Assembly (NCBI GenBank): GCA_963812015.1
Contig: CAWETI010000003.1
Coordinates: forward strand, 1,472,001-1,536,000
DNA: 64,000 nt
Source: an uncultured delta proteobacterium
Lineage (GTDB): Bacteria; Desulfobacterota; Desulfobaccia; Desulfobaccales; 0-14-0-80-60-11
Reading direction: 5' to 3'
Shown here: positions 1 through 64,000 of the stretch, piece by piece
Layout: every line of letters begins with the position of its first letter
How positions within the stretch are numbered: position 1 is the first letter of the stretch
Position numbers and translations under genes: made by a program
The notes under the pieces: model-generated
Database searches by the model: none
The model's input: only the letters and a program-made list of their open reading frames with translations
What the model was told of the DNA's origin: nothing

Positions 1-272
1 ATCTCCCCCCGCAGATAGCTGTAATACTCAGAGGGAATCCGGCCTCTTTCAAATTGTCTGAAAAAAGCCCGAAGCTCAAGGGTTTTATGGGCATGCTCTT
101 CCTTTTCGATCGACAGGGCCACATGAAATCTTGGACCACCATCCTGGTCGCGGCAGGCTGAGAACCCCTCACCCAATCCACCTGGCCCGGCGAAAAGATC
201 AATTATGGGAATCCGAATGGGTATCTGATGAGAGGGGTGGGATCCAGACTTTTTGTTGGAACCTGTTTCCAA
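1..272 (-). CDS. dcm: DNA (cytosine-5)-methyltransferase, N-terminal part (runs off window edge)
   Basis: Manual translation METGSNKK...IPIIDLFAGPGGLGEGFSAC...VALSIEKEEHAHKTL shows C5-MTase motifs I/II; TTG start at 272 after AAGGTGG; not in ORF track. Confidence 0.85.
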   Translation of the reverse strand, partial: METGSNKKSGSHPSHQIPIRIPIIDLFAGPGGLGEGFSACRDQDGGPRFHVALSIEKEEHAHKTLELRAFFRQFERGRIPSEYYSYLRGE

Positions 273-403
273 GTTAAGACCACCTTAATAACGCTGCTTG
301 GTCAATCAAACTCCACCTCGATGCGCAGGGCCTCCTCGACCTTGAGGAGGCTAGGATTTCATGGTCATGAAGGGGGAGGTCTAATGAGAAAATTTACCCG
401 AAA

Positions 404-598
404 TCAATCATCGTCGAACCTGAGGTAATTGATATCCCATAGTTCTTCGTCTATCTCTCCGCTCGACTTAACCCACTCTTCGGCTTCATCCCTGGAATGG
501 AACACTGCAATTTCTCCTTCGCCGGCTTCCTTTCGTGCAAGAACGCAAACCCCGTTTCGCAGGTCGATTTCGAATCCTACCACCCATTTTTCCGTCAT
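404..598 (-). CDS. Small acidic hypothetical protein
   Basis: 64 aa, GGGAG RBS, directly downstream of and co-oriented with the recombinase. Confidence 0.6.
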   Translation of the reverse strand: MTEKWVVGFEIDLRNGVCVLARKEAGEGEIAVFHSRDEAEEWVKSSGEIDEELWDINYLRFDDD

Positions 599-622
599 TG
601 TTTTCTCCCGAACTCGGTCGAG

Positions 623-1213
623 TCACCCATCGAAGGTCACTTTTTGTTGAATCCGCAAAGCCTCCTCGGCCGTTAAGGTACTGAGATACCTCATAGTCAT
701 AAAGGGTGAAGCATGCCCAAGGTGCAGTTGCAGGGCCCGGGGGTTGCCAGTTTGACGCAGGCGCTCGATAGCCCCGGAGTGCCGAAAGAGATGCGGATAA
801 ACCCGTTTGCTGATCCCGGCCCGTTCGGATATTTCCCTAATGATCTGCCAAGCCCGCTTGCGGTTGATCTTGAAGATCCGGTCCTCCAGACCCAATTTTC
901 GGTCAAAAGCGAAGCTCTTGAGGCGATGGGCCAGGCTGTCGGGACAGGCGACCAGGCGGGATTTGCCGCCCTTACCCAGGATATAGAGCACGGCGCCCCC
1001 CTCCTGAGTGCCGATGCGGCGGGGGGTCAGGCTTAAGGCCTCGGTGATGCGCACCCCGGTTTGGAAGAGGGTGAGGATCAGGAGCTCATCCCGGCTCTGG
1101 TTCCGCCCGTCGCAGGCGGCCGCCAGGCGGGCGACCTCCTCCCGGGTCAGGTAGGGGACGATGCTCAGGGCTTGGGGAACCAGAGCCTTGGAGATGAGAG
1201 AGCGACTATCCAT
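623..1213 (-). CDS. Tyrosine recombinase (essentially catalytic domain only)
   Basis: TGVRITE (R), GKGGK (K), HLFRH (HxxR), LGH, MRYL (Y); 196 aa, no N-terminal core-binding domain. Confidence 0.93.
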   Translation of the reverse strand: MDSRSLISKALVPQALSIVPYLTREEVARLAAACDGRNQSRDELLILTLFQTGVRITEALSLTPRRIGTQEGGAVLYILGKGGKSRLVACPDSLAHRLKSFAFDRKLGLEDRIFKINRKRAWQIIREISERAGISKRVYPHLFRHSGAIERLRQTGNPRALQLHLGHASPFMTMRYLSTLTAEEALRIQQKVTFDG

Positions 1214-1218
1214 GGAAA

Positions 1219-1349
1219 ATTGGACAAAATTGATTTTGGTCCAATCTTACTTCCGGTGAAGGGCAGAAGTCAAGGGAAAGCATGGCCTTTGGGAGGGCAG
1301 AGAAGCGGAAAGTTGGACAAAAGTGCTTCTTTTGTCTAATTGTCTAATT
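1219..1349. promoter_or_regulatory. Two palindromic TTGGACAAAA boxes, putative recombinase binding/recombination site
   Basis: ATTGGACAAAAT-tg-ATTTTGGTCCAAT (1219-1245) and TTGGACAAAAG-tgctt-CTTTTGTCTAA (1313-1339), plus extra half-site TTGTCTAA at 1340. Confidence 0.65.
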
Positions 1350-1410
1350 AACGATATGGAATCCATATCAAAATTGATTTGTAGCCCAAAGAAGATAAAA
1401 TAAATAGCAG
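1346..1410 (+). repeat. Recombinase-proximal partial copy of the island repeat (right-hand subsites)
   Basis: AATTaacGATATGGAATccATAT matches 8272-8294 at 18/23 positions; ATAGCAG lies 51 nt from GATATG (50 nt in the 8235 copy). Confidence 0.6.
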
Positions 1411-1437
1411 TACCTGACACTTTTGCTAAAACAAATT

Positions 1438-2523
1438 TTACTGTGAATTTATAAAAGGGTCTGTGATATTCAGAGGATGGAGGAACCGTTCTTTCAAAAT
1501 CCGACTCATCCCCTGGGCCACCATTTTTCGCCCCGCATCCTCCAGATGCATGCCATCGTCCTGATAAATTGGCTCGGTTCTGGGACACAAAATATTTTGA
1601 AAATCAACAAAATAAGGCTTGTTTTTTAGCCTGGAAACCAAGGCATTATTGACGATGGTAAAGTTATGGCGAAAAGCGAAATGCCGACCCACAATGCAGA
1701 AATCTTTTTCTTTCATCCTAACTTCCGATGCGACCTGACCCGTCTCAATCCACCAGGTAGGCTGCCAGAACAGGAGAAACCTTGCACCGCGATTGGCGGC
1801 GGTTTCGTTAACATAATCATAGCGCTTCTCGGCCAAATCCACAAACCTTTGCAGCTCGGGCGAGTCTGTCGCAATTGGCAGCACCCCTTGCTTAAGCTTC
1901 TCATAAAGTTCCATGGTGAAGGAGGCGTAAATAGCCGCATTCAGCGGTTTGAGCAAACCGAAGAAACTGCGCTGGTAGCTCTCAATCAACCCTTGCACCT
2001 TGGAATAGCCAAGATGGCCCCCTTCGGGTGTCCGAGTTTGGGCAAAATAGGTGCAATCGTTAGCGCCATCGTAGAAGATGATCATATCTGGGCGAGAGGA
2101 GTTCTCGACGAACACCTTTTGCAAATATTTCGTCTCCATCAGGGAATTAAAGCTTGGTTCCCCATAATTAGTGAGGAAGGCCGGGGTCAGTGGTTCTTCT
2201 TCATTGAGGATTTTAGCCAGATAGCTGGGAATAGTCTGGTCGTCATAATCGGTGGCCCCCGCCATGGTAGAACCTCCGAACATCCAAAGGCTCTTGACCT
2301 TCCCTTTTTCCGGGGCCGCGGGATTATGATGGGTGGGCCGAGGGTATCCGATGGTTTGGAAGAGGATGTATGGATCATAATGCACCCGCTCTCCATCCCT
2401 TAATTGGCCGTAGATCCAGTAATTGCTGGTGATAACGATCAAAAAGCTGAAAACTTCCACCAGGACCACAGTCATTATCAACAACTTGAAACCAACCGCC
2501 ACCCAATGGACTACTCGTTTCAT
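1438..2523 (-). CDS. SGNH/GDSL hydrolase-family membrane-anchored protein
   Basis: N-terminal TM helix, FGGSTMAG, YDGAND, DGMH motifs. Confidence 0.8.
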   Translation of the reverse strand: MKRVVHWVAVGFKLLIMTVVLVEVFSFLIVITSNYWIYGQLRDGERVHYDPYILFQTIGYPRPTHHNPAAPEKGKVKSLWMFGGSTMAGATDYDDQTIPSYLAKILNEEEPLTPAFLTNYGEPSFNSLMETKYLQKVFVENSSRPDMIIFYDGANDCTYFAQTRTPEGGHLGYSKVQGLIESYQRSFFGLLKPLNAAIYASFTMELYEKLKQGVLPIATDSPELQRFVDLAEKRYDYVNETAANRGARFLLFWQPTWWIETGQVASEVRMKEKDFCIVGRHFAFRHNFTIVNNALVSRLKNKPYFVDFQNILCPRTEPIYQDDGMHLEDAGRKMVAQGMSRILKERFLHPLNITDPFINSQ

Positions 2524-2767
2524 GGATCACTCGTGATTTAGAGATTATCCTCTATTATGTGGTAGGCTGAGTTGCCTTTCTGTTCCGAACGCGTGAATTC
2601 GCGGCAAACCAACAGAGCCCGCATAGCTTCAAAAGTCCTCTGATTGAATTAAGCCTACATTGCGGTTATACCTTGCAACCTTTATAATTAGGCATTTTGG
2701 TCTTGAGTAATCTAATAGTAATGAACCTGTATAAATTTTGCTAATCCTGTCAATAAGGCATATTTAA

Positions 2768-4036
2768 TCAAATAATACCGTATTCCCGCCCCATTTCTGC
2801 AAATATACCCAGAGCCCTGTCCATTTCTTCCTTGGTCAGCGAGTTCATGATGCTCACCCGTAACCTGCATTCTTTGCGTCGAACTGCAGGATACGTGACG
2901 AGATTAGTAAAAACACCTCGGTGACGAAGGTCATTGTGAAGATTTGCAAGCTTGCCTTCGTCCCCGATCATAATCGGTATGATGGCGGATTCCGTGTCGC
3001 CGGTGTCGAATCCAAGCCCTTTCAAGCCCGCCAGCATATATCGAATATTGTCCCATAATCTATCCCGCCCGGCAGCATCTTTCTTCATGAGTTTAAATAC
3101 TTCAATCAGGCCCGCCACGATAGGAGCGGGAGCGCTGGTGGAGAAGAAATAGGACCGTGCATAATAACGAAGATAGCGAATCAATGATGTGGTACCTGCA
3201 CAATAGCCTCCGATTGCGCCCGGTGCTTTGCTCAGGGTGCCAAAAATGATGTCCACCTGGCCCATGCAATTGAACTTCTCCGGAGTGCCTCTTCCCGTTG
3301 GGCCGACAACTCCCAAGGCATGAGCCTCATCGATCATGACTCGTGCATTGTAGCGCTGCGCCAACTCAACAATCTGATCAAGCGGAGCCACATCGCCATT
3401 CATGGAAAAGACACCGCATGTGACAATAAGACGGCCTTTCTGGGATTCGGGTAAATTCTTAAGAGTTTTTTCCAGATGGTCTATATTGCGGTGAAGAAAC
3501 ACCTTGATTTCAGCCCCTGACAACTTACACCCATCAAAAATCGAGGCGTGATTGGCGGCATCGGTCAGGACCACATCACCTGATCCACATAGAGCTGATA
3601 TAATGCCGACATTGCCTGAATACCCGCAGGGAAAGATCATGGCATCTTCGGCTGCATAGAACTCTGCTATGAGTCTTTCCAATTGCCGATGCAGGACGCT
3701 TGTCCCTGCAAGTAGAGGAGAAGCACCCATTCCAAACCCGTATTCGTCACACGCGGCTTTGCAAGCAGCAATTACTCTCGGATGCGTGGTCAACGACAGG
3801 TAGGAATTCGACGCCAACATAATTACTTCATGGTCATGGTTGTCTTTTTCCTTGATTCTTACCCGAGGCCCGGCAGGGGTGAGAATCTGAAGTCCCAGCC
3901 CATCCAGGTAGTTAGGGGTACTCTCCTGTAGGACAGCTTCCAATTCATATACTTTTTGGAAGATATCAGCCGTCCCATTTTTTGAAATAAAGTCCTCGAA
4001 CTGTTTCGGCTGATTCCCACCTTTCACAATGCTCAT
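2768..4036 (-). CDS. PLP-dependent alpha-oxoamine synthase (BioF/Kbl/serine palmitoyltransferase family)
   Basis: SNSYL, NHASIFDG, FSMNGD, DEAHALG, GTLSKA motifs. Confidence 0.9.
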   Translation of the reverse strand: MSIVKGGNQPKQFEDFISKNGTADIFQKVYELEAVLQESTPNYLDGLGLQILTPAGPRVRIKEKDNHDHEVIMLASNSYLSLTTHPRVIAACKAACDEYGFGMGASPLLAGTSVLHRQLERLIAEFYAAEDAMIFPCGYSGNVGIISALCGSGDVVLTDAANHASIFDGCKLSGAEIKVFLHRNIDHLEKTLKNLPESQKGRLIVTCGVFSMNGDVAPLDQIVELAQRYNARVMIDEAHALGVVGPTGRGTPEKFNCMGQVDIIFGTLSKAPGAIGGYCAGTTSLIRYLRYYARSYFFSTSAPAPIVAGLIEVFKLMKKDAAGRDRLWDNIRYMLAGLKGLGFDTGDTESAIIPIMIGDEGKLANLHNDLRHRGVFTNLVTYPAVRRKECRLRVSIMNSLTKEEMDRALGIFAEMGREYGII

Positions 4037-4214
4037 AAGCGTGATCCTTCGTGGTGGTTTGAAGCGGGTTGTTGGGTGGCGAAATACTTCCCCCTCCTAC
4101 CCAATATCATCCTTGTCTAACCAGACAGGCGGCAGCCTGAAGTTGGGAACCACCAAATAAGAGGAACATAACCTCCCGGTGACACCAATATTAAGCCACG
4201 ACCAAGAGCCTCCA

Positions 4215-4817
4215 TCAGTTCCGCTTCAATTCGGACACCTTGGTCCTGAGGCGCCGCACCAGTTCGGCGTAAGAAGACTCATGGATAATCCGGCTGAACT
4301 GGGAGCGGTAGTTGCTCACCAGGCTGACGCCCTCGATCACCACGTCGTAGACCTTCCAAGTCCCGCCCTCCTGGAGGAGGCGGTAGTTCAAGGGAATCCG
4401 GTCATTGGGTTTGACCACCATGGTGCGCACTTCGGCGCTATTGTCGGTGAGAACTTCGCCGGTGTAGTCAACTTTTACATGCTGGGTGTACTTCTCGATT
4501 TTATCGGCGTAGGAGGCCTCCAGAAGTTCTGCAAACAGGCGCACAAATTCCTCCCGCTGACCACCGCTGAGACTGTCCCAGGTGGCTCCAAGGGAACGCT
4601 TAGCCATTTCCGGGTAATCGAAGTGCGGGTCGACCATGTTCTTGAGCATCCAGCGCCTTTCCTGGGCTGGCTGGGCGGGATTTTGAAGAATCTTCAGGGC
4701 CTGTTCAATGACGTGCCTGACCGTATCGGTGGGAGGGCCGGCCCAGGCGACGGAGACGCCTACCACCAGCTGTATGATCAATCCGAACAATATGGTTCTT
4801 AACTGCAAACGCCTCAT
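4215..4817 (-). CDS. MlaC/Ttg2D/HpnM-family lipid-binding periplasmic protein
   Basis: Signal peptide; FDYPEMAKRSLG, WKVYDVVIEGVSLVSNYRSQF; start moved to ATG 4817 after AAGGAGG. Confidence 0.88.
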   Translation of the reverse strand: MRRLQLRTILFGLIIQLVVGVSVAWAGPPTDTVRHVIEQALKILQNPAQPAQERRWMLKNMVDPHFDYPEMAKRSLGATWDSLSGGQREEFVRLFAELLEASYADKIEKYTQHVKVDYTGEVLTDNSAEVRTMVVKPNDRIPLNYRLLQEGGTWKVYDVVIEGVSLVSNYRSQFSRIIHESSYAELVRRLRTKVSELKRN

Positions 4818-5042
4818 GGTGTCCTCCTTATACATTGCGGCCCGGGAATCTGCGCCGAGGGCCAAAATTTTGTCGGCCCTAAGCTCTGTTATTAGTTCTT
4901 AGTCTGTATACCAAATTTTATCCAAGATGCTGACCTGCCCCCAGTAGTTGTACCAAGTTTTAAGTTAGGATGGGGGTCAAGTCAAGCCAAAGATGGTTTG
5001 CCAAAGAGAAAGGGGGAAACTTGGGATCCAAAAGTTTCTAGA

Positions 5043-5159
5043 ACTTGCCAGGAGTTGTACTTATCGGTGGAGCGGGGGAAATTGCAAGATATGGTCTGGA
5101 TATGGGAGGTTTCTGGCCCGGTGACAACTGTTGGATCATAGCAGATAGTGAAAGTTCTA
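5043..5159 (+). repeat. Island repeat copy A
   Basis: ACTTGCCA-N7-TACTTATC...AAATTGCAAGATATG...GGATCATAGCAG; aligns with 8235 with one indel. Confidence 0.8.
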
Positions 5160-5857
5160 AAGCGGGTTTTCTGCTCCTACTTACACCACTTCCTGCTCAC
5201 CTCTCTTCCGGTACGACCCACCAGTCAAACTTAACATATGGATCGGTTTTTGGGGGCAGGTCAAAGAACGCTACAATCGCACCACGCTTTCCGATCAAAC
5301 AAGCACAAGATTTTTTTCCGCTGGTTGAGATCGTAGATCGGGGCAAATTTCAGATCATGGCGTAAGAAATTTTCCAGAGATTGGGTCAAGAGTTCTCCGT
5401 TTTTTTGGATAAAACGCAGTTCCGCCCCGACCCCACAGCCATGACGGCGGGCCTGCTCCAGTGTGGATTTGGTGGGGTCATACTCAGGTTCGGTCTTGCT
5501 CTGGTAATGGCACTGGCTCTGGCATCGAAAGTCGATCCGATGTTGGGGAGTAAGGCCGCTTTGGTCAATGAAGACATAGTAGACCACTTTATCCGGGCAG
5601 TCCTCCTCCAGATACAGGGTGTGCGAAGCAGGGCAAAATCAGGGTGGCCTCGATGCTGAACGGCCGGATAGGGGCTCCTAACCCAATTGCCCAAGGGGGA
5701 TGAGTTTCACTTTTCCGCACCGGCTCGATTCCACCATCAGGCCAGCGTGAGCAAACCGGCCGTCAGTTGCTTGACCTGTCCCTGAAGTTCCTCCGTTGGC
5801 TAATCACCTTCATAAGTGAACGCTTAGCCTTCCCGGTCCGCTTTATCCTCAAGAGTC

Positions 5858-6427
5858 TCACCCGCCGGGAGGCGGGACCACGCAGTAATTAAGGTCAGTA
5901 CCCTGATAGCAGGCCTGATAATAGTTGCTGCCGTCATAGTAGTAGGTCTGACCCCCATATACCTGGGGGGAGGCCCCGGAGGGCAAAGCCTCCAGAATTG
6001 TGCCAATCGCCAAAGCGGCGATAATCGCGGCGGCGAGTCCCCCTCCCCCGCCATACTCCGGACCATAATAGGGGGCCCAGGCCTCGCCATAACCTCCACC
6101 AGGATAGCCGCCACCGTAGGCTCCACGGGATCCTTTAACAGCCGCGCCGCCAGAGGGGCCTCGGACGGCCGTACCTCCCCGGGGTCCTCTCGCCACTGCG
6201 CCGCCCCGGGGGGCTGGCACTGCGCGGGGGGCCGGCGCCGGGCGGAAGCTGCCGCCGCTAAAACCGCCGCCATGAGGGGCGGCGGCGGCATGACCACCGC
6301 CCGCGGGATGCCCGCCTCCGCCGCCTCCCCCCTTTGGCCCAGCCGCCGAGCTCACAAAGGGCAAAGTCAATACTAACGCCACTGCGAAAAGGCTCCAAAT
6401 AGGAGACCTGAGTTTTCTCAGCTTCAT
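5858..6427 (-). CDS. Secreted Gly/Pro-rich protein (DUF6515/DUF3300-like C-terminus)
   Basis: Signal peptide, GPRGG repeats, C-terminal TYYYDGSNYYQ...YCVVPPP; overlaps the stop of the upstream gene. Confidence 0.7.
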   Translation of the reverse strand: MKLRKLRSPIWSLFAVALVLTLPFVSSAAGPKGGGGGGGHPAGGGHAAAAPHGGGFSGGSFRPAPAPRAVPAPRGGAVARGPRGGTAVRGPSGGAAVKGSRGAYGGGYPGGGYGEAWAPYYGPEYGGGGGLAAAIIAALAIGTILEALPSGASPQVYGGQTYYYDGSNYYQACYQGTDLNYCVVPPPGG

Positions 6428-7278
6428 GATTTGCCTCCTTCCTTTTTCATCCCTGGTTCCGGTTTCGGGGCCTGGCTGGGCGCAACCGGGACAAACTTGA
6501 TCTTTTCGGCCCCCGGAGGGGGAGTAAAGGCAAACAGGTTGGCATTAAGCTGGGGGGAGAAATTCCAGTCGCTGATGTACGCGGTCCATTGGGGAGAATC
6601 GGGCAATTTCTTATAGGTGATCACGATCTTTCGGAGGAGGGGTTGTTCCCCGGCATCGATCCACTGCTGGAACTGGACATTTTCCCCATCGAAGGACAGG
6701 TGGTGGCAGAGAACCCCGCGGATCCTGGACTTGCCCACATAAAGGGAGTGTTTGATGTGTTTTTCCATTAATTCCCAAAGATCAGGGCTGGCCAGGTCGC
6801 TCAAGGAAACCCGGAACCCAAATTCCTTATGGGCCTTTTCCAGGGCGCTTTCGAGATCGGGAGGGACCTCCAGGGTGCCGTAGACGTTATGGTCTTTGTC
6901 GTACAGGGTGATGGTCTTGCCGTCGATGTAGAACTGCTTGTCGACCCGGTCGCCCACGGCATTGACCCTGAGCTGGTCGGGCCGCTTCACAAAGAATTCC
7001 AGGCCAGTCTCATACTGAATTTTTTTGCTGCCGTAATACACCTCGTCGACGGCGACCTCGGCTTTGTAAGTAAATTGCTGTTGAGATTTAAGGAAATCGC
7101 ACATCTTTTGGGCAATTTGGAGGGGATCAGGTGCCGGTGCCGGCGCCGGCGCCTTTTCGGCCTGAGGGGCTGCCGGCGGTGGGGCCTGCGGCTTTTGCTG
7201 TTGCTCCTGGGACAGGGCGCTACCCGTCAGTGCCCAAAACGCCAAACAAACCAGTCCTGCCAAGATTCGTTTGCTCAT
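6424..7278 (-). CDS. DUF2092 family periplasmic protein (LolA-like fold)
   Basis: Signal peptide; VKRPDQLRV, CHHLSF, QWIDAGEQPL, FAFTPPPGAEKI. Confidence 0.85.
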   Translation of the reverse strand: MSKRILAGLVCLAFWALTGSALSQEQQQKPQAPPPAAPQAEKAPAPAPAPDPLQIAQKMCDFLKSQQQFTYKAEVAVDEVYYGSKKIQYETGLEFFVKRPDQLRVNAVGDRVDKQFYIDGKTITLYDKDHNVYGTLEVPPDLESALEKAHKEFGFRVSLSDLASPDLWELMEKHIKHSLYVGKSRIRGVLCHHLSFDGENVQFQQWIDAGEQPLLRKIVITYKKLPDSPQWTAYISDWNFSPQLNANLFAFTPPPGAEKIKFVPVAPSQAPKPEPGMKKEGGKS

Positions 7279-7535
7279 TCTGCCTCCTCGTTAATCGGCG
7301 ACCAAGTATTTATAGCCAGGAAAGAGGTTGTAGTTGCCAAGAGCGATACTCCTCGCCAATGGGAGAATTAAATTGCCGGGCCACCTCCTCCTTATTCCTG
7401 GGACGAGGTGGTACGTGAGCTAAAATTAGGTTGCAAAAATTTAAAGTCAAGTATTCAGGCTAGATCTGGCGTGACCTCGATGGAAAAATCCCGGGCCCGG
7501 GATCACGCTGGCACTCAGCCTTCCCCCCCAGGCCC

Positions 7536-8141
7536 TTAGGCCAAAAGCCTTTTCCGCATCAGGCAAACCCAGGCTTTAGGCGGGTTGGGGCGCTTGGATT
7601 CAAAATAGCTGGAAACGAGCGACAGGATTTCGAAGTGGGACTCCACAGAGTCAACAATGTCCCTGGCGGTCCGCTGGGGTGGACCCGGTCCCTGGCACTG
7701 TTCATCGGCGCTGCCAACCAGACTCAGCCACAGGCCATCTTTGATTAAATGGGCAGCCACATTTTCAGCAAAACTTTTCCGTTCTTCATCCGAGTTTAAG
7801 GTATGAAAACAGCCTCTATCAAAGGCAAAGCCAAATGGCGCCCCGGCAATTTTGCTGGTGAGGAAGTCAATCACCATAAACGTACATTGGACCTTAGCTT
7901 TTGCAGCTTTCTCTCTAGCCTTCTCTATGGCAATCTCTGAATTATCAATACCTATCACATAAAAGTCTTTTTGGGAAAGCCATATGGAATCATCGCCGGT
8001 TCCGCACCCGATATCCAATGCTTTACAGGGTGCCAGGGCCATGGCGCTCACGGTCTGAATAAGATTGAAATCGGGTCTGCCGATATCCCAGGGAGTATCG
8101 CCCGATTCATACCTTTTCTGAAAATTCTCTGCTGCCGTCAT
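7536..8141 (-). CDS. Class I SAM-dependent methyltransferase (TPMT/TehB-like)
   Basis: TPWDIGRP, ALDIGCGTG, FDRGCFH. Confidence 0.88.
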   Translation of the reverse strand: MTAAENFQKRYESGDTPWDIGRPDFNLIQTVSAMALAPCKALDIGCGTGDDSIWLSQKDFYVIGIDNSEIAIEKAREKAAKAKVQCTFMVIDFLTSKIAGAPFGFAFDRGCFHTLNSDEERKSFAENVAAHLIKDGLWLSLVGSADEQCQGPGPPQRTARDIVDSVESHFEILSLVSSYFESKRPNPPKAWVCLMRKRLLA

Positions 8142-8234
8142 GTTGTTTTTACCTCATACAGATTTCAGAACATGTTAAGAAGCTATCTGATAGAGGAGCC
8201 TTGGGTGAAAAGCGGCATTCAAAAATAGCAAGGT

Positions 8235-8351
8235 ACTTGCCAGGATCACCAATTATCGCTTAAGTGGGAAAAATTCCAGATATGGAATGAATATGGAAAG
8301 CTTATGGCTCAGTGATAAGTTTCGGATCATAGCAGCTAGTTGGAATTTCTA
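8235..8351 (+). repeat. Island repeat copy B
   Basis: ACTTGCCA-N7-CAATTATC...AAATTCCAGATATG...GGATCATAGCAG. Confidence 0.8.
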
Positions 8352-8410
8352 TTCTGAAAAAGATTCCCATAAGGCAGTACTAATTACTAAGAACTGAAAG
8401 GTAAAGGCCT

Positions 8411-11400
8411 TTACTTGGGAAAGGAAGTGGCTAACAACTCGCTCACCTTTCGGGCCAGATCGTCTGGCGAAAAGGGCTTTTGAATAAATGCGGTGTCTTC
8501 CTGTAAAATCCCGTGATGCACGATGGCGTTGTCGGTGTAGCCAGACATGAAGAGTACCCTCATCTGAGGATACAGCGATGCCATCTGGTCGGCCAGCTGG
8601 CGACCGCTCATGCGCGGCATTACCACGTCTGTCAGCATTAAGTGGATGGGACCTTCGTGGTCCTTGCAAATGCGCAACGCCTCGTCACCGTCCCTGGCCT
8701 CAAGAACCTCATACCCATGCATCTTGAGCACATCCATTATTAAGGGCCTCAGCCCATCATCATCTTCCACCACTAAGATGGTCTCATGGCCGGGCAACGG
8801 ATTGGCATGGCTCTCGGCCTGAGGCTTTTCCGCCGGTTCTTCCACACTGGGTAAATAGACTTTAAGCGTCGTGCCGACGCCAGCCTCGCTGTAGACCTCG
8901 ATGGACCCCCCGCTTTGCTTGACAATCCCGAACACGGTGGACAATCCCAACCCCGTCCCCTTCCCGATCTCCTTGGTGGTATAGAACGGCTCAAATATGT
9001 GGGCTCGCGTCTCCTCGTCCATGCCTGTACCATTGTCGCTTACCGTCATCATCACGAAATGGCCGGGGGAGACATAGGGATGGTCCCGGCAATAGGTCTC
9101 ATCCAGATAGACGTCGCACGTTTCAATGGTGAGCTTACCGCCCTGGGGCATGGCATCTTTGGCATTGACGGCTAGGTTTAATATGATCTGTTCTATCTGC
9201 CCTTTGTCAGCCTTCATAGATGGCAGGGCCGAGTCAAGTTTTAGGACAAGCTCAAGATCTTCCCCAATCACCCTTTCCAACATCTTTTCTAAATCAGTGA
9301 CGACCTCGTTGAGGTTGATGATCTCGAGCTGTTGGATTTGTCTGCGGCTGAAGGCCAGAAGCTGCCGGGTCAACGAGGCGGCCCGAACTGCGGCACGCTT
9401 GATCTCTCCCAAGTAACCACAGAGGGGATCATTTTCTTTCAGCCCCATCAACATGATTTCGGTATACCCTATAATGACGCCCAAAATGTTGTTAAAATCA
9501 TGAGCTATTCCTCCTGCCAGCCTCCCCACCGCTTCCATCTTTTGAGCCTGGAGGAACTGGGCCTCCAGTTTCTTGAGGGGGGTGATGTCCATAAAATATC
9601 CGAGAACTGCCCTCTGGCCTTTATATTGGGTAGGAGTGACCGTTTCCATCACCCAACCCGCTTCCCCACTCTTGTTAGTGAATTGGTATTCATAAGGGGA
9701 CAAACCTTCTCCCTTTAACCGTTGAATGGCTTGCTCCCGTACGAATGCTCGGTATCCAGGGCTCACCGAAATTAGACAGTTCTGGCCCAACAGGTCTTGG
9801 GCAGTGTAGCCGGTGATGGCTTCAACCCCGGGATTGATCATGGCAAACTTGCCATGCTGGATAATATAGATGCCCATGGGGGCATGGTTCACCAGGGATT
9901 GGAAGGCCTCTTCCGCCTCCTTGCGCTCGGTGAAATCGCGATTGGAGGCCCGGCGGCCCAATGGCTGGCCATCGGTCCCAAATACGGGCTGACAGCTATG
10001 GTTTACCCAGAACTCTTGGCCGTTGCGATGGATCAGGCGAAAATCCAGGTTTCTGGGTTCATCAAGAGATCTGACCTCCTCCATATGGTTGACGAACAGG
10101 GCTTGATCCTCAGGGTGGAGGATTTGGAAGAGCAGTTGGGGATCTTCCTGAAAAGCCTGGAAAGAATACCCGGTGAGGCGCTCACTGGCGGGGGACATGT
10201 AAAGAATTTTCCCATCAGAGGCAACCCAGTACTCCATGTCGTAGGTGTAATCCGCCACCATCCGGTAGCGCTCTTCTGAAGCGAGCAAAGCCTCTTCCGC
10301 CTGTTTATGTTCGGTGATGTCCTCATAGACACCCAGAACCCCAACGACTTCACCACTGGGCTGAATCAACGGTACTTTGCTGGTTTTCAGCCAGATCTTG
10401 TCACCCGCGGGGGTGGTTTGGGGCTCGACAATGTTTATTTTGGAGCGGCGAGACTCCATGACTTGGCGGTCGTCCCTCCGGTAGGGGTCCGCTTGTTCCT
10501 TCCAGCCCATGGCAAAGTCGTCCTTGCCCAGAAGCTGTTGCGGATTACTGAAACCTGCATCGTGGGCGAATAGGGTATTGCAACCCATGTAGCGAAGATC
10601 ATTGTCCTTCCAGAAGACCCTGACGGGTATCGATTCTATAATCAATTGCAGCATATCCCGGGATTGCTCAAGCCGGTGGGCGAAATCCTGTAACTCATTA
10701 TGATTCTTAGCTAACAGTTCCTCGGCCCGCTTGCGTTGGCTGATGTCCTCAAATATGGCTACTCCCCCTGACAATGCTCCGTCCGTCGAGAATATCGGCT
10801 GGAAAATCGCCCTTACCGGGGTTGTTTTTCCTGCGGTAACCGAAAGGTAGTCACCTTCGTAATAACCTTCTTCGCCTTTGAGGGAGGCAGCTACCGCCTC
10901 CCGCATCTTGTCGTCGCGTAGTTGCCGCATCATGTTGAAGCCGATGAATTTCTCTTTTGGGGCACCGATGATCTCCGCATACTTCTCATTGCAATTAGTA
11001 ATGGTACTCGTCTGGTCATAGTGCATGATACCCAAGGGAGCCTTTTCAAAAACCAACCGAAACTTCTCCTCACTCTCCCGCAGGGCTTCTAATGCTTGCC
11101 GGCGCAAGGTAAAGTCTTCGAATATGCCCACCCCGCCAAGGAATTCGTTGTCCGGTGAAAAGATCCCTTGGAAAATAGCCCGTACCGAGGTCAGATTGCC
11201 GCCAAGGACTGAAAGGTAGTCGCCTTCGTAGAAGCCACACTGTCCCTTCATGGATGTCAGAATCGTCTCCCGAATTCGTTTATTTTGCAATTGCCGGAGC
11301 AAATTGAACCCGATGATCTTTTCCTTAGGCGCCCCAATGATCTCCGCAAACTTGTCATTGCAATCCGCCAAGGTTCCCGTCTCATCAAAGTGGAAAATCC

Positions 11401-13087
11401 CTACGGGGTTGTTTTGGAATACCAATTTGTACTTAGTTTCTGAGCTCTGGATACGGGCGGTGGCATCTATGCCCAAGCCGAGGATGGTCAAGAATGCAAT
11501 CACTCCCAAACATACGAACAGGGTGATGCTGATTCCCATGAGCCGGCCCAACATGATAGGGCGCATAGGACTTAGGATCAGCGCGGACCAGTCCTCCCAG
11601 GGTAATGGCTGGCGCAGGGCCAGTTGGGGCGTCCCCTGGAACCGTGCTTCGGCTCGGTCCACCGGTTCTCGGTTCAAAATGGGCGTAAACGGGCCTGGCC
11701 CGAATTGACGGGAGGCCTGCAGTTTCTCCTTGGTCTCCCGGGCCAGGGGCCACAGGCTTTGCAGGACCATTTCCGGCCGGTTGGTCATGATTACAATACC
11801 GTCGGAGTCAATCACAAAACCCGGGGTATCCGCTGGAAAGAACCCCTTCATATCACTGATGGGACGCTTGAAGACCGCAACCCCAACTATCTTTCCGGCG
11901 CGGTCTCGCACCGGGCAACTGGCGTAAAAACCCAGTTCCTTGGAGGTCACCCCCAGGGCCCAATACCTCCCCGGTATTTCCGTAATCGCTTGCTGGAAAT
12001 AGGGCCGGAACTTATAAGACTTACCCACAAAGCTGTCCGGCTGGTGGCGGTTGGAGGAGGCGATGGTCAGGCCGTTGAGGTCCATCAAATAGCAGACCGA
12101 TCCAGGCAAGGCCAGGCTGTAGCGGTCCAGAATCGAGTTGGCTTGCTCAATGGTCTGGGTGTCCCTATGCTCCAAGGCAGGGCGAATCCAGGGTGATCCG
12201 GCCATGGTGTTGGCCAGATTTTCGGCTTCCTCCATTTTATCGGCCATAAACCGGTACAAGATTTTGACATGACTCTCTTGCTTAGTTCTTATATCTTTAA
12301 AGACGGCATCGCCGAAATACTGGGTGGTGAACCAGCCAGCCACCAGTAAGGCGGTCACCGCGACCACGCCTCCGAGCATCAAGGTTTTACTCCACACCCG
12401 AATGCGGCGTCCGGTTTCCTGGGGCAGGGAGACATGGGCCAGGAGAAAGAGGCAGGCGCTTAACCAGAGGGCCAGCAAGCCCTTCACCAACTGGATGGGC
12501 AGGCCGGTCAGCGCCAGGAATGATTCCGAGTTGAGTTGGGCGGCGGGGAAAAAGGGCGCTGGTGTAACCACCAAGTTGGTCAGGGCATAACCAAGCATTC
12601 CCAGGGCCGCACCTTGCAAGGCTCTTCTCCCAGCCCCGGTGACTTTGGAGGCTATGTATAGCGTCCCAGCAGCCCAAAGACCGCCCCCAAATCCCAGAAC
12701 ATAGCGGCTAACCGCAGAAAATCCGGAAAGGCCGGCAAAAAATCCCAATAGGGAAACGCCCAGGAGCGCAGCCAGGATCCAGCGGCCGGGACCGCGGCCT
12801 CGAAGGGTAAAGGTGCCGGCCCGCCCAAATTCCACCAGAAAGACGAAAGAGCCGGTGGCCAGGACCAGCCTTGCCAGGTTAAAGGCGGTGTCACTCCCCA
12901 GACTCAGGGTCAGCAGACCTATCAACTCGTTTACTCCGTGGAAGGCGCCAAACGCGCCCAGCCACACCCAGGCCAACTGCGGCTGGGGTCTCCGCTTCAA
13001 TATCTGGCAGATGGGCGCCAGGAGGATGAATGCCAGCCCATAGAAGAAAAAGATATAATCGATCTGGGATCTGAAAAAGTCAGCCAT
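8411..13087 (-). CDS. Hybrid sensor histidine kinase (multi-TM, Cache, multiple PAS, HisKA, HATPase, REC)
   Basis: FRPYF Cache motif, repeated PAS domains, AHDFNN H-box, GKGTGLGL, TDVVMP receiver. Confidence 0.93.
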   Translation of the reverse strand: MADFFRSQIDYIFFFYGLAFILLAPICQILKRRPQPQLAWVWLGAFGAFHGVNELIGLLTLSLGSDTAFNLARLVLATGSFVFLVEFGRAGTFTLRGRGPGRWILAALLGVSLLGFFAGLSGFSAVSRYVLGFGGGLWAAGTLYIASKVTGAGRRALQGAALGMLGYALTNLVVTPAPFFPAAQLNSESFLALTGLPIQLVKGLLALWLSACLFLLAHVSLPQETGRRIRVWSKTLMLGGVVAVTALLVAGWFTTQYFGDAVFKDIRTKQESHVKILYRFMADKMEEAENLANTMAGSPWIRPALEHRDTQTIEQANSILDRYSLALPGSVCYLMDLNGLTIASSNRHQPDSFVGKSYKFRPYFQQAITEIPGRYWALGVTSKELGFYASCPVRDRAGKIVGVAVFKRPISDMKGFFPADTPGFVIDSDGIVIMTNRPEMVLQSLWPLARETKEKLQASRQFGPGPFTPILNREPVDRAEARFQGTPQLALRQPLPWEDWSALILSPMRPIMLGRLMGISITLFVCLGVIAFLTILGLGIDATARIQSSETKYKLVFQNNPVGIFHFDETGTLADCNDKFAEIIGAPKEKIIGFNLLRQLQNKRIRETILTSMKGQCGFYEGDYLSVLGGNLTSVRAIFQGIFSPDNEFLGGVGIFEDFTLRRQALEALRESEEKFRLVFEKAPLGIMHYDQTSTITNCNEKYAEIIGAPKEKFIGFNMMRQLRDDKMREAVAASLKGEEGYYEGDYLSVTAGKTTPVRAIFQPIFSTDGALSGGVAIFEDISQRKRAEELLAKNHNELQDFAHRLEQSRDMLQLIIESIPVRVFWKDNDLRYMGCNTLFAHDAGFSNPQQLLGKDDFAMGWKEQADPYRRDDRQVMESRRSKINIVEPQTTPAGDKIWLKTSKVPLIQPSGEVVGVLGVYEDITEHKQAEEALLASEERYRMVADYTYDMEYWVASDGKILYMSPASERLTGYSFQAFQEDPQLLFQILHPEDQALFVNHMEEVRSLDEPRNLDFRLIHRNGQEFWVNHSCQPVFGTDGQPLGRRASNRDFTERKEAEEAFQSLVNHAPMGIYIIQHGKFAMINPGVEAITGYTAQDLLGQNCLISVSPGYRAFVREQAIQRLKGEGLSPYEYQFTNKSGEAGWVMETVTPTQYKGQRAVLGYFMDITPLKKLEAQFLQAQKMEAVGRLAGGIAHDFNNILGVIIGYTEIMLMGLKENDPLCGYLGEIKRAAVRAASLTRQLLAFSRRQIQQLEIINLNEVVTDLEKMLERVIGEDLELVLKLDSALPSMKADKGQIEQIILNLAVNAKDAMPQGGKLTIETCDVYLDETYCRDHPYVSPGHFVMMTVSDNGTGMDEETRAHIFEPFYTTKEIGKGTGLGLSTVFGIVKQSGGSIEVYSEAGVGTTLKVYLPSVEEPAEKPQAESHANPLPGHETILVVEDDDGLRPLIMDVLKMHGYEVLEARDGDEALRICKDHEGPIHLMLTDVVMPRMSGRQLADQMASLYPQMRVLFMSGYTDNAIVHHGILQEDTAFIQKPFSPDDLARKVSELLATSFPK

Positions 13088-13661
13088 ATCTGGCTACTCC
13101 TTTTCCTGATAAGCGGGTCTAAATAATCTCTTTATCCCAATCCTCAGCCTCGAAACTAAACCCATCTCAGTGAACTGAGATTACGCGGCAGCCTTAGCTG
13201 CGTTTCTCACAAATTGATGCGTTAAACCTGTTTCCCCGATTTCCAATCTATCAAACACTTTTTCCCAAGGCAACAATCTCTTGTAAGCATCATAGCACAA
13301 AAATATTTAAGGAATCGGTTTTCCATTTAAAGTGCGGGCACACTAGTGACCATTACTGTCGCTGTATCGGCGCTGTGCGGACTAAAAAACCCCAAGTCGG
13401 CATCTCCCGTCAATGGGGAACTATTGAAACAGCTGAGTCTAATTTAGGAAGGAATTATTGAAACCAGGGGATAGAGAACCAAAGCCTTGAGGAGAGAAGC
13501 TGAAGCAGGTTTTGACCGAAAATTAAAGATAACATGGTGATTCTGCAAGCTTTTATTGCTATCCTTGGCACAAGCGGTTATCAATGCTCATTTATTCATC
13601 TGAGCTTGCTGGAATATTCGTGTCTCATAAGCGCCTAAATAATTTGAGGACAAATAACTCA

Positions 13662-14786
13662 TTAATTAGCCACAACTGCCTGATTACCCTCGAATTTAAA
13701 ATCCTTTTCGGTAAATAGTCTTATGCAGGCATCCACAATTTCTCCATCATAAAGGACACCTTTGTTTTGATAGATCTCTTTCAAGGCCACACTCAAACCC
13801 AAGGCAGGTCGGTATGGTCGGTGGGAATTCATGGCTTCCATTACATCGGCCACGCCGATTATCTTCGCCTCTAAAAGGATTTCCTGGTCGACAAGACCGT
13901 GTGGATACCCCGAGCCATTTAGCCTTTCGTGATGTTGGAGAACCATTCCGGCAATAGGCCAGGGGAAATCAATACATTTAAGGATATCGTAACCGATCTC
14001 AGAATGAAGCCTGATCAGTCCCATCTCTGCTTCATGCAGTTTTCCTGGCTTGGACAGCACATCTGAGGGGACTCCTATCTTTCCAATATCGTGGACGAAT
14101 GCGGCTAATCGCAACCCTTCAATTCTTTCCACTGGCAGCCTAATTTCTTGGGCTATTCCACAGGCAAGGTGCCCCACTCGCTGTTGGTGTCCTGCGGTGT
14201 AAGGGTCTCTTTTCTCCAGGGTTGAAACAAGTGCCCCTACCGTGTTTTCAAGCAGTCCTTTGACCCTCATAAGAGTCTGATGGAGTTGGCATAGAATGTT
14301 TTTCTCTCGTATGATCCGGAAAATCTTGGCGTTTAATTCACCCATAGAAAAAGGCTTGGCAATAAAGTCAGAGGCTCCAGCATTAATGATATCTTCATAG
14401 GAATATTCTGGAGCATAACCTGTCATAATAATGAATGGCATATAAGGATGTTTTTGGTGAACCTGTTGCATCAGTTCTATCCCATCCTTTCCCCTCATTT
14501 TAATGTCACTAATTACCAAATCAATACTCTCTTGATCGAGGATTTCCAAAGCCTTAAATGCATTCGTCGCTGTCGTATGTGAAAACCTCCTCATCTGCAG
14601 ATAGTCTTTAAGAAGTCTTACGAAAGCCTCATCGTCCTCTACTACCAAGATAGATGCCGCTGCCACAACTAACTCCCCATTGCACAGGCAAGCATTTTCT
14701 GTTTTACCTGAAGTGGAAAGCAGCTTTATTTGAGCATTCAGAGATGATAGATCTTTGGCAATTTCTTGTGCATTTATCTGGGGCAT
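13662..14786 (-). CDS. REC + HD-GYP c-di-GMP phosphodiesterase
   Basis: SDIKM receiver, HDIGKI, HHERLNGSGYP, RPYR. Confidence 0.92.
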   Translation of the reverse strand: MPQINAQEIAKDLSSLNAQIKLLSTSGKTENACLCNGELVVAAASILVVEDDEAFVRLLKDYLQMRRFSHTTATNAFKALEILDQESIDLVISDIKMRGKDGIELMQQVHQKHPYMPFIIMTGYAPEYSYEDIINAGASDFIAKPFSMGELNAKIFRIIREKNILCQLHQTLMRVKGLLENTVGALVSTLEKRDPYTAGHQQRVGHLACGIAQEIRLPVERIEGLRLAAFVHDIGKIGVPSDVLSKPGKLHEAEMGLIRLHSEIGYDILKCIDFPWPIAGMVLQHHERLNGSGYPHGLVDQEILLEAKIIGVADVMEAMNSHRPYRPALGLSVALKEIYQNKGVLYDGEIVDACIRLFTEKDFKFEGNQAVVAN

Positions 14787-15433
14787 CGATTGGTCCTCCT
14801 ACTAAGCAGCAACTATTAAATTGTGATGATACAATCGATATTATAAATTTAGAATAATATGTTCTTCGGATTCGAGTTATATCTGAATGTTTTCGACTGT
14901 ACTAAGATAACTGAATTTAGCTTGTCATTCCAATTTATGTTATTTAATGATTAATTTACTTAAGCTATTTCCATATTGGTAATTTTTGTTATAAAGATAT
15001 CTCTGGATTACAATTATTCGCCTGATAAACTATAAAAATCATAATATATGGCTTTCTTTTTACAATCAGTGATAACCCTAAATTTAAAGTTCGAAAATCC
15101 TGGTTTATAGTGTGAATAGTTAAGGATAGGATGATTAAGTAATCTTCTGGGGTAGCTTCCTGCGTTATTGTCTGATTTTTTAGAAGCAATACCTGAAAAG
15201 CCCTATTAGTGGGGATATATATAAATCATCGATTCTCGAGCGTGGGATGATGATCTTGGGGCTTATTTTAAAAAAATCTTTAGTTTAAAAATCACTAAGA
15301 AAGGTGTCCAGCACCGAATGAAAGAATCGTTAACTGCCATTTATTGGCAATATGATCTCAATTTGTGGGGTGGCTTTTTTAGTTCAGGAAAATATCAGGT
15401 GCCTACAATAAAAGAAGGGGAGAATATCGATAT

Positions 15434-16696
15434 CTATTCAGGGATTTCATTACCAGGAAAGCTGTGTGCATGTTCTGCGTAATTTAATTTAGTAACATTA
15501 TTTACATTATCTATTTGAACAGAGTCCAACACTTCCCGTATTTTTACTACAAGCGTTATGAGAGAGAAGGGCTTCTGGATAAATGCCGCAGTCTTATCTA
15601 AAGCTAAATGGTGGACAACAATGTCTTCCATATGGCCGGACATGTAAATCACCTCCATTTGGGGATTCAAAGGTAATAAACATTCGGCCAAGTGTCCCCC
15701 CCCCATCTGGGGCATCACTACATCCGTCAACATCAAATGGATCAGTCCCTGGTGTTGCTTACAAATCCGCAGGGCCTCTTCGCCGCAGCGGGCACTCAGC
15801 ACCGTATATCCATACTCTACAAGGGCATCACTTATTAGCTCTCGCAGTTTATCCTCATCTTCCACCACCAGAACTGTTTCTGAGCCTCGTAGCTGGTCAG
15901 ATTCAGCAATTTGTAGCGACCTACAAGCCTTTTTAGCCCTGGTTTTCACCGTGGGGAAGAATATTTTAAAGGTAGTTCCTTGTCCTGGTTCGCTATATAC
16001 TTCAATAAAGCCACCATTCTGTTTGACGATCTCATGGGTGGCGGAGAGGCCAATACCGGGCCCCTTCCCAGTTTCTTCGGTGCTAAAAAATGGTTCAAAA
16101 ATATGGGCACGGGCCTTTTTATCCATACCCCTGCCGGTATCGCTCACTATCAGCATAGCGTAGGCACCGGATGAGACGTCAAGGTGCCTGGATAGATAGG
16201 ATTTGTTTAGAGAAACATTAGCAGTTTCAATACTTAGTCGACCTCCTTGAGGCATGGCATTCCGTGCGTTGACCGCTAAATTCATCAGGACCTGTTCCAA
16301 TTGGCCGGGATCTATTGTTACGATTATCGCGTCCGGACCAAGATTCAGGACCAGTTCGATATCTTCCCCAATGAGACGGTGCAGCATTTTATCTATTTCA
16401 ATGACAATACTATTCAAATCGACTTCCCGAGGTTGGGTTCTCTGCCGGTGGCTTAAAGTTAGCAATTGACGGGTCAAGAAAACGGCTTGTTCCGCAGCTT
16501 CTTTAATCCCTTTGACATGAGGGTGGAATTTATCATCTGGACTCATTTCCTTCATCATGATAGCCAGATGCAATATGATAATCCCCAGCATATTACTGAA
16601 GTCGTGGGCCAACCCTCCTGCTAACCTCCCCACCGCTTCCATTTTCTGGGCCTCGAGGAATTGGTCCTGAAGTTGCTCTCGTTCATTGTTGTCCAT
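15434..16696 (-). CDS. Hybrid histidine kinase without a sensor domain (HisKA-HATPase-REC)
   Basis: QKMEAVGRLAGGLAHDFSN within the first 35 aa; receiver TDVVMP. Confidence 0.85.
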   Translation of the reverse strand: MDNNEREQLQDQFLEAQKMEAVGRLAGGLAHDFSNMLGIIILHLAIMMKEMSPDDKFHPHVKGIKEAAEQAVFLTRQLLTLSHRQRTQPREVDLNSIVIEIDKMLHRLIGEDIELVLNLGPDAIIVTIDPGQLEQVLMNLAVNARNAMPQGGRLSIETANVSLNKSYLSRHLDVSSGAYAMLIVSDTGRGMDKKARAHIFEPFFSTEETGKGPGIGLSATHEIVKQNGGFIEVYSEPGQGTTFKIFFPTVKTRAKKACRSLQIAESDQLRGSETVLVVEDEDKLRELISDALVEYGYTVLSARCGEEALRICKQHQGLIHLMLTDVVMPQMGGGHLAECLLPLNPQMEVIYMSGHMEDIVVHHLALDKTAAFIQKPFSLITLVVKIREVLDSVQIDNVNNVTKLNYAEHAHSFPGNEIPE

Positions 16697-16801
16697 AAGT
16701 TATCCCAAAGGGGAACTCGGTTCGGTGCGCTGGACTCAATTTCAAAGTCTAAACTGTAAGAAACCCTCTACTAACATGCAAGCCTTCCTTGAGAAGTTGC
16801 T

Positions 16802-17119
16802 CTAATCTTCCGGAGCGACCCAGGAAATATTTGTTTTATTGATGATAAATACTTTGCTATCCTGCCATTCTGCAGTAGCGTCGAACACCACTATAAAGGG
16901 GTTTCGACCAAATGTAAATAGATCGCTCACTCTTTGATAAAAAATTCCCATCTCATTATTATGCTTATCTATCATCTCAATTTCTTGGGTAGATTCGCAG
17001 AGTAAATTAATTTTACCCCTTACAATGGCCCCATCCATTAGTTTTATGGTCACATGTCTGTGCTCAATTTGCTTATAAAACATATTATGAACATTATTTT
17101 GTCCCCGAACGTTGATCAT
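16802..17119 (-). CDS. Small hypothetical protein (DUF6812-like)
   Basis: RGKINL...RVSDLF...FIVVFDA...IINKTNISWVAP; GGAGG RBS. Confidence 0.65.
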   Translation of the reverse strand: MINVRGQNNVHNMFYKQIEHRHVTIKLMDGAIVRGKINLLCESTQEIEMIDKHNNEMGIFYQRVSDLFTFGRNPFIVVFDATAEWQDSKVFIINKTNISWVAPED

Positions 17120-17494
17120 AATATCGCCTCCTTACGATATATGTTAAATTGAACATTCTTGTTTATTCTTAATAAAGGTTAATTGGTGTAGATAAATTTT
17201 GTTGATAAACTTCTTTGATAGAATTTATTCATTCAATTAATGGACCAACCCGGTTGACTTGGGTAATTCATTTAGTTCCATAATTTTTAACCTTTGATAC
17301 GGATTATAATGGTGCCCCGTCAAAAGCGCCATAGGGAAATCCACTGATTTTTGGGGAAGAAAAATACTGGTTAATAAAGGGGTGGATAGATGATTATTTT
17401 TTTGAATTCGGCTTAATTGGATTTACCGGTCATGGTTTTTCCCCAGCAATCTGTAATCGAAAACTACTTTATGCCGCAAAAATAGGCACGTTTA

Positions 17495-17592
17495 ACTTGC
17501 CAAACCCGGCAATTATCCCCAAACCCGGAAAAGTTGAAGATATGATCCGCATAGTGAAGGAGGTTTGCCTGATCACGTTTTGACGACCATAG
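17495..17592 (+). repeat. Island repeat copy C
   Basis: ACTTGCCA-N7-CAATTATC, GATATG at +44, CGACCATAG at +89 (same offsets as copy B). Confidence 0.75.
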
Positions 17593-17754
17593 ATCATCAA
17601 CCGCTTGGGTCCCTGCCCATTGGCATCACTGTCTCAGGTCACTGGCCGGTGCCGGTAGCGGTGCTATTATTTCTTTAATCGTTTTTTGCGGAGAACCACC
17701 ATCTCCTTGAGGTTTCGGTTGGCAAATTTTTAAACGAAAGCATTTATCCGTGCT

Positions 17755-18879
17755 TTAGCCTTCCTGCCGTATGACTGCAACGCGAATCTGCTGCACCGCG
17801 ATCAACGAAACCACGCTCATCGCAGCCCCGGCAACAAAGGGAATGCGGTAGTCCACCATCCACAACAACCCGCCGATGGCTGGAAGAAACACTGCGGCAA
17901 TGTGGTTGATGGTGAAGCCCATTGCCATGCTGGGAGCAATGTCCCGGGGGTCCGCCACCTTCTGGAAGAAGGTCTGGATGGCAATGGCAAAATTGAAAAA
18001 AACATGATCCAAGATGAACAGAATCGACAGGACAAGTTTGGATTGTACCAGGGCGTAGGCCAGGAAGATAAAGAATAGGCTGAAATATTCCAATGACAGC
18101 ACTTTCCGTTCGCCAAAGCGCAGGATGCTTTTCCCGATTATTGGGCTCAGGAAATAATTGATCAGGTCATTAATCACAAACAGGATGGTTATGTGCTGAA
18201 GGGTGAAATGGCACCTTTTCACCAGCAGGAATACTGCAAAGGCCATAAAAATCTGGCGGCGTGCGCCGCCCATAAAGGTGAGGAAATAAAAGAGCCAATA
18301 CTTCTTGCGAAAAATCATCTTTTTGTGCTGGGGGATAATATCGCGGTGGGTTGGATCGTGCAGCAGGCCCCAGATGCTGGCTGCGACGATGGCACCTCCG
18401 ATAATCAAATAGATTTGGGTGTAATTCAATAGAGCCGCCAGGCAGTAAATCAAAATCCCAATAACCACGCTGGAAGCCGAGGCCAGACTGCGCATTTTGC
18501 CAAACACCCAGGGTGATTGGGTGGCGTCAAAATATTGCAGGGTCAACGACTGATTCGTGGTCTCGTAATAGTGAAAGCCGAAACTCATGATGAGCGTGGT
18601 GAGAATGAGGCCCAGGTAGGAAGGGAACCAGCCGGTTACCGCCAGCCCCAGCCCCAGGAAGAGAATAGACAGGGCGGACAGGCGATGTTCCTTGATCACC
18701 AGCATGATAAAAACCGCCAGCAGGGCCAGGAAACCTGGAATTTCCCGTATGGACTGGATCATGCCGATGTGGCTGCCATCCAAATGCGCCACATCTACGG
18801 CAAAATTATTGAAGAGGGTAAGCCAGGCTTTCAGGCCAACCGTCGAGCTGATGGTAAGCACCATCAGGAAACGAAACAT
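17755..18879 (-). CDS. MFS transporter
   Basis: About 12 TM segments, SIREIPGFLAL, GFHYYET; start uncertain (ORF open to 19086). Confidence 0.88.
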   Translation of the reverse strand: MFRFLMVLTISSTVGLKAWLTLFNNFAVDVAHLDGSHIGMIQSIREIPGFLALLAVFIMLVIKEHRLSALSILFLGLGLAVTGWFPSYLGLILTTLIMSFGFHYYETTNQSLTLQYFDATQSPWVFGKMRSLASASSVVIGILIYCLAALLNYTQIYLIIGGAIVAASIWGLLHDPTHRDIIPQHKKMIFRKKYWLFYFLTFMGGARRQIFMAFAVFLLVKRCHFTLQHITILFVINDLINYFLSPIIGKSILRFGERKVLSLEYFSLFFIFLAYALVQSKLVLSILFILDHVFFNFAIAIQTFFQKVADPRDIAPSMAMGFTINHIAAVFLPAIGGLLWMVDYRIPFVAGAAMSVVSLIAVQQIRVAVIRQEG

Positions 18880-19204
18880 GGCATTTTGGTTAGTTTGTGG
18901 CACTGAGGATTGTTCCGAAATTATGCGGCCGTCCTGGCCCCATAGTCCAAAAATAGTTTTGGGGACCTCCTTGGTTCGATGCCCCCCGCAAAAGGTATCA
19001 TCCTTTGAGCTGCCTCTCTCATGGACGGCATGGTACCACCAATTTCGCTGAAAAGTAATTCCTTGATGAATGTTGGCATACCACACCCTTAGAACCCGGA
19101 CAGCTCGGTGTCATGGAGCTTAAAGACCCCAAGCACTGGCTGCGGCGACACGTGCATACCACTATTTTTGGGAATAGGGATTAACGATAAGGAAATAGCA
19201 AGTT

Positions 19205-19270
19205 ACTTGCCACGATCGACAATTATCGTCGGACCGGAAAAAATTCCAGATATGATCTGATTATCTGAAT
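19205..19270 (+). repeat. Island repeat copy D (left two subsites)
   Basis: ACTTGCCA-N7-CAATTATC...AAATTCCAGATATG, GATATG at +44. Confidence 0.78.
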
Positions 19271-19324
19271 CCCTTCCTTTGTCCTGAAGTTGGGTAATTT
19301 CTTCTTTTCATTTAAACTAAATCC

Positions 19325-20368
19325 ATGTCCCAGCCCCCCAAGACTGATCTGGAATCTTTCCATTTCCGGAATCTGCATCATAAGGTCTTAATCGGAACGG
19401 CCAGTGATCGTTATGCCGGTTGGATTGGACAAATTTATTCCCAGGACCGCTATGCTGGACGAATAACCAAACGCACCAAAATCGTGGCCTTAAAATCTTT
19501 CACGGAAGAAGTGCTCCCAGTCGACAGCGTGGAGGAGTACTTCGAACATTTCCCGGTCTTGGAAATTGATTTCATTTTTTACCGGCCGCTTTTAGACCAA
19601 AACGGCCAACCCAACCAGAACTACCAGGTATTGAAGACCTACGCCAGGCACCTAAAAAAGGGTGACCGGATAATTCTCAAAGTTCCACAAATGATCATGG
19701 CCCAAAAAATTCGGAAAGGTGACTATTATGTGGCAAACCCAGCCTATCTCAACCCCAAAATGTTTACGGAACAATTCTATGAACCAGCCATCAATCTCCT
19801 GGGCGCCAATCTCACTGGCTTCATTTTTGAACAGGAATATCAACGTAAGGAGGATCGGTTGCCTGTGGTCAAGATGGCCTATGGTCTGAATATATTTTTC
19901 AGCCAAGTTCCCACAGATTCCAGGTATCATCTGGAATTAAGAACAGACCTATATCTCCGGGACCAGGTTTTTGAGGTATTGGCCAAATATGGAGTTGGGC
20001 AAGTCTTATCTCACTGGACTTGGTTGCCGCCCTTGAGAAAACAGCTGGCCAAAGCTGACGGCAGATTTTTCAATGCCGGGAATGAATGTGTTATCCGGCT
20101 AATGACACCCTTGGGAATGAGGTATGAAGACGCTTATGCAAAAGCCCATCCTTTTGATAGGCTGGTGGAAGGTATGCTGCAGCCGGAGATGGTTTTTGAG
20201 ACTGTGGAAATGGTCAAAAGTGCCATTGAGAAAGGGATGATGGTCAATCTCATTATCAATAATCGGGCGGGGGGCAATGCACCTATGATTGCGGAGATTA
20301 TTTCAGAGAAACTTTTCCCCAAACCCACGCCAAAATCTAAGGGCCAAATGAGTCTGTGGGATTCCTGA
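19325..20368 (+). CDS. DUF72 (YecE-like) protein
   Basis: IGTAS..YAGWIGQIY, LEIDFIFYR, HLELR, INNRAGGNAP. Confidence 0.85.
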   Translation: MSQPPKTDLESFHFRNLHHKVLIGTASDRYAGWIGQIYSQDRYAGRITKRTKIVALKSFTEEVLPVDSVEEYFEHFPVLEIDFIFYRPLLDQNGQPNQNYQVLKTYARHLKKGDRIILKVPQMIMAQKIRKGDYYVANPAYLNPKMFTEQFYEPAINLLGANLTGFIFEQEYQRKEDRLPVVKMAYGLNIFFSQVPTDSRYHLELRTDLYLRDQVFEVLAKYGVGQVLSHWTWLPPLRKQLAKADGRFFNAGNECVIRLMTPLGMRYEDAYAKAHPFDRLVEGMLQPEMVFETVEMVKSAIEKGMMVNLIINNRAGGNAPMIAEIISEKLFPKPTPKSKGQMSLWDS

Positions 20369-20592
20369 TTAAAAATATCGGTACAAGAATCAAAGTGATT
20401 TCCCATTCCTGGTATAAATTATTAAACTAAAACAGCTGAACGATGCAGGAGGATGGAATAATTATCAGGGGATATCATGAGGTTATATTTATAGGGTGGC
20501 TTGGTATGATTAGTGCATAATAATATTGCAGACATGAACTGTTAAGGAAACCCCCAATCCCCCCTTAAAAGTTCACATACCATTTTCTCCTT

Positions 20593-20630
20593 AGCTGGCC
20601 GGGACTCCCCCTCTCGGCCAGTTTGTTTTT
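20593..20630 (+). terminator. Rho-independent terminator
   Basis: AGCTGGCCGGG...CTCGGCCAGTT hairpin followed by TGTTTTT. Confidence 0.7.
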
Positions 20631-20776
20631 CTACTGAGTCATTCCAGTCTAAAGATTTTGACCTTTCAGCAGCCGCCATTGACACCCCAATCGCACCTAT
20701 GCAAGATTGCCGTTCTTCCATTGCAAACCAGGGCGAAATGTAGTATGGGTGTGGACCACATGACGATACAAAGGAG

Positions 20777-21076
20777 ATGATTCTTATGGCCAGTGAAAAT
20801 CTTAAATTAACTGCCCAAATTGTCATGTCCCACGCATCAATGAGAAAGCTAACGCCACAGGAATTGGTTACGGTGATTAAAAGGTTATATGCTACCTTAG
20901 CTTCATTAGAAGCTGAAGATGTCGTTCCAGAACCAAAACCCAAAGTGATCCGCCAACGCAAGCCTCGAAAAGTTAAAATTAAAGGAACGCCGGAAGCCAA
21001 AGCGGTTGAGAATGAGGAAGGATTGACTGTTGGAGATCCGGATTATATGGAGTTTATGGAAAGCCGAGAGGGGTAA
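20777..21076 (+). CDS. MucR/Ros N-terminal-domain protein lacking the zinc finger
   Basis: LKLTAQIVMSHAS...LTPQELVTVIKRLYATL parallels the N-terminus of the downstream MucR. Confidence 0.75.
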   Translation: MILMASENLKLTAQIVMSHASMRKLTPQELVTVIKRLYATLASLEAEDVVPEPKPKVIRQRKPRKVKIKGTPEAKAVENEEGLTVGDPDYMEFMESREG

Positions 21077-21147
21077 CCGAACCAAGTTGGAGAACAACGC
21101 ATTCTGGCGCAATTCCCTTACAATCAAACCCAAAGGAGATAATACCC

Positions 21148-21588
21148 ATGCCCAGCGAAGTTCTAAAAATGACCACAGAGATTGTCGTTTCCCATGCCTC
21201 GTTAACCGAACTTACCACCGAGCAATTGGTTAGCGAGATTAAAGATGTCTACAATGTCCTTTCTGTTTTGGAAGGCGGGCAAATTTTGGAGGAACCGCTT
21301 TCTGGAAAAGCTGGAGAAACTGGTGGTGTGAAAAAGCCATCTATTCCTTTGAAAGACATCGTTAAGGCCAAGTATGTGGTTTGTCTTGAATGCGGGAAAA
21401 AACTGAAAACTTTAAAGACCCACCTGCAGAAAGCTCATGGGTTGATGCCGAAAGAGTATTATAAGCGGTTTGACCTGGATCCCAAGAAGTTCCCTCTGGT
21501 GTGTAAAGAATATTCAGCGGCTCGGAGCAAGATGGCGAAAGACCGGGGGTTGGGTGCGAAGGGAGGTAGGCGTAAGGCGACTACTTAA
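21148..21588 (+). CDS. mucR: MucR/Ros family transcriptional regulator
   Basis: VVCLECGKKLKTLKTHLQKAHGL zinc finger, PLVCKEYSAARSKMAK...GLG. Confidence 0.92.
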   Translation: MPSEVLKMTTEIVVSHASLTELTTEQLVSEIKDVYNVLSVLEGGQILEEPLSGKAGETGGVKKPSIPLKDIVKAKYVVCLECGKKLKTLKTHLQKAHGLMPKEYYKRFDLDPKKFPLVCKEYSAARSKMAKDRGLGAKGGRRKATT

Positions 21589-21676
21589 GTAAGTTGAAGC
21601 CCTCACAAAGACCTCCCAAACCATTGAAGAGAAATTGACCAGGGTTAAGAACCCAACAAAAGCCGAGGAGAAAGCT

Positions 21677-21766
21677 ATGGGAGACAAAGGTAAGAAGGAC
21701 AAGGCCAAGAAGGGCAAGAAAGACAAACAGAAGGTAGATAAAAAAGACAAGGATAGCAAGAAGTAG
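21677..21766 (+). CDS. 29-aa Lys/Asp-rich peptide
   Basis: MGDKGKKDKAKKGKKDKQKVDKKDKDSKK; GAGGAG RBS 6 nt upstream. Confidence 0.6.
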   Translation: MGDKGKKDKAKKGKKDKQKVDKKDKDSKK

Positions 21767-21811
21767 CAGGTCAACCCAATTGAGGGGCGGCCCCGCCGTA
21801 GGAGAGCCACC

Positions 21812-21973
21812 ATGTTAATTTTGACCTTGAAGGAGGACGAAAAAATTCTCATTGGGGACAAGATAACTGTCAAGGTGGTGGAGATCCGGGGAAAACAAAT
21901 CCGCCTTGGGATCGAGGCGCCGGCTGGCCTTTTGGTTCTGCGGGAAAATCTGGCGGGAAAAGCAAAGGCATAA
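21812..21973 (+). CDS. csrA: Carbon storage regulator CsrA/RsmA homolog (53 aa)
   Basis: MLILTLKEDEKILIGDKITVKVVEIRGKQIRLGIEAPAGLLVLRE; AGGAG RBS; absent from ORF track. Confidence 0.9.
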   Translation: MLILTLKEDEKILIGDKITVKVVEIRGKQIRLGIEAPAGLLVLRENLAGKAKA

Positions 21974-22155
21974 AGGAGCACAGGACGGTGGGTCAAGGCG
22001 AAACTCCTGGTGCCCCACCAGGCCGCTGGCCCTTGTCCCTCCCACGCAACAGCCCATCCCCAGCCCGACCCTCCTATCTGATTACCCAATCTGGTATAGG
22101 TTATCGCTTGCGGGATAACTTACCTTAATAACCCTTTAATGCCCCATTGAAGATA

Positions 22156-22212
22156 GCTTGCCACTATCCGCTCTTCTGGGAATCTTTGCATATGATTCGT
22201 ATATGGAAATCT
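22156..22212 (+). repeat. Island repeat, degenerate copy E
   Basis: GCTTGCCA...CGCT-N4-TGGGAA...ATATG-N6-ATATGGAAA aligns to copy B with internal deletions. Confidence 0.5.
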
Positions 22213-22557
22213 CTTAAGATGAAAAAGCCCCGGGTGGAATCCCCAGGGCTCCAATTGCACTTTTGTTCGATTCAAACACTCTCTACTTTGGAGCTCAAAC
22301 CTTCAAAAATACATGGCGAAATTTTCGCCTTTTTATGTCAACTCGCCAAGGGGCCTTCTGTCCAAGCCCTTGAAATTATTAGGCATGTAGATGCAAGTTT
22401 TTACCTGAAATAGTCCCGTTGGGACTACTTGATAATGTAATCCAAGGGGGAGAGGATCTATTCTCTGAAATGCCCCAGAAAATTCCCCAATAGCTCATTT
22501 TGACCATACCGCCGGGCCGCTGTACCCGGAAAAGTGAGGAATCATGCGGGTTTTAGG

Positions 22558-22578
22558 CAAATCCCGCCTTCGGCACCA
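22558..22578 (+). other. tRNA-Leu 3'-end fragment (att site core)
   Basis: CAAATCCCGCCTTCGGCACCA is T-loop/T-stem/acceptor/CCA of a GCCGAAG-starting tRNA-Leu; no 5' tRNA half upstream. Confidence 0.8.
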
Positions 22579-22589
22579 GTTCTTTAATT

Positions 22590-22617
22590 AAGGCGTAACC
22601 TCAAGGGGTTACGCCTT
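22590..22617 (+). terminator. Hairpin terminator downstream of the tRNA end
   Basis: AAGGCGTAACC-tcaagg-GGTTACGCCTT, perfect 11-bp stem. Confidence 0.8.
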
Positions 22618-22929
22618 TGGTCGATTATAGGATGGTGTGGGTCTAAAATTTTCCCAAGGCATTCGATTCGGCCACTTCATTTAACCGCACGGAAAGTTGC
22701 CGCCCACGAAAGTCCACCAAAATCATGCTTTCCTGGTTCACCAATATCGGGAATTGCTGTCCTGGGGGTTTTAGCCTCCACAGCAGTGAGGTATCCGCGT
22801 TCGGGGGTTGGTTTAGTGAAGTTTTTGGACAAAGCACTTTTCAGCGAAATTTGTGATAGCATGCGGCCTATGAGATAAGCTGGCTACAGAGAGAGGAGCC
22901 TTCTCTGGGTTTAACTGCGGTGAAACGCG

Positions 22930-23484
22930 TTAGCATTCATCTAAGGCGCGCCAGCCGAAACTTTCCAGATAGACCTTGAGCCTATCCCGCTTTTCCCGGT
23001 ATTGGTCGTCCCCCAGAGGCTTACAGTCCTGCAGAGAGATCTCGCCTTCCCTGAGGGCCGCAGCATAAGCCATGCAAGTGGGATAGCGGCACAGTTTGCA
23101 ATTGGTCATGGGCAGCAGCTTCAGAATCTCCATGACCTTCAGGCCGGCTTGACTCACGGAGCGCGGCGTAATGGTTGCCCGCCGGGCATAGATGTCGTTG
23201 ATCTGCCCCTGAATCCAGGTGAGCAGAGCGTGGGCTTCTTCCCTGTCCCTGACGCCGCGTATGGCAATTTTGTGGGGGTGCAGAGTGATCCATTTGCCTT
23301 CCGACAGCTTGAGCAGGAGCGAATGATTGGTGGTATCATAGTCCCAGCCGCCCAACTCGGCATTCACATAAGGAAGGGCAGGGGAGATATCGACCGTGAA
23401 GGTGGCGATGGCGTGCAGGACTTCCTTGGTGGAGTCCATTTTGGGACGGAAGATGTCAAAGTTGTCAATCCGGTCCAGGAGCAT
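22930..23484 (-). CDS. Fe-S cluster domain protein
   Basis: LKLLPMTNCKLCRYPTCMAYA...CKPL; DISPALPYVNA. Confidence 0.82.
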   Translation of the reverse strand: MLLDRIDNFDIFRPKMDSTKEVLHAIATFTVDISPALPYVNAELGGWDYDTTNHSLLLKLSEGKWITLHPHKIAIRGVRDREEAHALLTWIQGQINDIYARRATITPRSVSQAGLKVMEILKLLPMTNCKLCRYPTCMAYAAALREGEISLQDCKPLGDDQYREKRDRLKVYLESFGWRALDEC

Positions 23485-23571
23485 GTTCAGCCTTTTGTCT
23501 TCTCACCAATCGGCCCTTCATTCAGCCCATTGATCCTCAGAGGGTCAAAAGTTCCGATTACCGCCGCCTCT

Positions 23572-23805
23572 TTAGCCGATCAGCTTTTTGATCTCATCCA
23601 CACTGGGCACCTGGCCCACCACTTTGACCTCGCCATCCACCACCAGGGCTGGGGTAGTAAAGATGCCAAAGGCCATAATTTTGCTCAGTTCGCTTACCTT
23701 TTCCACTTCATAGTCCCCGCCGAGAGATTGGGCCGCCTCTGCCGTGCGCTTGGCCAACTCCGTGCATTTGGGGCAACCCGGGCCCAAGACCTGTAATTTT
23801 TTCAT
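23572..23805 (-). CDS. Small thioredoxin, MTH895/TM0996 family
   Basis: VLGPGCPKC, TPALVVDGEV. Confidence 0.9.
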   Translation of the reverse strand: MKKLQVLGPGCPKCTELAKRTAEAAQSLGGDYEVEKVSELSKIMAFGIFTTPALVVDGEVKVVGQVPSVDEIKKLIG

Positions 23806-23831
23806 TGAATTTCATCTCCTTTGCAAGTAAT

Positions 23832-24212
23832 TCAGCCGCCGAATTGAGAGAGTTTAGCGGCTACGTCCTCTTTGGCCACCTCACCCACGGCCATCCACAG
23901 CATGTGGTTCTGGGCGTCCAGAAAGAGCAGGGCCGGCAACTGGATGAGATGGTACTCACCGATATACGGCACCGCGGCTTGCCGGTCGGTGTCATAATCA
24001 ATCCGCTTCAGCAATGCCTGGCGAGGCCCGGTAAAAGTCCGGTTCACCAACTCGTCGGCGGCGTGCACGCTCTTGGCGCTACAGCCGCAGGCTTTGCTCT
24101 TGGTGATGTAGACCACCTGGCTTACCGTGCTCGGTTCGGCGTTGACCAGGATAGCCGTCCCCAAGATCGCCAGGACCACGATACCAATAACCCCGATTTT
24201 GCCCTTTGCCAT
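23832..24212 (-). CDS. Exported thioredoxin-fold protein
   Basis: Signal/TM segment, ACGC motif, LPALLFLD. Confidence 0.7.
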   Translation of the reverse strand: MAKGKIGVIGIVVLAILGTAILVNAEPSTVSQVVYITKSKACGCSAKSVHAADELVNRTFTGPRQALLKRIDYDTDRQAAVPYIGEYHLIQLPALLFLDAQNHMLWMAVGEVAKEDVAAKLSQFGG

Positions 24213-24237
24213 GTTTCCTCCCCGGGTTTATTCTTCA

Positions 24238-24993
24238 TTACCGCTTAAAGGCCCGCACCTTGACGCTCAATATTTTTCCTTGCAGGCGGGAATCCATCTC
24301 CGGGGCCTCGTAGGCGGACTCCGAGACCACGCCCACGTCGGCAAAACCTGCTCGGCGGATAATCTCTATATATGTCTCCTTTTCCAAGGCGCCGGCCAGG
24401 CAATCGGCCCAGGCCGCAAAACTCCGGCGCACATCTTCCGGCAAGACCCCCTCAGTGACCAAATCCGAAATCAGTATGCGGCCGCCCGGCTTCAGGACCC
24501 GATGAATTTCCCGGTAACTGGCCAGCTTGTCGGCGGTGAGGTTGATGACGCAGTTGCTGATGATGACATCCACCGAATCAGTCTCCAGGGGCAGATGCTC
24601 GATCTCCCCCAGGCGAAACTCCACATTGGCGAAGCCGTGCTCCCGGGCCAACTGTCTGCCCCGGTTCACCATGTCTTCGGTCATGTCCACGCCGATGACC
24701 CGGCCCCGCTCTTTCACCCGCCGGGCCGCCAGGAAGACATCGATCCCCGCCCCGGACCCCAGGTCCACCACTGTCTCACCTTCCTGGAGGTCCGCCAACG
24801 CAGTGGGGTTGCCGCAGCCTACCCCCAGAATCGCCATCTCAGGCACCAGGCGCAAGTCCTCGGCGGTATAGCCCACGGCCAGGCACTGGTCGGTGGTGGT
24901 GGGGCCGCAGGTGGGACAGCAGAAAGTCTGCTCCCCCCGGGCGATCTTGCCGTAACGGTCCTTGATGACATCCTTCAGTTTCTGATCATTCAC
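24238..24993 (-). CDS. arsM: Arsenite S-adenosylmethyltransferase
   Basis: GVGCGNP, DLGSGAGID, ISNCVINL, WADCLAGA, N-terminal CC. Confidence 0.92.
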   Translation of the reverse strand: MNDQKLKDVIKDRYGKIARGEQTFCCPTCGPTTTDQCLAVGYTAEDLRLVPEMAILGVGCGNPTALADLQEGETVVDLGSGAGIDVFLAARRVKERGRVIGVDMTEDMVNRGRQLAREHGFANVEFRLGEIEHLPLETDSVDVIISNCVINLTADKLASYREIHRVLKPGGRILISDLVTEGVLPEDVRRSFAAWADCLAGALEKETYIEIIRRAGFADVGVVSESAYEAPEMDSRLQGKILSVKVRAFKR

Positions 24994-25017
24994 GCCCTTA
25001 CTCCTCGCATTCCACCA

Positions 25018-26160
25018 TTACATAATGGCGTTAAATATGAAGCCCACGATGATGATCCCCACGGTGACCACCCCGACGAACACCGCGATGAGCTTGGGCT
25101 TTAAAACTTTTCGGAGGATGACGGTTTCCGGGAAGGAGATGCCGATAATCGACATCATAAAGGCCAGCACGGTGCCCAGGGCCGCCCCCTTTTCCAGCAA
25201 GGCCTGGACCACCGGGATGATGCCCGCGGCGTTGGAGTACAACGGTGCCCCGAGAACGACCGCCACCGGCACCGACCACCAGGCCTGTTTGCCCATGAGG
25301 GCCGCCAAAAAGCCTTCGGGAACGTAGCCGTGGATCGCCGCGCCCGCCCCGATCCCCAAAATGATATAGACCCAGACCCGCCCCACGATATCCTTTACCT
25401 GGTGTAGGCCATAATCGATTCGGCTCATCCAGCCTAACTTTTGCAGGAGAGCCGGAGTCTGCCCCATGCGGATCTCATAGACCCAGTCTTCCACCTGGTT
25501 CTCCATATTCAGACGTCCGATAATCAGGCCGGTAACCATGGCGATCAGCAAGCCCATGGACATATAGATCAGGGCGATCCGCCAGCCGAAGAGGCCGAAG
25601 AGCAGCACCAGGGCGATCTCGTTCACCATGGGGGCCGAAATCAAAAAGGCGAAGGTGACCCCGATGGGAATGCCCGCTTCGACGAAGCCGATGAAGAGCG
25701 GCACCGCCGAACAGGAGCAAAAGGGGGTCACCACCCCTAAGAGCGCCGCCAGCACGTCCCCGAGAATCTCCCGTTTGCCCGCCAAAATGGTCCGGGTGCG
25801 CTCCGGGGTGAAAAAGGAGCGCAGCACGCCCACGCCCCAGATCACCAGAATCAACAACATGAAGACCTTGGGAATATCCAGAAAGAAAAAGGACACCGCG
25901 TCCCCCAGGTGGGTGCCCTGAGCTATCCGGAAGACATCATAGGTGACCCAGGTGGAGAAGGGCGCCAGTCGGCTGTAAATCGGCCACCAGACAATCAGCG
26001 CCAGACCCAGCAAAGTCAGCTTGAGGATTTGCCTGGCCGACATCTCGGCCATTGCCGCTTTTACCTTGGCAATGAGCTTGATAGGTGGTTCGGCCGTTTC
26101 GGCGGTAATTCCCGCTGCTCCCGCCTGTTCCGGTGGATTTCGGTTATCCATGGTGAGCAT
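25018..26160 (-). CDS. ArsP/DUF318 permease
   Basis: TPFCSCSAVPLF, FLISAPMVNE, SFPE. Confidence 0.88.
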   Translation of the reverse strand: MLTMDNRNPPEQAGAAGITAETAEPPIKLIAKVKAAMAEMSARQILKLTLLGLALIVWWPIYSRLAPFSTWVTYDVFRIAQGTHLGDAVSFFFLDIPKVFMLLILVIWGVGVLRSFFTPERTRTILAGKREILGDVLAALLGVVTPFCSCSAVPLFIGFVEAGIPIGVTFAFLISAPMVNEIALVLLFGLFGWRIALIYMSMGLLIAMVTGLIIGRLNMENQVEDWVYEIRMGQTPALLQKLGWMSRIDYGLHQVKDIVGRVWVYIILGIGAGAAIHGYVPEGFLAALMGKQAWWSVPVAVVLGAPLYSNAAGIIPVVQALLEKGAALGTVLAFMMSIIGISFPETVILRKVLKPKLIAVFVGVVTVGIIIVGFIFNAIM

Positions 26161-26181
26161 CCCTTAAGCAAACGAAAAATA

Positions 26182-26877
26182 TTACAGGGCGCGAATCCCC
26201 TGGAAGAAAATATAAGCTCCCATGAAAAAGATCAGGCAGCCGGCAACCTTTTGCATGATGGTGCCGAATTTAGCCCCTTTGGATTGCAGGAAGCTCTCGA
26301 TCACCCCGGTAAAGGTGCCCGCCAGAATGACCAGGGTGCCCTGACCCAGGGCGTAGGCGAAGAGAAGGGTGCTCCCGTACGCCACCTCGCCCTTGACCGC
26401 GGCCAGAGTGAGGATGACCGCCAACACCGGGCTGGCGCAGGGCGACAGCACCAGGCCGAACAGGGCCCCCAGAAGCAGGGCGCCGATCAAGCCGGTGCGC
26501 TGGGGCAGGAATCTCTGGGAGGCCCCTCCCAGTTTCAGGTTGATGAGGCCGGTCAACTGCAGGCCCATAAGCATGAGGATGACCGCCACCACAAAATACC
26601 AATAAGTGCCCACCTGGCCGAACATGGTGCCCATGAGGGCCGCCGCCGCCCCCAGGATGGACATGACTAGGGCCAGCCCCACCACAAAGGTGAGTGAATA
26701 AAAAAAGGCCTGCTTCTTGTTGCCTCCGGCATAACCGCCGACGAAGCCGATGACCAAAGGGATGCTGGCCAGGATGCAAGGGCTGGCGGTGGCCACCACC
26801 CCGCCCACATACGCCGCGCCGTATCCCAGAAGGGGGCGAGTCTGCATCACCTGCCCCAGAGTTTCACTCCATCCCAT
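26182..26877 (-). CDS. ccdA: CcdA/DsbD-type membrane disulfide reductase
   Basis: SPCILASIP and SPCASPVL motifs, about 6 TM segments. Confidence 0.88.
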   Translation of the reverse strand: MGWSETLGQVMQTRPLLGYGAAYVGGVVATASPCILASIPLVIGFVGGYAGGNKKQAFFYSLTFVVGLALVMSILGAAAALMGTMFGQVGTYWYFVVAVILMLMGLQLTGLINLKLGGASQRFLPQRTGLIGALLLGALFGLVLSPCASPVLAVILTLAAVKGEVAYGSTLLFAYALGQGTLVILAGTFTGVIESFLQSKGAKFGTIMQKVAGCLIFFMGAYIFFQGIRAL

Positions 26878-26892
26878 GAATAGCCCCCTCAC

Positions 26893-27279
26893 TTAGCGGA
26901 TGAACTTCAAGTCCTTGAGCTTCCTGATGACCTCATCTTTGGACAAAGCCCCAATATGCCGGTCCACCTCTTTGCCGGCTGCATCCAGGAATACCTGGGT
27001 GGGAATGAGCATGATCTTGTATTGCTGGAAGAGATCCTTTTCTTTATCGACATAGACCATCCGCACTTCCAGTTGATCGCGATATTGCGGTTTCAATTCG
27101 GCCATAATTTTTGCCATCTCCTTGCAGGAGACACAGTAACCCGCGCCGAATTCATAGAGCGCCGGCTTACCTGGCGAGGGAGCCGCACCCTGCGCCTGGG
27201 TCGGCAAAGGTTGCCAGATAATCAAGCCTCCCATTACCAGACAGACCAACCCGATAACATAGTGACGCCATGATTTCAT
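26893..27279 (-). CDS. Exported thioredoxin family protein
   Basis: EFGAGYCVSCKEM, IPTQVFLD...RHIG. Confidence 0.88.
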   Translation of the reverse strand: MKSWRHYVIGLVCLVMGGLIIWQPLPTQAQGAAPSPGKPALYEFGAGYCVSCKEMAKIMAELKPQYRDQLEVRMVYVDKEKDLFQQYKIMLIPTQVFLDAAGKEVDRHIGALSKDEVIRKLKDLKFIR

Positions 27280-27418
27280 AGGTGCCCATCCTTATTGAGT
27301 GATGAGGGTCAGACTCGCAATAACCGTATATCCGCATTTAAAAATATTAAATCGTGCCAGGGAGAAAAACCGGCGTGCCCTGATGATCTTTTTTACTTTC
27401 TTAAGCATGCCCCCGGAA

Positions 27419-28297
27419 TTACCGCGCCGCCGGCGGGATCAACAGCACCGGGCAGGCCGCCAACCGGGAAACATTATGGGCCACGCTGCCCAGGAAGATC
27501 TCTTTGATAAAACCTTTCCCCTGGGTGCCCATGACGATTAACGAGATGTCCTGAGATTCCAGGACCTGGAGAATGGCAGGCAGGGGATGCCCGGGATCGA
27601 AGCGGTCTTGAACCACGGGAACCCCGGCTTTGAGAAGACGCTGCTTCCATTGCTCCAGCAAGTCCCGGGCCGCCCCCTCGGCGATCTCCTGGTAGCCCGG
27701 GGAATAGGTCATCTCCCCCTCCGGCACGTCCAGGGCGTTGAGCAGCGTGACCTGAGATAAGCCTTTAGAGGCCAGGCGCTCCACATACTCCAAGGCCCGG
27801 GACGAGATTTCCGAAAAGTCCGTGGGAAAGAGCACGTGGCGGAGCACCTCGGTGTGGGAGATTTGACACGAGCCCGGCTGGCCCGGCGATTTTAGTCTCA
27901 CATTGAGCAGCAATACGGGGTATAGGGCATTATGCAACACCGCACAGGTGAAGCACCCCAGCACCCCCTCCCGCCAAAGCGATTGGCCGTGGGAGCCCAC
28001 CACGATGAGATCGGCGCAGTAGCGCCAGGCGATCTGGTTCAGAGAATCGGCCGGCAGGCCCATGGGTATCTCCAGGGTCACGCGCAGCCCTTGCGCCTCA
28101 AATTGTTGCTGCTGCGCCTCCAATTTAGGCCGGGCGGTGGACTGGAGGATGCCTTCCATCCCCGCCATGAACTTGACGCTGATCACATAGGTCAGGATTA
28201 CCTGTTTACACCCCAGGGCCTTAAATTCTCCGGCGCAGGCCACAATTTCATCCCAGGCGGGGGACAGGTCGGTGGCCAGCACGATAGTCTCGAACAT
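27419..28297 (-). CDS. Universal stress protein (two USP domains)
   Basis: IVLATDLS / LFPTDFS, VGSHG, LGSVAHNV. Confidence 0.9.
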   Translation of the reverse strand: MFETIVLATDLSPAWDEIVACAGEFKALGCKQVILTYVISVKFMAGMEGILQSTARPKLEAQQQQFEAQGLRVTLEIPMGLPADSLNQIAWRYCADLIVVGSHGQSLWREGVLGCFTCAVLHNALYPVLLLNVRLKSPGQPGSCQISHTEVLRHVLFPTDFSEISSRALEYVERLASKGLSQVTLLNALDVPEGEMTYSPGYQEIAEGAARDLLEQWKQRLLKAGVPVVQDRFDPGHPLPAILQVLESQDISLIVMGTQGKGFIKEIFLGSVAHNVSRLAACPVLLIPPAAR

Positions 28298-28320
28298 GGA
28301 CCTACTCCTTCTCTTTGGCC

Positions 28321-29418
28321 TTAGTTATCCCGGCTAGGCGTATTTTCCAGACCGCCCGCGGCACAAACCAGAGGCGTAAAATATTTCTGTCTGAACCGCA
28401 ACGCCACATTCACCAGGCTGATGAGCACCGGGACCTCCACCAGGGGGCCGATGACCGTGGCAAAGGCTTCCCCCGACTGCAAGCCGAAGACGGCTACGGC
28501 CACCGCGATGGCCAGCTCAAAATTGTTGCTGGCCGCGGTGAACGACAGGGTGGCCGAAATGCGATACCCGGCCCCGGCCTTGGCCGACATATAAAACGTG
28601 ACAAAGAACATGACGAAGAAATAGATGGCCAGGGGGATGGCGATCCGCACCACGTCCAGGGGAAGTTCCACGATATACTCCCCTTTGAGAGAAAACATCA
28701 CGACGATGGTGAACAGCAGGGCAATAAGCGTAATGGGGCTGATCTTGGGCATGAATTTTTCTTCATACCAGGTAATCCCCTTGCGCCTGACCAGGAAAAA
28801 GCGGGTGAACATGCCGCCGAAGAAGGGGATGCCCAGGTAGATCAACACGCTTTCCGCCACCTGGAGGATAGTGACCTTGACCTCCAGGCCCGAGGCGATC
28901 CCCAGCCAGGCGGGCAGCACCGTGACAAAGATATAGGCGTAGACCGAGAAAAACAGCATCTGGAAGATGGAGTTGAAGGCCACCAGCCCGGCGCAGTATT
29001 CCGTGTCCCCCTGGGCCAGGTCGTTCCAGACGATGACCATGGCGATGCAGCGGGCCAGGCCGATGATGATCAGGCCCACCATGTAGTGCGGGTAGCCCTG
29101 GAGAAAAGTGATGGCCAACAGGAACATGAGGATGGGGCCGATCACCCAGTTCTGGATTAACGACAGGGCCAAAACCTTGAAGTTTTTGAAGACCTTGGGC
29201 AGTTCCTCATACCGCACCTTGGCCAGGGGCGGATACATCATCAGGATCAAGCCGATGGCGATGGGAATATTGGTGGTGCCCACCTGGAAGAACGTCAATA
29301 CCTTGGTGGAGCCGGGCAGGAAATACCCGAGGCCAACCCCGGCTGCCATGGTCAGGAAAATCCACAGGGTCAGGAAGCGCTCCACAAAACCCAGACGTTT
29401 GGCAGTTGTGACAGCCAT
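28321..29418 (-). CDS. acr3: Acr3 family arsenite efflux transporter
   Basis: [41 protein letters not shown]. Confidence 0.95.
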
Positions 29419-29608
29419 AGGTGCTCCTATCTTTCTGATACCCGGATAACCGATTTATTAAATATCATCAGCAAAAAATATTTAGCTTACAAGAGGTCAC
29501 CGCCAGGGATTGGAAAGAATTGCGCCGCTGTTTCCATAATACTTTTATATAACCGGTTAACCGGATAAGTCAAGGTATACTGATCAAAAAAAAATGAGGC
29601 TGATAAGC

Positions 29609-29980
29609 TCAGGAGCACTGGCACGCGGCCGCGCCGTCTCTGCTCTGTTCCTTGGTAGCCAACCAGTGCTCCAATCGGTCCTGGAGCGCCTGGGCCTCGG
29701 GACGGGAGTTCAGGATCTCCGCCAGGAGCTTGAGTTGCTTGTCCTCCGGGCTGCCGGGGGCGACGCTCAAACGATAATTCATCCACACCCCTTCCCGGCG
29801 GTCGTTGACCCAGCCCAGGTGATAGAGATGGCGCAGGTGCCGGGAGGCCTTGGATTGGGTGATGCCCAGCACCCCCATGATATCGCAGACGCAGAGTTCT
29901 TCCCGGCCCATCAGCAGCCAGAGGATTTTCAGGCGGGTCTCATCAGCCAGGGATTTAAAGAGTTGGGCTTCCTTTTTCAT
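29609..29980 (-). CDS. arsR: ArsR/SmtB metalloregulator
   Basis: FKSLADETRLKI, ELCVCD, QSKASRHL; start set at MKKEAQ. Confidence 0.93.
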   Translation of the reverse strand: MKKEAQLFKSLADETRLKILWLLMGREELCVCDIMGVLGITQSKASRHLRHLYHLGWVNDRREGVWMNYRLSVAPGSPEDKQLKLLAEILNSRPEAQALQDRLEHWLATKEQSRDGAAACQCS

Positions 29981-30186
29981 ATTTTTCTTATAACCGGTTA
30001 ATCGATTATTGTCCAATAAAAATTTCGAGGAATTATGACCGCATACCCCAGAACTTAGCTTGTCCCCCTCCCAAAAAATACCCATGGCCGCGCCGGATTT
30101 GGCTGTTGGAGGGGGGTTATAGGGTAACAGCCGGTTACCCGAATGTACCATCTCCTCCCCGAACCCTGAGGAGAAAGGGGCGAACC

Positions 30187-30897
30187 ATGGATAAATCCAA
30201 GCTGAACTGTTTCATTGACGCCTTGATGTTTCTGACCATCATGACCCTGGCAGGGCTGGGTCTCTTGATCAAATATGTCCTGATCCCCGGCCCCATGGCC
30301 TGGGCGAAATACGGTCGCCAGATGGAGCTCACCTGGCTGGGGCTGGACCGTCACGCTTGGGGGGCGGTGCACCTGTGCCTGGCCTTCCTGTTGGTGCCCC
30401 TCCTGATGCTGCACGTCATCCTGCACCGGAAAATGATCCTCAGTCTCTTTACCGGATTTATTGCCGATTCCACCCTCAGGAAAGGGATCACGCCCGCCTT
30501 TTTCCTCCTTGGCCTGGCCCTCCTGGTCTTCCCTCTCCTGGTGACCCCGGAAGTTAATGAGGTGGGCTTAAGAGAACACCGAGGTCTGGGAGCCCCAGCG
30601 GCCGCGGCGAAATTACCCCATGCGGCAGTTCCGGCAAACCAGGGAGAACAGGCTAAAACCGACCTTTCCCCTCCATCCGGAGCCGGAGAGCCGAGGGCTC
30701 AAGAAAACCATCCCTCGAAAAGTCCTCGGAAAAAAATGCGCTCTTCCGTTTGGCCCAAAAAACCTTACGATAAGGCCGAATACCGGAGTCTCCACCTCCC
30801 CCGCCAGGGGCAACCAACCACGCCCCTGTTAGCTTGTAGCCAGTCACCCACGAATTGTCCGCCCCAAGGACCCGGTCCTCAGGGACTGGTTTTCTGA
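30187..30897 (+). CDS. DUF4405 domain membrane protein
   Basis: GLDRHAWGAVH...LHVILH; three TM helices and a low-complexity tail. Confidence 0.75.
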   Translation: MDKSKLNCFIDALMFLTIMTLAGLGLLIKYVLIPGPMAWAKYGRQMELTWLGLDRHAWGAVHLCLAFLLVPLLMLHVILHRKMILSLFTGFIADSTLRKGITPAFFLLGLALLVFPLLVTPEVNEVGLREHRGLGAPAAAAKLPHAAVPANQGEQAKTDLSPPSGAGEPRAQENHPSKSPRKKMRSSVWPKKPYDKAEYRSLHLPRQGQPTTPLLACSQSPTNCPPQGPGPQGLVF

Positions 30898-31161
30898 AAA
30901 AAATCCATCGTGGCGGTTTCCCCCAGTGGTATAGTGATAAATGCCAAGACCCGGGTAATCGATGGGACAAGTGAAGTAAAATGTCTTGACCTAGACCCCC
31001 CAATCTTACTGGCTTCCGGGGTCTGACCGGGGTCGCACCGCCGCGCTCCTGATCCCAGGGCGGCGGAGGCCGGGGCAAAAGAGGGCGGGGGGCCGCCCTT
31101 GCGGGAAGCTCAACCCACTATCAATCGCCGGCAATAAGTTAGCTTACGACTAGGGCCATGC

Positions 31162-32343
31162 TTGATGAATAGGCGCGAACCATCTGTGGGGGAAATTGCC
31201 CGGGCCTTTCTGCATCTGGGGCTCACCGCCTTCGGCGGCCTCGCCATGCTGGAGCCCATGCGCAGGATGACCGTGGATAAGCAGGGCTGGCTGGGCCAGG
31301 AAGAATTTATGGATGGCCTGGCTTTGTGTCAGTTGCTGCCCGGGGCCACGGTGGTGCAACTGGGAACCTATATCGGCTATCGGCTACGGCGCGTCGCCGG
31401 CGCCTTCGCCGCCGCGGGAGCGTTCATCCTGCCGGCTTTCATCTTCATGCTGGCCCTCTCGTTTCTCTATTTTACCTACACCCATATCTCCTGGGTGCAA
31501 GCCGTTTCCCGGGGTATGGGCGCGGTGGTCATCGCCCTCCTGCTGCAAACCTTATGGCGCTTGGGTCAAGCGGTTCGCAAACAATGGCTCGATGCGGTTA
31601 TCGCCCTCCTGGCCTTGGCGGCCTTTTGGCTCCGGGTGAATTTTCTCCTGGTTTTCCTGCTCGCCGGACTCCTCAGAATGGCCCTGGGCCTTTGGCTTTT
31701 GCCCGGCCAGAGTTTCCCAAAGCCTGCCAGCCCGATGGCCAGACCGCGCCTGGGCCTGACCTTAGCCCTGCTCGCCCTGGTTCTGTTGGGGGTCGGCCTG
31801 GCAGTCTGGGGTTTAGGAAGGTTGCAACCCGATCTGGCCAGGATGACCCAAATTTTGCTCAAGATCGGCGTGGTCAGCTTCGGCGGCGGCTTTGTCATGA
31901 TCCCGATCTTGCAATGGGAAGTGGTGAATACGTTGAGTTGGCTCACCCTCAAGCAATTTATGGACGGCATCCTCCTGAGCTTCATCACGCCGGGCCCGAT
32001 TATCATCCTGGCCACCTTCGTGGGCTACCGGGTCTACGGGCTTCTGGGGGCAGTGGTGGCCACGCTTGCCATATTCCTGCCGCCCATCCTGATGATCATC
32101 TTTTTGACTCCGTATTACCAGCGCCTCAAGGAAGCCCGTTGGATGCGTCCGGCAATTCAAGGCATTTTGGCGGCCTTGGTGGGCATGCTGGCCCTGGTGA
32201 CCTTGCAGATGGGCCAGGCGGCCCTCATCGGCGGGCAGGATATCCTCTTAACCGCGGCGACGGCCATCGCCCTTATGGTCTTTGAGGTGAACCTCTTATG
32301 GATTGTTCCGGCCGTGGTCGGCCTCTCCCTGTTTATTTTTTAG
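31162..32343 (+). CDS. chrA: Chromate efflux transporter
   Basis: GLTAFGG, CQLLPGA, SFGGG, TPGP; two CHR halves. Confidence 0.92.
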   Translation: MMNRREPSVGEIARAFLHLGLTAFGGLAMLEPMRRMTVDKQGWLGQEEFMDGLALCQLLPGATVVQLGTYIGYRLRRVAGAFAAAGAFILPAFIFMLALSFLYFTYTHISWVQAVSRGMGAVVIALLLQTLWRLGQAVRKQWLDAVIALLALAAFWLRVNFLLVFLLAGLLRMALGLWLLPGQSFPKPASPMARPRLGLTLALLALVLLGVGLAVWGLGRLQPDLARMTQILLKIGVVSFGGGFVMIPILQWEVVNTLSWLTLKQFMDGILLSFITPGPIIILATFVGYRVYGLLGAVVATLAIFLPPILMIIFLTPYYQRLKEARWMRPAIQGILAALVGMLALVTLQMGQAALIGGQDILLTAATAIALMVFEVNLLWIVPAVVGLSLFIF

Positions 32344-32539
32344 CCGGGGAAGCGCCCGGTTCTGTCGTCCAATCGGGGGGAGCTACCCGATCCAACCCTG
32401 GACATGTCTTCCCTCGGTGGGATATCATAAACCATGTGGAAGATTATTAGCCTACAGGGGATTTCCACCCCAGGTTCCCCTGCCTTTCCTGGGGCTTGAT
32501 AAACTCCTGATAAAATTCTCCTTGAGGTGATCGGCTATC

Positions 32540-33064
32540 ATGTTCATGTCTCTCGGCAACTGTGGAATCTGCGCCTTGGCCTTGGCCCTGACCCTGGTGG
32601 GCGCCGGCTGGACCCAAACGACCCAACCCACTTCACCTAACCACGCTAACCTTTACCGCCAGGCAGTGGCGCTTTTGGACCAGGCCCAAGAGAAGTTAAC
32701 TGCCGGTGATCTTGTTGCGGCCAACTCCCTGGTCAAACAGGCCAATGCCGCATTTACCCACCTGCAGCAGGAAAACGCCGCCGGGCTGGCGGAGCGCCGA
32801 CTTTCCCCGAAGGAAGACCAGCAACTGGCCATCAACCAAAAGCTAGCCACCGCCACCCAGACCCAGGCCGATGACGCGATGGCAACTGCGGCCACCAAGG
32901 GCAAGCAAGCCCGGGAGCTCGAGGCCCAGGGACAGAAAGAGGCCGCCAACGCAGCCTATCGGGAGTCCAAAGAAGGATATGCTCAGGCGCAAAATCTCTC
33001 GATCAAGGCGGCAATTTATGCCCTGCGCAATCAGCAGCTGCTCTTTCACTTTCTGGCGCCATGA
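32540..33064 (+). CDS. Secreted Ala/Gln-rich helical hypothetical protein
   Basis: Signal peptide, GAGG RBS, helical composition. Confidence 0.65.
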   Translation: MFMSLGNCGICALALALTLVGAGWTQTTQPTSPNHANLYRQAVALLDQAQEKLTAGDLVAANSLVKQANAAFTHLQQENAAGLAERRLSPKEDQQLAINQKLATATQTQADDAMATAATKGKQARELEAQGQKEAANAAYRESKEGYAQAQNLSIKAAIYALRNQQLLFHFLAP

Positions 33065-33143
33065 TTTGGGCTAATATCATGTTGCTCTCATACAGAGGAA
33101 ATGCCAAAAGTTTTTTCCGTTATGACACATGCTGCAAGAACCC

Positions 33144-33234
33144 AAATCCCCCCTCCCCCCCTTTTACAAAGGGGGGAACTTAGCGAAATTCCTTTGAAAG
33201 TCCCCCTTTAAAAAAGGGGGATTTAGGGGGATTT
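33144..33234. repeat. Palindromic REP/MITE-like element (AAATCCCCC...GGGGGATTT)
   Basis: Two CCCCCTTT..AAAGGGGG hairpins in inverted arrangement. Confidence 0.7.
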
Positions 33235-33295
33235 AAAAAACCGGCAATCAGAAGAAATTTTTGGCAAACGCTATAAGTAAGGAAAGCGTCATCCT

Positions 33296-33354
33296 GTAGG
33301 GGCGCACCCGCGTGTGCGCCCTCAATCAGGGCGGACACATGGGTCCGCCCCTAC
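33296..33354. repeat. GTAG-type REP doublet (REPIN-like)
   Basis: GTAGGGGCGCACCCGCGTGTGCGCCC...GGGCGGACACATGGGTCCGCCCCTAC. Confidence 0.8.
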
Positions 33355-33527
33355 AAAGCAATCTTGCCTGTATGGGCGCAATTTGGTATAAGGCTGAAAC
33401 CCTGAGCAGGCAGCCAGCCGGCGGCATAATAAGTTCCACGGGAAGTTTTTTTTGGGAAGGGCTTGATGTTCCCCCGCCCTCCCCGGCGGGAGGGGACCCC
33501 CAGGATTTTCCTCTCACCTGGCTGAAG

Positions 33528-33932
33528 TTATTGAATACGGATTTTAATGCGGAAATGGTCCCTAGCCTTCCCTATCCCTTCCCAGGGACGGTAGTAAGCC
33601 AGGTTGATCTCGGTCTCCCCCTCCTCCTTGGCCTGAAAGCGCCAGACCTGCATCACCGGTGATCCCGGTCGAGTCTCTCCCACGGCTCGGGTGGTCTGGG
33701 ACATGAGTTTGAGGTAGGGCGCGCCGGGGGTATTCACCAGCCAGCTATAGCCGGTGCCCCCTCGGGTGGGAAGCTCAATCTGGACAATATCCCCCACCTT
33801 GAGGGCGATCGTTTGGCCGCTTTGAGCTTTGGTGACCGTGATCGCGGCCTCAGCCGCCAGGAGAGTTGATGGAGATAGCATCAATCCGGTTAGCAACAGC
33901 CAAATAAATCCCGATAGCATGATTTTGGCCAT
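33528..33932 (-). CDS. Protease inhibitor I42 (chagasin) family
   Basis: Signal peptide; IELP..GGTGYSW, LAYYRPWE. Confidence 0.85.
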   Translation of the reverse strand: MAKIMLSGFIWLLLTGLMLSPSTLLAAEAAITVTKAQSGQTIALKVGDIVQIELPTRGGTGYSWLVNTPGAPYLKLMSQTTRAVGETRPGSPVMQVWRFQAKEEGETEINLAYYRPWEGIGKARDHFRIKIRIQ

Positions 33933-33980
33933 GTCCTTCCTCCCTTGCGGCGGGCCGGCGATGCGTCGTCCGGCGGCGCC

Positions 33981-36149
33981 TCATTTGGTCGTCATGCGGG
34001 AAATTCCGTCCCAGTCTTTTCCCGGTGGGGTCTGCCGGCACGCCTCGCATATTTGCCACAGGCGCTGCACCGCCGGGTCCGGCCCGAATTCGGCCTCGCA
34101 GCCCGCCAACTCCTCCAGGGCCTGCGGGAAATTACCTGCCCGGTACTGTTCCCAAGCCGCCTCATAGCGCCTGGCCGCGGCCAGCTTCACCGTTGACACC
34201 TTCCCGGTCTCACCCAGCACTTCAAAGATGTCGGTGGCCTGGGTCTTGCCTTTGACGATTATCCGGTCGAGATGGCGCATGGCGTAGCGGTCCTCACCGG
34301 CCTGCTGCGTGCCGAGATCCACTAATATCGTGGTCCCGTAAACCTTGTTCAACCCTTCCAGGCGGCTGGCCAGATTCACCGTGTCCCCCAGGACGGTGTA
34401 GGCCAGCCGGGTAGGGGCCCCCATATTGCCCACCACCACCGGTCCGGTGGCTAAGCCGAAGCGGGTCGGGAGTTCCGGCAGGCCCGCAGTCCGCCAGGTT
34501 TGATTCAAGCTCTCCAGGGTATCCCGGCATTCCAGTACGGCTTGAATGGCCCGATCCGCCTGATCCGGCATGGGGGTCGGCGCCCCCCAGAAGGCGACAA
34601 TGGCGTCACCGACTATCTTGTCCACCGTGGCCCCGTGGTGGTGCAGGGCGTCGATCATGGCCTGGAAGTACCCGGCCAGGTGGTTGGTTAAGGCCTCCGG
34701 AGACATGCCTTCCGAGATGTTGGTGAAATCGGCGATGTCGGTGAAAAGGATGGTCAAGGTCTCCGTGTGCCCGCCGATCCGGGCCACCTCGCCTTTGGCC
34801 ACCAGTTCTTTGACAATCTCTATCGGCACATAGCGGGAGAAGGACTGCAGCGCCGCCAACGATTGGGCCTGGGCCTCCCCCAGTTGCTTGAATTCATGCA
34901 GGTTTGCCTCAATTTTCGCATCGGCTCGGAAATCGAGGTCGCTGATCCGCCGGCTCTGGGCGGCCAGCGCCTCCAGGGGCCGGCTGTAAGATCGGGCCAG
35001 GAGAAAGGAGTAGGCCAAAGCCGCCAAGAGAGTTACCAGAGTCGCAGTCAGCAGATAAATGCGGAGTTGGGTGATGCCCTCCAGCAGATCGTTGTTGGGG
35101 ACCAGAATGCCGATCCAGAGCTGGCGACTCTGCCCCAAGGGATATGAAGTCACTCCGGCCCACCAGGTATCCCCTAGGGACTCGTAACTGAATATGCCCT
35201 GGCCCGACTTACGTATCGTCCGGCCAATCTCCTTTTCGGCGTCCACCTCTTTTACGGCGGCCTTCAATTCCGGAATCTGAATCTTATCGATAGGGAGAAG
35301 CAAGGCCCGGTGAATCGACTCATCATCCCGAAACTTCTCGTGGCGAGGCAATCCCACGACGCGCCAGTCTTTGGTATAGATCGCCGTCTGGGAGTTTTTG
35401 CTGAGTTGGGTGGTATCCCGTTGGGTAAAGTCGGTGATGGAGGTCAGCAGGATATCCACGGCAAACACATATTCCATACCCTGATCGTGCCACTTGACCG
35501 AGGCGGTGATGCCCAGATCCTTCGTGGTGAAGAAGAGATACGGCTCGGTCCAGAAAACTTCTGCATCGGGTAAATCTTTCAATCCGACATACCAGGCCCG
35601 GGTCCTGGGTTCGTAGTCCACCTCTTGCCATTCCGGAGACTCCGGCCGGCCCTCCTGGTCAACGTCAAACCAGAGCGTCTGGGTCCCCCAGGTTTGCCGG
35701 GAAACCACGCGGTTGCGGATGCGGCCGGATTCCAGGCGGATGATGAGAAAACCATCACCCCGGGCGTTGGCCACCTGGAGGGATGACATGTCCGGGAAAA
35801 GCACCATGAGCGGCACCAACAACGTGTTGAGCCGGGTGACGGCTCCCAGCTGACTCGGCGTTAACTTGCCGGGAGGCCCGGCAACGATCTGAGACAGATT
35901 GAGCTTACCCGCAAGGCCCCAGCGCGCCGCAATCAAGGCATTGATATTCACTGGCTGGAAGAAGCGGTCCAGTTCCTGGGTGGCTTGAAGCGTGCCGCGA
36001 TTGATGAGTTTCTCGGAAAGCTCTTTTTCCGTCTGGTGGGCCCGGATGGTCATCAGCGCGAGCACCGTCAGTGAACTGAGCAGGATGAGGACCACAAAGC
36101 TTCGCAGGAGGCTCCAGCGGATCGAGATGGTTTTGCCGAACTTAGCCAT
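33981..36149 (-). CDS. Class III adenylate/guanylate cyclase with Cache and HAMP domains
   Basis: LFTDIADFT, DKIVGDAIVAFW, GDTVNLASRLEG; WTEPY Cache motif. Confidence 0.92.
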   Translation of the reverse strand: MAKFGKTISIRWSLLRSFVVLILLSSLTVLALMTIRAHQTEKELSEKLINRGTLQATQELDRFFQPVNINALIAARWGLAGKLNLSQIVAGPPGKLTPSQLGAVTRLNTLLVPLMVLFPDMSSLQVANARGDGFLIIRLESGRIRNRVVSRQTWGTQTLWFDVDQEGRPESPEWQEVDYEPRTRAWYVGLKDLPDAEVFWTEPYLFFTTKDLGITASVKWHDQGMEYVFAVDILLTSITDFTQRDTTQLSKNSQTAIYTKDWRVVGLPRHEKFRDDESIHRALLLPIDKIQIPELKAAVKEVDAEKEIGRTIRKSGQGIFSYESLGDTWWAGVTSYPLGQSRQLWIGILVPNNDLLEGITQLRIYLLTATLVTLLAALAYSFLLARSYSRPLEALAAQSRRISDLDFRADAKIEANLHEFKQLGEAQAQSLAALQSFSRYVPIEIVKELVAKGEVARIGGHTETLTILFTDIADFTNISEGMSPEALTNHLAGYFQAMIDALHHHGATVDKIVGDAIVAFWGAPTPMPDQADRAIQAVLECRDTLESLNQTWRTAGLPELPTRFGLATGPVVVGNMGAPTRLAYTVLGDTVNLASRLEGLNKVYGTTILVDLGTQQAGEDRYAMRHLDRIIVKGKTQATDIFEVLGETGKVSTVKLAAARRYEAAWEQYRAGNFPQALEELAGCEAEFGPDPAVQRLWQICEACRQTPPGKDWDGISRMTTK

Positions 36150-36225
36150 ATTTTCGTAGTTATGCCGCTGGGGTTGAGGTGGGGATTGCGGTCGGCAACC
36201 CTGAAAATCTGTTCGCCATTTCAGC

Positions 36226-36753
36226 TTAAAACATTAATTTTACCAGGATGATGGCGATGATAATGCCCGTCAGGTCCGCGGCCAGGCAGACGGGGACCAG
36301 GTATTTGGAATTCTTGATGCCAACCGCCCCGAGATAAACCGCCAGGACGTAAAAAGTCGTTTCGGCGCTGCCCATAATCACCGCCGCCATGATGCTGCCC
36401 AGGGAGTCGGGACCGGTGCTTTTGAGAATCTCCGTGAAAATTCCCAGGGACGCGGCGTTGGAGAACGGCTTGATGACCGCTACCGAAAAGACTTCCGGCG
36501 GAACGTGGAGCGGCGACGCGGCAGAGGCAAAGATGCTTTTGAGAAAGTCGTGGGCCCCCGAACTTTCGAAGGTCTTGACCATTATAAAGATTGCCAGGAT
36601 GTAGGGGAAAATCCCGATGATGATGCCGATGCCATCCTTGGCTCCCGAAACAAAGGAATCGTAGACTGGCACGCCTTTGGCAAATCCATAAATTATCGTG
36701 AACAGGATAAAAGCCGGGATCAAACCTTGAAAGACCAAACTAAGCGTATTCAT
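36226..36753 (-). CDS. spmB: SpmB-like nucleoside-recognition (gate) membrane protein
   Basis: VYDSFVSGAKDG, GSAETTFYVLAVY. Confidence 0.85.
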   Translation of the reverse strand: MNTLSLVFQGLIPAFILFTIIYGFAKGVPVYDSFVSGAKDGIGIIIGIFPYILAIFIMVKTFESSGAHDFLKSIFASAASPLHVPPEVFSVAVIKPFSNAASLGIFTEILKSTGPDSLGSIMAAVIMGSAETTFYVLAVYLGAVGIKNSKYLVPVCLAADLTGIIIAIILVKLMF

Positions 36754-36754
36754 G

Positions 36755-37339
36755 TCAGGTATCTTTCCTGCTGAATTTTTTGAATAAATAGAGTATGCCC
36801 ACCGCGGTTACCGAAGAAACTACGGTGGAAATGAAGGTGGGCAAAATAATCATATTCGGATTGAGCGAGCCGTAGGAGGCCAACAGTCCGATGATCGTAA
36901 AGGGGACCAGCTGAATGCTTGAGGTGTTGATGACAATGAAGAGCATCATCTCAAAAGTGATCGTGTCGCTCTCGGGATTGAGAGTCTGGAGGTCTTCCAT
37001 AGCTTTGATGCCCAACGGCGTGGCCGCATTGCCGAGCCCGAAAAGATTGGCCAGGAGGTTGAGCGTAATCGAAGTTATTGAGGGGTGCCCTTCGGGGATC
37101 TTCCTGAACAGCAAAGCGATTGCCGGTCGAAAGAAATTGGACAGTTTATAGATTAAACCGGCATCTTCAAGGATTTTGGTAATCCCCAACCAGAGAGACA
37201 CAATGCCCACCAGGTAAAGTGACACCTCCACCGCGGCTTTGCCTGCTTCAAACATGGCTTTGGTAAACTCGTCAATCTTGCCGTTGATGACGGAAAATAA
37301 AATGCTTATACAAATGATTAAGAGCCATACCAGGTTCAT
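36755..37339 (-). CDS. spmA: SpmA-like membrane protein
   Basis: ANLFGLGNAATPLGIKAM, INTSSIQLVP. Confidence 0.87.
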   Translation of the reverse strand: MNLVWLLIICISILFSVINGKIDEFTKAMFEAGKAAVEVSLYLVGIVSLWLGITKILEDAGLIYKLSNFFRPAIALLFRKIPEGHPSITSITLNLLANLFGLGNAATPLGIKAMEDLQTLNPESDTITFEMMLFIVINTSSIQLVPFTIIGLLASYGSLNPNMIILPTFISTVVSSVTAVGILYLFKKFSRKDT

Positions 37340-37862
37340 CCAGCCTCCTTGATCTTTTCCCCGAGGTGGTGGCGAGGCGCTGGAAAGGTGGGGTCATCCC
37401 GTGGGTTTGACAAGAACGCCTTTGGGTCTCGAAACCGCATCCATTTTCCTTTTTTACCCCCGGGGCTGCAAGGAAATAGTGCGGGCCAACCCGCGCTTTC
37501 TCCCGGACGTCGCCATGGCGCTCCATCACGGTATGACGCCCCCAGGGGCCAGGCGCTTTTGGGCGCCTAAAATTTTTTTGCGGTAAAGTTGATTGAAGAT
37601 TTCAAACCGTTGTTTTTGGAAACCGATTATAGTATCTTTCATCCATCCTCGGGGGAGACGGTTTATTCTGTAACGGTTTAACTCGAAGCATCCGATAAGG
37701 GACTGGAGACAGGCAGGCTGCCTATTATAGGGGTAGTTATGGCTGCATCGGGGTTTCGCTTTGAGCTGCCGGCGGCGGACTGAGCCCGGCTGAGGTCGAT
37801 CCAGTGATGCGCGGCCTAGCCGCCAAGCGTGGTGCCTACTAAATTTATTAGGAAAGAAAGTA

Positions 37863-38669
37863 ATGACTCGTAAACTCGGTGTTCTGGCGATACTTATGGT
37901 GCTGGCCCTGTGTTTCTGCGGCCAGATCGCGTCTGCGGATGATCAAATCACCGTTCCGGTTCTGTGCTACCACCGCTTCGGCCCCACGGTAGCCGACGGC
38001 ATGACGATAACCACCAAGGTGTTCGAGGCCCAGCTCCAGTGGCTCAAGGACCATCAGTACACGGTCATTCCCCTCCGGACCCTGGTGAACTACCTCCGGG
38101 GCCAGGGGCCGCCGCCGCCGCCGAAATCGGTGGTGATCACTGCGGATGACGGCCACAAGACGGTTTTTTCCGACATGCTGCCCCTGGTGCGCAAGTACAA
38201 CATTCCCGTTACCCTGTTTATCTATCCGTCGTGCATTTCCAACGCCTCCTACGCCTTGACCTGGGACCAGTTGAAGCAACTGCAGCAAACCGGCCTGTTC
38301 GACCTGCAGGGCCACACCTTCTGGCACCCCAATTTCAAGAAGGATAAGAAGAAACTGAAGCCCGCCGAGTACCAGAAGGAGTTGGACGCGCAGTTGATAA
38401 AGTCCAAGGCCGTTCTGGAAAAGAGGTTCGGCACCACGGTGGATGTGTTGGCCTGGCCCTTCGGCATCTATGACGACGAGCTGGAAAAAGAGGCCGCTAA
38501 GGCCGGTTACGTGGTGGCCTTCAGTATCGACCGGCGGAATGCCAGCCCGTCCGAGAAACTGCTGGCCCAGCCCCGCTACCTGATGGTCAACGGCGACGGC
38601 ACCAAAAATTTTGAAGCCATCGTCTCCGGTCATGCCCAGGAAAAAGGCCATAAGAATATGACCTATTAG
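37863..38669 (+). CDS. Polysaccharide deacetylase (CE4)
   Basis: PVLCYH, ITADDG, HTFWHP, AWPFG. Confidence 0.88.
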   Translation: MTRKLGVLAILMVLALCFCGQIASADDQITVPVLCYHRFGPTVADGMTITTKVFEAQLQWLKDHQYTVIPLRTLVNYLRGQGPPPPPKSVVITADDGHKTVFSDMLPLVRKYNIPVTLFIYPSCISNASYALTWDQLKQLQQTGLFDLQGHTFWHPNFKKDKKKLKPAEYQKELDAQLIKSKAVLEKRFGTTVDVLAWPFGIYDDELEKEAAKAGYVVAFSIDRRNASPSEKLLAQPRYLMVNGDGTKNFEAIVSGHAQEKGHKNMTY

Positions 38670-38700
38670 GGTCGTGTGCCGCAAGTTTAGAGAGATAGGC

Positions 38701-40131
38701 ATGATAAAGCCATTCCGGATGTACCTGTTCATCCTGGCCGGGGCCCTGCTCTTCGCCACCGCGGCCCTGGCCGATGCCCCCAAGGTCGTTGGCGGCCAAC
38801 CCCAGGAACCTCTCAAAGGCGCAGCCCCAGCCGATAGCGGCAAGGTCGTTGAAGGGCAAAGCAAAAAACCCGTCGAGGGCGAGGCCAAAACTGACAGCGG
38901 CAAGGTCGTTGAGGGCCAGGCCAAGCAACCCCTCGCCGCCGGGGCCCACGCCTTTAACGGCAAGGTCATAGACGCCCAAACCAAAAAACCCATCGAAGAC
39001 GCCCTGGTCACCCTGGGAGACCGGCAAGTTCGAGCCGACAAGGACGGCGCCTTCCACCTGGAGGGGACCGGGGATACCCTCAAGCTGCGCTACCCGGATT
39101 ATGCCCGGCGGGAGTTGCCCATCTCGGAGCTGACCGGGCCCACCACTGAGATCGCCCTCACTCCCTTCAAGGTGAAGGCCCTCTATCTCTCCAGCTACGG
39201 CCTCGCCAGCAAGAAGCTGCGCACCGCCGCCCTCGAAGCCCTCGAGTTAAACAAGATGAACGCCCTGGTGATCGACGTCAAGGGCGATCGGGGCTTCATC
39301 CCCTTCAAGGTGGATATCCCCCTGGCCGAGGAGGTCGGGGCCCAGAAGACGATCCTGTTCAAGGATATGAAGGCCACCGTGGCGGGCCTCAAGGAAAAGG
39401 GCCTTTACCTCATCGCCCGGATCGTGGTCTTCAAGGACGATCCCCTGGCCGCCACCAAACCGCAGTGGGCCGTCCAGAATAAGGGCGGCGGCGCCTTCCG
39501 GGATCGGGAGAGACTCCGTTGGGTCGATCCCTTCCGCCGGGAGGTCTGGGATTACAACATCGCCATCGCCAAGGCCGCGGCGGAGGCCGGTTTTGACGAG
39601 GTCCAGTTCGATTACGTCCGCTTTCCCGACAACCGGGGCACCGGTTTCTCCAAGCCAGCCAATGAAGACAGCCGCACCGATGCCATCTCCGGCTTCCTGG
39701 AAGCGGCCCACCAGGCCCTGATCCCCTCCAACGTCATGGTGGCCGCCGACATCTTCGGCTATGTCTTGTGGAACACCAACGACACCGACATCGGCCAGAA
39801 GATCGACCGGGCCCTCAAGGCCGTTGACGTCGTCTGCCCCATGCTCTACCCCTCGGGTTACCAGTTCGGGATTCCCAACTTCCGCAACCCGGTCCAGCAT
39901 CCCTATGAAATCGTCTATCTGTCGTTAAAGCGCGCCCAGGAGCGCACCGACTCCGATTCCCTGCGCTTCCGCCCGTGGATTCAGGCCTTTCGCGATTATG
40001 CCTTCCATGGGGGCGACTTTACCGAGGAGCGGATGCGCATCCAGATCAAGGCCTCGGACGATTTCGATTCCAGCGGCTGGATGTTCTGGAACCCGCGCAA
40101 CGTCTACCCCACGGGGAAGTTCGCCAACTGA
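38701..40131 (+). CDS. Putative glycoside hydrolase (DUF4015) with carboxypeptidase-regulatory-like domain
   Basis: VIDVKGDRG, IARIVVFKD, GFDEVQFDYVRFP, PMLYPS, RPWIQAF. Confidence 0.85.
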   Translation: MIKPFRMYLFILAGALLFATAALADAPKVVGGQPQEPLKGAAPADSGKVVEGQSKKPVEGEAKTDSGKVVEGQAKQPLAAGAHAFNGKVIDAQTKKPIEDALVTLGDRQVRADKDGAFHLEGTGDTLKLRYPDYARRELPISELTGPTTEIALTPFKVKALYLSSYGLASKKLRTAALEALELNKMNALVIDVKGDRGFIPFKVDIPLAEEVGAQKTILFKDMKATVAGLKEKGLYLIARIVVFKDDPLAATKPQWAVQNKGGGAFRDRERLRWVDPFRREVWDYNIAIAKAAAEAGFDEVQFDYVRFPDNRGTGFSKPANEDSRTDAISGFLEAAHQALIPSNVMVAADIFGYVLWNTNDTDIGQKIDRALKAVDVVCPMLYPSGYQFGIPNFRNPVQHPYEIVYLSLKRAQERTDSDSLRFRPWIQAFRDYAFHGGDFTEERMRIQIKASDDFDSSGWMFWNPRNVYPTGKFAN

Positions 40132-40181
40132 GGCGGGATGGCGTCTTCGCCAGCCTCCTGCTTGGTTTTGAATTCCACTGT

Positions 40182-40285
40182 CAGGCTGTTGAAAAATTAT
40201 AATTTCCCCAGACTGTCATTCTGAGCGGAGCGAAGAATCTTCTCTCCGCTCAGGATGACAAAAAACCCGATTTTTCAACGGCCTG
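40182..40285. mobile_element. MITE with 15-bp terminal inverted repeats enclosing a TGTCATTCTGAGC hairpin
   Basis: CAGGCTGTTGAAAAA ... TTTTTCAACGGCCTG. Confidence 0.7.
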
Positions 40286-40441
40286 TTAGACCCGGAGCTA
40301 TCTCCTTTCCTAAAAGCTAACTTCTGAAGAACGCTGGGGTTAGGGGCTGAAAAATCTTCCTCCAGGTCGAAGCATTCGCCTCTTTGGGGGCTAGGGAGCG
40401 CACGTGAAATTTTGTGATTTTTTGAGATCAAGAGCACCGAG

Positions 40442-42913
40442 ATGGCGTATAATCAAATCTCAAAAAGTGATGTAAAGATGCCTGAGATGGACACCCGTAA
40501 AACTCTCGCCCCGTTGGTTGCCCTCGCCGTTGCGGTCATACTCCTTGGTCTGGCCGGCTGCGCGGGGGTGGCGCCGAAGCCTTTGCCGCCGATCATCATG
40601 GAGCCGACCCCGCCCCCGCCCCCGGCGCCCGAGGCTCCCGAGATCGACGCCCGGCGTTTCGCCCCCCTCAATCAGGCTGCCAAGCAGGAGGTCGCCGCCG
40701 GGCACGTCCCCGGGGCCGTCATCCTGGTGGGCCACCGCGGCAAGACCGTGTACCGCAAGGCCTTTGGAAAACGCGCCCTGACGCCCTGCCCCCAGGCCAT
40801 GACAGTGGACACCGTCTTCGACCTGGCCTCCCTGACCAAGGTTGTGGCCACTACCACCGCCATCATGAAGTTGGTGGATCGCGGCCAGATCGGTCTCGAC
40901 AGACCTGCGGCCACCTATTGGCCGGCCTTTGCCGCCAACGGCAAAGGGGAGATCACCATCCGCCAACTCATGACCCACACCTCCGGGTTGCGCCCCGGGA
41001 TGCCTTCCCAGCCCCACTGGTCTGATTATGATGGGGCGATGGCGGCCATTGTTCAGGATCACCCGGTCTATACCCCGGGAACCCAATTCCGCTACAGCGA
41101 CGTCAATTTTATCACCCTGGGCGAGATCGTGCACCGGGTCTCGCATATGCCGCTGAGCGTCTACTGCAAGCGCGAGGTCTTCGGGCCCCTGGGTATGAAG
41201 GACACCTCGTTTGAGCCGCCGCTGAAGTTGAAACCCCGCATCGCCCCCACCGACTACCAGGGGTCTGGGCTGCGCTGGGGCGTGGTGTCGGACCCCACCG
41301 CCTATCACATGGGCGGGGTGGCCGGCCATGCCGGCGTCTTTTCCACGGCCGACGATCTGGCCATCCTGGCCCAGATGCTCATCGATGGCGGCGAAAGTCA
41401 CGGCAAGCAATTTCTCAGCCCCCAAGCCGTCGCCGCCATGACTAAACCCTACCCCATTCCAGGGAGTAACACGCAGCGCGGTCTTGGCTGGGACATCCGG
41501 TCGCCTTACAGCAAGGTCTTCAATGTGGCCTTCCCGCAAGGTTCCTTCGGGCACACCGGCTATACCGGCACCTCAATCTGGATCGATCCGCACTCCCAAA
41601 CCTTTTTAATCGTGCTCACCTCCCGCCTCCACCCCAACGGCAAGGGCAATGTCAAGCCCCTGCGGGAGAAAACCGCCGCGGCGGTGGCCGCGGCCGTGCC
41701 CATGGGGCCGCCGGCGCGCCTCGCGGCGTTAAACGACGACGACGACGATCCGGCGCTAATCGGTTTTGGCGCCAGCGACGGGCCCGAACGGGTCCGGTCC
41801 GGGATTGAAGTTTTGGCGGCCTCCAAATTCGCCCCCCTGGTCGGCAAAAACATCGGGGTGATCACCAATCACACCGGCATCGATGCGTCCGGCCGCTCGA
41901 CCCTCAAGCTGTTGCTCCAGGCCCCCGGCGTCAAAGTGCGGGCCATTTTCAGTCCGGAGCACGGTCTGTCCGGCCAGCTCGACGAGGCGGTCGCCTCCGG
42001 AAGGGATGCGGCCACCGGCCTGCCCGTCTATAGCCTGTACGGCAAGGTCAAGCGGCCCACGGCCCAGATGCTCCGGGGACTGGACGCCCTGGTCTACGAC
42101 ATCCAGGACGTCGGCACCCGCTACTATACCTATATCACCACCCTGGCCTATGCCATGGAGGCGGCGGCCGGCGCCGGCCTCGACTTCTATGTGCTGGACC
42201 GCCCCGACCCCATCACCGCCGCCAGCGTGCAAGGCCCGGTGTTGGACCCCGATTTGCGGTCCTATATCGGCTACTTCCCGCTGCCGGTGCGTTATGGCAT
42301 GACCGCCGGAGAGCTGGCGCAACTCTTTAACAAGGAAAAGGCGATTGGGGCAAAGTTGCACGTGGTGGCGATGAAGGGGTATCGACGGGAGACCTGGTTC
42401 GATAAGACCGGGCTTAAGTGGGTCAATCCATCCCCGAACCTCCGGTCCCTGACCGAGACGATCCTTTACCCCGGGGTGGGCCAGATTGAGTCCGCCAATG
42501 TGAGCGTCGGCCGGGGTACGGCCACACCTTTTGAAGTCATCGGCGCCCCCTGGATTTCGGGGGACCGGCTGGCCCGCTATTTGAGCCAGCGGCGCCTGGC
42601 CGGGGTCGTATTCGAGCCGGTGTGCTTCGTGCCTGGGGCCAGCCCCTATGCCCACCAGCGGTGCGGCGGGGTCCGGCTGCGCCTGACCGACCGGGACGCC
42701 CTCAATACGGCGGCTCTGGGCGTCGAGTTGGCCGCGGCGCTTTACCGGCTTTATCCTGGGCAGTTTCAAATCGACCGGACCGTAACCATGATCGGTTCTC
42801 GCCAGGTCATCCAGGCCATCAAACAGGGGGATGATCCCCGGGACATTCAACGCCGGTGGCTGCCGGGGTTGGATAACTTCTCCCGCCTCCGGGCCAAGTA
42901 TCTGCTCTACTGA
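40442..42913 (+). CDS. Lipoprotein: beta-lactamase-like serine hydrolase fused to NamZ (DUF1343) exo-N-acetylmuramidase
   Basis: LAGC lipobox; ASLTK, YSD, GHTG; FSPEHG, YDIQDVGTRYYTY, NPSPNL. Confidence 0.9.
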   Translation: MAYNQISKSDVKMPEMDTRKTLAPLVALAVAVILLGLAGCAGVAPKPLPPIIMEPTPPPPPAPEAPEIDARRFAPLNQAAKQEVAAGHVPGAVILVGHRGKTVYRKAFGKRALTPCPQAMTVDTVFDLASLTKVVATTTAIMKLVDRGQIGLDRPAATYWPAFAANGKGEITIRQLMTHTSGLRPGMPSQPHWSDYDGAMAAIVQDHPVYTPGTQFRYSDVNFITLGEIVHRVSHMPLSVYCKREVFGPLGMKDTSFEPPLKLKPRIAPTDYQGSGLRWGVVSDPTAYHMGGVAGHAGVFSTADDLAILAQMLIDGGESHGKQFLSPQAVAAMTKPYPIPGSNTQRGLGWDIRSPYSKVFNVAFPQGSFGHTGYTGTSIWIDPHSQTFLIVLTSRLHPNGKGNVKPLREKTAAAVAAAVPMGPPARLAALNDDDDDPALIGFGASDGPERVRSGIEVLAASKFAPLVGKNIGVITNHTGIDASGRSTLKLLLQAPGVKVRAIFSPEHGLSGQLDEAVASGRDAATGLPVYSLYGKVKRPTAQMLRGLDALVYDIQDVGTRYYTYITTLAYAMEAAAGAGLDFYVLDRPDPITAASVQGPVLDPDLRSYIGYFPLPVRYGMTAGELAQLFNKEKAIGAKLHVVAMKGYRRETWFDKTGLKWVNPSPNLRSLTETILYPGVGQIESANVSVGRGTATPFEVIGAPWISGDRLARYLSQRRLAGVVFEPVCFVPGASPYAHQRCGGVRLRLTDRDALNTAALGVELAAALYRLYPGQFQIDRTVTMIGSRQVIQAIKQGDDPRDIQRRWLPGLDNFSRLRAKYLLY

Positions 42914-43267
42914 GGCCGTATCTGACCCAACGCCGGCCCATCCGGCCGGATGATTCGGGTTATCCCACCCCCGGGGAGATTTCTTGCCCTTTACCTCTGA
43001 AAATATTTTACAATTACCCATATCCATGCCGATAAGCTGCGGCGCTGACGATCATCCGGTTGGCGTCGGGTTCCGCCGGGGAGAACTATGCTTCCCGGAA
43101 GTTGCCGCGCCCGGGATCTTATGAGGCCAATTCCCCCGGTTGATCCTTTGGGCGCCGGCCGGGTGACTGACGGTCAATGGTTTTTGGTTCTCAAAGCCGG
43201 AGACCCGGTTAAGGCCGCTTCACCCATCGTGGCGCCTGGCTGTATTGGGGTTGAAACCTGGAGTGTC

Positions 43268-44518
43268 ATGGCAGAGCCGATCTATTCCCGCGACGACCTG
43301 AGAAACCTGGTGCAGCTCTCCTCCCTGGTCAATTCGTCCCTGGATACCCAGGAGGCCCTGAACAATGCCTTGAAGAGTGTGGAGCAGTCGTTGAACGCCG
43401 AGGTGAGTTCCATCTTTGAGGTGGACAAGGTCAAAGGGGAGCTTTTTTTTCGCCTGGCCCGGGGACCCGGCTCGGAAAAGCTCAAAAACTTGCGGCTGAA
43501 GATTGGGGAAGGCATCGCCGGGTGGGTGGCCCAGACGGAAAAGCCGTTGATCTGTCCCGATCCTTACGTGGATGCCCGGTTCTCCCGGCAGTTTGATGCC
43601 CAATCGGGTTTTTCTACCCGCTCGATCCTCTGCGTGCCCCTGAAATCCCAGGATCGGCTCGTGGGAGTGCTGGAAGTGCTCAACAAGAAAGATGGCCAGG
43701 GTTTTCATGACGATGACCTGGAAATTCTGACCATGCTGGGCAATATGATCGGTCCCGCCCTGGAGAACGCCCAACTTTACGGCCGTTTGAAGGAAAAACT
43801 CACCCTCACCATGGAAGAGTTGAAAGTGGTGGAGGACAAGTTGCTGCAAACCGAGCGCTTGGCGGCCCTGGGGAAACTCTCCAAAGGGGTGGCCCACGAG
43901 GTGCGGAACCCGGTCATGATCATCGGAGGCTTCGTCCGGCGCCTCCAAAAGCGCCTGCCCCCCGACGATCCCGCCCTGGAGATGATCGTTCCCATCCTCC
44001 AATCGGTGCGCCGGCTGGAGCGGATGGTGGCCGAAATCGAAGAGTTTACCGTCTTGTTGGAGCCGGACTTACAGCGCCGGGACCTGGCCGCGGTCATTGA
44101 CCAGGTGTTGGCGGCCTGCGCCGGGGCCCTGGAGCAGCGCCGGATTGCCGTGCAGCGCCGGGTCCCTCCGGATCTGCCCCGGATTCCCCTGGATGAGCGC
44201 CTCTTAAGCCTGGCCCTCCGCCACCTCATCGACAACGCCATGGAGGCCATGCCCCAGGGCGGTCAACTGAGCCTGGAGGTGACGCCCGAGCCCAAAGGGC
44301 TGCGCCTGATCCTGAGGGACACCGGGGTCGGCATTCCCCCCGACGACATGCCTTATCTCTTCGACCCGTTTTTCTCCTCCAAACCCGACGGCACCGGTAT
44401 GGGCCTGACCAAGGTGCACCAGGTCATCAGCGATCATCGGGGGGAAATCCAGATCACTTCGGCCCCCGGGCAGGGCACCGCAGTGAATATCTGGCTGCCC
44501 CGGTGGCTGGTCAAATAA
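43268..44518 (+). CDS. GAF-domain sensor histidine kinase
   Basis: GEGIAGWV...LEVLNKK GAF, AHEVRNP, GTGMGL; start set at MAEPIY. Confidence 0.9.
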   Translation: MAEPIYSRDDLRNLVQLSSLVNSSLDTQEALNNALKSVEQSLNAEVSSIFEVDKVKGELFFRLARGPGSEKLKNLRLKIGEGIAGWVAQTEKPLICPDPYVDARFSRQFDAQSGFSTRSILCVPLKSQDRLVGVLEVLNKKDGQGFHDDDLEILTMLGNMIGPALENAQLYGRLKEKLTLTMEELKVVEDKLLQTERLAALGKLSKGVAHEVRNPVMIIGGFVRRLQKRLPPDDPALEMIVPILQSVRRLERMVAEIEEFTVLLEPDLQRRDLAAVIDQVLAACAGALEQRRIAVQRRVPPDLPRIPLDERLLSLALRHLIDNAMEAMPQGGQLSLEVTPEPKGLRLILRDTGVGIPPDDMPYLFDPFFSSKPDGTGMGLTKVHQVISDHRGEIQITSAPGQGTAVNIWLPRWLVK

Positions 44519-44633
44519 TTCAACGACAATCCCCCTCAGACGGACCGGCGGCATATTCGCCGGCAAACGGCCCCATGACCCTCGCCGCCCTTGCCAATGC
44601 CTCCCGGAAAGATTAGCATTTGGATGGTTATTA

Positions 44634-45029
44634 ATGAAGATACTGGGTTGTTCTGAAAAGGTAAGCGATACCATGGACCGATGCGCCTGTTCCAATCACC
44701 TCCACAGTTCCCCAGACCCGAACCCCCCGCCTCATGAAGACGAGCTGCCGGAGGCGTCTGATCATGACAGGGAGTCGTCCCGGTTTCCTGTATGGGGCCG
44801 GCTGTCCAGGTTTTTCCTCTGGTGGCTGATCTTTGCCGGCGTCTACGCCAGTTCTTCCGTGTGCCCCTTCTGCGGCCGGGCGGGTTGTCCGGTGGGCGCC
44901 GCCAGCGCCGGGCTGGTGGGCGGCGTCTTTGCCTTCCTGATCACCGGAGTCAAGCGACTGTTGACGTCCTTTAAACGACTTTTGCCAATTGGCCGCGCCA
45001 CCGGAGGGGTCCGGAAAACCGGGGGTTAG
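44634..45029 (+). CDS. Small membrane protein with a CPFCGRAGC motif
   Basis: Two TM helices flanking a Cys cluster; start may be 44673. Confidence 0.65.
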   Translation: MKILGCSEKVSDTMDRCACSNHLHSSPDPNPPPHEDELPEASDHDRESSRFPVWGRLSRFFLWWLIFAGVYASSSVCPFCGRAGCPVGAASAGLVGGVFAFLITGVKRLLTSFKRLLPIGRATGGVRKTGG

Positions 45030-45063
45030 CCGCTGAGGCCAGGGGGGGAGGAGATTGGGTGGG

Positions 45064-46095
45064 CTACAACCTCAGGCCCCGGTGCGCCGGGATCTTGTCC
45101 AGGAGCTGAAAATTCGTCCGCACTGAGGCTACCGGTTCCCCCACCTGGATGATGTCCGCGGCATGGACCGGCCCCAGGCGGCGGCCGGCTTCAGCCAGGT
45201 AGCGCACCCGGTGGGGATCGATCCCCATGATGCGGGCGCAGGTGGCGTCCACCGCCGGCAGATTGCGCCCCATCACCAAGACCCCGGCCGGTTTCGGGGT
45301 GCCCATGATCGGCCCGTCGCCTTCCATGCCCACAATGCCATCGACGATGGCGAATTGCGGCTTCAGGGCGCAGACAATATCAAGGATGGCCCCGTCGATG
45401 CCCGCATAATGCAGGACATTTTTCGGCCAGCCATAGTAACTCCCCGGCATGACCCCGAATAAATTCTTCATGGACAGGGTAATTCCGGCCCAGTGATGGG
45501 TTTTCAGTTTGGCCAGGGAAACCACCCAATCCACCTGCCGCAAGGTTTCAGGGAAGGTCAGGTTGACCAGGGATGAATAGCGGCTGATATTCTTCATGGA
45601 GTAACCGTGGTCATAGTTCAAATCAATAAAAGGAATCCGATCCTCCCAAAGCATTTCGGCCAGGCCGGATTCTTCTAACAACAGCAAGGTATCGCCGCAA
45701 TGCCCCGGCCCTTCGGCGACCATGACCCGATGCGCCCCGAGCTTGAGAAAAGCTTGGGCGGCGGCATAGACCACTGCCGGATGGGTATTGATATGGATGG
45801 CTCCAGGATCGGTCTCCACCAGGTTAGGCTTTAATAAAATCCGCTTGCCGTTGATTTCCCCGGGGGATATTCCCAAGGCCTTGAATCCCGAAACGATTAC
45901 CCCGGCAATATCGGCGCTATAGTTCGGCACCTTCGCAATAAAAGCCTGTTCCCGCCATTTCCGCCTGAACAGCTTCGGCCACAGGTAGAGGCCCAGAGCG
46001 GCCAAAGCCGCCCCGCCGAGACCGGCGAACAAGAACTCGCGCCGGGTGAAGCCTTTGCGGGGCAGGGTTTCAGGTCCACGCGGATGCTGGTTCAT
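45064..46095 (-). CDS. DUF362 domain protein with Tat signal
   Basis: TRREFL, LLKPNLV, THP, KLKTHH, MKNLFG, MEGDGP. Confidence 0.88.
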   Translation of the reverse strand: MNQHPRGPETLPRKGFTRREFLFAGLGGAALAALGLYLWPKLFRRKWREQAFIAKVPNYSADIAGVIVSGFKALGISPGEINGKRILLKPNLVETDPGAIHINTHPAVVYAAAQAFLKLGAHRVMVAEGPGHCGDTLLLLEESGLAEMLWEDRIPFIDLNYDHGYSMKNISRYSSLVNLTFPETLRQVDWVVSLAKLKTHHWAGITLSMKNLFGVMPGSYYGWPKNVLHYAGIDGAILDIVCALKPQFAIVDGIVGMEGDGPIMGTPKPAGVLVMGRNLPAVDATCARIMGIDPHRVRYLAEAGRRLGPVHAADIIQVGEPVASVRTNFQLLDKIPAHRGLRL

Positions 46096-46997
46096 GATTT
46101 CCCCGGTTCTGAAAAAATCCCTTCGAGCCCGCCGGGTGATTTTAAGGCCACCATGAGCAAGGCGAGGGAGGCCGTATCATAAGCCCCGTATCTTGCCTGG
46201 TTTTTCAGACATGCATAAATCAAGGTGGGGGACGGCTGGGGACGGGCTCCCCAGGCCCCGAGTCCCAAAAGGCTCCACCCCAGTGAGCGGGGGGTAGTTA
46301 AGCTGACGACCCTGGACTGCAAGTAGGTGAGACTGCGTTGAATGGATGCCAGCGAGGTTTGGTCTTTGAGAGCATTCAGGGCAATCCCCGTACTCAGAGG
46401 CATCGGACGCAATTCCTGGTCAAAGACGAAAGTATTGCCGTAGTTCCAGCCGCCCCGGGGTAATTGCCGGTCCAAGAGCAGGCGGGTACCCTCCTTAACC
46501 CGTTCATGGTTGCCATAGCCGGCGAGTTCGAGAGCCAGCATCGCCAGCGCGGTAGGTTCGACCCAGGCATGCGTGTCGGCAATCCAGGACCAACCCTTAA
46601 GATTAGGGTCGTGGCTGGCTGGAGAATTTGCTTCTCGTCGCCAATGCTTGCCGCTGCTGGTCAACAGGAAATGGGCTGCCCGGGCCTGATTGTCCCGATG
46701 TTCGGGGGACTGATGCCAGGCGAAGACCGCCAGGGCGGTGGGCCAGAACGCCTCGGGGTGGTCGGCAGATATGCACACCCGGCCGTCGGGGAACTGCTCC
46801 GCCGCCAGACGGGAACGGGCCCCCGCCAGCAGGGCACGGTCGGCCGGGTCGCCGGCTAGTGCAACGATGGCCCAGCAGCTTGCATCCGGTCGATAATCGC
46901 CCTCGGGGCCCGATGCGAACCCGCCCTCAGCCAGACCTCTTCCCCTTAATTGATTAATCCAAAAAGCACCTAGATCTTCTGGCATAATATCGTTCAT
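46092..46997 (-). CDS. Prenyltransferase/squalene-cyclase repeat protein
   Basis: GWSW...WVEPTA, RQLPRGGWNYGN. Confidence 0.8.
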   Translation of the reverse strand: MNDIMPEDLGAFWINQLRGRGLAEGGFASGPEGDYRPDASCWAIVALAGDPADRALLAGARSRLAAEQFPDGRVCISADHPEAFWPTALAVFAWHQSPEHRDNQARAAHFLLTSSGKHWRREANSPASHDPNLKGWSWIADTHAWVEPTALAMLALELAGYGNHERVKEGTRLLLDRQLPRGGWNYGNTFVFDQELRPMPLSTGIALNALKDQTSLASIQRSLTYLQSRVVSLTTPRSLGWSLLGLGAWGARPQPSPTLIYACLKNQARYGAYDTASLALLMVALKSPGGLEGIFSEPGKS

Positions 46998-47577
46998 GAG
47001 CCATACACGCTTTGTTGGTTTTCCTCAGCAGAGAGTTTAACCGGGCGATTCTTCTGATAACGATATAATCGGTTTGATACGTATTTAGCAACAATTATTA
47101 TTAAAGACAAACCTGATGATTGTCAGACTTTTGTGGGAACCGGCGCCGCCTGCCGGCTTCCAGCCTCAACCGGCCCGCCTGGCCGATCAGCATAAATAAG
47201 CATGTAAAATCAATGACCTAAGCAATTAGGCCCTTCTGGCTCGCCGTCTCTCTAAGGTTTTCCCCCCGGATAATGAGATAGTTTCCCCGAATTAAGGTCG
47301 GGAATTCCCCTAAACCACTTTCAGGGGTTTGGAGGTTAAGAATGAGGGGTGTCCTGATTTACCTCAAGCTTTGCTTGAAGCATATTCAAGGCACACTGAG
47401 CAATATTAAATAATGAGTTAAGCGAATTTGATGACGGATGTCAGGGAGGTGATGAGCCCAGGACGCCTAAGACGCTTAAAATGATTCGCAGTGGCGCAAG
47501 TTCCAAAACTTATTAACCAGGAAAAACCCAAAACCACAGGGAAGAAGCAAAACCCATAAAAAAGAGGAGAGAAAAAC

Positions 47578-47742
47578 ATGGAACGGATGAAGAATTTTTT
47601 CAAAGATGAGTCTGGTGCAACCGCGGTGGAGTATGGTCTGATGGTGGCGTTGATCGCTGCGGTTATCGTAACCATCGTTACGACCCTTGGGCAAAAAGTC
47701 AACACTGCCTTCACAACCGTAAGTAACGGTATGGCCAGCTAA
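47578..47742 (+). CDS. flp: Flp (type IVc) pilin copy 1
   Basis: MERMKNFFKDESG|ATAVEYGLMVALIAAV...SNGMAS; not in ORF track. Confidence 0.93.
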   Translation: MERMKNFFKDESGATAVEYGLMVALIAAVIVTIVTTLGQKVNTAFTTVSNGMAS

Positions 47743-47807
47743 GAAGCTCCATCATGTCCAGTACAAGTATTGGGGGCATGGTCGCAGCCTTGCGAGGAGA
47801 GAAAACT

Positions 47808-47972
47808 ATGGAAGGGATGAAGAATTTTTTCAAAGATGAGTCTGGTGCGACCGCAGTGGAGTATGGCCTGATGGTGGCGTTGATCGCTGCGGTTATCGTC
47901 ACCATCGTTACTACCCTTGGGCAAAAAGTCAACACTGCCTTCACAACCGTGAGTAACTCCATGGCCAGTTAA
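47808..47972 (+). CDS. flp: Flp pilin copy 2
   Basis: G|ATAVEY; ends SNSMAS. Confidence 0.93.
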   Translation: MEGMKNFFKDESGATAVEYGLMVALIAAVIVTIVTTLGQKVNTAFTTVSNSMAS

Positions 47973-48037
47973 GAAACTCCAATATGTCCAGTACAAGTAT
48001 TGGGGGCATGGTCGCAGCCTTGCGAGGAGAGAAAACT

Positions 48038-48202
48038 ATGGAAGGGATGAAGAATTTTTTCAAAGATGAGTCTGGTGCGACGGCCGTGGAGTATGGTCTG
48101 ATGGTGGCGTTGATCGCTGCGGTTATCGTCACCATCGTTACGACCCTTGGGCAACAGGTCACCACTGCCTTCACAACCGTGAGTGGGGCCTTTGGCAGTT
48201 AA
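48038..48202 (+). CDS. flp: Flp pilin copy 3
   Basis: G|ATAVEY; ends SGAFGS. Confidence 0.93.
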   Translation: MEGMKNFFKDESGATAVEYGLMVALIAAVIVTIVTTLGQQVTTAFTTVSGAFGS

Positions 48203-48615
48203 GAAACGCCGTCTCAAGTGCAGTACAGGTATTGGGGGCCTGGCGGCACCCCTGCCAGGCTCGCAGGTTAAGACTGACTCGCATGGTTGATGAATCGGAA
48301 ACAAGTCTTAATCCCTTCCCCTGGTGGGATGGGATTAAGGGGCGGGGGAAGATAACTACTGGGAAGAACACTAGTTATTCACCCCCACTCCAACCCCTCC
48401 CTCAAGGGGCAGGAAATTAAGGACTTTTTCCGAGGTCATCAGGGTGCGAACAGGAAACCTTACCGGCAAGATCCGGTGAGCCGGGGAAAGCCGCAGCAGT
48501 ATCGTTAACCAAAGAGCACAATCCTGCAACTCTCTGGAGATCAGGTGTGCATGAGACCTAAAGAGCCGGAGGCAACCTTTCCGGATTTGGTTCAAACCAC
48601 AGGAGGGACCACCCC

Positions 48616-48720
48616 ATGAAGAATGAAGGCGCAAATGAGATGGTCTTGCAGACCATAGTGGCGCTGTTAGCAATGGGGTTGGCAGTATTAAGCCTCATGT
48701 GCATGGGGCGATGGGTTTAG
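48616..48720 (+). CDS. 34-aa single-TM peptide
   Basis: MKNEGANEMVLQTIVALLAMGLAVLSLMCMGRWV; AGGAGG RBS. Confidence 0.5.
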   Translation: MKNEGANEMVLQTIVALLAMGLAVLSLMCMGRWV

Positions 48721-48765
48721 GCCCAGGCTCCAGGAAAATACCTTTAAGAGAAAGGGGTAGGGAAG

Positions 48766-49332
48766 ATGCCCGTGGCCGGTTTTTGGACCGAAGCTGTCGG
48801 TTGGATGAGTTCCCGGGGTAATCTGCTCATACCCCTGGTACTCACCGTGTGGATCGCCTGGGGCGACATGAAGACCCGGCGGATACCCAACTATCTGACC
48901 TTAGGGACGGCGGTGGCCGGCCTGGCTTTTAACTTCATGAGCAATGGCCTTTTTGGCCTGGCGGACGGGTTTTTCGGGATGCTCCTGGGCTTCGCCTGTC
49001 TCATCCTGCCCTACCTCTGGGGCGGCATGGGGGCCGGAGACGTCAAGGCCCTGGCCGCCCTGGGGGCCTGGCTGGGTCCCCGGCTCACCTTGCTCCTGTT
49101 TTGCTACATGGGGATCGCCGGGGGAATCATTGCCGTGGGTTATTTGATCTGGCAAGGGGTCCTGTGGCAGAAAATCAAGCAGGGTTGGGTATTTCTGGTC
49201 AACCTGATCCTGTCGCGTCCCGACGGTCTGCCCCCGGCTCCATCTCCTTCCCAGTTAACCGAAGGGATCCCTTACGGGGTCGCCATCGCCGTGGGGATGA
49301 TAGTCCTGGTGGGGGTGGGAGGTAAGCTGTGA
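48766..49332 (+). CDS. cpaA: Prepilin peptidase CpaA/TadV (A24)
   Basis: GDMKTRRIPN, GMGAGDVK, IPYGVAI. Confidence 0.92.
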   Translation: MPVAGFWTEAVGWMSSRGNLLIPLVLTVWIAWGDMKTRRIPNYLTLGTAVAGLAFNFMSNGLFGLADGFFGMLLGFACLILPYLWGGMGAGDVKALAALGAWLGPRLTLLLFCYMGIAGGIIAVGYLIWQGVLWQKIKQGWVFLVNLILSRPDGLPPAPSPSQLTEGIPYGVAIAVGMIVLVGVGGKL

Positions 49333-49790
49333 TGCTTCAGAACCGTCTAAACTGGTCGAAACTGCGGAAGGATGAGGGGGCTGCGATGGTGGAATTCGCC
49401 ATCGCCTGCAGCCTCCTGATTATGCTGGTTTTGGGGATCTGCGAATTCGGTCTAATCTTTTACCAGAAACAAGTCATCACCAATGCCAGCCGGGAAGCGG
49501 CCCGCTACGGCGTGACCTATGTGACCGACGCTAACGGCGTCCGCCTGGCGCCACAGAATATTACGACTCCCTACACCATCACGCAGGTGGTCACCAATTA
49601 TTGTACCGGCCGCATCGCCACTGGCTCCTGGTCGACAGTGGTGTCGGGCGCCGGGTACGCCACCGGCACCCAAGGGAGCCCCATCATCGTCACGGTAACC
49701 TCCACGAACCAGATGGATCTCTTGAGCGGCTTTATCCCAAGTCTGAAGAATCTTTCGTTTACGGCCCAAACCACTATGAACTGTGAGTGA
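49329..49790 (+). CDS. tadE: TadE-like pseudopilin
   Basis: G|AAMVEFAI...ASREAARYG. Confidence 0.9.
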   Translation: MMLQNRLNWSKLRKDEGAAMVEFAIACSLLIMLVLGICEFGLIFYQKQVITNASREAARYGVTYVTDANGVRLAPQNITTPYTITQVVTNYCTGRIATGSWSTVVSGAGYATGTQGSPIIVTVTSTNQMDLLSGFIPSLKNLSFTAQTTMNCE

Positions 49791-50611
49791 CTGCCATGCA
49801 AATGAATCTGCCTAGAGGCACCATTTTTATCGTCGCAGCGGTGGCGGCAGGATTAGTAGCCACCTTTGCCATCCACCGATACGTGACCGTGAAGACCACG
49901 GTTCCGGTAGCGGCAACCCGCCAGGTCATCATTGCGGCCGGAGACATTTCTCCGGGCACGGCCATCTCCGGAGCGCAGGTCAAAGTCGTTTCCTGGCCCC
50001 AGGAAGTGATTCCCCCCAAATCCGCCTCCTCCACGCCAGAAGTTGAGGGCCGGGTGGTCATGGTGCCTATTCCTCAGGGCAACCCCATTCTCTTTTCCAT
50101 GCTGGCCCCGGAGGGCACGGCCGCCGGCTTGAGTGGCATCTTGACGGACGGAAAGCGGGCCCTCACCGTCAAAGTGGATGAAGTCGCCGGCGTGGCCGGC
50201 TTCATCCACCCCGGAGACCATGTGGATGTGCTGGTGGATCTGCAACTTGCCGAGGGAAACGAACACTTTTCCAAGACCATCCTGCACGATATCCTGATTT
50301 TGACCGCCGGGCAGATTTGGGAGCAAAAGGGCGACAGCAAACCCGTGGTGGTCAATACCGTCACCCTGGAGGTGACCCCGGAAGAGTCCGAGGTGCTCAA
50401 TCTGGCCAGCAACGAAGGCAAGATCCGGCTGGCCCTCAGAAACCGCAACAATAAGACCATCGCCCAAACTCCCGGCGTGACCACCTCATCTCTTACCGGT
50501 GGCGGTGGCGTCAAGAAACAGGAAAAAGAAAAGGTTGTCGTCCAACCTGTCCGGGCCGAGCGAAGCGTGGAGGTTATCAAGGGCTTGGACCGGACGGAGG
50601 CCAAGCTTTAG
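49787..50611 (+). CDS. cpaB: Flp pilus assembly protein CpaB/RcpC
   Basis: SAF domain, GVAGFIHPGDHVDV, VTLEVTP. Confidence 0.92.
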   Translation: MTAMQMNLPRGTIFIVAAVAAGLVATFAIHRYVTVKTTVPVAATRQVIIAAGDISPGTAISGAQVKVVSWPQEVIPPKSASSTPEVEGRVVMVPIPQGNPILFSMLAPEGTAAGLSGILTDGKRALTVKVDEVAGVAGFIHPGDHVDVLVDLQLAEGNEHFSKTILHDILILTAGQIWEQKGDSKPVVVNTVTLEVTPEESEVLNLASNEGKIRLALRNRNNKTIAQTPGVTTSSLTGGGGVKKQEKEKVVVQPVRAERSVEVIKGLDRTEAKL

Positions 50612-50705
50612 CAGGTAAGGGCGTCAGTGCCCGGCCCAGCCTGGGTGGCAACAGGTGTAATGTTCGGATGAATTAACCTAAGGTGTACGAGGAGGGATTA
50701 AGGAA

Positions 50706-52214
50706 ATGAGAACGATATCCAGTTTCATCAGAAAAACCGAAGGAGCGACGGCAGTTGTCATTGCCATCGGCATATTTACGTTCCTCGGGTTGGCAAGTCT
50801 GGCCATCGATGTGGGCCATCTCTACACCGTCCGCAATCAGCTGCAAAACTCGGCGGATGCGGTAGCCCTGGCTGGGGTTGAACAGCTGATCCAAGCAGAC
50901 TCAAACGGCGATGCCGTCGTAAATTCCACCCAGGCAACCGCGGCGGCTATGCAGGTGGCTCAGTCCCAGAGTCAACTGGATGGGTTGCCCACAGTGACGA
51001 ATGCGGCCCGCAATGATCTGACCTTAAATTTCGGCGTCTGGAATATCTATGCCGGCAACCCTAACACGGCCTGGACCCTGATCGGCCCCACCTGTACCAG
51101 CACCTCCAACGCCAATGCGCTGCAGGTCACCCTCACCCGAAACGCGGGAACGGTATTCGGCCCGGTGACCAACTTTTTTGCCCAGATCTTTGGCCTATCC
51201 AACTCGACCGTATCGGCCACCGCCACCGCCTATTTAGGCTATACCAATCAGGTGCAAACCGGCGCCATCCAGGTGCCCCTGGCCCTGCCAAGCACCGGGA
51301 CGGGCAGTCCTCTTGCCTCCAACGGCGACTCCGGCTGGTTTGCCCGTCTTTTCGGACCCAACCAGGCCGCGGCCACCACCACCAAGACGCTTATTTTTAA
51401 GGACACCGGCGGCGCCAAGGTCCCTACTACGGTGCCCACCAGTCCGGTCGCTAATCTCGACCCAAATCAAGGGTATTTTTATACCGTCAACTCCACTGAC
51501 ACGGTGCCCACTACCATCACGAACACCCTGGCAAAGATCTATACTCCCAGTTTAACTGCGCAAACTAATATTCCGGTGCTGGTGGGCGCCTTGACGGTGA
51601 ACCAGCAAGTCTATCCCCGCAGCGAGTATCCTTGGGGCGGCAGCTATATGGGGGCCATCTTCCAGAACTTGCAGAAGGCCTATTATTACAAGACCACCGG
51701 CAGCGCCACCACGGCGCCCGCCGCCGGCACCGCCTGGCATACCACTTTAGTGGTTCACACCCCCACGAGCACGGCTCCTCTGGCCCGGAAAGGGGGTTTC
51801 ATGTCCCTGGCCCGGCTGTTGGCCCCCTTCTGGGCATCGGAGGCCTACGCCTGTTCTACCCTAACCACTCCGACCATCAAGGTTGCCTCCGTTGTCAACG
51901 TGGCTATCACCGGCGTCACTTACAACAATACCTCCAGTGGCGATGGCACCAGTTATACTTTCCCTAAAACCATTGCTACTCCGGCGCCAGCCTCAGGCAC
52001 TACAACGTATACTAGCCTGAAGGACTACTTGACTCGTTATCCCAACAGCACCTGGAACCTCAACAGCGTGACCATCCAGAGTGTGACGGATACCGCCACC
52101 GTATCGCCTGCTGGTAGCGTTTCCGGAGGACCAGCAAATAACACAATCAATACAGGCGCCCCTGCCAATGTGGGGTCATTTGCCCGCACCGGCAAGTTGG
52201 TGAAGAATTGGTAG
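50706..52214 (+). CDS. tadG: TadG-like pilus-associated adhesin
   Basis: G|ATAVV...LAIDVGH...QLQNSADAVALAG; Thr-rich C-terminal region. Confidence 0.85.
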   Translation: MRTISSFIRKTEGATAVVIAIGIFTFLGLASLAIDVGHLYTVRNQLQNSADAVALAGVEQLIQADSNGDAVVNSTQATAAAMQVAQSQSQLDGLPTVTNAARNDLTLNFGVWNIYAGNPNTAWTLIGPTCTSTSNANALQVTLTRNAGTVFGPVTNFFAQIFGLSNSTVSATATAYLGYTNQVQTGAIQVPLALPSTGTGSPLASNGDSGWFARLFGPNQAAATTTKTLIFKDTGGAKVPTTVPTSPVANLDPNQGYFYTVNSTDTVPTTITNTLAKIYTPSLTAQTNIPVLVGALTVNQQVYPRSEYPWGGSYMGAIFQNLQKAYYYKTTGSATTAPAAGTAWHTTLVVHTPTSTAPLARKGGFMSLARLLAPFWASEAYACSTLTTPTIKVASVVNVAITGVTYNNTSSGDGTSYTFPKTIATPAPASGTTTYTSLKDYLTRYPNSTWNLNSVTIQSVTDTATVSPAGSVSGGPANNTINTGAPANVGSFARTGKLVKNW

Positions 52215-52276
52215 GACCGAACTAAAAACGGGTAAGCTGAGGATGAGAACAGGAATATATCGGCACCGGGGGGGAT

Positions 52277-53734
52277 ATGAAAGGGGAAAAAGCAACTTCA
52301 TTCCTGGGCACAATCTGCATCGTGGCCCTGACCCTGTTCAGCTTCACCTATCCGGCCCTGGGGGGGGATCTGTTGGATCGGGTGAAGAACCAGGAGATCG
52401 CCCAGGTAGTGCGTCTGCAGGTGGGGCACTCCAAGGTGTTGAAGACGCCGTTCAGCCTCACCCGCATCTCGGTGGCCGACCCGGACGTCGCCGATCTCAT
52501 CCTGATTAACGAGCGGGAGATCTATGTCAACGGTCTGGCCCCGGGGGTGACGAATATCACCATGTGGGGCAAGTCCCGCTTCACCTCCGCCACAGTCACG
52601 GTGGAGGCCGACCTGACCCTGTTGAAGGAGAAGCTCCACCAGATCCTGCCCAAGGAAAAGATCGGGGCCGAGGCCGCGGGTGAGTCCATCGTCCTGTCCG
52701 GGGAAGTTTCCGGGCCGGTGGCCCAGGACACCGCCCTGTCTCTGGCCATGCCTTATGCCGGCGGCAAGAAGGAAAAGGTGGTGAACCTGATGCACGTGGG
52801 CGGGGTGCAGCAGGTGATGCTGGAGGTCCGGGTGGCGGAGATCAACCGGGTGATCGCCGAGCAGATCGGGGTCAACTTCAACGCGGTGGCCCCCGGCGGC
52901 AATTTCGGCGTCAACCAGATCAACAGCCTGGCCCCCATCAGCAATCTGGTGCGCACCTTCACCGGGACCGCCGCCGCCCCGGGCACCACCTTCTCCCAGG
53001 GCCCCGGCAGCCTCATCACGGCCATGGGGGGCTGGACCGCGGCCGGCACCCTGTGGACCGTGTTTTTGGACCTCCTGAAGCAGCAGAACCTGGGCCGGGT
53101 GCTGGCGGAACCCAATCTGGTGACCACCAGCGGCCAGAAGGCCTCCTTCATCGCGGGGGGTGAGTTTCCCGTGCCGGTGCCCCAGAGCGGCATCGGCGGG
53201 GCGGCCACCATCACCATCGACTGGAAGAAGTTCGGGGTCCAGCTGGATTTCACCCCCGTGGTGCTGAACGACAGCAAGATCGCGGTGAAGGTGCATCCCA
53301 TCGTCAGCGAGCTGGATTATACCCTGGGGATTCAGTTGCAGGGCTTTACGGTGCCGGGGCTGACCACCCGGGAGATGGACACCCACATAGAGGTGCAAGA
53401 CGGCCAGACCTTCTCCATCGCCGGGCTGTTGTCGGACTATACCCGGAATGTCATCAACAAGTTTCCGGTGCTGGGGGATATCCCGGTCCTGGGGGTCCTG
53501 TTCCGCTCCACCAACTACCAGAAGAATGAAACGGAGTTGGTGGCCCTGGTGACCCCCCACCTGGTGAAGCCCATGGCGCCGGGGGCGGCCCGGTTGCCCA
53601 CGGATAAGTGGATCGATCCCAGTGAGGTTGACACCTACCTGCTGGGGCTGGAGCAGGGGCGGCAGAAGCCGGCCCCGCCCCCGGCGCCTGCGGCGTCGCT
53701 GCCGCCGGGATTCGGCCACCAGTCCCTGAATTAG
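52277..53734 (+). CDS. cpaC: Secretin RcpA/CpaC
   Basis: QVMLEVRVAE, LAEPNL, GGEFPVP, PVLGDIPVLG. Confidence 0.93.
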   Translation: MKGEKATSFLGTICIVALTLFSFTYPALGGDLLDRVKNQEIAQVVRLQVGHSKVLKTPFSLTRISVADPDVADLILINEREIYVNGLAPGVTNITMWGKSRFTSATVTVEADLTLLKEKLHQILPKEKIGAEAAGESIVLSGEVSGPVAQDTALSLAMPYAGGKKEKVVNLMHVGGVQQVMLEVRVAEINRVIAEQIGVNFNAVAPGGNFGVNQINSLAPISNLVRTFTGTAAAPGTTFSQGPGSLITAMGGWTAAGTLWTVFLDLLKQQNLGRVLAEPNLVTTSGQKASFIAGGEFPVPVPQSGIGGAATITIDWKKFGVQLDFTPVVLNDSKIAVKVHPIVSELDYTLGIQLQGFTVPGLTTREMDTHIEVQDGQTFSIAGLLSDYTRNVINKFPVLGDIPVLGVLFRSTNYQKNETELVALVTPHLVKPMAPGAARLPTDKWIDPSEVDTYLLGLEQGRQKPAPPPAPAASLPPGFGHQSLN

Positions 53735-53758
53735 GCGCCCGGCGCCGGAGAGAGAGCC

Positions 53759-54049
53759 ATGTTCAACCGTAAGACTGACATCCCCAAGACCTGGAGGCGC
53801 CTGGCGCTGTTGGGGATAGCGCTGCTGCTGCTGGCCGGGTGCTACCCGCCCAGCGCCGTGGAGATGGATTACGGCAATTCGGTGCGGAACAACATCGCTC
53901 AGCAAGTGGTGAACCCCCAGGCCGGCTTCGACCCGAAGCCCGCGGTGGGGCTGTCGCCCCAGGCCGCGGCCAACGAACTCGAGAAATACGACAAGAGCTT
54001 TAAGGGCGAAGATAAGAAGGCCCTGGAAATGAAGCTGTTAAATCAATGA
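53759..54049 (+). CDS. Tad-associated small lipoprotein
   Basis: LAGC lipobox, YGNSVRNNIAQQVVNP. Confidence 0.8.
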   Translation: MFNRKTDIPKTWRRLALLGIALLLLAGCYPPSAVEMDYGNSVRNNIAQQVVNPQAGFDPKPAVGLSPQAAANELEKYDKSFKGEDKKALEMKLLNQ

Positions 54050-54083
54050 GCTGCACGAGCCGCAACAACAGGGGGACCGAGGC

Positions 54084-55280
54084 GTGAATCTTGACCAGCT
54101 AACCATTTCAGTGCTCTTTGGGACCGGGGTCCAGCGTCCGGAAATTCGGGCAGTCCTGGACAAGCTCCCGCAACTGAAGGTTGTGGACCAAACCTCCAAT
54201 CCCCAGAGCTTCACCAGTCAGCATCATGATAGTGCTCCCGATGTGGTCCTGGTGGAAATGAATGGGGAGAGTCAAGTTCCCGAGTGGCTGGCGAATCTCC
54301 CCCAGGAGATGCCTAACACTCAGGTCTTGGTTTGTTCCTATAACCGGGAGCCGGATTTTTTGATCCGGGCCATGCAAGTGGGAATTCGGGAATTTTTACC
54401 CCTCCCCCTGGTGCAATCGGAACTGGAAGCCGCCCTGAAACGGGTGTCGGGGGCCCAAAGGCGGCTCCAGCCCGTCACAAATGACCGACAGGGACGGATC
54501 ATCGTGGTTACCGGCCACAAGGGCGGGGTGGGGAGTACCACGGTCGCAGTCAACCTGGCGGAGGCCCTGGCAGAAGGGTCCAGCGAAAGGTTGGCCCTGG
54601 TAGACCTGGGGCGGCCGTTCCCCGATGTGGGCACCTTCCTGGATCATGAATCGGATTATTCCATCGTAGACCTGATGCAGAATGTGGCCACCCTGGATAG
54701 CGCTTATATCCAGAGGATCATGCAGCCTTATGGCACCAAATTGTCAGTTTTGCACGGGGTCTCAGACTTCAGGGACCAGGAAAATTTTGATCTGGAGAGC
54801 CTGGAACGGATCTTTGGCATCTTGCGGCAAATGTATAAATTTATCGTGGTGGATCTCAGTCATTGGTTGGACGAAATCTTCCTAAAGGTGCTGATTGATG
54901 CCGATCTCGTGGTGATGCTCACCGGGTTTACTATTCCGGATCTACGGAACTTGAAAAAACTCTGGCCCCATATCAGAGAGTGGCAGCAGGACCAGCGAAA
55001 AATCAAGATCGTGGTGAACCGGTATGATAACAGCAGTGGCTTGCAATTGCGGGACCTGGAACACATCCTGAAGCAGCCCGCCTTCTTTACCTTACCCAAC
55101 GACTATTCGGCCATGATGCAATGCCTGAACCAGGGGAGCGGCCTGAGCAGTGCCGCGCCGCGCTCCAAGCTCTGGCGGAGCATCAAAGAAATGGCATCTC
55201 AAATTTTAATGGAAATCAGCGCCGATGAGTACGGGGATGAGGTTGCGGCCACAACCCGGAAACGGTTCTGGATATTTTAA
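54084..55280 (+). CDS. cpaE: CpaE/TadZ (REC-like + MinD-like ATPase)
   Basis: AMQVGIREFL, KGGVGSTTVAVNLA. Confidence 0.9.
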   Translation: MNLDQLTISVLFGTGVQRPEIRAVLDKLPQLKVVDQTSNPQSFTSQHHDSAPDVVLVEMNGESQVPEWLANLPQEMPNTQVLVCSYNREPDFLIRAMQVGIREFLPLPLVQSELEAALKRVSGAQRRLQPVTNDRQGRIIVVTGHKGGVGSTTVAVNLAEALAEGSSERLALVDLGRPFPDVGTFLDHESDYSIVDLMQNVATLDSAYIQRIMQPYGTKLSVLHGVSDFRDQENFDLESLERIFGILRQMYKFIVVDLSHWLDEIFLKVLIDADLVVMLTGFTIPDLRNLKKLWPHIREWQQDQRKIKIVVNRYDNSSGLQLRDLEHILKQPAFFTLPNDYSAMMQCLNQGSGLSSAAPRSKLWRSIKEMASQILMEISADEYGDEVAATTRKRFWIF

Positions 55281-55293
55281 AAGGGGCATCTAA

Positions 55294-56700
55294 GTGAGTT
55301 GGCTGGAATATAACAAAAAAATAAAAAAGCCCTTGAAGGGGCCTAAACCCGCCCCCCAGGAGCCCCAGGCGCCCCAGGCGCTCGTGGTCGTGCCGCCGCG
55401 GCCAGATGACGGGCGCGAAAACCGTCTCTATGAAGTCAAAAGACGGATTCATCATCTTCTGTTAGAGCGGTTGGACCTCAGCCAGTTAGAGGAACTGGAT
55501 GAGAAAACCAGGGCCGCAGAAATCCGGCAGGCCTTGGGCCTGCTTCTCAATGAAGAAAAAGAACCCCTGAATATGAGGGAGAGGGCTCGGTTAGCCCGGG
55601 AGATGGAATTCGAAATCCTGGGCTTGGGACCTCTGGAACCTCTGCTGTTGGACCCCGCCATTTCAGATATTCTGGTCAACCGTTTTAATCAGGTTTACAT
55701 CGAACGAAAAGGCCGTCTGGAACTGACGGACGTGCGTTTTCAGGATAATGAGCATCTCTTAAAGATCATCAATAAGATAGTCAGCAACGTGGGCCGTCGG
55801 ATAGACGAATCCGTCCCCATGGTTGATGCCCGGTTGCCGGATGGCTCCCGGGTCAACGCCATTATTTCTCCTCTGGCCCTCGATGGGCCCATGCTTTCCA
55901 TCCGCCGGTTTTCGGTACAACGTCCCAGCCTGGAAGACCTCATCGAAAAAGGCAGCCTAACCGCAGAGATCGCCGAAGTCATCAAGGCCATCGCGGTGGG
56001 CCGATTGAATATTCTTATCTCCGGAGGTACGGGGGCCGGCAAAACCACCCTGCTCAATATCCTCTCGGGTTACATCCCCCCCACCGAGCGCATCATCACG
56101 ATCGAGGATTCCGCCGAACTGCAATTGCAGCAGGAGCACGTCTGCCGGCTGGAAACGCGACCCCCCAACATCGAGGGCAAGGGGGAGGTAACCCAGCGAG
56201 AATTGGTGCGGAACTGCTTGAGAATGAGGCCGGATCGGGTCATCGTGGGTGAAGTCCGGGGCGCTGAAGTCATTGACATGCTTCAGGCCATGAATACCGG
56301 GCATGAAGGGTCCATGACCACCGTCCACGCCAACACGGCCCGAGATGCACTGCTGCGCCTGGAAACCATGATTTCCCTTTCCGGAGTCACCATCCAGGAA
56401 AAGGCCATGCGGCAAATGATTAGTTCTTCTCTAGATATAGTCATTCAATTGGTCAGGCACAGTGATGGGGTCAGACGCATGATTGCTCTTGCCGAAATAA
56501 CCGGGATGGAGAGCGGCGTCATCAGTATGCAGGATATTTTTGTGTTTGAGCGGCATGGGATTGATGAACAAGGCAGAGTCTTGGGGCGGTTTGCCCCCAC
56601 CGGGGTGCGGCCCCGCTTCGTCGAGCGCTGCCGGCTCTTTGGCGTACCTTTGCCAGATGGCATTTTTATGCCGCCGGAGCGACCCTTTAAAGTTAAATAG
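55294..56700 (+). CDS. cpaF: CpaF/TadA assembly ATPase
   Basis: [30 protein letters not shown]. Confidence 0.95.
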
Positions 56701-56729
56701 GCTATGCGTCCCGGGGGGAGACGAAAAAT

Positions 56730-57734
56730 ATGGATTTCCCGAAAAGCTACGATCTGGCCGGCATGGACCTCCCTTATGCACTGGGTCTGGTGGGGATCTT
56801 TGTAGGGGTGTGTCTTTTAATCACCGGCATTAATTATTATGTGTTGGAGCCCATCCGCCAGCGACACCTCATCAATCAGCGCATCAGGGGGAACAAACGG
56901 GAACAACAAGTTCGAGCCCAGGTTTTTAAGTCCTTTCAGGAGGCCACGCACAGCCCAGTCTTGAACCTGGCCGAGCGCTTATTCGGCTGGGGCAAGGTGG
57001 ATAATCTCCAACGCCATTTGTTCCAGGGGGATATTTACCTGTCTCCCCATGCCTTTATCAGTATCGTCATAATCCTCGCAGTCTTGGGTTTTATGATCGG
57101 CTGGTTGGCGGGAGCTCTCATGTGGTCCCTGGGGTTATCTCTGGCGCTGGGCATGCTTCCCATAATTTTCCTGCGGTGGAAGCGGAACCGGAAGACCTTG
57201 CAGATCGAGCGATACATGCCCGACGCCATGGAGTTGCTGGCCAGGTCTCTCAGGGCCGGCCATACCTTGTCGGGCACCCTGGAACTGGCGGGGCAGGAGG
57301 TTCCCAAACCCCTGGGGACCGAGATGCGCATAACTTACGAAGAACAGCGCCTGGGCTTGAGCATGGGGCAGGCTTTCCGACGCATGGGGGAACGGGTTGC
57401 CAGCCGGGATCTGCAGTTTTTTATCACCGCAGTATTAATCCAGGCGGAAACCGGGGGAAATCTGTCGGAAATTCTCGACAATATTGGGACCATTATCCGG
57501 GACCGTCTCAAGTTGAAGGGGAAAGTGCAGAGCCTTACCGCCGAGGGACGTTTCTCGGCATTGATTTTGAGCCTCTTACCGTTTGCCACCTTCATCGTCT
57601 TTTATTTCATGAACCGCGAATATGTCATGACGTTGTTCAAAGACCCTATGGGGCTCAATTTATTGACCGGCGCCATCATCAGTATCAGCATCGGGATCCT
57701 GGTCATGAAAAAAATGGTAAAATTGGACGTCTAG
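56730..57734 (+). CDS. tadB: TadB inner-membrane platform protein
   Basis: ARSLRAGH, ETGGNLSE, TAEGR. Confidence 0.92.
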   Translation: MDFPKSYDLAGMDLPYALGLVGIFVGVCLLITGINYYVLEPIRQRHLINQRIRGNKREQQVRAQVFKSFQEATHSPVLNLAERLFGWGKVDNLQRHLFQGDIYLSPHAFISIVIILAVLGFMIGWLAGALMWSLGLSLALGMLPIIFLRWKRNRKTLQIERYMPDAMELLARSLRAGHTLSGTLELAGQEVPKPLGTEMRITYEEQRLGLSMGQAFRRMGERVASRDLQFFITAVLIQAETGGNLSEILDNIGTIIRDRLKLKGKVQSLTAEGRFSALILSLLPFATFIVFYFMNREYVMTLFKDPMGLNLLTGAIISISIGILVMKKMVKLDV

Positions 57735-57745
57735 AGGAGGAGAGG

Positions 57746-58675
57746 ATGACAGGACTTGTCTGGGTCATAGCTCTGGCTACTTTTGCCACGGTTGCTTTCC
57801 TGACTTACGGCTTCCTCAGCTATTTAAACAATCGGAAGTTGGTGCGGGACCGCTTCAGAACGGGTTCAACCAGCACGATGTCATTAGTTTACCGGGACGA
57901 AGGGAGTAACTTTAAAAAACAATTTTTGGACTGGGTGTCATCGCTTGGCACCTTTGCCGGAGATGCCAAAGAAGATACCTCCAAGCTTCGCCTGTCTTTG
58001 ATCCAGGCGGGGTATCGCCATCCCAAAGCGACGACCATTTTTTTCGGGCTCCGAGTTTTATTAGCTGGGCTGCTGCCGCTGATTTATCTGCTGGCCAATG
58101 TGATGAGCGGAGTATTGACCAGAGGTAATCTCATGTTTTGCTTCATGATAGCCGGGGCAGGATTCTATGGTTTGCCCTATGGGTTGAAGATCATTATCAA
58201 CCGTCGCCAAGATCGCTTGGATAAAGCCCTTCCGGATGTTTTAGACCTGCTCATCGTCTGCATGGAGGCAGGCCTATCCCTCCAAGGTACCATCAATCGC
58301 GTGTCAGATGAAGTGATGAGCATCTCCAAAGATCTGTATAAAGAATTACAGCTTACCAATGCCGAGTTGCGCACCGGGATCAACCGCGAGGTGGCGCTGA
58401 GAAATCTGGGCGAGCGTACCGGGGTGCAAAATGTCAAAGCCCTGGTGGGGCTGATGATCCAATCGGATAAAATGGGCGCCAGTATCGTCCAATCCCTGCG
58501 TACCCACGCCGATTTTCTCCGGGTCCAGCGATCTCAGAGGGCTGAAGAAAGGGCCGCCAAATTGCCGGTAAAGATCTTGTTCCCCATGCTCCTGTTTATT
58601 TTCCCAGCCATCTTTGTGGTGGTCATAGGCCCCGCAGTCGTCCAGATGTCCCATAACTCCTTTTTTGGAAAATAA
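57746..58675 (+). CDS. tadC: TadC inner-membrane platform protein
   Basis: LPDVLDLL..CMEAG, AEERAAKLPVK; start set at ATG 57746 after GAGGAGGAG. Confidence 0.92.
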   Translation: MTGLVWVIALATFATVAFLTYGFLSYLNNRKLVRDRFRTGSTSTMSLVYRDEGSNFKKQFLDWVSSLGTFAGDAKEDTSKLRLSLIQAGYRHPKATTIFFGLRVLLAGLLPLIYLLANVMSGVLTRGNLMFCFMIAGAGFYGLPYGLKIIINRRQDRLDKALPDVLDLLIVCMEAGLSLQGTINRVSDEVMSISKDLYKELQLTNAELRTGINREVALRNLGERTGVQNVKALVGLMIQSDKMGASIVQSLRTHADFLRVQRSQRAEERAAKLPVKILFPMLLFIFPAIFVVVIGPAVVQMSHNSFFGK

Positions 58676-58693
58676 ACTCGGAGGAACCAGGCG

Positions 58694-60196
58694 ATGTCTT
58701 CCCCAGGAGGGGCAAACGGTCCAGAACCCCGGCGGTTCGGAAGCGGCCTGAGTTGGGCTCTGATCTTGGCAACCTTGCTCGCGATGGGAATCGGGTGCGG
58801 GTTTCAGACCCCGGGCCTTAGCCGTGGGAATCAGTCAGACCAAAGTCTTCGGTGCGCGGCCGAGGAAACTCCCCGCTTGCTCCGCGCGGCACATTATTAT
58901 CAATTAATGGGCCGGCCTGAAGTGGCCTTAAAGGAACTGGAAGAAGCCCATCGCTTGGCCCCCGGCAATTTGAAAGTGGCCAATACTTTGGCCCAATTAT
59001 ATGATGAGTTGGGCATGGGGGCCCAGGCCCAGGAGATCTATCAAGAGGCGCTGCTCCTGGATCCGGGGAACCCGGTTCTGCTTAATAACTTGGGGTTTTC
59101 CTATTACTTAGGGGGTAACTGGAGCCAGGCCGAGAGGTATTTCCGCCAAGCCCTGGTCTGCCAACCCAACCATCAGGGCGCCCGCAATAACCTGGGGCTC
59201 CTGCTCTGTCGCCAGGGACACCGGCAGGAAGCTAGACAGTTGTGGCAAGAGGCCGAAGGCGAGGCCGCAACGCAAAAAATGGCCCAAGTGCTGGCGGCCC
59301 TGGGCCTGGCCGATGAACCCCTCTATGCCCAACAATCCCGCCCCCCTTCCGGGACGCAGGACCACCGGGCCTATGCTCCTGTAGACCGGCAGTTGGCGGC
59401 CAGTCCCGTGGGCGCAACCAAACCCCCGGAAAATTTGCCGGCCCCGCCACCGGCCGTTAAAGCGTCGGTTGAGCCTGACCTCCACCCTGCTGCGACTCTC
59501 CCTGAGGTCGCCCCGGCAAAATTGGCCGCCCTCCCGGCGAAGCCGAAAGGACTTGAATCCCCTTCCCGAACGGCTCCGGCTTCTCTGCCGGGTGGCGCCC
59601 GGGTGGCCGCGGCGTCACCGTTCCCCCACCCGGCCGCCTCCGGCTTGAGCCCCGGCGAGGGGTCGGCTCGGCCCGTCCCGGCTCGGATTGCCATGGCCGC
59701 GGCCCCGTCACGGCCGGTTCCGGATCCGGAAACCGCAACCCCGGAAAAGTCCCGGCCGGCAACTCCTCAGCCTGGGCCGGCCAGTCAACCTGTCCTCCAA
59801 CCGCCGATCTCAGAGACTTCTCACGAAAAACCCAGGGCCGACCGACCGAAGTACCTTACTGCCAGCGAACTGGCGGAAACCACTATCGCCATCCTCAACG
59901 GCAACGGGATTCATGATCTGGCCCATGAGACCCGGTCACGGCTCTCTCAGGAAGGCTTTAGCGTGGCGGCCATTGGTAATTTTAGGGATTTCGGGGTGGA
60001 CCGCACGGTTATCTATTACCGGCCCGACTCAAAAAGGGTGGCGACGGCCCTGAATAATAAATTCTTCCCCATGGCGGAAGTTGAGCCGGCGCCCCAGTTG
60101 GCTGGCAATGTCGACATCAAGGTAGTTTTGGGCCACGATCAGCTTCCCCAACAACGAGCTGCGGCCCCCAGGTCACAAGAAAACAAATCGCTTTAA
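58694..60196 (+). CDS. TadD-like TPR protein with Pro-rich linker and LytR_C domain
   Basis: NNLG TPR repeats; ILNGNG...DIKVVLG. Confidence 0.82.
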   Translation: MSSPGGANGPEPRRFGSGLSWALILATLLAMGIGCGFQTPGLSRGNQSDQSLRCAAEETPRLLRAAHYYQLMGRPEVALKELEEAHRLAPGNLKVANTLAQLYDELGMGAQAQEIYQEALLLDPGNPVLLNNLGFSYYLGGNWSQAERYFRQALVCQPNHQGARNNLGLLLCRQGHRQEARQLWQEAEGEAATQKMAQVLAALGLADEPLYAQQSRPPSGTQDHRAYAPVDRQLAASPVGATKPPENLPAPPPAVKASVEPDLHPAATLPEVAPAKLAALPAKPKGLESPSRTAPASLPGGARVAAASPFPHPAASGLSPGEGSARPVPARIAMAAAPSRPVPDPETATPEKSRPATPQPGPASQPVLQPPISETSHEKPRADRPKYLTASELAETTIAILNGNGIHDLAHETRSRLSQEGFSVAAIGNFRDFGVDRTVIYYRPDSKRVATALNNKFFPMAEVEPAPQLAGNVDIKVVLGHDQLPQQRAAAPRSQENKSL

Positions 60197-60388
60197 AGGC
60201 CTGGCTGATCCCGGCTTACGGCCGCCCAGCCCGACAAGCGGGTTTTAGACGGCAATCGCCTAACCCCGCGCCGCGACTGCGGCGTCATGTTTTTGATAAA
60301 ATTATTTGACCTTAATTCAAAATCTTGGTAATAATTTATACTAGTTACCATCTGAGGAATCGACGGGGAGAACAGGCGGGCAGCCAAC

Positions 60389-61861
60389 ATGACAACCACG
60401 ATTCTCCTTGCCGATGAGCAACAGATTGTGCGTCAGGGTCTCCGGGCGTTATTGGATCGAGAGGCTGACCTCGAGGTGGTGGGGGAAGCGGCTACCGGGC
60501 CAATGCTGGTGCCGCTGGTGCGAGATCTGGCCCCTGACCTGGTACTTTTAGACCTGGCCCTGCCCGATCTGCACAGCGTGGAGGGGATACGGCAAATCCT
60601 GGCCGCATCTCCCCGAAGTAGAATCATCGCCCTGTCCATTTATGCCGACCGGCGCTTTGTGGTCAACATCCTCAAAGCCGGCGCCTCAGGTTATCTCTTG
60701 AAAGACTGTGCTTTTGAGGAGTTGGCCAAAGCTATCCGAATCGTCCAGGCACATAAGACCTTCATCAGTTCGGATCTGGCTGATAACGTCACCCAGGATT
60801 ATATCGAGGCTTTGGGCCAAAGTGAGGCGCGCTTTCGCACCATCTTCGAAGGGACGAACCTGGGTATTGCCTTGGTGGATAAAGCTGGCCGCATCGTCGA
60901 AACCAATCCTGCCTTGCAACGAATGCTGGGGTACAGCCCGGCGGAGATCCTCAATCAGCTGTTCACCCTTTTTATCTTGCCGGAAGACGTCTCCCGGTGC
61001 CAGGCCCTATTCCGGGAATTGGTGGAAGGGGAACGAGACTCTTATCACGGAGAGAAAAAATATCTTCGCCAAGATGGCCACACGGCCTGGGGCCGCTTGA
61101 CCGTTTCCCCATTTCAAGGCGTCAAGGGCGAGGGCCAGTTCGCCGTCTGCCTGCTGGAAGATATCACCAGCCAGAAACAGGCCGAAAAAGAAATCCGCAC
61201 TTACCAGGAACAACTCCGGTCCGTGGCCTCGGAATTGTCCCTGATGGAAGAACGGGAACGGCGCCGTCTGGCCACTGACCTCCATGACCACGTGGGCCAG
61301 ATTTTGGCTCTGGCCCAAATCAAGCTGGGGGCCATGCGGGCATCCGCCGCCTCCACTCAGCTGGCCGAGCCTCTGGATGAGGTCCGGCGGCTCATCGAGC
61401 AGACCATCCAGTATACCCGGTCTTTGAGCTTTGAATTAAGTCCCCCCATCCTCTATGATCTCGGATTTGAGGCGGCGGTGGAATGGCTGGCCGAGTTAAT
61501 GCAGGAGCAACATGGCCTGACGATCAAAGTCGAGACGGATCGGTCTGCCAAGCCCATAGGTGACGAGATTCGCGTTATCCTGTTCCAGACGGTGCGGGAC
61601 TTGTTGACTAACTTGGTCAAACAAGGCTTCGCCAAGCATATCCGGGTGTTTATGGCGAGACGGGATGGCAGCTTAGAGGTCAAGGTAGAAGATGACGGCC
61701 TGGGGCTGGGGAGTGCTGCCCACTCATCCTTAGACGGCCCGAATGGGTTTAGTATGTTTAGCATCCAAGAGCGCTTGAAGTATTTGGGCGGTAACCTGGA
61801 AGTGGAATCGGAACAGGGGTGGGGAACCAGGGTTACCTTGCGGGTACCATTGAAATATTGA
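60389..61861 (+). CDS. REC-PAS-HisKA_3 hybrid kinase
   Basis: NarL-type REC, PAS, ERRRLATDLHDHVGQ, EDDG. Confidence 0.88.
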   Translation: MTTTILLADEQQIVRQGLRALLDREADLEVVGEAATGPMLVPLVRDLAPDLVLLDLALPDLHSVEGIRQILAASPRSRIIALSIYADRRFVVNILKAGASGYLLKDCAFEELAKAIRIVQAHKTFISSDLADNVTQDYIEALGQSEARFRTIFEGTNLGIALVDKAGRIVETNPALQRMLGYSPAEILNQLFTLFILPEDVSRCQALFRELVEGERDSYHGEKKYLRQDGHTAWGRLTVSPFQGVKGEGQFAVCLLEDITSQKQAEKEIRTYQEQLRSVASELSLMEERERRRLATDLHDHVGQILALAQIKLGAMRASAASTQLAEPLDEVRRLIEQTIQYTRSLSFELSPPILYDLGFEAAVEWLAELMQEQHGLTIKVETDRSAKPIGDEIRVILFQTVRDLLTNLVKQGFAKHIRVFMARRDGSLEVKVEDDGLGLGSAAHSSLDGPNGFSMFSIQERLKYLGGNLEVESEQGWGTRVTLRVPLKY

Positions 61862-61880
61862 GAAAGGGGAGGGGGCCTCA

Positions 61881-62534
61881 ATGACAGTCAAGATTCTGAT
61901 CGCCGATGACCACCAGATTGTTCGTCAGGGACTGCGTTTTTTGCTGGAGAAGGAGGCCGACCTCAAAGTGGTGGCCGAGGCCGATGATGGACGGACGACG
62001 GTGCGCTTGGCCCGGGAGTTGAACCCCGGGGTGATCATTATGGATGTGGCCATGCCCGATCTCAACGGCATCGAGGCCACTCGCCAGATCATTGCGGAGT
62101 CCCCCGCCACCAAGGTGATTGCCCTCTCCATGTATGCCGACCGCCGATTCGTGATCAACATGCTGAAGGCCGGCGCTTCGGGCTATCTCTTGAAAGATTG
62201 CGCCTTCGAAGAGCTGACCCGGGCCATCCGGGTGGTGCTGGTGCATAAAACCTATCTGAGTCCTGGCGTGACCGATATTTTGGTCAAGGACTGCAAGTTC
62301 GGCGCCCCGGAAAATGAGATTTCGGCTTTCGGGCTTTTGACCCCCAGGGAGCGGGAAGTCCTCCAGCTCATGTCCGAAGGGAATTCCACTACCAAAATCG
62401 CCGATAATCTCCATGTGAGCGTCAAGACCGTGGAGAGCCACCGGCAGCAGCTCATGCAAAAGCTGAATTTGCGGAGCGTGGCGGAACTCACCAAGTATGC
62501 CATTCGGGAAGGCCTGACCTCTTTGGGGAACTGA
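61881..62534 (+). CDS. NarL/LuxR family response regulator
   Basis: ADDH, MDVAMP, LTPREREVL...SVKTVESHR. Confidence 0.94.
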   Translation: MTVKILIADDHQIVRQGLRFLLEKEADLKVVAEADDGRTTVRLARELNPGVIIMDVAMPDLNGIEATRQIIAESPATKVIALSMYADRRFVINMLKAGASGYLLKDCAFEELTRAIRVVLVHKTYLSPGVTDILVKDCKFGAPENEISAFGLLTPREREVLQLMSEGNSTTKIADNLHVSVKTVESHRQQLMQKLNLRSVAELTKYAIREGLTSLGN

Positions 62535-62739
62535 GGGCGGGTTGATCTTCCCGGATAAGCGTGGTCTGACCAATAAAAATTCCTGAAAACTATCCCCTTC
62601 CGGGGGGGGGCGGCCGGGCTTATCCTCTCGCTGCTTGCATCTCTCCCCCTAACCTCTCCTTTGGCCCTTTGCCGATGCTCGTGCGATTGGCAGTGGCGGC
62701 CATGTTTCGCCTCCAGCCAATTATAATGGAGTTTGTGCC

Positions 62740-62768
62740 TTGACCGTGGTTTCCTTTAAGGTTATTCT
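62740..62768 (+). promoter_or_regulatory. Putative sigma70 promoter of rplY
   Basis: TTGACC-N17-TATTCT. Confidence 0.55.
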
Positions 62769-62917
62769 TAATGGTTAGGAATTGATGGAGTTGGTCAAGT
62801 GCCTCCTGGATGCCCGAACCGGGTGTCTTTGCCAAACCAATACTAGAAAGGCGATGCTAATCCGACGGACCGAGCCGGTCAACATCCGTTGGGTCACAGG
62901 CGCTCGAGGGGTTACGT

Positions 62918-63553
62918 ATGAGTCATAAAGTTGTTCTGCAAGCTACCAAGCGTGAGGTCATCGGCAAACAAGTGGGCGCCTTGCGCCGGGCCGGGAAGCT
63001 GCCGGCCGTGCTCTACGGGCACCAAATCAAGTCGATGCCCATCATGCTGGACCCCCTCGAAGCGTCCCGGACCCTGGCCCACCTGACCTCGTCCAGCCTG
63101 GTGACCATCGACCTGGACGGCCAAGAGTATCCGGCCCTGGTGCGCGAAAAACAGGTCGATTTCATGAAGAATAACCGCCTCCTGCACCTGGATTTCCAGG
63201 TCATCTCCCTGACCGAGAAGATCCGCACCAAGGTCGGCATCGAGCTGGTCGGCAAGGCCCCGGCGGTCAAAGACTTCTTCGCCGTGATCGCCACCGGCTT
63301 AACTGAGCTGGAGGTCGAGTGCATGGCCCAGGCGCTGCCGGAGCGGATCGTGGTCGACATCTCCGGCCTGGCCGAAATTGGCGATGCCATCCACGTGCGC
63401 GACGTCGTCCTGCCTGATATGGTGGAAGTTCTGGACGATAAGGACGAGATGATCGCGGTCGCTTCCGCCACCAAGGAAGAGCAGATCGTCGCGGAGGCCC
63501 CGGGCGAAGCAGAAGCCGAGCCCGAGGTAATCGAATCCGGCAAGAAGGAATAG
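62918..63553 (+). CDS. rplY: 50S ribosomal protein L25/Ctc (long form)
   Basis: LRRAGKLPAVLYG, LLHLDFQ, LPERIVVDIS, IHVRDV, EPEVI. Confidence 0.93.
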   Translation: MSHKVVLQATKREVIGKQVGALRRAGKLPAVLYGHQIKSMPIMLDPLEASRTLAHLTSSSLVTIDLDGQEYPALVREKQVDFMKNNRLLHLDFQVISLTEKIRTKVGIELVGKAPAVKDFFAVIATGLTELEVECMAQALPERIVVDISGLAEIGDAIHVRDVVLPDMVEVLDDKDEMIAVASATKEEQIVAEAPGEAEAEPEVIESGKKE

Positions 63554-64000
63554 GCAGTCCCTTTAGGAAAGTCCTTATCGAGGGTGAGGCGTAATCCCCC
63601 GATCAACCGGAACCAGCGGCTATAAGCCTCATATTGATATTCGAGCCTTGGGTCAAAAGCCCAAGGCTTATTTTCATAGGGGCGCGATCCGCTGGCTTCA
63701 GCCCCATATCACCCGGCCCCAATATGGGGCTAACCAGGACCTCTTACCCCCCCTTAGCCTGATGATTTGCCGTTATTCACGCCGGTATTCCGCCCTTCTT
63801 GTCTATCAGACGCCTGAAAATTTCCTTACCACAAATGCCCCCCTGGGATATGGAGACCTGGGCATGGAGCCTCGGCTTTTCCTCTATCTCACCTTTATCG
63901 GCCAGTGCTGGTCTGGGATTCAGGGGTCGCCACCCCACCGGGAATCAGCGAAATAGGGGGATAGTATGGCCAAAATTTGCCAACCAGGCACTTTGTCTGG

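What the first reader, a model, noticed from the sequence alone, without database searches (positions are those of the whole stretch)
623..22212. Candidate integron-like cassette array: minimal tyrosine recombinase plus same-orientation multi-subsite repeats between cargo modules
Seen: a non-coding element recurs in direct orientation at 5043, 8235, 17495 and 19205, with a degenerate copy at 22156 and weak traces at 7332 and 4086. Its layout is fixed: ACTTGCCA-N7-(C)AATTATC, then a GATAT-N7-ATAT-like dyad starting at +44/45, then (G/C)GA(T/C)CATAG at +89/90 in three copies. Copies A and B align over ~115 bp with one indel, and the mismatches are not 3-periodic. Each copy sits at a junction between unrelated blocks: [SGNH, SPT-like, MlaC] | [Gly-rich, DUF2092, MTase] | [9-kb signalling block] | [MFS alone] | [DUF72, MucR x2, CsrA; opposite strand]. 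The right-hand subsites recur at 1346-1410, just upstream of the recombinase. I found no copy right of the att site at 22558. Known: integron attC sites are RYYYAAC...GTTRRRY ssDNA hairpins and IntI is ~320-340 aa; neither fits. A ~110-120-bp three-subsite layout resembles res-type dsDNA sites. Inference: the recombinase stacks multi-gene modules at its adjacent site, leaving hybrid repeats between them.
Basis: partly seen in the sequence, partly recalled or inferred. Interest (0 to 1): 0.9.

Follow-up and report, generated by a model that had tools for sequence, protein, structure and literature searches.

The report
Recombination-site repeats bounding imported gene modules
The repeats are real copies of a genome-wide recombination site whose own small recombinase gene sits inside the site elsewhere, and they mark seams between imported gene blocks, but the neighbouring 196-residue recombinase is not their enzyme.

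Summary
Observation confirmed. Four co-oriented ~130-bp copies lie at 5043, 8235, 17495 and 19205, with a degenerate fifth at 22156. The traces at 7332, 4086 and 1346-1410 are not significant.

The array is not a local platform. The family has 66 copies in 27 mostly co-oriented clusters in this genome. It occurs in all 17 other genomes of the genus searched.

Its invariant heptamer TGGCAAG (CTTGCCA on the + strand) is where homology between duplicated or horizontally shared blocks starts or stops. This holds here at 17495, upstream of the MFS gene, and at 22156.

A 1.06-kb form carries its own Xer-like recombinase nested between the two halves of the site. That gene is broken in this genome and intact at 80-92% identity in relatives, and it needs a slip on an A8 run to be read in full.

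The window's 196-aa recombinase is only 32% identical to it. It was found in 0 of 17 genus genomes, and no copy lies beside it.

Best reading: seams left by serial site-specific integration of modules at TGGCAAG, integron-like in geometry but not an integron. Mobility is inferred, not shown.

This scan reported the same system before on other DNA (e1-7817862, e1-7687253, e1-2378122). Four literature searches found no description.

The parts
5026..5158 (-). Site copy 1, complete short form. CTTGCCA core at 5044-5050 on the + strand; read on the - strand it runs R-part, dyad, L-part, TGGCAAG.
   Evidence: E 1e-29. Its nearest relative lies in another cluster at 79%.
8218..8350 (-). Site copy 2, complete short form; core at 8236-8242.
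   Evidence: E 7e-34. Nearest relative is C3:882256 at 79%. A different variant of the site follows the orthologous kinase gene in G017; none does in G007.
17477..17609 (-). Site copy 3, complete short form; core at 17496-17502.
   Evidence: A 702-bp block (16785-17486) that is 91% identical to C3:417241-417940 starts about 10 nt past the core, and the partner locus has no site.
19188..19317 (-). Site copy 4, lacking the GGATCATAG box; core at 19206-19212, upstream of the MFS gene.
   Evidence: In G008, G014 and G003 the same MFS gene (93-97% identical) also has a family copy upstream. The G008-G014 homology begins right after TGGCAA.
22147..22215 (-). Degenerate site copy 5; CTTGCCA at 22157-22163.
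   Evidence: E 0.0028. A contig of run X6 matches 21950-22163 with 2 differences in 214 nt, then continues after CTTGCCA with a complete, different L-part (tables 5, 5c, 8).
623..1213 (-). 196-aa catalytic-domain-only tyrosine recombinase. It is not the family's enzyme.
   Evidence: Pfam PF00589, E 8e-22. 32% identical to the nested recombinase. Paralogue at C2:683106 is 82% identical. Found in 7 of 41 relatives and 0 of 17 in the genus.
5814..7458 (-). Module with the Gly-rich ORF and DUF2092, duplicated at 99% on C2:1101124-1102769 between two family copies.
   Evidence: The ends of the duplication lie 130 and 243 bp from the C2 sites and 656 and 760 bp from the window sites, so they are not at the cores.
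17744..18981 (-). MFS transporter gene body, 93-97% identical to copies in three other species of the genus.
   Evidence: Two further genus copies of this gene (G007, G017) are 79% identical.

Best explanation
The five repeats belong to a dispersed family of double-stranded recombination sites for a small Xer-like tyrosine recombinase.

Read on the - strand, a site has four parts:
- accessory boxes: an R-part with CTATGATCC and ACTTATC;
- a CCATAT-N7-CATATC dyad;
- an L-part with GCAATTTTT and GATAAGTG;
- the invariant heptamer TGGCAAG nine bases further on, followed by a weakly conserved nTAT..GC.AT.

In the complete 1.06-kb form the recombinase gene lies between the R-part and the L-part. 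It reads away from the core, and its start codon is about 90-110 bp from TGGCAAG.

I infer that strand exchange happens in or at TGGCAAG. Two co-oriented sites would release the DNA between them as a circle carrying one site, and such a circle could enter any other site. Repeated rounds would stack unrelated modules separated by co-oriented sites. Each site would stay linked to the block on its accessory-box side and unlinked from the block beyond its core.

On this reading the window's 5-23 kb low-GC stretch is such a stack. The cognate recombinase in this genome is broken, so the stack is probably a fossil here.

Shown: the family, its orientation, its distribution, the nested gene and the breakpoints. 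Inferred: binding, the crossover point, circles and activity.
For: Family size and order:
- 66 copies at E below 1e-3.
- They form 27 clusters, and 36 of 39 neighbouring pairs are co-oriented.
- Each base of TGGCAAG is conserved in 64-66 of 66 copies.

Nested recombinase:
- C2:302461-303520 has L-part, recombinase gene and R-part.
- The same layout is seen in nine relatives' loci; seven units including G000's were aligned.
- 6 read-throughs without stops at 80-92% identity, in G014, G010, G033, G015, G007 and G024.
- Distribution is patchy: 13 of 41 genomes.

Copy number: the pattern GATAAK-N9-TGGCAAG occurs 37 times here and 1-38 times in each of the 17 other genus genomes. The reversed control gives 0 everywhere.

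Breakpoints at the core:
- An 827-bp unit runs core to core in two different arrays at 93% identity.
- A 3.8-kb block ends exactly at TGGCAAG in both of its copies.
- Blocks start at the core at C3:1008037 and at window 17495.
- G008-G014 homology upstream of the MFS gene starts at TGGCAA, with different sites on the other side.
- The X6 contig diverges right after CTTGCCA at 22163.
- Of 13 matches in 10 genomes to the sequence leading into core C2:1100165, 8 stop within 6 nt of it and none runs past.

Integron-like geometry:
- In G014, G015 and G037 the recombinase-linked core is followed by one unrelated gene and then another site.
- Each window copy's closest relative lies in another cluster at 72-82%, so the array did not arise by local duplication.
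Against: No excision or integration event is shown.
- No filled-versus-empty pair and no circle junction was found. Read laying gave no joint between the window's sites, but it laid assembled contigs only, which drop rare variants.
- Not all block ends are at cores. The 99% DUF2092 duplication ends 130-760 bp from sites.
- The MFS block shared with other species ends inside the gene's 5' region in this window, and 60 nt past the stop codon in G008 versus G014.
- One break lies at the dyad and one at the outer edge of the R-part. A single-crossover model does not predict these.
- The 827-bp core-to-core unit was not found in 40 relatives.
- 48 of 66 copies show only the L-part and core.
- The cognate gene here carries a TAA stop.
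- The arms flanking TGGCAAG are not an obvious inverted repeat with a 6-8 bp spacer (my reading).
Confidence: 0.55

Rival explanations
1. MITE-like transposition. The 115-230-bp units are gene-less derivatives of a 1.06-kb recombinase-bearing element. They insert on their own between genes, and the gene blocks are not moved by them. This is the reading of earlier notes e1-7817862 and e1-7687253.
For: - The unit comes in discrete sizes: 12 short forms, 6 long forms with a fixed 217-231 nt span, and a full form with the gene.
- Both edges can be sharp: the R-part edge at C3:1012174 and the core.
- Copy number ranges from 1 to 38 within one genus.
- Genomes with many copies can lack the gene, for example G008 with 16 copies.
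- Different variants sit at equivalent places: after the kinase gene in G000 and G017, and before the MFS gene in G008 and G014.
Against: - No target duplication was seen at the three window copies I inspected by eye (sequences).
- No empty site was found.
- 36 of 39 neighbouring pairs are co-oriented.
- Units that run core to core, or that include the site and stop at the core, fit exchange between cores better than insertion of a two-ended unit.
Confidence: 0.25
2. Shared regulatory region. The repeat is the promoter and operator of a large regulon, for example a sigma-54 promoter (TGGCA ... GC) with upstream activator and bending sites.
For: - TGGCAAG followed by GC at the sigma-54 spacing occurs in 22 of 66 copies; the two strict window cases are 8235 and 19205.
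- All copies are intergenic.
- In a crude ORF census, 30 of 42 copies with a following ORF of 150 aa or more face a co-oriented ORF.
Against: - 44 of 66 copies lack the -12 GC, which is nearly invariant in sigma-54 promoters (established knowledge).
- 12 of 42 copies face a convergent gene. By my reading of the sequences, four of them run straight into what looks like its terminator.
- A promoter does not explain homology that breaks at single-base resolution at the heptamer.
- Nor does it explain a recombinase gene nested in the motif, or copy numbers of 3 versus 37 in complete genomes of one genus.
Confidence: 0.07
3. The 196-aa recombinase at 623-1213 captures modules at a site next to its own gene.
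For: - The gene has a full catalytic domain by Pfam, and the catalytic residues appear to be present by my reading of the translation.
- It lies at the left edge of the low-GC stretch.
- A GATAT-N7-ATATC dyad lies 130 bp upstream of it (D17).
Against: - The dyad match is at chance level, E 4.8-23, and lies outside the module shared with the paralogue.
- No site lies within 3.8 kb of the gene.
- The paralogue has no significant copy within 5 kb.
- The gene was found in 0 of 17 genus genomes that all have the sites.
Confidence: 0.05
4. General homologous recombination between dispersed repeats produced the mosaics, with no dedicated enzyme.
For: There are many co-oriented copies at 70-80% identity. 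One break lies inside the motif at the dyad.
Against: The longest stretch shared by all copies is 7 bp. Breaks pile up at that heptamer instead of spreading over the 100 bp.
Confidence: 0.05

Closest known systems
Integrons (IntI, attI, attC cassette arrays)
   Same: Co-oriented arrays of short sites separate unrelated, often single-gene units. Each site stays linked to one neighbouring block, with the break at a conserved 7-bp core. In three relatives the recombinase gene reads away from its site, which is followed by one foreign gene and another site.
   Different: All three small recombinases score 52-77 bits against the integron-integrase model, whose cut-off is 265. The sites do not fold as hairpins: z from -1.75 to +0.03 on 8 strands. 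The core is TGGCAAG, not GTTRRRY. The recombinase gene lies inside the site. There are 27 scattered clusters, not one platform.
TnpI and the internal resolution site of Tn4430
   Same: A simple tyrosine recombinase acts on a roughly 116-bp site made of a core at one end plus accessory binding motifs on one side, which favour exchange between directly repeated sites (PMC2847244, passages read). From recall, the tnpI gene adjoins its site and TnpI has 284 residues. Here the site is 115-130 bp with one-sided boxes and the gene about 90-110 bp from the core.
   Different: No Tn3-type transposase shares the 1.06-kb unit, which holds one gene. The sites are dispersed in arrays between cargo, not one per transposon. 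There is no sequence likeness to named families above their cut-offs.
Insertion sequences with MITE and cargo-carrying derivatives
   Same: An autonomous form and shortened gene-less forms share the same ends. Copy number varies widely between species.
   Different: The enzyme is a tyrosine recombinase. No target duplication or empty site was found. Copies are co-oriented in arrays. Several blocks run core to core.
Tandem accretion of integrative elements and their gene-less remnants (CIMEs), and Xer-dependent modules (IMEX, pdif modules)
   Same: Serial site-specific integration at a resident site leaves co-oriented hybrid sites between modules, and redundant integrase genes decay. These comparators are named from recall, not from a call.
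   Different: Those systems use a single chromosomal att or dif site, or alternating XerC/D sites. Here a 7-bp core is used at 27 places. The recombinases score below the XerC/XerD cut-offs.

Membership tests
Integron | IntI-type integrase (score at or above the integron-integrase model's cut-off) | tested here: not met
   TIGR02249 gives 63.4 bits (196-aa protein), 51.8 bits (nested recombinase of G014) and 77.5 bits (206-aa protein); the cut-off is 265.
Integron | attC sites that fold as imperfect single-strand hairpins with RYYYAAC/GTTRRRY cores | tested here: not met
   DNA folds of both strands of the 4 copies give z from -1.75 to +0.03 and no shared hairpin. The core is TGGCAAG.
Integron | Co-oriented array of cassettes, each linked to its own site | tested here: met
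   36 of 39 neighbouring pairs are co-oriented. Blocks that include a site stop at its core.
Integron | Integrase gene next to the primary site at the head of the array | tested here: not met
   In the window no site lies within 3.8 kb of the 196-aa gene. The nested recombinase has this geometry in G014, G015 and G037, but arrays also occur far from any recombinase gene.
MITE / insertion sequence | Autonomous partner sharing the ends | tested here: met
   C2:302461-303520 and its orthologues.
MITE / insertion sequence | Target-site duplication and filled/empty site pairs | tested here: inconclusive
   None was seen in self-comparison of 76 loci, in 17 genus genomes for the window, or in contigs of 4 runs. 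Close strains were not available.
Sigma-54 promoter | GG at -24 and GC at -12 with fixed spacing | tested here: not met
   GC at the -12 position in 22 of 66 copies.
XerC/XerD-dif | Equivalog-level score to XerC or XerD | tested here: not met
   58-111 bits against cut-offs of 330-335. A dif-like 11-6-11 site was not searched for.
Tn4430-type TnpI/IRS | Resolution site inside a Tn3-family transposon with a TnpA transposase | tested here: not met
   The 1.06-kb unit holds only the recombinase gene.

The most novel reading that the evidence does not exclude
A second, independently evolved gene-cassette system. Its double-stranded sites of about 115-130 bp exchange at a 7-bp TGGCAAG core. They are served by a small Xer-like recombinase whose gene is nested inside the site and read in full only after a slip on an A8 run. 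The system stacks single genes and multi-gene modules at many chromosomal places across an order of bacteria. The window would be one of its fossil arrays.
Probability: 0.35. Interest if true: 0.8.

Novelty: new variant of a known kind. Interest (0 to 1): 0.62.

Why it matters
If these sites do exchange DNA, they are a way of building accessory-gene islands that integron finders cannot see. There is no IntI and no attC hairpin, yet the cassette geometry is the same. The system is widespread in one genus and present in neighbouring families.

It would explain why a quarter of this window is a low-GC mosaic. It would also explain why one transporter gene is 93-97% identical across species while two other genus copies of that gene are 79% identical.

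The nested, recoded recombinase gives a simple handle for an experimental test.

Tried and rejected
- Rfam at gathering thresholds: 0 matches in the window. ARAGORN: 0 tRNA or tmRNA genes.
- Sigma-54 and sigma-70 or sigma-28 readings of the motif. Only sigma-54 could be counted, and it fails in 44 of 66 copies. The others I judged by eye and dropped.
- attC-like hairpins: none.
- My own hexamer gene finder missed known genes in the low-GC stretch. I replaced it with a crude longest-ORF census.
- Sequencing runs: no RNA holder listed.
- Read laying on 4 runs, contigs only: no joint between the window's own sites. The joints 5112>8306/8314, 4980>22153 and 22163>5090 are other copies of the repeats in other loci or organisms, with short sides of 22-50 nt.
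- Empty sites for the window copies: none. The flanking genes lie on different contigs in every relative.
- The 827-bp core-to-core unit was not found in 40 relatives.
- The idea that the long form is an internal-deletion remnant of the gene-bearing form: blastn matches only the R-part, not the roughly 100-nt insert. Dropped.
- Link between site orientation and replication: 29 of 37 concordant with GC-skew sign on C3 but 14 of 29 on C2. Not used as evidence.
- Literature: four searches (listings only) turned up no description. I read passages of PMC8138268 and PMC2847244. Subscription journals are not covered.
Full report
**Observation**

The pattern ACTTGCCA-N8-AMTTATC occurs four times in the window, at 5043, 8235, 17495 and 19205, all on the + strand. 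Shuffles give 0.12 on average, and none of 100 reaches four. The repeat finder finds the same copies and the one-base offset between the two halves of the 5043/8235 alignment.

A profile built from the four copies scores them at E 1e-29 to 7e-34 over about 130 bp. A profile built from 45 copies elsewhere in the genome still scores them at E 1e-14 to 1e-19. The copy at 22156 is degenerate but detectable (E 0.0028). The trace at 7332 reaches E 0.14 with one profile only. Nothing is found at 4086. The subsites at 1346-1410 are at chance level, E 4.8-23.

They comprise SGNH, an aminotransferase and MlaC; a Gly-rich ORF, DUF2092 and a methyltransferase; a PAS kinase, an HD-GYP regulator and a hybrid kinase; DUF6812; MFS; and DUF72 and MucR. 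The first 23 kb are 40-57% G+C against 58% for the genome.

**A genome-wide family, not a local array**

nhmmer finds 66 full copies at E below 1e-3, all on contigs C2 and C3. They form 27 clusters, and 36 of 39 neighbouring pairs have the same orientation.

Read on the window's - strand, the consensus is R-part (CTATGATCC, ACTTATC), a CCATAT-N7-CATATC dyad, GCAATTTTT, GATAAGTG, nine bases, then TGGCAAG and a weaker nTAT..GC.AT. Each base of TGGCAAG is conserved in 64-66 of 66 copies.

Twelve copies are complete short forms, and four of these are the window's. Six are long forms with the R-part a fixed 217-231 nt from the core. Forty-eight show only the L-part and core. Each window copy's nearest relative lies in another cluster at 72-82%, so the array did not arise by local duplication.

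The pattern GATAAK-N9-TGGCAAG occurs 37 times here and 1-38 times in each of the 17 other genomes of the genus. It also occurs in 12 of the 23 genomes searched outside the genus. The reversed control gives zero everywhere.

**The family has its own recombinase**

Earlier notes of this scan said that a full form carries a Xer-like recombinase, and I tested this. Of 24 PF00589 matches in the genome, only two lie directly against a site: C2:302937-303353 and a fragment at C2:788880-789065.

C2:302461-303520 reads, on the + strand, CTTGCCA, TTATC, a dyad, a ribosome-binding site and ATG, a recombinase gene, a terminator hairpin, a dyad, GTGATAAGT and GGATCATAG. The gene carries a TAA stop.

Read through with X at the stop, it finds six matches without stops at 80-92% identity in G014, G010, G033, G015, G007 and G024, and fragments elsewhere. 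In all, 13 of 41 genomes have a match. Each of nine relatives' loci shows a family match on at least one flank, in the same order and orientation. Aligning seven units, G000's included, similarity starts at CTTGCCA. At the far end it stops either after the dyad or after GGATCATAGCAG.

In five of the seven aligned copies the ATG-started frame of 21 codons meets the 262-codon main frame on an A8 run. The main frame lies one base ahead of the ATG-started frame. G029 has A7 and is in frame, and G024 has A5TA2. The joined product restores a typical N-terminal core-binding helix. That last point is my reading of the sequence.

**The 196-aa recombinase is not that enzyme**

It is 32% identical to the nested recombinase over 149 residues and 27% identical to a third small recombinase of 206 aa. 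All three score below every NCBIfam cut-off: 103-116 bits against XerA (cut-off 220) and 52-77 bits against the integron integrase (cut-off 265).

Its 82% paralogue at C2:683106 has no significant site within 5 kb. The two copies share 698 bp, which end at window 1339, just short of the dyad. The gene was found in 7 of 41 relatives and in none of the 17 other genus genomes, all of which have the sites.

**The sites are seams**

No relative holds the region in synteny; the genes hit scattered contigs. Some blocks have close partners:
- 5814-7458 is 99% identical to C2:1101124-1102769.
- 16785-17486 is 91% identical to C3:417241-417940.
- The MFS gene is 97, 96 and 93% identical in G008, G014 and G003, while two further genus copies of it (G007, G017) are 79% identical.

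I compared 3-kb flanks of all 66 cores with the genome. Block ends pile up at the core: 3 starts in the 10 nt before the last G and 5 ends in the 10 nt after it, out of 122 and 114 ends spread over 6 kb. Both members of a pair are counted in these figures.

The distinct events within the genome are these:
- An 827-bp unit runs from core to core in two different arrays at 93% identity, C2:1100161-1100987 and C3:448611-449418.
- A 3.8-kb block ends exactly at TGGCAAG in both of its copies.
- A block starts at C3:1008037; its partner has no site but keeps AGTTATCCGCTAT.
- The window's 17495 copy has a block starting about 10 nt past the core, and the partner has no site.
- A 262-bp unit ends 3 nt past the core.

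Three further observations come from other genomes and samples:
- G008 and G014 share the MFS gene and its leader from TGGCAA onward, with different sites on the other side.
- A contig of run X6 matches 21950-22163 with 2 differences in 214 nt, then carries a different, complete L-part right after CTTGCCA.
- Of 13 matches in 10 genomes to the sequence leading into core C2:1100165, 8 stop within 6 nt of it and none runs past.

In every case where a block includes a site, the site lies at the block's end and the break is at the core. Blocks beyond a core never bring the site with them.

In G014, G015 and G037 the recombinase-linked core is followed by one gene and then another site. The three genes are unrelated: a 286-aa ORF, a 258-aa ORF on the other strand and a 246-aa ORF.

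**Results against a simple cassette model**

- The 99% DUF2092 duplication ends 130-760 bp from sites.
- In this window the MFS block ends inside the gene's 5' region. In G008 versus G014 it ends 60 nt past the stop codon, with no site following in G008.
- One break lies at the dyad (C3:1004957 versus C2:1634841) and one at the outer R-part edge (C3:1012174 versus C2:791848).
- The 827-bp unit was not found in 40 relatives.
- No empty site, target duplication or circle junction was found.

**Rivals**

The heptamer and a GC 7-8 bases on match the sigma-54 spacing, strictly so at 8235 and 19205. But only 22 of 66 copies have that GC. Also, 12 of 42 copies with a following ORF of 150 aa or more face a convergent gene.

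The sites do not fold as hairpins. A MITE-like reading remains possible and is what two earlier notes chose. Co-orientation and the core-to-core geometry make me prefer exchange at cores.

**Comparison with known systems**

The geometry is integron-like, but the two molecular hallmarks of integrons were tested and not met. The site layout, with a core at one end, one-sided accessory boxes and an adjoining gene for a simple recombinase, is closest to TnpI and the 116-bp resolution site of Tn4430 (PMC2847244, passages). The recombinase is a 'simple' two-domain type in the sense of PMC8138268 (passages).

Four full-text searches gave no description of this system (listings only).

**Verdict**

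The reading is right about what the repeats are for and wrong about which enzyme serves them and how local the array is. Activity remains to be shown.

Noticed in passing
L007:1498-2458 (G014); also C2:302571-303406 of this genome: The nested recombinase is split between a 21-codon ATG-started frame and a 262-codon main frame that overlap on an A8 run; the main frame lies one base ahead. 5 of 7 aligned copies have A8, G029 has A7 (in frame) and G024 has A5TA2. This looks like programmed slippage, as in transposase genes.
   Followed up: partly
window 644-1339 and C2:683000-683700: The 196-aa recombinase sits in a 698-bp module present twice at 80% DNA identity. A near-palindrome, ATTGGACCAAAATCAATTTTGTCCAAT, ends just before its ATG, and TTTTGTCCAA recurs upstream. 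It may be its own operator or site. The gene is patchy: 7 of 41 relatives, with 4 matches in G031.
   Followed up: partly
window 4925-5000: A 64-70-nt element between the 5043 site and MlaC has 20 copies in the genome. Several are the ends of a 1.27-kb repeat with 100%-identical copies (C2:441449, C2:616784, C2:1179647, C3:1017909), so this is probably a lone end of an insertion sequence.
   Followed up: partly
window 19012-19056 and 22836-22880: A 45-nt inverted repeat at 82%. One arm lies in the roughly 200-nt leader of the MFS gene and the other behind the Fe-S gene. Weaker copies lie at C2:826202 and C2:786039. Rfam has no match. The MFS leader here differs from the one in G008 and G014.
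   Followed up: partly
C3:996792-1000613 and C3:453858-457666: A 3.8-kb block is present twice in opposite orientation at 94-96% identity. It holds a 206-aa catalytic-domain-only recombinase and a 510-aa ORF with no NCBIfam match, and it ends exactly at a TGGCAAG core. It may be a second recombinase type using the same core.
   Followed up: partly
contig C3 around 1.42 Mb (about 50 kb before the window): Cumulative GC skew peaks at about 1.42 Mb. Sites are mostly + before that point and all - after it (29 of 37 concordant with skew sign on C3), but there is no such relation on C2 (14 of 29).
   Followed up: partly
window 8340-8357 and 5148-5165 (outer R-part edge): The sequence at the outer R-part edge (TAGCTGCTATGA) resembles the sequence just past the core in the best copies (ATAGCCGCTAT). 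This would fit a unit that closes on itself, but I did not test it.
   Followed up: no
six long-form copies, e.g. C3:1004733-1004970: Long forms carry a conserved insert of about 100 nt at the exact place where the recombinase gene sits in the full form. blastn finds no likeness between the insert and the gene-bearing form.
   Followed up: partly
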